Origin: a virus
Taxonomy: Duplodnaviria; Caudoviricetes
IMG/VR virus record: IMGVR_UViG_3300025773_000033
Coordinates: 1 to 27,321 of that record
Direction: 5' to 3' (one strand)
DNA length: 27,321 nt
Shown in pieces: positions 1 to 27,321 of this stretch. The notes under the pieces were generated by a model that had not been told where the DNA came from, searched no databases, and saw only the letters and a program-made list of their open reading frames with translations. The position numbers were made by a program, and so were the translations under genes. Within the stretch, counting starts at the first letter, position 1; each line of letters starts with the position of its first letter.

Positions 1-18
1 ATTAAAGAATAAGAACAC

Positions 19-171
19 ATGATTACATTTACATACGGACAAATTTTTTTAATCATTGGGTTAAGTATTGTTGATGGCGTTTTGCTTGGTTTTATTTTGA
101 CCACGCATTTTATTAGCAAAGAAAGAAAAGCTAAATTAAAGGATAAGAACCATGTTGTTTCTGGGGAATAA
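19..171 (+). CDS. small hypothetical membrane protein (50 aa)
   Basis: Read by hand, below the ORF-track cutoff: MITFTYGQIFLIIGLSIVDGVLLGFILTTHFISKERKAKLKDKNHVVSGE. Hydrophobic N-terminal stretch then a basic tail; the ATG lies in an AAGAACACATGA stop/start junction. Confidence 0.6.
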   Translation: MITFTYGQIFLIIGLSIVDGVLLGFILTTHFISKERKAKLKDKNHVVSGE

Positions 172-325
172 AGACGGTAAACCTTGGTGGTATAAATATG
201 AAAATGACAATTGGATACCTGTGACTGAAGATGAAGACATTGCAAATAAAAAATATTCGCAAGATAGATGGGATGAAATATGTGCAAAAGTTTTTAACGA
301 ATTTTTTAAGGAAAAGAACACATGA
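152..325 (+). CDS. small hypothetical protein (57 aa)
   Basis: Read by hand: MLFLGNKDGKPWWYKYEND...FFKEKNT. AAGGA upstream of the ATG; its TGA overlaps the next ATG (ATGA at 322-325). Confidence 0.65.
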   Translation: MLFLGNKDGKPWWYKYENDNWIPVTEDEDIANKKYSQDRWDEICAKVFNEFFKEKNT

Positions 326-570
326 ACTGGTTACCAGAACACAAATGTGGTTTATATCTGAGTCACAATGAACACCGTGATGTTTACGAAACTGTTGAAG
401 AATTTTATGAAGCCGACTTTTTTGTTTCACCAGAAGAATGGCATAAGGCTGTAGCGGAAGATAGCGTCTGGGTGTTGCATTGGTATCCATATACGCCTAT
501 TGGGTTTCACCGTGTTGCCGCATCAACATTGGAGGCCATCGAAGCCAAACTCAAGGAGAAAAACACATGA
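322..570 (+). CDS. hypothetical phage protein (82 aa)
   Basis: ORF track; ATGA coupling at both ends; C-terminus IEAKLKEKNT. Confidence 0.8.
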   Translation: MNWLPEHKCGLYLSHNEHRDVYETVEEFYEADFFVSPEEWHKAVAEDSVWVLHWYPYTPIGFHRVAASTLEAIEAKLKEKNT

Positions 571-752
571 AAGATATAGCAATGATTGGCGGAATATTTG
601 AGACTGAAGAAGGTGCAAAAGGCTTTCAAAATTTACTCATTGATGACTCAATCGTGGTAAAATTCTATATGCCAAATGCTCAGATGCCTATCCTTTATTG
701 GGTAGCCAATCAGCAGTTGGTAGATAACCTCAAGGAGACACTTGATGCGTGA
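567..752 (+). CDS. hypothetical phage protein (61 aa, MKDIAMIGG...)
   Basis: The track starts at 480, but the ATG at 567 has an AAGGAG RBS and overlaps the upstream stop (ATGA). Confidence 0.7.
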   Translation: MKDIAMIGGIFETEEGAKGFQNLLIDDSIVVKFYMPNAQMPILYWVANQQLVDNLKETLDA

Positions 753-852
753 CCTCTTATTTAATCTTGCAATGACTGTACTACCCATCATGGCAATATT
801 GCTGATAATTGACTTTATCCTTTGCTTGGTAACTGGATATGACTATGACTGA
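745..852 (+). CDS. small hydrophobic protein (35 aa)
   Basis: MRDLLFNLAMTVLPIMAILLIIDFILCLVTGYDYD; AAGGAG upstream; overlaps the previous stop. Confidence 0.5.
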   Translation: MRDLLFNLAMTVLPIMAILLIIDFILCLVTGYDYD

Positions 853-988
853 AGTCTGGATATTTGTGTTTGGAATGCTAGTTGGCATCGGGTTATGGAA
901 TGTAGCTATAATTACTTACAGAGAATTGTATGCCCGTAGAGAAGATCAGAACCTTCCTAGGCCGCTACTTAGAGAGAGGGGTAACTAA
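845..988 (+). CDS. small membrane protein (47 aa)
   Basis: MTEVWIFVFGMLVGIGLWNVAIITYRELYARRED...; one transmembrane-like segment; overlaps the previous stop. Confidence 0.45.
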   Translation: MTEVWIFVFGMLVGIGLWNVAIITYRELYARREDQNLPRPLLRERGN

Positions 989-1118
989 AGTAACAGAGGG
1001 TGTGATCTACAGGTGTACAGACTGTGGAGAGAGTTGGGATAAGGATCAGGCGCACAAGTGCCTGACAACAAGTAAGAAGATTGGGGAGGAGCCTGTGCAC
1101 AAGGTGACAATGATCTAG
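930..1118 (+). CDS. small putative Zn-ribbon protein (62 aa)
   Basis: YRCTDCGESW...HKC gives CxxC plus distal H/C ligands. Confidence 0.6.
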   Translation: MPVEKIRTFLGRYLERGVTKVTEGVIYRCTDCGESWDKDQAHKCLTTSKKIGEEPVHKVTMI

Positions 1119-1361
1119 TCTTCTTATTTGTTGGTGTCCAAGCTGAAGGTCTGTGGCATTAAATGAGTATCCTTAATACCGCCAACAGCTAACAAGTATG
1201 AGGATTGTAGGCTTTCCCACCTCCCGAAAGGGCTATGCAGGGAAGTTAAAGTAACGTGCAGGTCGTACCTACAGTCCTCATTCTTGTTGGTGTGGCGAAA
1301 GCCTGAGACTGGTAACCTGCGTTAATGTTCAAGGCAGGACATCAACAACTATAACTAGGAG
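1115..1361 (+). ncRNA. putative large structured RNA / cis-regulatory RNA (unassigned family)
   Basis: Closing helix 1128-1139/1337-1348; 24-bp helix 1188-1211/1268-1291 with three G-U pairs and one mismatch; GAAA tetraloop hairpins at 1223-1232 and 1294-1303. No credible ORF covers it. Confidence 0.6.
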
Positions 1362-1364
1362 TTA

Positions 1365-1574
1365 ATGATGGCAACAAAGAAAACAACAGCCACAAAGAAG
1401 TTAATGGACGATCCCCAAAAGACTGAATCCGACTTCCAACAGATGAATGACTATCTGGACTATGTAAGCGCCAGGATGAAGTATCTGAACGCCCAAGTAA
1501 GAGCGCTGAAGATAGAGAACGATCAGCACAAAGCCACAATAAGGCGCATGGATAGACGAATCCAGAACGCCTGA
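1365..1574 (+). CDS. small coiled-coil hypothetical protein (69 aa)
   Basis: AGGAG RBS at 1357-1361; heptad-like C-terminal half (YLNAQVRALKIENDQHKATIRRMDRRI). Confidence 0.8.
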   Translation: MMATKKTTATKKLMDDPQKTESDFQQMNDYLDYVSARMKYLNAQVRALKIENDQHKATIRRMDRRIQNA

Positions 1575-1615
1575 TATACAATACAGGCATTAACTTGGTT
1601 CGACATTGGAATAAT

Positions 1616-2161
1616 ATGGATAACGTAACCGAAAAGCCCAAGAACAAGGGTGGACGCCCAACAAAATATACGCCCCAAATAGCGGCAGAGATCTGTACCC
1701 TCATCAGTAATGGTATGAGTGTTAGACAAATCCTGAAGGCGGATGAGAAGATAGGAAAGTTCCCAAGTCAGGCTACGATCTATGAGTGGTTGATTGTTCA
1801 TCCAGAGTTTGCTGAGCAATACGCACGTGCACGGGAAGATCAAGCCGACACCATTGCTGATGAGATCCTCCAAATAGCTGACGAAACCCCAGATACAGAG
1901 CCAGTGATTGACCGCAGGACTGGTGAGCTAATCAGGATGGAACTGAGCAACTCCTACATCCAATGGCAAAGAAACCGCATAGATGCCCGTAAATGGACGG
2001 CTATGAAGCTCAAGCCTAAGAAGTATGGGGATAGGACAACGATTGCAGGGGATAAGGAAAACCCACTGCAAAGCGAGATTGTCGTTACAGCCAAGAGCGC
2101 AATGGATACAGTGGTTGAGCATTTGACCCTTAAAAAACAGGCATCGAATGCAGGATCTTGA
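1616..2161 (+). CDS. terS: terminase small subunit
   Basis: GRPTKY N-terminal motif, HTH-like segment, FAEQYARAREDQADTIADEILQIAD and RIDARKW...KLKPKKYGD, typical of Sf6 gp1-like TerS. Directly upstream of TerL. ATG 1616 preferred over TTG 1595. Confidence 0.9.
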   Translation: MDNVTEKPKNKGGRPTKYTPQIAAEICTLISNGMSVRQILKADEKIGKFPSQATIYEWLIVHPEFAEQYARAREDQADTIADEILQIADETPDTEPVIDRRTGELIRMELSNSYIQWQRNRIDARKWTAMKLKPKKYGDRTTIAGDKENPLQSEIVVTAKSAMDTVVEHLTLKKQASNAGS

Positions 2162-3593
2162 TGAGGTCATAGAGATATTGACCGACCCCGAGGTGAAGGC
2201 TCACTTCGCTGTACTCCCACCTGAAGAGCAGATGGCTTACGCCGCAAGGATCAAGTGGCTGAGTATTGCCCATGATCACCAGGTTCCCCCGAGTTGGGAC
2301 TGGTCTATTTGGATGGTGCTCGGTGGACGGGGCGCAGGGAAGACTAGGCTTGCGGCAGAGTGGACGTTCTGGAAGGCTTGGACTAATCCCAAGACTCGGT
2401 GGCTAGTTGGAGCGCCAACACACTCAGACCTGAAGGATGTGTGCTTTATGGGTGACTCAGGACTGACCAACGTCATACCTCAGATCTTGATTAAGAAGCA
2501 CCTGAAGGACGATAACGAGATTACCCTGATCAACGGCTCAATCATCAAAGGCATACCCGCATCGGAGCCTGAGCGCTTCAGGGGGCCACAGTTCCACGGG
2601 GGTTGGCTAGATGAGTTGGCGGCGTGGGATTATCTACAGGAAGCCTGGGATCTGCTCAGCTTCTCCATCCGTTTGGGAGACAAGACCCAAGTTGTATGTA
2701 CGACAACGCCCAAGCCCAAAGATCTGATTGTTGATCTGGTAGGTAGAAACGGGAGTGATGTAGCCCTGACCACAGCATCCACCTACGCCAACATTGACAA
2801 CCTATCAGCAAACTTCCGCAAGCAGATCGAGCAGTACGACCCTGAGTCTGCACTGTATCGCCAGGAGGTGTTGGCTGAGATCTTAGACCCTGAGCTAACA
2901 GGTATCGTCAAGCGCAAATGGTTCAAACTATTCCCTGCCTACAACTCTCAGGGTGAGCCAATGCCTCTGCCCAAGTTTGAGTTCATCTTGCAAAGCTATG
3001 ACTGTGCATTCACTGAGAAGGCGCACAATGACCCAACAGCGTGTATCACTTTCGGTGTATTCAAACCGATGGATGGTCCGATGTCAGTGCTCATCCTCGA
3101 TGCCTGGCAAGACCACCTGCAATACCCAGATCTCAAGCCCAAGGTGATGGATGAGTTTGAGACTGTATACGGTGAGGGCAAGGATAAGAAGCGAGTTGAG
3201 ATGATTCTGGTGGAGGACAAAGCCGCAGGCATCAGCTTGATCCAAGACTTGCAAAGGGCACAGTTACCCGTACAAAGCTACAACCCAGGCAAGGCAGACA
3301 AAGTTCAGCGGTTATCAATTGTTGCCAATATCATACGGGCAGGTAGGGTTTGGGTGCCAGAGTCAAGCATGAACAAAGGATATGTAAGGGACTGGGCAGA
3401 AGGGGCTATAAGCCAGATCTGTGCGTTCCCTGACGCAACACATGACGATTACGTTGATTCGCTCACACAGGCTCTTAGATGGCTTAGAGACGCAGGATTC
3501 CTGAACATTGATCCACCTCCACGTGAAGACTACGATGAGGAAGATTACATTGATGCCAACCCCCAACCAAGGGTCAATCCATATGCGGTATGA
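2148..3593 (+). CDS. terL: terminase large subunit
   Basis: Walker A GGRGAGKT, Walker B GWLDE, coupling motif TTTP, nuclease acidic residues (QSYD, VEDKAAG, HDDYVDS). Confidence 0.97.
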   Translation: MQDLDEVIEILTDPEVKAHFAVLPPEEQMAYAARIKWLSIAHDHQVPPSWDWSIWMVLGGRGAGKTRLAAEWTFWKAWTNPKTRWLVGAPTHSDLKDVCFMGDSGLTNVIPQILIKKHLKDDNEITLINGSIIKGIPASEPERFRGPQFHGGWLDELAAWDYLQEAWDLLSFSIRLGDKTQVVCTTTPKPKDLIVDLVGRNGSDVALTTASTYANIDNLSANFRKQIEQYDPESALYRQEVLAEILDPELTGIVKRKWFKLFPAYNSQGEPMPLPKFEFILQSYDCAFTEKAHNDPTACITFGVFKPMDGPMSVLILDAWQDHLQYPDLKPKVMDEFETVYGEGKDKKRVEMILVEDKAAGISLIQDLQRAQLPVQSYNPGKADKVQRLSIVANIIRAGRVWVPESSMNKGYVRDWAEGAISQICAFPDATHDDYVDSLTQALRWLRDAGFLNIDPPPREDYDEEDYIDANPQPRVNPYAV

Positions 3594-3599
3594 TAGCGA

Positions 3600-3702
3600 T
3601 GGGGTGGAGTTGTGGGTTAGCGCCACATCATCGTTCAACAATCATTTTTTATGGTTTAAGAGTCGAATTGGTAACAAACACTGCTTTATGTGAACCACCC
3701 CA
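3600..3702 (+). promoter_or_regulatory. structured leader upstream of the ACP gene
   Basis: TGGGGTGG (3600-3607) pairs with CCACCCCA (3695-3702); inner hairpin TGTGG-GTTAGCG-CCACA (3611-3627). Confidence 0.4.
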
Positions 3703-3717
3703 CCCAAAAGGAACTAA

Positions 3718-3951
3718 ATGATTACATTCGACCAATTTAAAGATTTACTGGTTAACAAGTACAACATCAACCCAAACAATATAACGCCAGATGCTAGGGT
3801 ATCTGACTTGGGGCTTGACTCACTGGTATTCATTGAGGTGCTGTTTGATGCTGAGGACTTGATTGGTAAGAAGATCCCTGAATCAGCCATAAAGCCTGAG
3901 CAGGTTGAGTTAACGGTTGAAGAGCTTTGCACATTGATTAATAGTATCTAG
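3718..3951 (+). CDS. acpP: acyl carrier protein
   Basis: 77 aa, acidic; ITPDARVSDLGLDSLVFIEVLFDAED contains the LGxDSL phosphopantetheine-attachment serine; C-terminal TVEEL..LI helix; AAGGA RBS. Confidence 0.9.
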   Translation: MITFDQFKDLLVNKYNINPNNITPDARVSDLGLDSLVFIEVLFDAEDLIGKKIPESAIKPEQVELTVEELCTLINSI

Positions 3952-3963
3952 CAAGGGTACACT
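3934..3963 (+). promoter_or_regulatory. possible sigma70-like promoter for the large gene
   Basis: TTGATT (3934-3939) - 18 nt - TACACT (3958-3963), ending about 22 nt before ATG 3986. Weak match only. Confidence 0.25.
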
Positions 3964-3985
3964 CAAAGGAATATTGCGAGGTGCT

Positions 3986-6900
3986 ATGCCAAACCCTAAA
4001 GCAAACCAACAACCCCTAGATCTAGACAGAATCAAAGCCGATGCAATGAGCATGGGCATACCTGCTAGAGCGTTACTGGACATGATCTACTCTGGTGGAC
4101 GCAGTGCTATTGCCACCACAGCGGGATTGCCTGCTGATCTGGCTAACACAGCTATTGGTTTGCACAATATGGCGCACGACATTCGCCGTAACAAGTTTGA
4201 AGGATATCAGCCAGGATCTATATCTGGTGGCTCTGAGGATATCAAGGGATTGATCCCTGACCTAGCCAAAGACCCCAACTCAATGCTTAACAAGATGGCA
4301 AGCACAGCAGGTGACTTCGCTGTTATCCCAGGAGCGGGTACAGCCGCCACAAAGGGTGCAAAGATGCTTGGGCAGGAGATTGCTGATAGGGTTGCTACTG
4401 GTCAACGACTTATCCCTGGAGTTGGTGAGCCACAGATGGCTATGCACGTTATCAAGCCTGAGAAGGGTGGTAACTGGGTAAATAAGCAGGTTAACTCTGC
4501 TTTAGATAAATTAAAACAAGATACCTTATTAAAGAATAAAACTTATTATTACGGCCCAGAACACGATAAAGCTGTTGAAGAACGAATCAAAGAGCTAAAA
4601 GATATAGGTAGCGAAGGTGGATTGCGTGTCGTTAAACATCTAGAAGATAACAAAGATAAGTTTAAGAAGCTTGGCGCATTAAACCAATGGATTGATACCA
4701 ACCTCAAAAATTATGTTCGTAATGATATGGCCACACCTCATGACCCAATTCGCTTGGGCATTGAGGAACGAGTAGCCAAGGTTGAGGCCAACAACGCTAA
4801 AGAGCAAAAGAAGATAGCTAAGTTAGATGAGAAGATTGCTCAGGCCAAACAATCTGGTGATGAAGGTGCTGTAAGAACTATGCAGGCCGCCAGAGATAAT
4901 TTGGCAATTGAAGCTGAAGATGCTTATGAGTTGGGCATGAAGCATTCTGCTCATGTACCACATGAAAACTTTAGATTTGGAGATAACATCTCTAGATTTG
5001 AAGGTATGTCAACTACAAAGCCTTCAAATGCTTGGGAGTTTGTTTCTGACAATGCTTTAGATAGACTTAATAGCAATAGACTGAACGATCCATATGAACA
5101 GCATTACAAAACTATAAGTAAAGAACAGCCTGAGCTTTTGGGTCTTAAAGATAAAAATATTTATTCAGTATCTGATCCTCGTAACTTTGCTAACGATCTT
5201 GGCTTTGATCACGTTGTAGATACGATCAAACAGCATTTGGATTTGCCTGAAGGCGATAAGTATCATCTCAAGCCTGAGCAACTCAAGAACATAAGCGTTC
5301 CACAGATGATGGAACGTGTGGCTAACCAAAACTTAGAGAAAGATATTGCAAGTCGTAACGTAGCGTTACAACAGCAAGAAGGCTTTCCTGTTCTTAAAGA
5401 GTATCCATCTGGTCACAAGTGGATTGAGCTTAAGATGCCTGATCCCAAAATAGAAGAATCCCATGTTATGGGTCATCCTTCTGGTTATCCTGATCTTCAT
5501 GCAGTAATTGATTCGAAAACTGGTCAATCAGTATCTGTTGGCTCAACTCCCGAAGAAGCTGTTAATCTTTACAAAAGAGAAGAGCGTCAGAAACAACTTG
5601 AAGACGCATTGACATATGAAGGCGATAAGATGGGTCACTGTGTTGGTGGCTATTGTCCTGACGTATTGCAAGGCAACACAAGAATATTCTCATTAAGAGA
5701 TAAGCGTGGTGAGCCTCACGTAACAATTGAAGCTAGAAATCCAAAAATATATACTGAAGATGATGTGCTTGATCAATTCCCTGGTGGAGTAACAGATGCT
5801 CTTAAAAGAGGAGATATTGGCGCAAAAAAATATATAGCTTCAAAGCTTGAGGAGTTAAACGCAAACTCAAGAACACCAAACATTCATCAAATTAAAGGCA
5901 AAGGTAATGGAGCACCTGTAGATAAGTACTTGCCTATGGTGCAAGACTTCCAACGTACTACTGGATTTCCAATTAAAGGAGATATACAAAACTCTGGATT
6001 TGTTAATACTCAACCTGAGTTAAAAAAATTTGGAGAAAGTATTGGTTTAAAGGTGCCAGATTATTTAACTAAAGACGAAGAAAATGTTTTACGCCAACAA
6101 GTTGCTCCTCATGTTGAGTCAACGGTTAAAAACGCAAACAATTTTTTAGATACTCATCCTGCATTTGAACCTCATCGCCAAGCGAATGAAGTATTTAATA
6201 GTGCTCTTAATAATGGTATGTTTTTCAAAGATGAAGAACAATACTCTAAATTACGAAATGCTAGTAATCAACCGTTACATCCAGATATTCCTTATACATA
6301 TAATGAATTTAAATCAGTATTGAACAATCCAGAAGAACATGGTGAAGGTGATCCATTAAAAACTCAACTATATACTCTTGGAAAAATTGATGAACTGCGT
6401 AACAAAGTAGGAGATGTTCCTGCTGTAACCCCTCAAGAGACACAAGGCCTAGCTAAAGGCGGAAGAGTTAAGCGCAAGGTTCATGTTGCTAATGACTTGG
6501 ATATGATGCGCCATGAGATCCAGATGAAGGATAGCCCCAAAGGATTTGCAGGCGGTGGTGTTGTAGATAAGATGATTGGCAAGGGAATGGCTAGGCTATT
6601 CTCTGCTGTGGATAAGACTGCGGCTGAGTTGCCAAGAGCCAAGGGTACTGGCGCTGAATTCATGACAGAGCTTAGCAAGAAGCCTGGCGTTAAGAAGGCT
6701 GAATTGGCTGATAGAAACTTGGATGAGATCAAAGCATTACCCAAGATGACGAAGGATGAGTTCAAAGCTGAACTTGCCAAGCGTCCTGTGCCCCAAGTAA
6801 CTAAGAAGATACTGAGCGAAAATAACGCCGATAAATATTACATAGAACCAGTTGATCCAGATATGGCAAGGCCAAGAGATCCTCACTGGTTGTATGATGA

Positions 6901-9517
6901 GAATTGGCAAAAAGTTAATGAAGAGCCTTTCATGACAAGACATGATGCTCAATCATATGTCAATGATCTTAAAGAGACTGATAACAATATTCCAAGGTAT
7001 TCTTCTTATAAATTACCTGGTGGTGATAACTATCAGGAACATTTGTACCAGTTGTCCAACCATCCAGAGGAGTATGAAAGCTCACATTGGGAAGATATTC
7101 CAAACGTATTGGCTCATGCTCGTACTGTTGACCGCATGACTCCAGAAGGCAAGAAGATCCTCCACGTTGAGGAAATGCAGTCTGACTGGCATCAAGCAGG
7201 TAGGGATAAGGGATATCACGATCCAGAAAAACTGGCTCAAGCAGAAGCCACAATCAACGCATTGAAGGCAGAGCATAAGCGTCTTGGTGAAGTCAAAGCG
7301 TTAGCCAAAACTCCCGAAGAACGTGAAGCCATCAGCGAACAAAGATTGGCAATCATGGATCAGATTCGTGATGCCACCATCATGCCCTCTGACCATGTGC
7401 CTGATGCTCCATTCAAAAAGAACTGGGAAGAGATGGTTAGCAAGGACTTGGTCAAACACGCTGTTGACAATGGGTATGACGGCATAACATTGACTAATGG
7501 TGAAACGCAAGCGGATAGATATAACCTTGGCAAATACATAAACGAACTTCATTTGTCTGGTACTGATTTAGTTGGCTATGATCACAATGGAAATACGGTC
7601 ATAAAACAAACTGGTGTTACACCAAAAAATTTAAATCAATATGTTGGTAAGAAGGCGGCTAAAAAGTTATTAGATCAGCCACAACAAGGAACATTGCGGT
7701 CACTGACAGGTGAAGATTTGTATTTAGGCGAAGGCATGAAGGAGGCTTATGACAAGCGCCTACCAAATGTCTTCAACGACATTGGTAAGCCATACGGCGC
7801 TGAGATGAAGCTGAACGCTATGCCAGTACGTACGCCAAAAAACACTGACTTATCCATCACTGATATGCTTCAGCACACCAATACGCCTGAGCAAACATGG
7901 TTGGATATGCCTTTTGAGCAGAAAGAGAAGATGATGGATGACTTCGCTACTGCCCAAAACAATAAGACAACTCCTCTGCACTACATGGAGTTCACCCCAG
8001 AGATGAAGCAAGGAGTAGGAGAGAACAGTCTGCCTGCGTATGCTGATGGTGGACAAGTGGCTCAGCCAAGGCATGAGTCATTCTTAAACCCATCATTAAG
8101 ACTGGCTAATGGGCAGGTAACGCTTAATCCTTTGGAGTTCATGCCAAATTACCAAAGAGGTGGAAAAGTCCACGTAGCGGATGATTTGGAGATGATGAGA
8201 CACGAGATCCATATGTCTGAGGGTGGGGTAATGACTGATGCCGTCCTCAAGAAAATGGGCGATTTTATTAAGAAATCGTCTAAAGAATCTTTTTTGCCTT
8301 TAAATTTAAAAAGAGCAAAATCTCCAAATGATCAAGAGATGATGAAAATTGCAGAGCCTGTCATTAGACAAATGACTGGTGAGCACGTAGTACCTGAAGG
8401 ATCTACCAAGAAAGTTAATCTTGCAGGACGATCAATGAAGGAAAGTCAAAGGCTTAAGGATCTACCTTATTCTTTGACAACCAAAGAGCCTACAGGAAAA
8501 CCTGATATATATACACCAAAGATTGGAGATGTAAATATTGCTTTCCCTGGAGATCAAACTATATCTGACAGTATATTGCATAGTGTTGGAGATATAGAAG
8601 GGATAGATTCAGAGCAGGAAGGTGGTGCTAAATACGGATTGGGCAAGTTACATTTAAAATTGCCAAACTTTTGGGCTTCTGGTGAAGATCCCGCTCAAAG
8701 TGCTCAAGACAAAATAAATAGACTTGCAGGTTATTACGATCCTGATCGAGTAATTGCTCAACATTTAGCGATGGGTCCTACATCTAATAATTTTGCAATG
8801 CATTTAGCAGATGCAAATCTTCGTGCTACTGATTTTTCAAAAATGACTCCAGAGCAGATGTACAGCTTTGATAACATTATTGCCAATGGATTTGTAAAGA
8901 AAAATGCTAAGACTGGTGAATACGAGCATTTCAACTTTCCACACTGGCCTGGAATAGCTGACCCAGAAGGCGCTTACAAAGCCATGCAAAAAGATTCTGA
9001 ACTACGTAAATGGTATAACAGCAGGATGAAGACTCCTGAGATTACCAGTGCTCATGGATTACCAAATGGATTAGATATTCAATGGGCTATTACAGAACCT
9101 TCGCTTCGTAATATGCAAATTAACATGACGGGTTTGTCTGCGGGTGAGGTTGTGCCTGGCGCTGAATTAACGGATACTGCTGATCACAATACTTATGAAA
9201 AAGGCATCCGAGGTTTAGCATTACAACCAATAACTCCTCCCAAGCCAGTTCAAATAACTTTTCCAGACGCTACTCAGCATATTCTTGATACAAAACGTGC
9301 CCAAGACTTTACTGGAACTCTTCAAAAAGTATTTCCACATCAAGTTGTTGATGATCAATATTTAAATGACGTTGGCAGATATGATGCTTTGATCAAGAAG
9401 TACACGGGTCAGAAAAAGGGTGGCAAGGTTAAAGCTAAAAAGGCAAACAAAAAAGCCAAGGTTGAAATAACTAACAACATAAATATTATGCGTCACGAAT
9501 TAATCGATAGAGGATAA
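3986..9517 (+). CDS. large multidomain polyvalent-type protein (about 1840 aa), probably virion-internal, with a PcfJ-like domain and GG-motif linkers
   Basis: GAGGT RBS before ATG 3986. PcfJ-like motifs EGDKMGHCVGGY / IFSLRD / PHVTIE / QIKGKGN (~5618-5908). A second module common in large phage proteins: LPGGDNYQE / NVLAHAR / VEEMQSDWHQ / PDAPF / GYDGI (~7007-7500). Confidence 0.8.
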   Translation: MPNPKANQQPLDLDRIKADAMSMGIPARALLDMIYSGGRSAIATTAGLPADLANTAIGLHNMAHDIRRNKFEGYQPGSISGGSEDIKGLIPDLAKDPNSMLNKMASTAGDFAVIPGAGTAATKGAKMLGQEIADRVATGQRLIPGVGEPQMAMHVIKPEKGGNWVNKQVNSALDKLKQDTLLKNKTYYYGPEHDKAVEERIKELKDIGSEGGLRVVKHLEDNKDKFKKLGALNQWIDTNLKNYVRNDMATPHDPIRLGIEERVAKVEANNAKEQKKIAKLDEKIAQAKQSGDEGAVRTMQAARDNLAIEAEDAYELGMKHSAHVPHENFRFGDNISRFEGMSTTKPSNAWEFVSDNALDRLNSNRLNDPYEQHYKTISKEQPELLGLKDKNIYSVSDPRNFANDLGFDHVVDTIKQHLDLPEGDKYHLKPEQLKNISVPQMMERVANQNLEKDIASRNVALQQQEGFPVLKEYPSGHKWIELKMPDPKIEESHVMGHPSGYPDLHAVIDSKTGQSVSVGSTPEEAVNLYKREERQKQLEDALTYEGDKMGHCVGGYCPDVLQGNTRIFSLRDKRGEPHVTIEARNPKIYTEDDVLDQFPGGVTDALKRGDIGAKKYIASKLEELNANSRTPNIHQIKGKGNGAPVDKYLPMVQDFQRTTGFPIKGDIQNSGFVNTQPELKKFGESIGLKVPDYLTKDEENVLRQQVAPHVESTVKNANNFLDTHPAFEPHRQANEVFNSALNNGMFFKDEEQYSKLRNASNQPLHPDIPYTYNEFKSVLNNPEEHGEGDPLKTQLYTLGKIDELRNKVGDVPAVTPQETQGLAKGGRVKRKVHVANDLDMMRHEIQMKDSPKGFAGGGVVDKMIGKGMARLFSAVDKTAAELPRAKGTGAEFMTELSKKPGVKKAELADRNLDEIKALPKMTKDEFKAELAKRPVPQVTKKILSENNADKYYIEPVDPDMARPRDPHWLYDENWQKVNEEPFMTRHDAQSYVNDLKETDNNIPRYSSYKLPGGDNYQEHLYQLSNHPEEYESSHWEDIPNVLAHARTVDRMTPEGKKILHVEEMQSDWHQAGRDKGYHDPEKLAQAEATINALKAEHKRLGEVKALAKTPEEREAISEQRLAIMDQIRDATIMPSDHVPDAPFKKNWEEMVSKDLVKHAVDNGYDGITLTNGETQADRYNLGKYINELHLSGTDLVGYDHNGNTVIKQTGVTPKNLNQYVGKKAAKKLLDQPQQGTLRSLTGEDLYLGEGMKEAYDKRLPNVFNDIGKPYGAEMKLNAMPVRTPKNTDLSITDMLQHTNTPEQTWLDMPFEQKEKMMDDFATAQNNKTTPLHYMEFTPEMKQGVGENSLPAYADGGQVAQPRHESFLNPSLRLANGQVTLNPLEFMPNYQRGGKVHVADDLEMMRHEIHMSEGGVMTDAVLKKMGDFIKKSSKESFLPLNLKRAKSPNDQEMMKIAEPVIRQMTGEHVVPEGSTKKVNLAGRSMKESQRLKDLPYSLTTKEPTGKPDIYTPKIGDVNIAFPGDQTISDSILHSVGDIEGIDSEQEGGAKYGLGKLHLKLPNFWASGEDPAQSAQDKINRLAGYYDPDRVIAQHLAMGPTSNNFAMHLADANLRATDFSKMTPEQMYSFDNIIANGFVKKNAKTGEYEHFNFPHWPGIADPEGAYKAMQKDSELRKWYNSRMKTPEITSAHGLPNGLDIQWAITEPSLRNMQINMTGLSAGEVVPGAELTDTADHNTYEKGIRGLALQPITPPKPVQITFPDATQHILDTKRAQDFTGTLQKVFPHQVVDDQYLNDVGRYDALIKKYTGQKKGGKVKAKKANKKAKVEITNNINIMRHELIDRG

Positions 9518-9519
9518 AC

Positions 9520-12069
9520 ATGGCAACACAAATGCCCATTGAGCAGGACTACAACCGTCATATTGACGGAATGGAAATGATTGAGAATGAAGACGGCTCA
9601 GTCGATTTTGAGATGCCACCAGAGGATATGGAGCTTGAAGAGCTTCCTGATGGTTCTGTTATTGTTCACGATCCAGACTTCAAAGGCCCGACTGATGACA
9701 AAAAGTTCTACGCTAACTTGGCTGAAGAGTTTGATGTTAAGGGATTAGCCCTTGAATACATCAACCTGATTGAGAAGGATAAAGAAGCCCGTAAGATGCG
9801 GGATAAGCAGTATGAGGACGGTATTAAACGTACTGGTATGGGTAACGATAGCCCAGGTGGTGCGACCTTCTTTGGAGCTTCTAAAGTTGTTCACCCAGTG
9901 ATGGCTGAGTCTTGCGTAGACTTTGCGTCCAGAGCGATTAAAGAGATGTTCCCACCTGATGGCCCAGTCAGGACAAAGATATTGGGTGATGTTGATGATG
10001 TAAAGACCGAACGTGCTGAGCGCAAACGGGATTACATGAACTGGCAACTCACCGAGCAGATTGAGGAATTCCGTGATGAACAAGAGCAGTTGTTGACCCA
10101 ACTTCCTCTTGGGGGTTCCCAATACCTTAAGCTGTGGTATGACGAGCACAAGAAGCGCCCCTGCGTGGAGTTTCTGCCGATTGACCGTGTGATCGTACCC
10201 TTCGCCGCATCCAACTTCTATACCGCTCAGCGTGCAACTGAGGTTCACGAGATTACCGAGTGGGAAGTCAAGATGCGTATCAAGTCGGGTATGTACCGTG
10301 ACATTAGCATGATCCGTGCGACTATGGAGCCAGAGCCAACGGGTGCACAAAAGGCTAACGACAAGATTGAAGGTAAGAAGTGGCAAGACAACGAGGATGG
10401 TGTTAGACGTTTCTATCACACCTATGTTTGGCTAGAGATGGAAGATGACGAATATACCAAGGGCGAGATGGCACCTTATATTCTGATGATTGACACTTTA
10501 GACCATGAAGTTGTCGGGTTGTATCGTAACTGGGAAGACGGGGACGAAACCATGACCAAGCTAGACTGGGTTGTGGAGTTCAAGTTCATTCCTTGGAGGG
10601 GCGCATATGCAGTTGGTTTACCTCATCTTATTGGCGGTCTTAGTGCCGCCCTTACTGGCGCTCTTCGTGCTTTGCTCGATACTGCACATATCAACAACAG
10701 CGCTACTATGCTTAAGCTTAAAGGCGCTAAGGTTAGTGGTCAATCTCAGCAAGTTGAAGTTACCCAAGTTGCAGAAATTGAGGCAGGACCAGGAATCAAT
10801 GACATTAGGCAAATCGCTATGCCTATGCCTTTTAACCCTCCTAGCCCTGTACTATTTGAGTTATTGGGGTGGTTAGATCAGGCCGCCAAGGGCGTTGTAA
10901 CCACGGCTGAGGAGAAGATAGCTGACGTTACCGCTCAAGCGCCTGTAGGTACCACACAAGCCCTTATTGAGCAGGGATCTGCTGTGTTCTCAGCTATCCA
11001 CGCCAGACTTCATGACTCACAAGCCAGAGTGCTTAAGATTCTTGGTAGGCTGAACCGTTGGTACTTGGATGATCAGCGCAAGGGTGAGATTGTCAAGGAC
11101 TTGCAGATAACCAAGCAAGACTTTGAGCGCAACACAGATGTAGTTCCAGTCTCTGATCCACACATCTTCTCTGAAACGCAGAGGATGGCTCAGTCTCAGG
11201 CCGTAATGGCGCTGATGGATAAGTATCCTGCCCAGTTCAACCAGAAGGCTGTGCTTGAGAGATTCTTAAAGCAGATGAAGGTGCCTGGCATTAACGAGTT
11301 AATGGTTGATGCGGCTGAGCCACATAAGCACAATGTTGCAGAAGAGAACGTGGCTATGTCCTTGGGTCAGGGAGCGTTTGCTTATCCTGAGCAAGATCAG
11401 TTGGCTCACATCCAAGGGCACTTTGACTTTGTGATGAACCCATTGCTAGGACAGAACCCGATTATCGGACCGCAGTTGATTGGGCCAATGATTGAGCATT
11501 TGAGACAGCACATCACGCTCTTATACCTTGAGATGATGAAAAAGTACGCTACTCAAAGCGACAGAAAGCAGTCTATTCAGTACGAAAATGAAAAATACAC
11601 GGCTCAGATTGACCAGATATTTGCTATGGCATCACAGCACGTTGGTCACGATTTAGGTGAGAAGGTATTTGCACAGTTGGTACCAGACTTTCAGCATCTT
11701 ATCCAGATGCAACAGCAGTTTGCACCCAAGCCACAGCTTGATCCAGACGCACAAGCGCTCATCCAGACCTCAATGGCTGAGACACAGCGCAGAACCGAGC
11801 GTGATAAGCAAGAGATGGCACTCAAGGGTCAGCAGATCCAGGCTGATACACAGCTTGAGCAGGCCAAGATTACTAGCGAACAACAAAGAGAGCAGGCACA
11901 AAGGGAGTTAGATATAGCTATCAACTCTACTGATAACCTGACAAAAGAGCGTATAGCTTCAGCGGAACTCACCCGAGACGCCGCTAAGCTTCAGCAAGAG
12001 CAGTATGACACTGCAATTTCGCTTCAAAACGAAGCACAACGACACTTAGGAGGTCAACATGGCGAGTGA
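9520..12069 (+). CDS. portal protein
   Basis: 849 aa; HPVMAESCVDFASRAIKEMFPPDGPVRTKILG and DYMNWQL...LPLGGS motifs of large podovirus-type portals; long Gln-rich coiled-coil C-terminus; head-module position. Confidence 0.9.
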   Translation: MATQMPIEQDYNRHIDGMEMIENEDGSVDFEMPPEDMELEELPDGSVIVHDPDFKGPTDDKKFYANLAEEFDVKGLALEYINLIEKDKEARKMRDKQYEDGIKRTGMGNDSPGGATFFGASKVVHPVMAESCVDFASRAIKEMFPPDGPVRTKILGDVDDVKTERAERKRDYMNWQLTEQIEEFRDEQEQLLTQLPLGGSQYLKLWYDEHKKRPCVEFLPIDRVIVPFAASNFYTAQRATEVHEITEWEVKMRIKSGMYRDISMIRATMEPEPTGAQKANDKIEGKKWQDNEDGVRRFYHTYVWLEMEDDEYTKGEMAPYILMIDTLDHEVVGLYRNWEDGDETMTKLDWVVEFKFIPWRGAYAVGLPHLIGGLSAALTGALRALLDTAHINNSATMLKLKGAKVSGQSQQVEVTQVAEIEAGPGINDIRQIAMPMPFNPPSPVLFELLGWLDQAAKGVVTTAEEKIADVTAQAPVGTTQALIEQGSAVFSAIHARLHDSQARVLKILGRLNRWYLDDQRKGEIVKDLQITKQDFERNTDVVPVSDPHIFSETQRMAQSQAVMALMDKYPAQFNQKAVLERFLKQMKVPGINELMVDAAEPHKHNVAEENVAMSLGQGAFAYPEQDQLAHIQGHFDFVMNPLLGQNPIIGPQLIGPMIEHLRQHITLLYLEMMKKYATQSDRKQSIQYENEKYTAQIDQIFAMASQHVGHDLGEKVFAQLVPDFQHLIQMQQQFAPKPQLDPDAQALIQTSMAETQRRTERDKQEMALKGQQIQADTQLEQAKITSEQQREQAQRELDIAINSTDNLTKERIASAELTRDAAKLQQEQYDTAISLQNEAQRHLGGQHGE

Positions 12070-12208
12070 TGCAGAGCAAAAGGGTATTAACGTGCCCATG
12101 CATAAGAGATTAGCCCAGGGCGAGAAGCTTGATGGGACAAGTTTGGGTTCTAAAGGCGAAAGCCAGAAGAAACAAAGTGGCCTAGCTCACACAAGTAAGA
12201 AAAAATGA
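12059..12208 (+). CDS. small basic hypothetical protein (49 aa)
   Basis: Read by hand: MASDAEQKGINVPMHKRLAQGEKLDGTSLGSKGESQKKQSGLAHTSKKK. Strong AGGAGG RBS; fills the gap after the portal; ATGA-coupled to the next gene. Confidence 0.75.
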   Translation: MASDAEQKGINVPMHKRLAQGEKLDGTSLGSKGESQKKQSGLAHTSKKK

Positions 12209-12393
12209 GCGGGTTTGTCGGAGATCTGATCAGTAAAGTGAAGGAAATGCAGGGCGATATCGGGCTATCTCTAGCAGGTGGCTCCGCTATGAACTGGGAA
12301 TCCTATCAACGCATGGTCGGGATAAACATTGGACTGCAAAAAGTCTTGGATTTGATAGAACAACAACTAGAAGAGGAAGAAAAAGATGAGTGA
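12205..12393 (+). CDS. conserved small helical protein preceding GroES (62 aa)
   Basis: L..G...WESYQRMVG...GL helical-hairpin pattern; coupled on both sides. Confidence 0.8.
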   Translation: MSGFVGDLISKVKEMQGDIGLSLAGGSAMNWESYQRMVGINIGLQKVLDLIEQQLEEEEKDE

Positions 12394-12799
12394 TACAGAC
12401 TTGGCATGGGCTTTTCCTGCTGTAGAAGCAGGTGTAGAGCCTTTGGGAGCACGAGTACTTGTTCAACTAAAGAGAACGAAGAAGAAAATGACCGCATCTG
12501 GCATTATTCTCGCCGAGGAAACTCGTGAGAACGAAAAATGGCAGAACATGGTCGCAAAAGTCATTGAGATTGGCCCGTTGGCCTACCGTAACCGTGACAC
12601 GATGGAGGCTTGGCCTGAAGGTTCATGGGTAAAGGTGGGTGATTACATCCGTGTCCCTAAATGGGGTGGGGATAGATGGGAAGTTGCAGTGCCTGGGGAA
12701 GATCACGTTGAAGATAAGGCCATGTTTATGGTTCTTAACGACCACGAGGTTATCTCTAGGGTTAAAGGAGATCCGTTAGCAATGGCGGAATATGTGTAA
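12386..12799 (+). CDS. groES: GroES-like co-chaperonin (Cpn10)
   Basis: VEPLGARVLVQ, mobile loop TASGIIL, VIEIGP, VKVGD and VLNDHEVI match the Cpn10 pattern. Confidence 0.92.
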   Translation: MSDTDLAWAFPAVEAGVEPLGARVLVQLKRTKKKMTASGIILAEETRENEKWQNMVAKVIEIGPLAYRNRDTMEAWPEGSWVKVGDYIRVPKWGGDRWEVAVPGEDHVEDKAMFMVLNDHEVISRVKGDPLAMAEYV

Positions 12800-12832
12800 A
12801 TGCGTGCAAGACTACCGTAAAGAGGGAAAAGC

Positions 12833-13798
12833 ATGAGTGAAGTAGCAGAAAGCAAAGAAGAAGACTTAAAAGTCAAAGAAGAGATGGACGGTTCAGCAGT
12901 GGTTGACCTTCCAGATGACATCAAAAGCCCCGATGCAAGCGAAAGTGAAGCAGAAGGTGGAAGTGTCAAGGCAGAATCCTCAACAGAGGACAACGATCAT
13001 CCTGATGACTCCGATGAGGTACGTCAAGAGAAGATCAACCGTAGGAAACTACGCCGTCAAAGAGCGAAGCAAGATCATGCCGAGAAGGATATCAAGCTTC
13101 AGCAACTAGAAAGAGTTAACCGTGAGTTAATGGAACGACTCTCTAATGTTGAAAGACGCACACATGGCGCAGAATTAGCGAGGGTTGACAAGGCTATAGA
13201 GGACGCTGAGCTTCAGTTCCAATATGCCAAGCTCAAGCTTCAAGAGGCTACTCAAGCGGGTGATGGCGAGGCTTTGGTTAAAGCGCAAGAGATGTGGTAC
13301 GAGTCTAGACAGAAGATCGAATCACTGAAAAACGTGAAAACTCAGGCGGTTAAGCCAAACAATGACCGTAGCCTGCCCGATCCACAGATACAGCGCAACG
13401 CCGCAGAGTGGATGAAACGTAATGACTGGTATAGCCCAGATAGCGGTGACGAGGATACTGAGATTGCAAAGATTATTGACAAACGACTGATCGAAGAGGG
13501 TTGGGACCCAAAGAATCCTGCCTACTGGGATGAGTTAGATAATCGCTTGCAAAGACGTCTCCCGCACAGATACAATGACAGCACAGACGATGAACCTGTA
13601 GTTAGACAACGACCTAGGAATGTTGTGACGAGTTCAGGACGTGAATCATCAGCGGCAAGTGCAGGCCGTAACACCTTCACACTCAACCCCGAACAGGTGA
13701 GAGCAATGAAGGACGCAGGATTCTGGGATGACCCCCAGAAGAGAGCAAAGATGATAAAGCGTTATGCAATGGAAGCACGTTCACAAAGGAGTAATTAA
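12833..13798 (+). CDS. capsid scaffolding protein (probable)
   Basis: Acidic disordered N-terminus, long coiled coil, C-terminal helix-turn-helix (LNPEQVRAMKDAG...MIKRYA); lies between portal and MCP. Confidence 0.75.
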   Translation: MSEVAESKEEDLKVKEEMDGSAVVDLPDDIKSPDASESEAEGGSVKAESSTEDNDHPDDSDEVRQEKINRRKLRRQRAKQDHAEKDIKLQQLERVNRELMERLSNVERRTHGAELARVDKAIEDAELQFQYAKLKLQEATQAGDGEALVKAQEMWYESRQKIESLKNVKTQAVKPNNDRSLPDPQIQRNAAEWMKRNDWYSPDSGDEDTEIAKIIDKRLIEEGWDPKNPAYWDELDNRLQRRLPHRYNDSTDDEPVVRQRPRNVVTSSGRESSAASAGRNTFTLNPEQVRAMKDAGFWDDPQKRAKMIKRYAMEARSQRSN

Positions 13799-13800
13799 TT

Positions 13801-14340
13801 ATGGAATCACGTTTAAAAAAATCTTTGAATGCAGGCGGTAGACAGAATCGTGCTCAGCAAGATGAATCCCGCAAGGCACCAGAAGAGAAGTTCGTCTCAG
13901 CACAGGAACGCCGAAAGATGTGGAGTGATGAGTGGACACAAAGAGCATTGCCAGATGTCCCTGAAATCCCTGGTTGGCACGTGTGTTGGTTATCAACTAC
14001 TAACTCATATGACAGCATTGACAAGCGGATTCGTCTTGGATACGTCCCAGTGAAAACTGAGGAAGTACCACAATACGAAAGCCACAAAGTCAAATCAGGT
14101 GAACACGTTGGATATGTGTCTTGCAACGAAATGTTACTGTACAAGATCCCTATGGATGTGTATCAGGAAGTAATGCAACACTTCCACCATGATATGCCTC
14201 TTGAGGAAGCGAACAAAATTCGCATCCAAGCGGAGCAAACAATGGGTCGAGACAGTAATGGCAAGTCACTTGGAAGACTAGAAGGTGAAGGTATTGGCAA
14301 AATTGATGAACCACTTCCCGCACCCGTATTTTCTGGGTAG
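13801..14340 (+). CDS. conserved head-module protein of unknown function (179 aa)
   Basis: AAGGAG RBS; PGWHVCWLS...RIRLGYVPV...EMLLYKIP pattern seen between scaffold and capsid genes in this phage type. Confidence 0.75.
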   Translation: MESRLKKSLNAGGRQNRAQQDESRKAPEEKFVSAQERRKMWSDEWTQRALPDVPEIPGWHVCWLSTTNSYDSIDKRIRLGYVPVKTEEVPQYESHKVKSGEHVGYVSCNEMLLYKIPMDVYQEVMQHFHHDMPLEEANKIRIQAEQTMGRDSNGKSLGRLEGEGIGKIDEPLPAPVFSG

Positions 14341-14365
14341 GTGAAGTAACTAAGGAGTTTTGCAT

Positions 14366-14947
14366 ATGTCAGCATTATTGCAACCCTTCGGTTTACGCCC
14401 TGCGTTCCATCCATCAGGTTTGGATCGTGCTCAGGCGTTAGCAGGAGGAATCACTTCTGGATACTCTTCAAACATTTTGAAGGGTCAGCCAGTTAAATAC
14501 TCTGCGTCAGCAGGTGTAATCGTCCCCGTATCAACTACAGAAGCGTTTTCTGGCGCATTTGCAGGTTGCGAGTGGACAGACTCAACAGGTCGCCGCCGTG
14601 TTAGTAACTACTGGCCTGCCAGTACTACATACATCACTGGATCTTGCATTGCTTATTTCTACAACGATAACAACATCGTTTATGAAATCCAAGCAGACGG
14701 ATCTATGGCTCAAACCAGTATCGGTAATGAGTACAACTTCAGCAATATAACCAATGGTTCTACTACCACAGGTCTGTCACAAGCGACACTAGGCGCTTCT
14801 ACAGCAGTAGGTAATAGTTCACAAGGTCAAATGCGTGTTGTTGATCTTTCGCCCGTTCCAGGCAATGCTTGGGGCGATACATACACTATCGTTCGTGTTG
14901 TTGTATCAGCATCTCAGATGTTCGGTAGCTTCACTGCGTTCGCTTAA
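14366..14947 (+). CDS. probable capsid decoration / minor head protein (193 aa)
   Basis: TAAGGAG RBS before ATG 14366; beta-rich, small-residue composition (PFGLRP...GAFAGCEW...IVYEIQADG); immediately upstream of MCP. Confidence 0.65.
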   Translation: MSALLQPFGLRPAFHPSGLDRAQALAGGITSGYSSNILKGQPVKYSASAGVIVPVSTTEAFSGAFAGCEWTDSTGRRRVSNYWPASTTYITGSCIAYFYNDNNIVYEIQADGSMAQTSIGNEYNFSNITNGSTTTGLSQATLGASTAVGNSSQGQMRVVDLSPVPGNAWGDTYTIVRVVVSASQMFGSFTAFA

Positions 14948-14957
14948 GGAGTAAATT

Positions 14958-15872
14958 ATGGCCGCACCAATGCGAAGTACGGACTTTAGAAGTATTGTCG
15001 AACCTATCCTTAACGAATGTTTTGATGGCGTTTACGATCTCCGTGAAGACGAATGGTCACGTGTTTTCCGTGAACAAGAAGGTATTCCACGTAACTACCA
15101 TGAAGAGCCAGTTCTTTATGGATTTGGAGCCGCACCTCAACTGCCTGATGGAACACCAGTGTCCTATCAGCAAGGTGGTGTACTCTTCCTCCAACGCTAT
15201 ATCTACTCAGTGTATGGGCTTGCCTTTGCATTGACTAAAGTGTTGGTAGAAGACGGCGACCATATCCGTATTGGACAAGTTTACGCTCGTCACTTAGCTC
15301 AGTCTTTGATTGAGACAAAAGAGACACTAGCCGCAAACGTGCTCAATAACGCTTTCAACTCCAACTATGTTGGTGGTGATGGTGTATCTTTAATCAGCGC
15401 ATCACACCCAATCGTGAACGGCACTTTCTCTAACCAGTTGTCTACTGCGGCAGTTTTGTCACAGACTTCTTTAGAGCAAATGTTGATTCAGATTCGTAAT
15501 GCTGTTGACAACAATCAGAAGAAAATTCGCTTGGTTCCACGCCAATTGGTCGTGGCTCCTGGTAACATTTTCCAAGCTGAAGTGTTGCTCAAATCAGTAT
15601 TGCGTACAGGTACTGCCAACAACGACATCAACCCCGTTAAGTCTATTGGCTTATTGGATGAGGGTGCCGCTGTTCTGTCACGTTTGACTTCATCTACCGC
15701 ATGGTGGGTACAGACAGACGCACCAGAAGGCATGAAGCTGTTGATGCGTAGACGTTTAGAGAAGACTATGGAAGGTGACTTCGAGACTGACTCTATGCGC
15801 TATAAAGCAACTGAGCGTTATGCAATAGGATGGACAGATCCTAGAGCGCTCTTCGGTACACCTGGCGTGTAA
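14958..15872 (+). CDS. major capsid protein (HK97 fold, Mu gpT-like type)
   Basis: 304 aa; strong TAAGGAG RBS; motifs DGVSLISASHP, IRLVPRQLVV, AWWVQTD, EGDFETDSMRYKATERY..GWTDPR; followed by a terminator. Confidence 0.9.
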   Translation: MAAPMRSTDFRSIVEPILNECFDGVYDLREDEWSRVFREQEGIPRNYHEEPVLYGFGAAPQLPDGTPVSYQQGGVLFLQRYIYSVYGLAFALTKVLVEDGDHIRIGQVYARHLAQSLIETKETLAANVLNNAFNSNYVGGDGVSLISASHPIVNGTFSNQLSTAAVLSQTSLEQMLIQIRNAVDNNQKKIRLVPRQLVVAPGNIFQAEVLLKSVLRTGTANNDINPVKSIGLLDEGAAVLSRLTSSTAWWVQTDAPEGMKLLMRRRLEKTMEGDFETDSMRYKATERYAIGWTDPRALFGTPGV

Positions 15873-15879
15873 TCCATCT

Positions 15880-15908
15880 GGGGAGGGAGTCAAATCTCTC
15901 CCCTTTTT
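15880..15908 (+). terminator. intrinsic terminator after MCP
   Basis: GGGGAGGGA-gtcaaa-TCTCTCCCC followed by TTTTT. Confidence 0.85.
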
Positions 15909-15945
15909 CAAATTCTTATGAGCTTCATGGCTAAAGGAACAAAAA

Positions 15946-17271
15946 ATGCCTCAATTTTCAGATGACCTATTCTTAGGTAGTGCCCAATCAAATGCGGGTA
16001 CAAACGTAAACAGCAATTTGGGTGATCCATCACCAATGTCCTTGGGTTTTGGCCCAATGGGTCGTGTTTTTCTTTATGACACAACTGCTTCAGTTGGAAC
16101 AACTGCGGCTGTTTTAGCGGCTGTTACACCTACTACAGCAACGACTTATAGTGGAACTTCACTTGCGGCGGCATCAGCATCTGCGGGTACAACTCGTGTT
16201 GTTCGTGGTGACGGTACGACTGTTGTTCAGTTCGACTATCCAAGAGCAGTAGCAATTACTACTGGTTCTTTTACTGCCGCTACTTTTGTAACGGCTAACA
16301 TTGCCACTGCCGCATCTGGCGCAGGTGGTACAACTGGTTCTTTCGTTGTTTCAACAACTCCTCTCGTTGGATTGGCAGTTGGTCAAACAGTGACTGTAAC
16401 TGGAACTAACTCTGGTACTTCTGGACTTGCGGCAGGTACATACCTGATCTCTGCAACGAACGGTACTACAACATTTACACTGACCACAACTACTGGTGGC
16501 GTTGTAACTACTACTGCGGCAGGATCAAACACTGGTTTGACTTTCACTAACTCCATTACTGCTGTATCAGCAACTGTGTCTGGATACGATTACTACGGTC
16601 AGCCAATGACTGAGATCATCCTAAATAGCACATCATCTGCTACTCAAGTAGTTGGACGTAAAGCCTTCTTCCAGGTTTACTCTGTTACTTTTGGAGCCGC
16701 ATCTGGTATTGCAATGTCAGCAGACACATCTAATGTGTTAGGCTTACCTGCTCGTATCTCTGATGCGTCATACATCATAAGCAATAGATTCAGTGGTTCA
16801 TTATCAAATGACTCTGGAACTTTGGCTTTGGGTTACTACTCCAACACAACAACTTATGCTACACAAGCTGTAACTGGTTGGACAATCGCTTCTCCTGGCG
16901 TATTAACAGTTGGTTATTCACCTGCAAGCGGATCAATCGTTCAGTTCACAGGTACACCTCCAACTGGCGTTAGCACAGGTACTAACTACTGGTGGACATA
17001 CGTTTCTGGTACGACTGGTAAGATTTCAACAAGCCAAGCCAACTATTTGGCAGGTGTGTTTGTAAATACTTCTGGTTCATACACAGCAAGCGCTTCCAGT
17101 ATGGTTCCTCAGTTCACTTCGACTTCTGTAACTCCTGATGTACGTGGTACATATACACCTGGTGGTACATTAAACGGATTGGCAAGACTGGTGCTTACAC
17201 TCGGTTTGACAGCAATCCAAGTTGGCCCTAATGCTACGGCAACAGGTCTGCTCGGTATCACCCAAGCTTAA
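15946..17271 (+). CDS. Thr/Ser/Gly-rich virion structural protein (head fibre or decoration-like, 441 aa)
   Basis: Beta-strand-rich composition; TVSGYDYYGQPMTE and DVRGTYTP motifs; position after MCP. Confidence 0.7.
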   Translation: MPQFSDDLFLGSAQSNAGTNVNSNLGDPSPMSLGFGPMGRVFLYDTTASVGTTAAVLAAVTPTTATTYSGTSLAAASASAGTTRVVRGDGTTVVQFDYPRAVAITTGSFTAATFVTANIATAASGAGGTTGSFVVSTTPLVGLAVGQTVTVTGTNSGTSGLAAGTYLISATNGTTTFTLTTTTGGVVTTTAAGSNTGLTFTNSITAVSATVSGYDYYGQPMTEIILNSTSSATQVVGRKAFFQVYSVTFGAASGIAMSADTSNVLGLPARISDASYIISNRFSGSLSNDSGTLALGYYSNTTTYATQAVTGWTIASPGVLTVGYSPASGSIVQFTGTPPTGVSTGTNYWWTYVSGTTGKISTSQANYLAGVFVNTSGSYTASASSMVPQFTSTSVTPDVRGTYTPGGTLNGLARLVLTLGLTAIQVGPNATATGLLGITQA

Positions 17272-17283
17272 GGAGACTAAATT

Positions 17284-18690
17284 ATGGCTAAAGCAACAAA
17301 AGGGGCAGGCGGTTTCAGCCAAATGCCAAAGATGATCACCGATGAGCCTTCAGTTATTCTGAAGCTCAAAAAAGGTGGATCTGCTACTCATAAAAAGGGT
17401 GGAAAGCACGAAGAGCATGGTCATAAGACTATGCACAAAGCTATGGGCGGAATGATGGACGGTGCAACCACTCTGCCTGCTCGTGGTGGAATGGCTCCTG
17501 CTATGGCTCCTAAGATGGGTGCTCTTGCGGCTCGTAGGGCGGCGATGAAGGGTATGCCAACTCCTTTGATGAAGAAGGGCGGAAAAGCTGAAGGCGGTAA
17601 AGAGCACAAAGCTGAAATGCATGAGATCAAAAAAGTTGAAAAAGAACTTAAGCATCACGAGCATGAAAAGGCAGGAAAGGCTCATCATGGTCTGAAAAAA
17701 GGCGGTCACGCTAAGAAGCATTTTGCTAAAGGTGGCTCAGCAATGGGCAAAGGGATCGACAAGTTTGAGACTAAGACTACTGACGAAAAAGCACCTAAAA
17801 AGTTCTTAGAAACCGAAATGCATGACGGTGAGCACCATGATTCAGTGCATGGCACTGGCATGGTTAAGGAAGGAAATGCAGGTGGTTTCAAGCATGGTGG
17901 TAAAGTTCATAAGATTTCTGGTCATCCAGAGGGTTCTCATGAGCACCACAAGGCTATGTGCAAAGGCGGTAAGTACGCTATTGGTGGCACTGTTTCCGAC
18001 AATGTTGCTAAGAAGTTTGAAAACACAATGATGGTTGATGGCGAACACCATGATTCAGTACACGGTACTGGCGAGGTAAAAGAGTCAAACGCAGGTGGAT
18101 TTAAACACGGCGGAAAAGCTCATCACAAGCATGGTGGCAAACACCACTACGCTAAGGGTGGCAATGTTGCTCCTGACCTTAACCTGAAAGACACTGTTGA
18201 AGGTGGTGACTGGGAAAACCGTCCTGCTGACACAACTAAGCCTGGTGTGCGTATGCAGACTACTGGTGCTGTCAAGGAAGGTAATGCAGGTGGCTTTAAG
18301 CACGGAGGCAAGGCTTCAAAAAAGCACTTCGCCACGGGGGGCGCTGTTAATAAACAGGGTTCTGCTGTGGCTATGCCTCAAGGTAAAAAGCCTGCATCTC
18401 CACCAGTTGCGATAACTCGCTTGTCTGGCACCTTCAAAAAGGGTGGACAAGTAAAGCATCATGCGGATGGGGGAGCTATATCTGATTATGATCGAAGGAT
18501 GATGGAATTTGCTCCTGGTCAAAATATGAGAGATGTATCTCCACAAGACGTTGCTGATGCTAAGCAAAGGGCTAGAGATTCCGCTTCTTACGCTGAAGCT
18601 TCAAGGATTACTCCAAGAAGTGCAGGCGCAGGAAGAGGTTTTGTAAATCCTGAAATGGTTAGAAAGCACGGCGGTAGAGCCAAGAAGTAA
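17284..18690 (+). CDS. His/Lys/Gly-rich low-complexity protein with tandem xxxGG motifs (468 aa)
   Basis: Strong TAAGGAG RBS; 24 Gly-Gly dipeptides by hand count; internal repeats; followed by a stable hairpin. Confidence 0.85.
   Translation: MAKATKGAGGFSQMPKMITDEPSVILKLKKGGSATHKKGGKHEEHGHKTMHKAMGGMMDGATTLPARGGMAPAMAPKMGALAARRAAMKGMPTPLMKKGGKAEGGKEHKAEMHEIKKVEKELKHHEHEKAGKAHHGLKKGGHAKKHFAKGGSAMGKGIDKFETKTTDEKAPKKFLETEMHDGEHHDSVHGTGMVKEGNAGGFKHGGKVHKISGHPEGSHEHHKAMCKGGKYAIGGTVSDNVAKKFENTMMVDGEHHDSVHGTGEVKESNAGGFKHGGKAHHKHGGKHHYAKGGNVAPDLNLKDTVEGGDWENRPADTTKPGVRMQTTGAVKEGNAGGFKHGGKASKKHFATGGAVNKQGSAVAMPQGKKPASPPVAITRLSGTFKKGGQVKHHADGGAISDYDRRMMEFAPGQNMRDVSPQDVADAKQRARDSASYAEASRITPRSAGAGRGFVNPEMVRKHGGRAKK
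17797..18312 (+). repeat. internal protein-level repeats
   Basis: KKF...DGEHHDSVHGTGxVKExNAGGFKHGGK occurs twice (~17797-17904, ~18010-18117), with a third partial copy TGAVKEGNAGGFKHGGK (~18262-18312). Codons differ at synonymous positions. Confidence 0.9.
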
Positions 18691-18695
18691 AAATC

Positions 18696-18717
18696 GGTGG
18701 GGGCTTCGGCTCCCACC
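18696..18717 (+). terminator. stable cUUCGg hairpin (weak terminator or mRNA-stabilising element)
   Basis: GGTGGGGGC-TTCG-GCTCCCACC, with no clean U-tract after it. Confidence 0.6.
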
Positions 18718-18734
18718 ACTCTAATAGGTGAAAT

Positions 18735-21401
18735 ATGTCTGAAATCTCAGTCTATACAGGTCCGTCATCCAATTCCGATAATCAATTAAGAATTCAGCAG
18801 GCACAGCGTTCTACTGCGTATGATCCAGTAGACAAGATGCGTGTTTCAACACCGCAGTCCTTGATTGATACTGACTTTGAATATGGTCAGCAAGGTACGA
18901 AGTGGGAACAAACCTCGATGCAAAACAACCGCGCATCGTTGTATTACTTAGGTAATGCCACATTACCAGTATCAGCTATTGCGGGTAATCAGTCCACAAC
19001 AAATCAGTTGGTCATAACAATGACCTCCTCAAACGTGCCAAACGGCTCTCCAATCTTCATTGAAGATGCAATTGACCCTAACGCTAATGGTTGGGGTTGG
19101 GTGGCTTCTGGAGGCGGTTCTACAGCCACTTCTATTACTGTAAACATGGCTCAGGCAATTACAACAGCAACATGTTGGTCGGCTACTTCTACTTATGTTT
19201 ACCTCGGTTATTTGTATAGCGGATATGGATTTAACTTAACTGGAACAACAGCATTCACTTTTACTGGATCAACAGTTAGTTGTACAACTACTTATCCACA
19301 TGGATTGTCAGCGGGTTCTTTGATTTATATCACTGGAACAACTGGTCCAAGCACAGCAACGACGATAAATGGTCCTCAGATTGTGGTTACAACGCCTATA
19401 GCAACGACATTTACGTTCACCAATATTAACGGCACACCTTCTACGACAATCGCTAATACAGCGGGTGCAAGCAATCTGTATGCACGTCCTGCGGGATATG
19501 TGGATACTCACGCTTATGATGGATCTGTCAATTTTACGGTTGGCGCATCCATACCCAATCAGGTTTTACAACGTCAAACCCGTAGATATTTCCGTTACCA
19601 GTCTGGTAAAGGAATTCAATTTTCTACTGGAACAATTCTTAAGCCACAGCTTCAGCAACCAGTACTGACATCTTCCAGTGCAACAGTTACTGTTACGACT
19701 AAGTTTCCGCACAATTTAACTGTAAACACAGTTATTGTTGTGACTGGCGCTGATCAAAGTGCTTATAACGGTACTTTTGTTGTTAAAACAGTACCCACTG
19801 CATTAACTTTCACTTATACAACGCTGAATAACATTGTTCCTTCAGCAACGCCTGCGACTTCCACAGGTGGATTTATTCACGTAAGTCCATATTCCTGGTA
19901 CGGCGCAAGCAATAAGATTGGATTCTTTGACCAACAAAATGGTCTTTTCTTCCAATACGACGGTCAAACACTGTATGCGGTTTATCGTAACTCAATCAAC
20001 CAAATCGTAGGTACAGTATCTGTAACCAACGGTAGCGGCGCTGTAACTGGATCAAGCACTCAGTTTACAACTCAATTGGTTGTGGGTGATTACATTGTTA
20101 TTCGTGGTCAATCTTACAGAGTTTTGAGCATTGCAAGCGATACAAGCATGTATATCAGCCCTGAGTACCGTGGAACTACGATTGCTAATGCAATTGTTTC
20201 ACGCACTATTGACCAAAAAGTACCGCAGTCACAGTGGTATGACGTGTTGGATGGTTCTAATTCAGCCTCCAATCCTTCTGGATACAACCTTGACCTCACC
20301 AAAGTACAGATGTTCTACATTGACTACTCTTGGTACGGCGCGGGTGTGGCTCGATTTGGTATTCGCACCACTGGTGGAACGATTACTTATATCTACAATT
20401 TCCAAAACAACAACGTAAACTACACTGCTTACATGAGATCTGGTAACTTGCCATCTCATTATGAGCAAAATGGTGTATTGCCTATTACCAATATTACATC
20501 TAGCGTTGGAGTTAGTGATACAACTATTAACGTGATTAGCACCGCAGGATTTAACCCCGCAGGTAGTACAGCCAGATTTATTGGTAGCGGAACTTCTGGT
20601 GTGATTGAGTACTTCACATACACTGGAATTACAAGCGCGGCTAATTCTTCCACAGGTTATCCACAGTTGACTGGTTTAACTCGCGGTACTACTGGTGGTT
20701 CATCTGCTACAGCATTCACATACTCTGCAACTGCTCCCGTAGCTGTTGAGTATGCGGCTCCTGATGCGGCGGCGATGTTGTCTCACTGGGGTTCTTCAGT
20801 GGTGATGGATGGTGGATTCAACCAAGACGTATCCGCTATTTACAACTATGGTATGTTGACCGCTTTGACTAGCCCTAACAGCACAGCAAACGTGCCAATT
20901 ATGGCTATTCGCTTGGCTCCATCCGTGGATAACGGCACAGTTGGATTGCTTGGTGTTAAAGAAGTTATCAACCGTCTACAGTTGCAGTTGAATGAGATTG
21001 CTGTTGTGACCAACACGACCTATCTAATTCAATTGGTGCTCAACGGTATACCTTCTGGAGCATTCTCTGGATCGTTTGTATCTCCCGTTCAAGGCGGTAC
21101 AAATACCAGTTCACTCGTTCAGATTGCTGTTAATACAACCAATACCGTTACTATTTCAGGTGGTGAGTCAATTGCGGCTTTCTATACCAATAGCTCAGGT
21201 CAAACTGGTTATCCTTTGGCATCTATCTCTGCGATTGGTAACTCTGCCAACGGTGGCGGTACATCTAACAGTGTTCCAACATCTCAATCGGGTCAGTACC
21301 CAGATGGTCCAGACATTTTGTACATTGTTGCTACAACGCTCAATGCGGGTGCTTCTAACACCGTCGTAGCTCGTCTCAACTGGCAAGAGTCACAAGCATA
21401 A
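18735..21401 (+). CDS. large virion structural protein (888 aa) with repeated small beta domains
   Basis: RVSTPQSLIDTDFEY, RQTRRYFRYQSGKG, IGFFDQQNGLFF and IDYSWYGAG motifs; repeats HGLSAGSLIYITG / HNLTVNTVIVVTG...TFTY. Confidence 0.75.
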   Translation: MSEISVYTGPSSNSDNQLRIQQAQRSTAYDPVDKMRVSTPQSLIDTDFEYGQQGTKWEQTSMQNNRASLYYLGNATLPVSAIAGNQSTTNQLVITMTSSNVPNGSPIFIEDAIDPNANGWGWVASGGGSTATSITVNMAQAITTATCWSATSTYVYLGYLYSGYGFNLTGTTAFTFTGSTVSCTTTYPHGLSAGSLIYITGTTGPSTATTINGPQIVVTTPIATTFTFTNINGTPSTTIANTAGASNLYARPAGYVDTHAYDGSVNFTVGASIPNQVLQRQTRRYFRYQSGKGIQFSTGTILKPQLQQPVLTSSSATVTVTTKFPHNLTVNTVIVVTGADQSAYNGTFVVKTVPTALTFTYTTLNNIVPSATPATSTGGFIHVSPYSWYGASNKIGFFDQQNGLFFQYDGQTLYAVYRNSINQIVGTVSVTNGSGAVTGSSTQFTTQLVVGDYIVIRGQSYRVLSIASDTSMYISPEYRGTTIANAIVSRTIDQKVPQSQWYDVLDGSNSASNPSGYNLDLTKVQMFYIDYSWYGAGVARFGIRTTGGTITYIYNFQNNNVNYTAYMRSGNLPSHYEQNGVLPITNITSSVGVSDTTINVISTAGFNPAGSTARFIGSGTSGVIEYFTYTGITSAANSSTGYPQLTGLTRGTTGGSSATAFTYSATAPVAVEYAAPDAAAMLSHWGSSVVMDGGFNQDVSAIYNYGMLTALTSPNSTANVPIMAIRLAPSVDNGTVGLLGVKEVINRLQLQLNEIAVVTNTTYLIQLVLNGIPSGAFSGSFVSPVQGGTNTSSLVQIAVNTTNTVTISGGESIAAFYTNSSGQTGYPLASISAIGNSANGGGTSNSVPTSQSGQYPDGPDILYIVATTLNAGASNTVVARLNWQESQA

Positions 21402-21910
21402 TGCCAAGCAAATCACCTGCTCAACATAGGCTGATGGAAGCCGCCGCCCACACAAAAGGTGGGTATGGTGGTGTTCCTCAAAAAGTTGGTAAAGAATTTG
21501 TAAATTCTGACAAAATGAAAAAAGGTGGACTATATGAAAATATTCATGCAAAGCAAGAACGTATTGCTCACGGCTCTAAAGAACATATGCGTAAGCCTGG
21601 TAGCAAAGGTGCGCCAACTGCTGAAGCGTTCAGAGAGTCCGCCAAAACAGTAAAGAAAAAAGAAGGTGGAGTAAGTCTGGCGGTGGGTAGGGGAGAAAAA
21701 TTATCTGTATCTAAGGGCGCAGGGCTTACGGAAAAAGGTAGGGCTAAGTACAATAGAGAGACTGGATCTCACTTAAAAGCTCCTCAACCTCAAGGTGGTG
21801 CTAGAAAAGATTCATTTTGTGCTCGTATGAGCGGAGTAGTTGAACACTCAAAAGGAGATGCGCCAAGAGCCAAGGCATCACTTAAGAGATGGCATTGCCC
21901 AGGATGGTAA
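21401..21910 (+). CDS. basic tripartite hypothetical protein with a C-terminal DUF6321-like module (169 aa)
   Basis: TAATG coupling; C-terminal GLTEKGRAKYN...LKAP...RKDSFCARMSG...SLKRWHC pattern; modules separated by MKKGG and KKEGG. Confidence 0.75.
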   Translation: MPSKSPAQHRLMEAAAHTKGGYGGVPQKVGKEFVNSDKMKKGGLYENIHAKQERIAHGSKEHMRKPGSKGAPTAEAFRESAKTVKKKEGGVSLAVGRGEKLSVSKGAGLTEKGRAKYNRETGSHLKAPQPQGGARKDSFCARMSGVVEHSKGDAPRAKASLKRWHCPGW

Positions 21911-21913
21911 AAA

Positions 21914-22987
21914 ATGGCATATTCAGGAACCGTTGGCAATACAGTCATTACTGTACAGCAACTCATTGATCACGGCGCTCGTCGTGCGGGTAAGCTTGCA
22001 GAAGAATTAACGGATGAGCAGGTCCAATCTGCTAAAGAATCTTTGTTTTACATTTTATCCAACTTAATTAACCAAGGTATTCAGTATTGGGCGGTGGTTA
22101 AGTACGTAATGGGTTTAAACGCCAATCAGTATATATATACTTTGCCTAATGGTGCAAATGATATCCTAAACTGCTTGTACAGAACAATGGATCAACCATC
22201 GGGGAGCTATTCATCGAGCGCAGGGGGGGTTGTTGCAAATGTGTATGACGACAATATCAGCACATATTGTCAACAAACATCAGCAAACGGAAACATTTCT
22301 GTTTTCTACGGAACAAACCAAAGCACATACATAGGATCTATTGGCTTTATGCCTTATATTTCTGGTGGTGGTAGCCAAACTTGGAATTACACGTTCCAAA
22401 GTTCTGCTGATGGCACTACTTGGACTACTTTGTATACGGGGACCAGTGTTACTGTGACCGATTCTCAGTGGATTTGGCAAGATATTGATCCTGGTCAAAA
22501 TGTTCCATATTACAGAATGGTAGCTTCTGGTGGCACAACGCTATCTTTGCGAGAGCTTTATTTTGGAAATAATGCAAGACTATTGCAAATGTCACGGTTA
22601 AATCGTGATGATTATTCAAATTTGCCCAACCAAAACTTTACAGCCAATCAGCCGTATCAGTACTGGTTTGACAGAACAATTCCTCAGCCAACCTTTTACT
22701 TGTGGCCTGTTCCAAGCACGAATTTTGTCCAAGCGACCATTTGGTATTCAAGACAGATCATGGATGTGGGTGCGTTAACGAACCAACTGGAGATTCCAGA
22801 TCGTTGGTTGATGGCAATTCAATCTATGTTAGCTCACCAGATGTCAATTGAACTTCCTGGCGTGGATATACAAAGGATTGGATACCTTGAGGCTCAAGGT
22901 GAAAAGTATTTTCAAATGGCTGAACTCGAAGAACGCGATAAATCTCCAATTTACCTGGCCCCGAATATTTCAGTATATACGAGGTAA
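21914..22987 (+). CDS. probable head-tail connector / tail tubular adaptor with an inserted beta-sandwich domain
   Basis: MAYSGT N-terminus, helical IDHGARRAG...AKESL...NQGIQYW, LNRDDYSNLPN...PYQYWFDR, YLWPVP, IPDRWL; position before the tail genes. Confidence 0.65.
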   Translation: MAYSGTVGNTVITVQQLIDHGARRAGKLAEELTDEQVQSAKESLFYILSNLINQGIQYWAVVKYVMGLNANQYIYTLPNGANDILNCLYRTMDQPSGSYSSSAGGVVANVYDDNISTYCQQTSANGNISVFYGTNQSTYIGSIGFMPYISGGGSQTWNYTFQSSADGTTWTTLYTGTSVTVTDSQWIWQDIDPGQNVPYYRMVASGGTTLSLRELYFGNNARLLQMSRLNRDDYSNLPNQNFTANQPYQYWFDRTIPQPTFYLWPVPSTNFVQATIWYSRQIMDVGALTNQLEIPDRWLMAIQSMLAHQMSIELPGVDIQRIGYLEAQGEKYFQMAELEERDKSPIYLAPNISVYTR

Positions 22988-22989
22988 TT

Positions 22990-23334
22990 ATGGCTAAATG
23001 GCTTGACACAGAAGGTTATGCAAGTATAGCGATTGCCGTCTGTGATCGTTGTAAGATGAAACGTCCTTTATCTACTCTTAATCCTGACATTAACTTCCCA
23101 GGGTTACGGGTGTGTGAGGAAGGTTGCATGGATGAAAAAGATCCATATCGTTTGCCTGCGAGAAAAACAGAACGTATTAACTTAAGGTTCCCAAGACCTG
23201 ATGAGTCATTGAATGTTCCCAACAATCAATTAATTACGGGTCCGTATAGCAATTCTATAATATCAACTGGTAAGAATACGTCTCCTCCTGGCTTGGTTAA
23301 TGGTGATGAAGATGAAATTAGTATAGGTTCATAA
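22990..23334 (+). CDS. conserved Cys-containing (Zn-binding) tail-region protein (114 aa)
   Basis: AVCDRC...GLRVCEEGCMD...DP...PRPD; GAGG RBS. Confidence 0.75.
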   Translation: MAKWLDTEGYASIAIAVCDRCKMKRPLSTLNPDINFPGLRVCEEGCMDEKDPYRLPARKTERINLRFPRPDESLNVPNNQLITGPYSNSIISTGKNTSPPGLVNGDEDEISIGS

Positions 23335-26111
23335 TGGCACAACTACAAATATCTCAATTACCAACCGCATCCACTTTAACTGGATCGGAATTAGTCCCTG
23401 TTGTACAAAATGGTGTGACGTCACAGACTACTGTGAGCAACATCATTACATCCCCGTCATTGACTCAGACATTTTTGACAATTGGATCACAACCTAGTTT
23501 GCCTAATGCTCGGTACATAGGTGCGGGGACTGGTTTAATTGGCACGGACAATGGGGCGGGTTTAAATTATGTTTTATCCATTACAGGCGCTCCTTTAGCT
23601 CTGTATAACAACAGTAATGGTATTCAGGTAAAGACAGGCGCAAACACAATGTCTGCAGTGCAGATAGCTGTTGGGTCTGGTTTGTCTGTCAGCAATTCTG
23701 ATGGAACAACGGGAAACCCCACTATTTCCCTGAATGGATTTTTATCGACCATTAATAACGTATCTGGAACTGGGTTGTTGGCGGTTGCGGGTGGTTCTAC
23801 GGCTACATCTGTGACAATTACGGGTGGAACGGGCATATCGGTTACCAATGGTAATGGATCTGGTGGTAATCCAACAATATCTATTTCTCCAACAACGGGC
23901 ACGGGTAATGTTGTTTTTTCATCAAGCCCAACTATAAACAGCCCTACCTTGGTCACACCGGCACTGGGCACTCCTGCATCAGGAATAATGACCAATGTGA
24001 CTGGGGTACCTCTCACAACTGGTATAACAGGCGTTTTAGCCGTTTCTAATGGAGGTACAGGGGTTACATCGTCTACGGGTACGGGTAGCGTTGTTTTAAG
24101 TGCAAGTCCAACATTTACTGGCACTCCTACTGCTCCTACGGCATCTACTGGAACAAACAACACGCAATTGGCGACCACAGCGTTTGTGGCCAATACGATT
24201 GCAACTGGAACTGGTTTAATTACATCGTTTAGCGGTGGGACAACTGGGTTACTGCCAAGTAGTGCGTCTACTGGTGCAATTACGCTCAGTGGCAAGCTTA
24301 TTATTGCAAATGGTGGGACAAATGCTACGGCTACGCCGACAGCCGGTGCGGTTGCTTACGGAAACGGTACGGCATATGCGTTTACTGCGGTGGGTAGTTC
24401 AGGGCAAGTATTGGTTAGCCAAGGAGTTGGTGCGCCTGTTTGGGCATCTGTTTCTGGTACGGGAACGGTTACCTCGGTATCTGTGGTGTCTGCAAATGGT
24501 TTTACGGGTACTGTAGCAACCGCCACGTCAACCCCTGCTATAACGCTCTCTACAAGCATTACGGGTATTTTGAAAGGGAATGGCACAGCTATCAGCGCCG
24601 CAGTCTCTGGGACCGATTATGCGCCCGCTACGAGTGGCTCATCTATTCTTTATGGAAATGGATCTGGTGGATTTAGCAATGTAACGATTGCAGGTGGATT
24701 GACGTTCTCTGGTGGCACATTAACTGGCTTGAGCGGTACAGTTACTTCGGTGGCTCAGTCTTTTACTGGTGGACTAATTTCAGTTGCAGGGTCACCCATT
24801 ACGTCAAGTGGAACTTTAGCGTTGACGGTTGCGGGGACAAGTGGTGGTATTCCTTACTTTAGTTCAACATCTGCTTGGGCTAGTTCTGCTTTACTTAGTG
24901 CTAATGCGTTAATGGTTGGGGGAGGCTCTGGAGCATCGCCTAGCACAATCACAACAGGTACTGGTGTTGTAACTGCTTTAGGAGTCAACACAGGGTCAAC
25001 AGGTGCTTTTGTTGTTAATGGCGGTGCATTGGGTACGCCTAGTTCAGGAACAGTAACAAATTTAACGGGTACAGCTTCTATCAACATTAATGGTACGGTA
25101 GGGGCCACAACTCGTGCATCTGGAGACTTTACAACTTTAAGTGCCAATACGGTTACGAGTACGACTCCTGTATTGTCTTTTAATGCGGCAAATTCTATAG
25201 CAACCTTTGGTTCTACAACAGCCAGTTCATACAATCAATTGGTCATTCAAAATTTGAGTGGGACCGCGGGGGCGTCTACAAATTATGTGATTTCTAATGA
25301 TTTAGGTACAGACTCTAGCTATTATGGTGAGTTTGGAATGAATTCATCTGTGTATAGTGCGTCAACTCCAGTAGATTTTTTTAGTATCAACAATGGTGTT
25401 TACTTTTCTGCTCATAATGGTGATATTAGTTATGGATCTGGCACAGCAAATAAAACATATTTAACTTATGCATCTGGTGTTTCATCGCACGTTATCAACA
25501 ACTCTGGTGCTCTTGGTTTTAATACAAACTTGGGAACAACCCCTGCGTTATCAGGTACAACAGGATTTGGTACATCTGGACAACTTTTGGTAAGCGCAGG
25601 GTCGGCGTCTCCCCCTTCTTGGAATAGTTCAATATCCATTACAAATTTAACCACAAGTGGAACGGTTACATTTGGAGGTACAGGTGCAGTAACGCTTCCC
25701 GTTGGAACAACTGCTCAACAGCCTACTGCTGTACAGGGTATGTTGAGGTTTAATACAACGACAACTCAATTTGAAGGCTATAACGGTACTGCTTGGGCGT
25801 CTGTGGGGGGCGCCGCTATATCAAATGATACGGCTACTGCTACAGCGGTTTATCCTTTATTTGCTAATGCAACATCAGGAACGGCACTAACTGTATATAC
25901 AAGTAACGCTAAATATTTATATACCCCCAGTACAGGTTTATTACAAGCACCCAATGTAGCCTCTACTAATGGTATAACAATTAATGGCACAACTGTTTCA
26001 AGTAATGTAACTTTAGCAACGGGCACAAACGGTTTCTCAGTGGGTCCAATCACAACAGCATCTGGAGTTAGCGTCACGGTGAACTCAAGCCAGAGATGGG
26101 TAATCATTTAA
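23334..26111 (+). CDS. tail fibre protein (925 aa)
   Basis: N-terminal ISQLPTA...ELVPVVQNGVT anchor; G/T/S-rich fibre repeats (GTVTSV, NGGT, ASPTFTGTPTAPT...QLATTAFV); GMLRFNTTTTQFEGYNGTAW near the C-terminus. Confidence 0.85.
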   Translation: MAQLQISQLPTASTLTGSELVPVVQNGVTSQTTVSNIITSPSLTQTFLTIGSQPSLPNARYIGAGTGLIGTDNGAGLNYVLSITGAPLALYNNSNGIQVKTGANTMSAVQIAVGSGLSVSNSDGTTGNPTISLNGFLSTINNVSGTGLLAVAGGSTATSVTITGGTGISVTNGNGSGGNPTISISPTTGTGNVVFSSSPTINSPTLVTPALGTPASGIMTNVTGVPLTTGITGVLAVSNGGTGVTSSTGTGSVVLSASPTFTGTPTAPTASTGTNNTQLATTAFVANTIATGTGLITSFSGGTTGLLPSSASTGAITLSGKLIIANGGTNATATPTAGAVAYGNGTAYAFTAVGSSGQVLVSQGVGAPVWASVSGTGTVTSVSVVSANGFTGTVATATSTPAITLSTSITGILKGNGTAISAAVSGTDYAPATSGSSILYGNGSGGFSNVTIAGGLTFSGGTLTGLSGTVTSVAQSFTGGLISVAGSPITSSGTLALTVAGTSGGIPYFSSTSAWASSALLSANALMVGGGSGASPSTITTGTGVVTALGVNTGSTGAFVVNGGALGTPSSGTVTNLTGTASININGTVGATTRASGDFTTLSANTVTSTTPVLSFNAANSIATFGSTTASSYNQLVIQNLSGTAGASTNYVISNDLGTDSSYYGEFGMNSSVYSASTPVDFFSINNGVYFSAHNGDISYGSGTANKTYLTYASGVSSHVINNSGALGFNTNLGTTPALSGTTGFGTSGQLLVSAGSASPPSWNSSISITNLTTSGTVTFGGTGAVTLPVGTTAQQPTAVQGMLRFNTTTTQFEGYNGTAWASVGGAAISNDTATATAVYPLFANATSGTALTVYTSNAKYLYTPSTGLLQAPNVASTNGITINGTTVSSNVTLATGTNGFSVGPITTASGVSVTVNSSQRWVII

Positions 26112-26120
26112 GGAAATAAC

Positions 26121-27233
26121 ATGGCAAGCACGATAAGCGCAGGAACCACAACAACGACAGCCCTCGTATATACAGCGGATACATCTGGCGTACTTCAGCT
26201 ACAAACTAATGGTACGACTACTGCGGTAACAATAGATACAAGTCAAAACGTAGGGATAGGAGTTACTCCTAGTGCTATTGCATCGTACAAAGTTTTAGCC
26301 ATTAATAATTCAACGGGCGGTTTGATTGATTTAATGGTAAATGGAACGTCAACAGGCTATTTATATACTGATAGTGGCGGATTAAAAGTTGAAGGTGTCG
26401 GTGCTACACCAATTTTATTTAAAACCAATGGCACAACCGCGCTTACCGTTGACACATCTCAAAACGTAGGTATAGGAGTTACTCCTAGTGCTTGGGGAAC
26501 CTTAAAAGCAATTGAAATTGCAGGCGGTGGGTCTGTTAGTTCTTACAATCAAGCAACTCAATTAAATGCAAATTGTTATTACAACGGCTCTTCTTATGTA
26601 ATAAAAAATAATGGTAGTGCGGCAGGATATTTTCAAATTTCGGCTAATCAATTTCAATGGTGGCAAACTTCTGTTACAAGTGGTAACTTTACAGCTACCC
26701 AAGCAATGACACTAGATAATAGTGGTAATTTGCTGGTTAATACTAATACAAATAACATTGGTGGAGCTACAGGTAAAACAGCTATTCTTGGAATCTCAAC
26801 TGGATACGGTTTAGTAACAGCTATGCCATCAAATGGTGGACAATATTACTATCATGGTTTTGGTACTTCGGCTGGGGTTCAAACAGGATACATTGCCTCA
26901 ACAAATGGAGTAACAACTAGCTATGTTTCATTGTCAGACTATAGATTAAAAGAAAATGTTGCACCAATGACGGGTGCATTGGCAACAATTGCGCAACTTA
27001 AACCAGTAACTTACAACTGGAAAGCTGATGGCTCTAAAGGTCAAGGATTTATTGCTCACGAATTACAAGCTGTTGCACCTGATTGCGTAACTGGCGAAAA
27101 AGACGCTGTAGATGCTGAAGGCAATCCAGTTTATCAAGGCATTGATACTTCATTCCTCGTTGCTACACTAACATCCGCAATCCAAGAACTCTCCGCAAAA
27201 GTAACAGCTCTAGAAGCAAAGGTAGGAGCATAA
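26121..27233 (+). CDS. tail fibre/spike with C-terminal intramolecular chaperone (peptidase S74 type)
   Basis: NVGIG fibre repeats; autocleavage motif SDYRLKENV; LKPVTYNW, GFIAHEL and a terminal coiled coil AIQELSAKVTALEAK. Confidence 0.92.
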   Translation: MASTISAGTTTTTALVYTADTSGVLQLQTNGTTTAVTIDTSQNVGIGVTPSAIASYKVLAINNSTGGLIDLMVNGTSTGYLYTDSGGLKVEGVGATPILFKTNGTTALTVDTSQNVGIGVTPSAWGTLKAIEIAGGGSVSSYNQATQLNANCYYNGSSYVIKNNGSAAGYFQISANQFQWWQTSVTSGNFTATQAMTLDNSGNLLVNTNTNNIGGATGKTAILGISTGYGLVTAMPSNGGQYYYHGFGTSAGVQTGYIASTNGVTTSYVSLSDYRLKENVAPMTGALATIAQLKPVTYNWKADGSKGQGFIAHELQAVAPDCVTGEKDAVDAEGNPVYQGIDTSFLVATLTSAIQELSAKVTALEAKVGA

Positions 27234-27236
27234 CAA

Positions 27237-27321
27237 ATGTCATCAAATCTTATTACCGCAGACAATGGTGTTAGTTCTGGCGTTACTGGAATTACGCAAT
27301 CAGCAGGGAGCGATGGAACCT
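27237..27321 (+). CDS. partial fibre-like protein, truncated by the window end
   Basis: AGGAG RBS; MSSNLITADNGVSSGVTGITQSAGSDGT resembles the N-terminus of the preceding fibre gene. Confidence 0.7.
   Translation, partial: MSSNLITADNGVSSGVTGITQSAGSDGT

Follow-up and report, generated by a model that had tools for sequence, protein, structure and literature searches.

We report that a short peptide motif, [Y/M/F/L/K]-[K/A]-x-G-G-x-[V/A/I], marks the seams between interchangeable modules of the scaffold and the non-shell late proteins in a clade of tailed phages. On balance, we favor the reading that these proteins undergo maturation cutting at P1↓[A/K]-x-G-G-x-V (the arrow marks the cut) inside the prohead, with a motif-headed domain of an ejection protein as the candidate protease or reader. 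Maturation at short motifs is already known; neither this signal nor its candidate reader is described in the open-access literature searched.

Genome setting and annotation

The stretch analyzed (the window; 27,321 nucleotides) spans the entire IMG/VR record IMGVR_UViG_3300025773_000033 and holds the morphogenesis module of an uncultured, tailed freshwater bacterial virus. Its 23 proteins were examined. The gene order is TerS, TerL, an acyl-carrier-like gene, the gene for an 1847-aa protein, portal, a GroES-like gene, a likely scaffold, a 179-aa orphan, a 195-aa gene, the major capsid protein (MCP), the 468- and 169-aa genes, and adaptor and fiber genes (Table 1). An alternative ATG start at 3986 would shorten the 1847-aa protein to 1843 aa. 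The MCP shares 79% identity with that of Caulobacter phage RW and about 40% with those of CRP-901, HTVC023P, DSL-LC04, and Pag-Yong1. Cultured relatives of the phage include DSL-LC04 and HTVC027P. A near-identical genome, G001 (59,076 bp), is identical to the window over positions 1 to 15,858, shares 89.7% identity with window positions 14,722 to 24,142, and encodes an identical 468-aa protein; it served as the stand-in for genes missing from the window, such as those for ejection proteins.

Table 1. Features of the window that bear on the motif (GG positions are protein residues; scores are matrix scores)
Feature	Coordinates	Strand	Remarks
1847-aa pre-portal modular protein	3974..9517	+	ORF; TTG start; three large modules with short linkers; six motif sites
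Module A, residues 1-826	3974..6451	+	PcfJ-like stretch at 545-589 (PF14284, E 2e-6)
Site L-A-K-G-G-R-V, GG at 829	6449..6469	+	Score 17.8
Site F-A-G-G-G-V-V, GG at 861	6545..6565	+	Score 16.5
Module B, residues 859-1356	6548..8041	+	Block common to many relatives; phrog_7348 (E 1.9e-12) on 1032-1200
Site Y-A-D-G-G-Q-V, GG at 1359	8039..8059	+	Score 13.3
Weak site Y-Q-R-G-G-K-V, GG at 1396	8150..8170	+	Score <8
Site M-S-E-G-G-V-M, GG at 1417	8213..8233	+	Score 10.5
Module C, residues 1415-1813	8216..9412	+	No family match
Site Q-K-K-G-G-K-V, GG at 1816	9410..9430	+	Score 15.7; followed by a 34-aa basic C-terminal piece
Likely scaffold, 321 aa	12833..13798	+	Assigned by position and coiled-coil-like sequence
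Scaffold site E-A-E-G-G-S-V, GG at 42	12947..12967	+	Acidic N-terminal linker
179-aa conserved orphan	13801..14340	+	Between scaffold and capsid genes
468-aa Lys/His/Gly-rich protein	17284..18690	+	17 scored sites and one at the C terminus
169-aa protein	21401..21910	+	Chain of three small basic modules, the third DUF6321
Motif sites of the 169-aa protein	21515-21535 and 21656-21676	+	Found by the matrix
S74 domain	26121-27233		Tail-fiber chaperone

Distribution of the motif

A first-pass annotation of this DNA had proposed a system of three proteins (1847, 468, and 169 aa) sharing the strict pattern [FYLMH][AK]xGGx[VA]. The peptides it quoted exist in the genes it named, and their glycine codons vary, as it said. 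The 468-aa protein has 11 matches to the strict pattern (0.11 expected, about 100-fold) and the 1847-aa protein has three (0.05 expected, about 60-fold), with p = 0.0005 in 2,000 whole-protein and 30-aa-window shuffles, values that are circular because the pattern was derived from the same proteins. The pattern is missing from the other 21 proteins of the window; the 169-aa protein is among these, and a relaxed pattern matches it once (p of about 0.1). Three of the six sites quoted from the 1847-aa protein (YQRGG, MSEGG, and QKKGG) fall outside the pattern as it was written.

Independent support for the motif comes from relatives. A matrix was trained on 722 sites from 76 related loci (L005 to L080); its consensus is Y/M/F/K/L at P1, then K/A, x, G, G, x, and V/A/I. 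It finds 5 sites in the 1847-aa protein, 17 in the 468-aa protein, and 2 in the 169-aa protein, and none in the other 20 window proteins. The matrix scan of related proteomes that the annotation had suggested bore the motif out, with 223 sites in 227,014 aa of a clade outside the training set versus 6 in 285,741 aa of another clade. At least two sites were present at 56 of 80 loci in the untrained DSL-LC04-like clade and at 0 of 80 in the CRP-901-like clade. Among dereplicated proteins, a score of at least 10 was reached by 51/51, 28/29, and 28/28 members of the three cargo families (107/108) and by 12/47 scaffolds, by none of the portal (0/38), MCP (0/4), TerL (0/19), or GroES (0/35) proteins, and by no tail, adaptor, or fiber family, counts that are partly circular in that the cargo families belonged to the training set.

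The motif in this clade is real and wider than first described; the earlier observation is partly confirmed. Besides the three proteins named, the N-terminal linker of the scaffold and the first ejection protein, encoded outside the window, carry it; portal, capsid, and tail proteins do not. In the other ejection-protein families, it occurs in 4/60, 0/53, and 0/48 members. The motif had been said to be missing from TerL, scaffold, and MCP, which holds for TerL and MCP and fails for the scaffold. The pattern [AK]xGGx[VAI], picked post hoc after inspection of the scaffold sequences, lies in the first 90 residues of 19/43 scaffold homologs (shuffle mean 0.23, maximum 3; 2,000 shuffles), and beyond residue 90 it occurs in none of the 43. 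The window scaffold has A-E-G-G-S-V at residues 40 to 45, under the matrix threshold. The MCP sequence Y-Q-Q-G-G-V fits a loose pattern, with 80 such matches in 82 MCPs, but scores below 8 and is taken as a coincidence. Sites sit in basic contexts and, in the scaffold, in an acidic one, so charge is not the explanation.

Sites at module seams

The 1847-aa protein is of a large, shuffled-module type with block-wise homology to relatives. The blocks cover residues of about 14-815 (with ends at about 702-815), 858-1372, and 1381-1834; their ends compare with the sites at 829/861, 1359, 1396/1417, and 1816. Across 50 dereplicated large proteins, 860 of 1,575 internal alignment ends are no more than 25 aa from a site, against a rotation null with a mean of 254 and a maximum of 391 (1,000 rotations), although the ends are mutually nonindependent and a shared motif can by itself fix an end. 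The claim that the motif sits at domain boundaries is upheld by this count. Cutting at the sites is predicted to yield modules of 826, 498, and 399 aa from the 1847-aa protein, pieces of 39, 47, and 83 aa from the 169-aa protein, and 19 pieces of 5 to 67 aa from the 468-aa protein, 14 of them net basic.

Candidate reader and protease search

The best candidate for a reader or protease of the motif is a small domain on the first ejection-region protein. The G001 copy of this protein (437 aa), which from its position before phrog_2534 appears to be an ejection protein, has a C-terminal, folded two-repeat small domain in which each repeat is preceded by an x-E-G-G site. The domain has the consensus A-x-G-G...G-x-G-T-G-x-S-D-D-I-x-A-x-L-x-D-G-E-Y-V and an AF2 model with a mean pLDDT of 78. 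Among 120 homologs, [AK]xGG lies at most 45 aa upstream of the domain in 112, and the Glu of the second repeat is kept in 118. The domain is homologous to the C-terminal region of lambda gpH (hhalign E 1.2e-4; reversed controls negative) and to the tape measures of Douge (E 1.7e-16) and JBD30 (E 7e-4). No homology to T5 pb2C or crAss C1 was detected by hhalign (probability <2%; crAss 0.3%), and T5 and crAss are therefore motif-level precedents and not a proven common family; an atlas score of 0.84 against crAss C1 is a lead only, and Pfam gave no match. A fold search with the two-repeat model found 0 of 48,161 chains at Z of at least 5 (best Z, 3.4) and neither a protease nor a crAss C1 chain among the 36 matches listed, a null that speaks neither for a new fold nor for a difference.

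Domain and motif occur together. The domain is present in 14 of 37 long contigs, and all 14 have 2 to 21 sites near the MCP; in the 23 without it, 10 of which are less than 90% complete, sites near the MCP number 0 in 19, 1 in three, and 2 in one. Among genomes covered mostly or partly, the site counts are 35, 25, 24, 18, 14, 10, 7, 2, 2, and 0 where the domain is present and 0, 0, 0, 1, and 1 where it is absent (shuffled means, 0.2 to 1.9). The exception is Caulobacter phage RW, which carries the domain but not one scored site. F116, in which tblastn finds a domain missed by the ORF-based scan, was left out of these counts. On the MCP tree, there are two domain-bearing clades, with one nested and one outer clade lacking both domain and motif, and the co-occurrence counts as about two independent changes only. 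Of the five motif-bearing loci in the outer search set, four fall inside a domain-bearing clade.

The first-pass annotation had also called for a search for Ulp1/C48, C39, or prohead-type proteases, and it came back empty. Pfam and PHROGs revealed no known protease, and no prohead protease gene, in the 23 window proteins and 44 further G001 ORFs; at the level of sequence families, Pfam gave no C5, C39, or C48 cysteine protease match in the same proteins. The HExxH zincin motif is absent from 91 G001 late-strand ORFs. The MCP matches to phrog_133 and 4523 fall on the C-terminal capsid part of those families. The S74 domain was rejected as a motif protease, being a tail-fiber chaperone. The 179-aa orphan has no named homologs, no solved relatives were found for it, and its predicted structure is of low confidence (pLDDT 59.9) and largely helical; C62, S65, C108, H129, and H130 are invariant in 120 homologs. 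It is disfavored as the motif protease, as it is kept in CRP-901 and CRP-902, which have neither the domain nor any site.

Precedents in other phages

The tape-measure protein pb2 of T5 is reported to be cut after R1127 (PMC10038345). The sequence there, P-R1127↓A-E-G-G-M-M, matches the motif, and the computed mass of residues 1128 to 1219, 9701.7, agrees with an intact mass of 9702 reported for the piece from untrypsinized tails (PMC11937500). The site is disputed: another group cites an older one at V1148±1 and points out that trypsin, too, cleaves at R1127 (PMC11937520). In the parts of these three papers that deal with the cut, the region after it is described as a muralytic metallopeptidase motif, and no protease is identified. 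The likeness to our system is that the mapped cut fits the motif and that a short domain containing Gly and Glu comes after it; the differences are a single site, a tail protein, Arg at P1, the dispute, and undetected domain homology.

Lambda gpH, also a tail and not a head protein, has two scored sites (A734/GG 736 and 779/GG 781) flanking its homolog of the candidate reader. It is processed to gpH* and gpHC, a piece of about 14 kDa, and the account in PMC12617516 states that the cut site and catalyst are unknown. Cutting at A734 would give 12.5 kDa; Gly-rich GG pairs at 709 to 721 would give 13.8 to 14.6 kDa, a better fit to the published mass.

The crAss001 cargo protein C1, gp45 (PF25725), has about eight motif-like sites between small modules. 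Its portal-bound domain in the cryo-EM structure is residues 425 to 552 (PMC10172136). The domain thus starts exactly at the A of A-F-G-G, and the next site follows at 560; an A-x-G-G-like start precedes the portal-bound domain in the crAss homologs examined. The other resolved piece (214 to 245) lies about 420 Å away, in the tail; the sections of PMC10172136 on gp45 treat it as a continuous chain and nowhere mention cleavage, and none of the four mass spectrometry-detected stretches named in that text spans a site. The likeness of gp45 to our system lies in small basic modules and a portal-bound domain split by AxGG, with K-x-x-G-G-K near the C terminus; it is not described there as cut. An ordered domain may also begin at a conserved strand that is left uncut. 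In the portion of PMC11445458 that treats the JBD30 tape measure, the authors speculate on a cut after this domain, not before it, and see no peptidase motif.

Comparison with known processing systems

Prohead-protease maturation is known from T4. T4, phiKZ, and SPN3US likewise have one short motif in the scaffold and internal head proteins, with many cuts, and the clade studied here has a motif common to the scaffold (19/43) and non-shell late proteins (107/108). In those phages, a dedicated prohead protease also cuts shell proteins; in the proteins searched here, no such protease was found, sites are absent from MCP and portal, and most of the conserved residues follow the predicted cut. Prohead maturation in these phages is the subject of PMC5694885, PMC10052503, and PMC7411985. 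The polyvalent proteins of Iyer et al. (2017; PMC5512222) are also large, shuffled, multimodule proteins proposed to be packaged and processed. Their processing is ascribed, in the passages concerned, to zincin peptidases, with an embedded HExxH domain in about 36% of them, unlike the late-strand ORFs of G001; the word "glycine" does not occur in PMC5512222. Among tape measures, the same sequence stands at a mapped cut in T5, at the disputed site.

Interpretation

The adenovirus protease, ASFV pS273R, and the peptidases of C39 double-glycine leaders are cysteine proteases that cut after GG, and adenovirus and ASFV release basic peptides in virions. The first-pass annotation drew on these systems and on ubiquitin-like (Ubl) proteases. 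Its proposal of a polyprotein-maturation signal is the best-supported reading, but the analogies, which have a short GG-containing signal in common with this motif, are not supported in their cut after GG: no such protease was found in the proteins searched, and the mapped T5 cut precedes the motif, two residues before GG. Since that tail-ruler protein is cut just before a matching motif, the motif is likely a cut site, and by this analogy the cut probably falls before A/K. Cutting after GG, by a cysteine protease or by the 179-aa orphan, is quite improbable. The P side does resemble the adenovirus consensus, the orphan has its invariant residues and lies at a gene position frequently taken by prohead proteases, and the lambda piece of about 14 kDa fits the GG pairs; yet no C5, C39, or C48 match was found, and the orphan persists in the site-free CRP-901 and CRP-902 with a weak, mostly helical model. 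Nor does the motif end a short N-terminal leader, as in C39 substrates, since most sites are internal or C-terminal and the first site is within 10 aa of the start in only 2/229 and 2/115 proteins.

A more serious competitor, still unlikely in our estimate, is that the motif is a docking tag that stays uncut. As a short strand, it would bind the domain of the ejection protein (or else portal or scaffold) and collect cargo in the prohead, with the 468-aa protein as a multivalent hub. In 53/229 and 23/115 proteins, no more than 12 aa separate the last site from the C terminus, where a cut would release no useful module, and 245/786 intersite pieces are at most 12 aa; the crAss C1 domain headed by the motif is portal bound, the searches for known proteases in window and G001 proteins were negative, and the co-occurrence of domain and motif equally fits a receptor. 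Against a tag stand the T5 cut at a matching motif, the internal sites at module seams, when a single tag would be enough for each protein, and the fact that most ejection proteins go without one. A structural turn, a flexible linker, or a recombination by-product, with no protein reading it, has as little probability as cutting after GG. Although the motif stands at the head of a folded domain in ejection and tape-measure proteins and short repeats spread readily through low-complexity proteins, the glycine codons vary, basic and acidic proteins unrelated to each other carry the motif, tail proteins richer in Gly do not (0/63), and the CRP-901 clade has lost the whole set.

Under maturation cutting, the motif-bearing proteins would be packaged in the head, where the small domain would bind the P' side first, so that the motif would also recruit cargo, and would then cut at P1. 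Binding before cutting would make the C-terminal sites removable recruitment tags. Cutting would set effector modules free, trim the scaffold, and yield short basic peptides, which may neutralize packaged DNA. That the small domain is itself the catalyst is a tentative suggestion, which we hold to be rather doubtful, and catalysis through its Glu/Asp residues is a guess. A bolder proposal, more doubtful again, is that the domain of about 60 aa headed by P1↓A-x-G-G is an overlooked new virion peptidase that would excise itself from lambda, T5, and mycobacteriophage tape measures and from crAss cargo C1 and that, in this podophage clade, would be a trans-acting prohead protease recruiting and dicing scaffold, polyvalent effectors, and DNA-condensing peptide chains.

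Significance

For lambda gpH, the analysis offers a residue-level prediction of where the protein is cut and by what, and a self-excising peptidase domain, if real, would answer how the cut is made. It also gives an alternative reading of why parts of crAss001 gp45 are seen in both head and tail. Within the clade, maturation at the motif would account for the free swapping of cargo modules, and it predicts mature products for many "hypothetical" proteins in a group of phages abundant in fresh and marine waters, for which the matching stretches of viral sequence are estimated at about 2000 and 3900.

In the relatives DSL-LC04, HTVC023P and Pag-Yong1, many small proteins are closed by the double-glycine motif followed by a short basic, glycine-containing tail, and the piece after the last motif site is 30 aa or shorter in 80 of the 115 DSL-like proteins. 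In the crAss phage cr112_1, the homolog of cargo protein gp45 is split by an endonuclease gene directly upstream of the start of the A-F-G-G domain; this insertion is possibly an intron.

Coordinates of features in the window, in its near-identical relative G001 and in other phages
Feature	Location	Strand	Remarks
Small proteins with C-terminal motif	L116 7313-7918, L083 7718-8323, L118 21313-22501		DSL-LC04, HTVC023P, Pag-Yong1
Endonuclease gene inside gp45 homolog	L201 997-1572		crAss phage cr112_1
Stand-alone acyl-carrier-like gene	window 3718-3951	+	PF00550, E 1.9e-7
GroES-like co-chaperonin gene	window 12386-12799	+	PF00166
179-aa orphan gene	window 13801-14340	+	2212 homologs
Second ejection-region protein	L086 13366-14478 (G001)	-	Unusually rich in scattered cysteines

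The 179-aa orphan has invariant C, S, H and D residues, and every relative inspected carries it between the scaffold gene and the capsid gene; a family match and a solved relative were sought for it, and neither was found. The GroES-like gene sits within the head module and is conserved across the group.

The acyl-carrier-like gene lies between TerL and the large 1847-aa protein. Immediately ahead of the ejection genes, G001 carries a GNAT-like gene, and MW202545 has an annotated 3-oxoacyl-ACP synthase at the corresponding spot. Acylation of virion proteins is a possibility.

G001 contains the scaffold-to-MCP region at both ends (L085 1-2137 and L087/L088), with copies 100% and about 93% identical to the window, and is likely a mixed-strain assembly. 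Because the open frames that carry the candidate reader domain range from 343 to 1676 aa (genomes G034-G042 and G005), this domain appears to move from one ejection gene to another.
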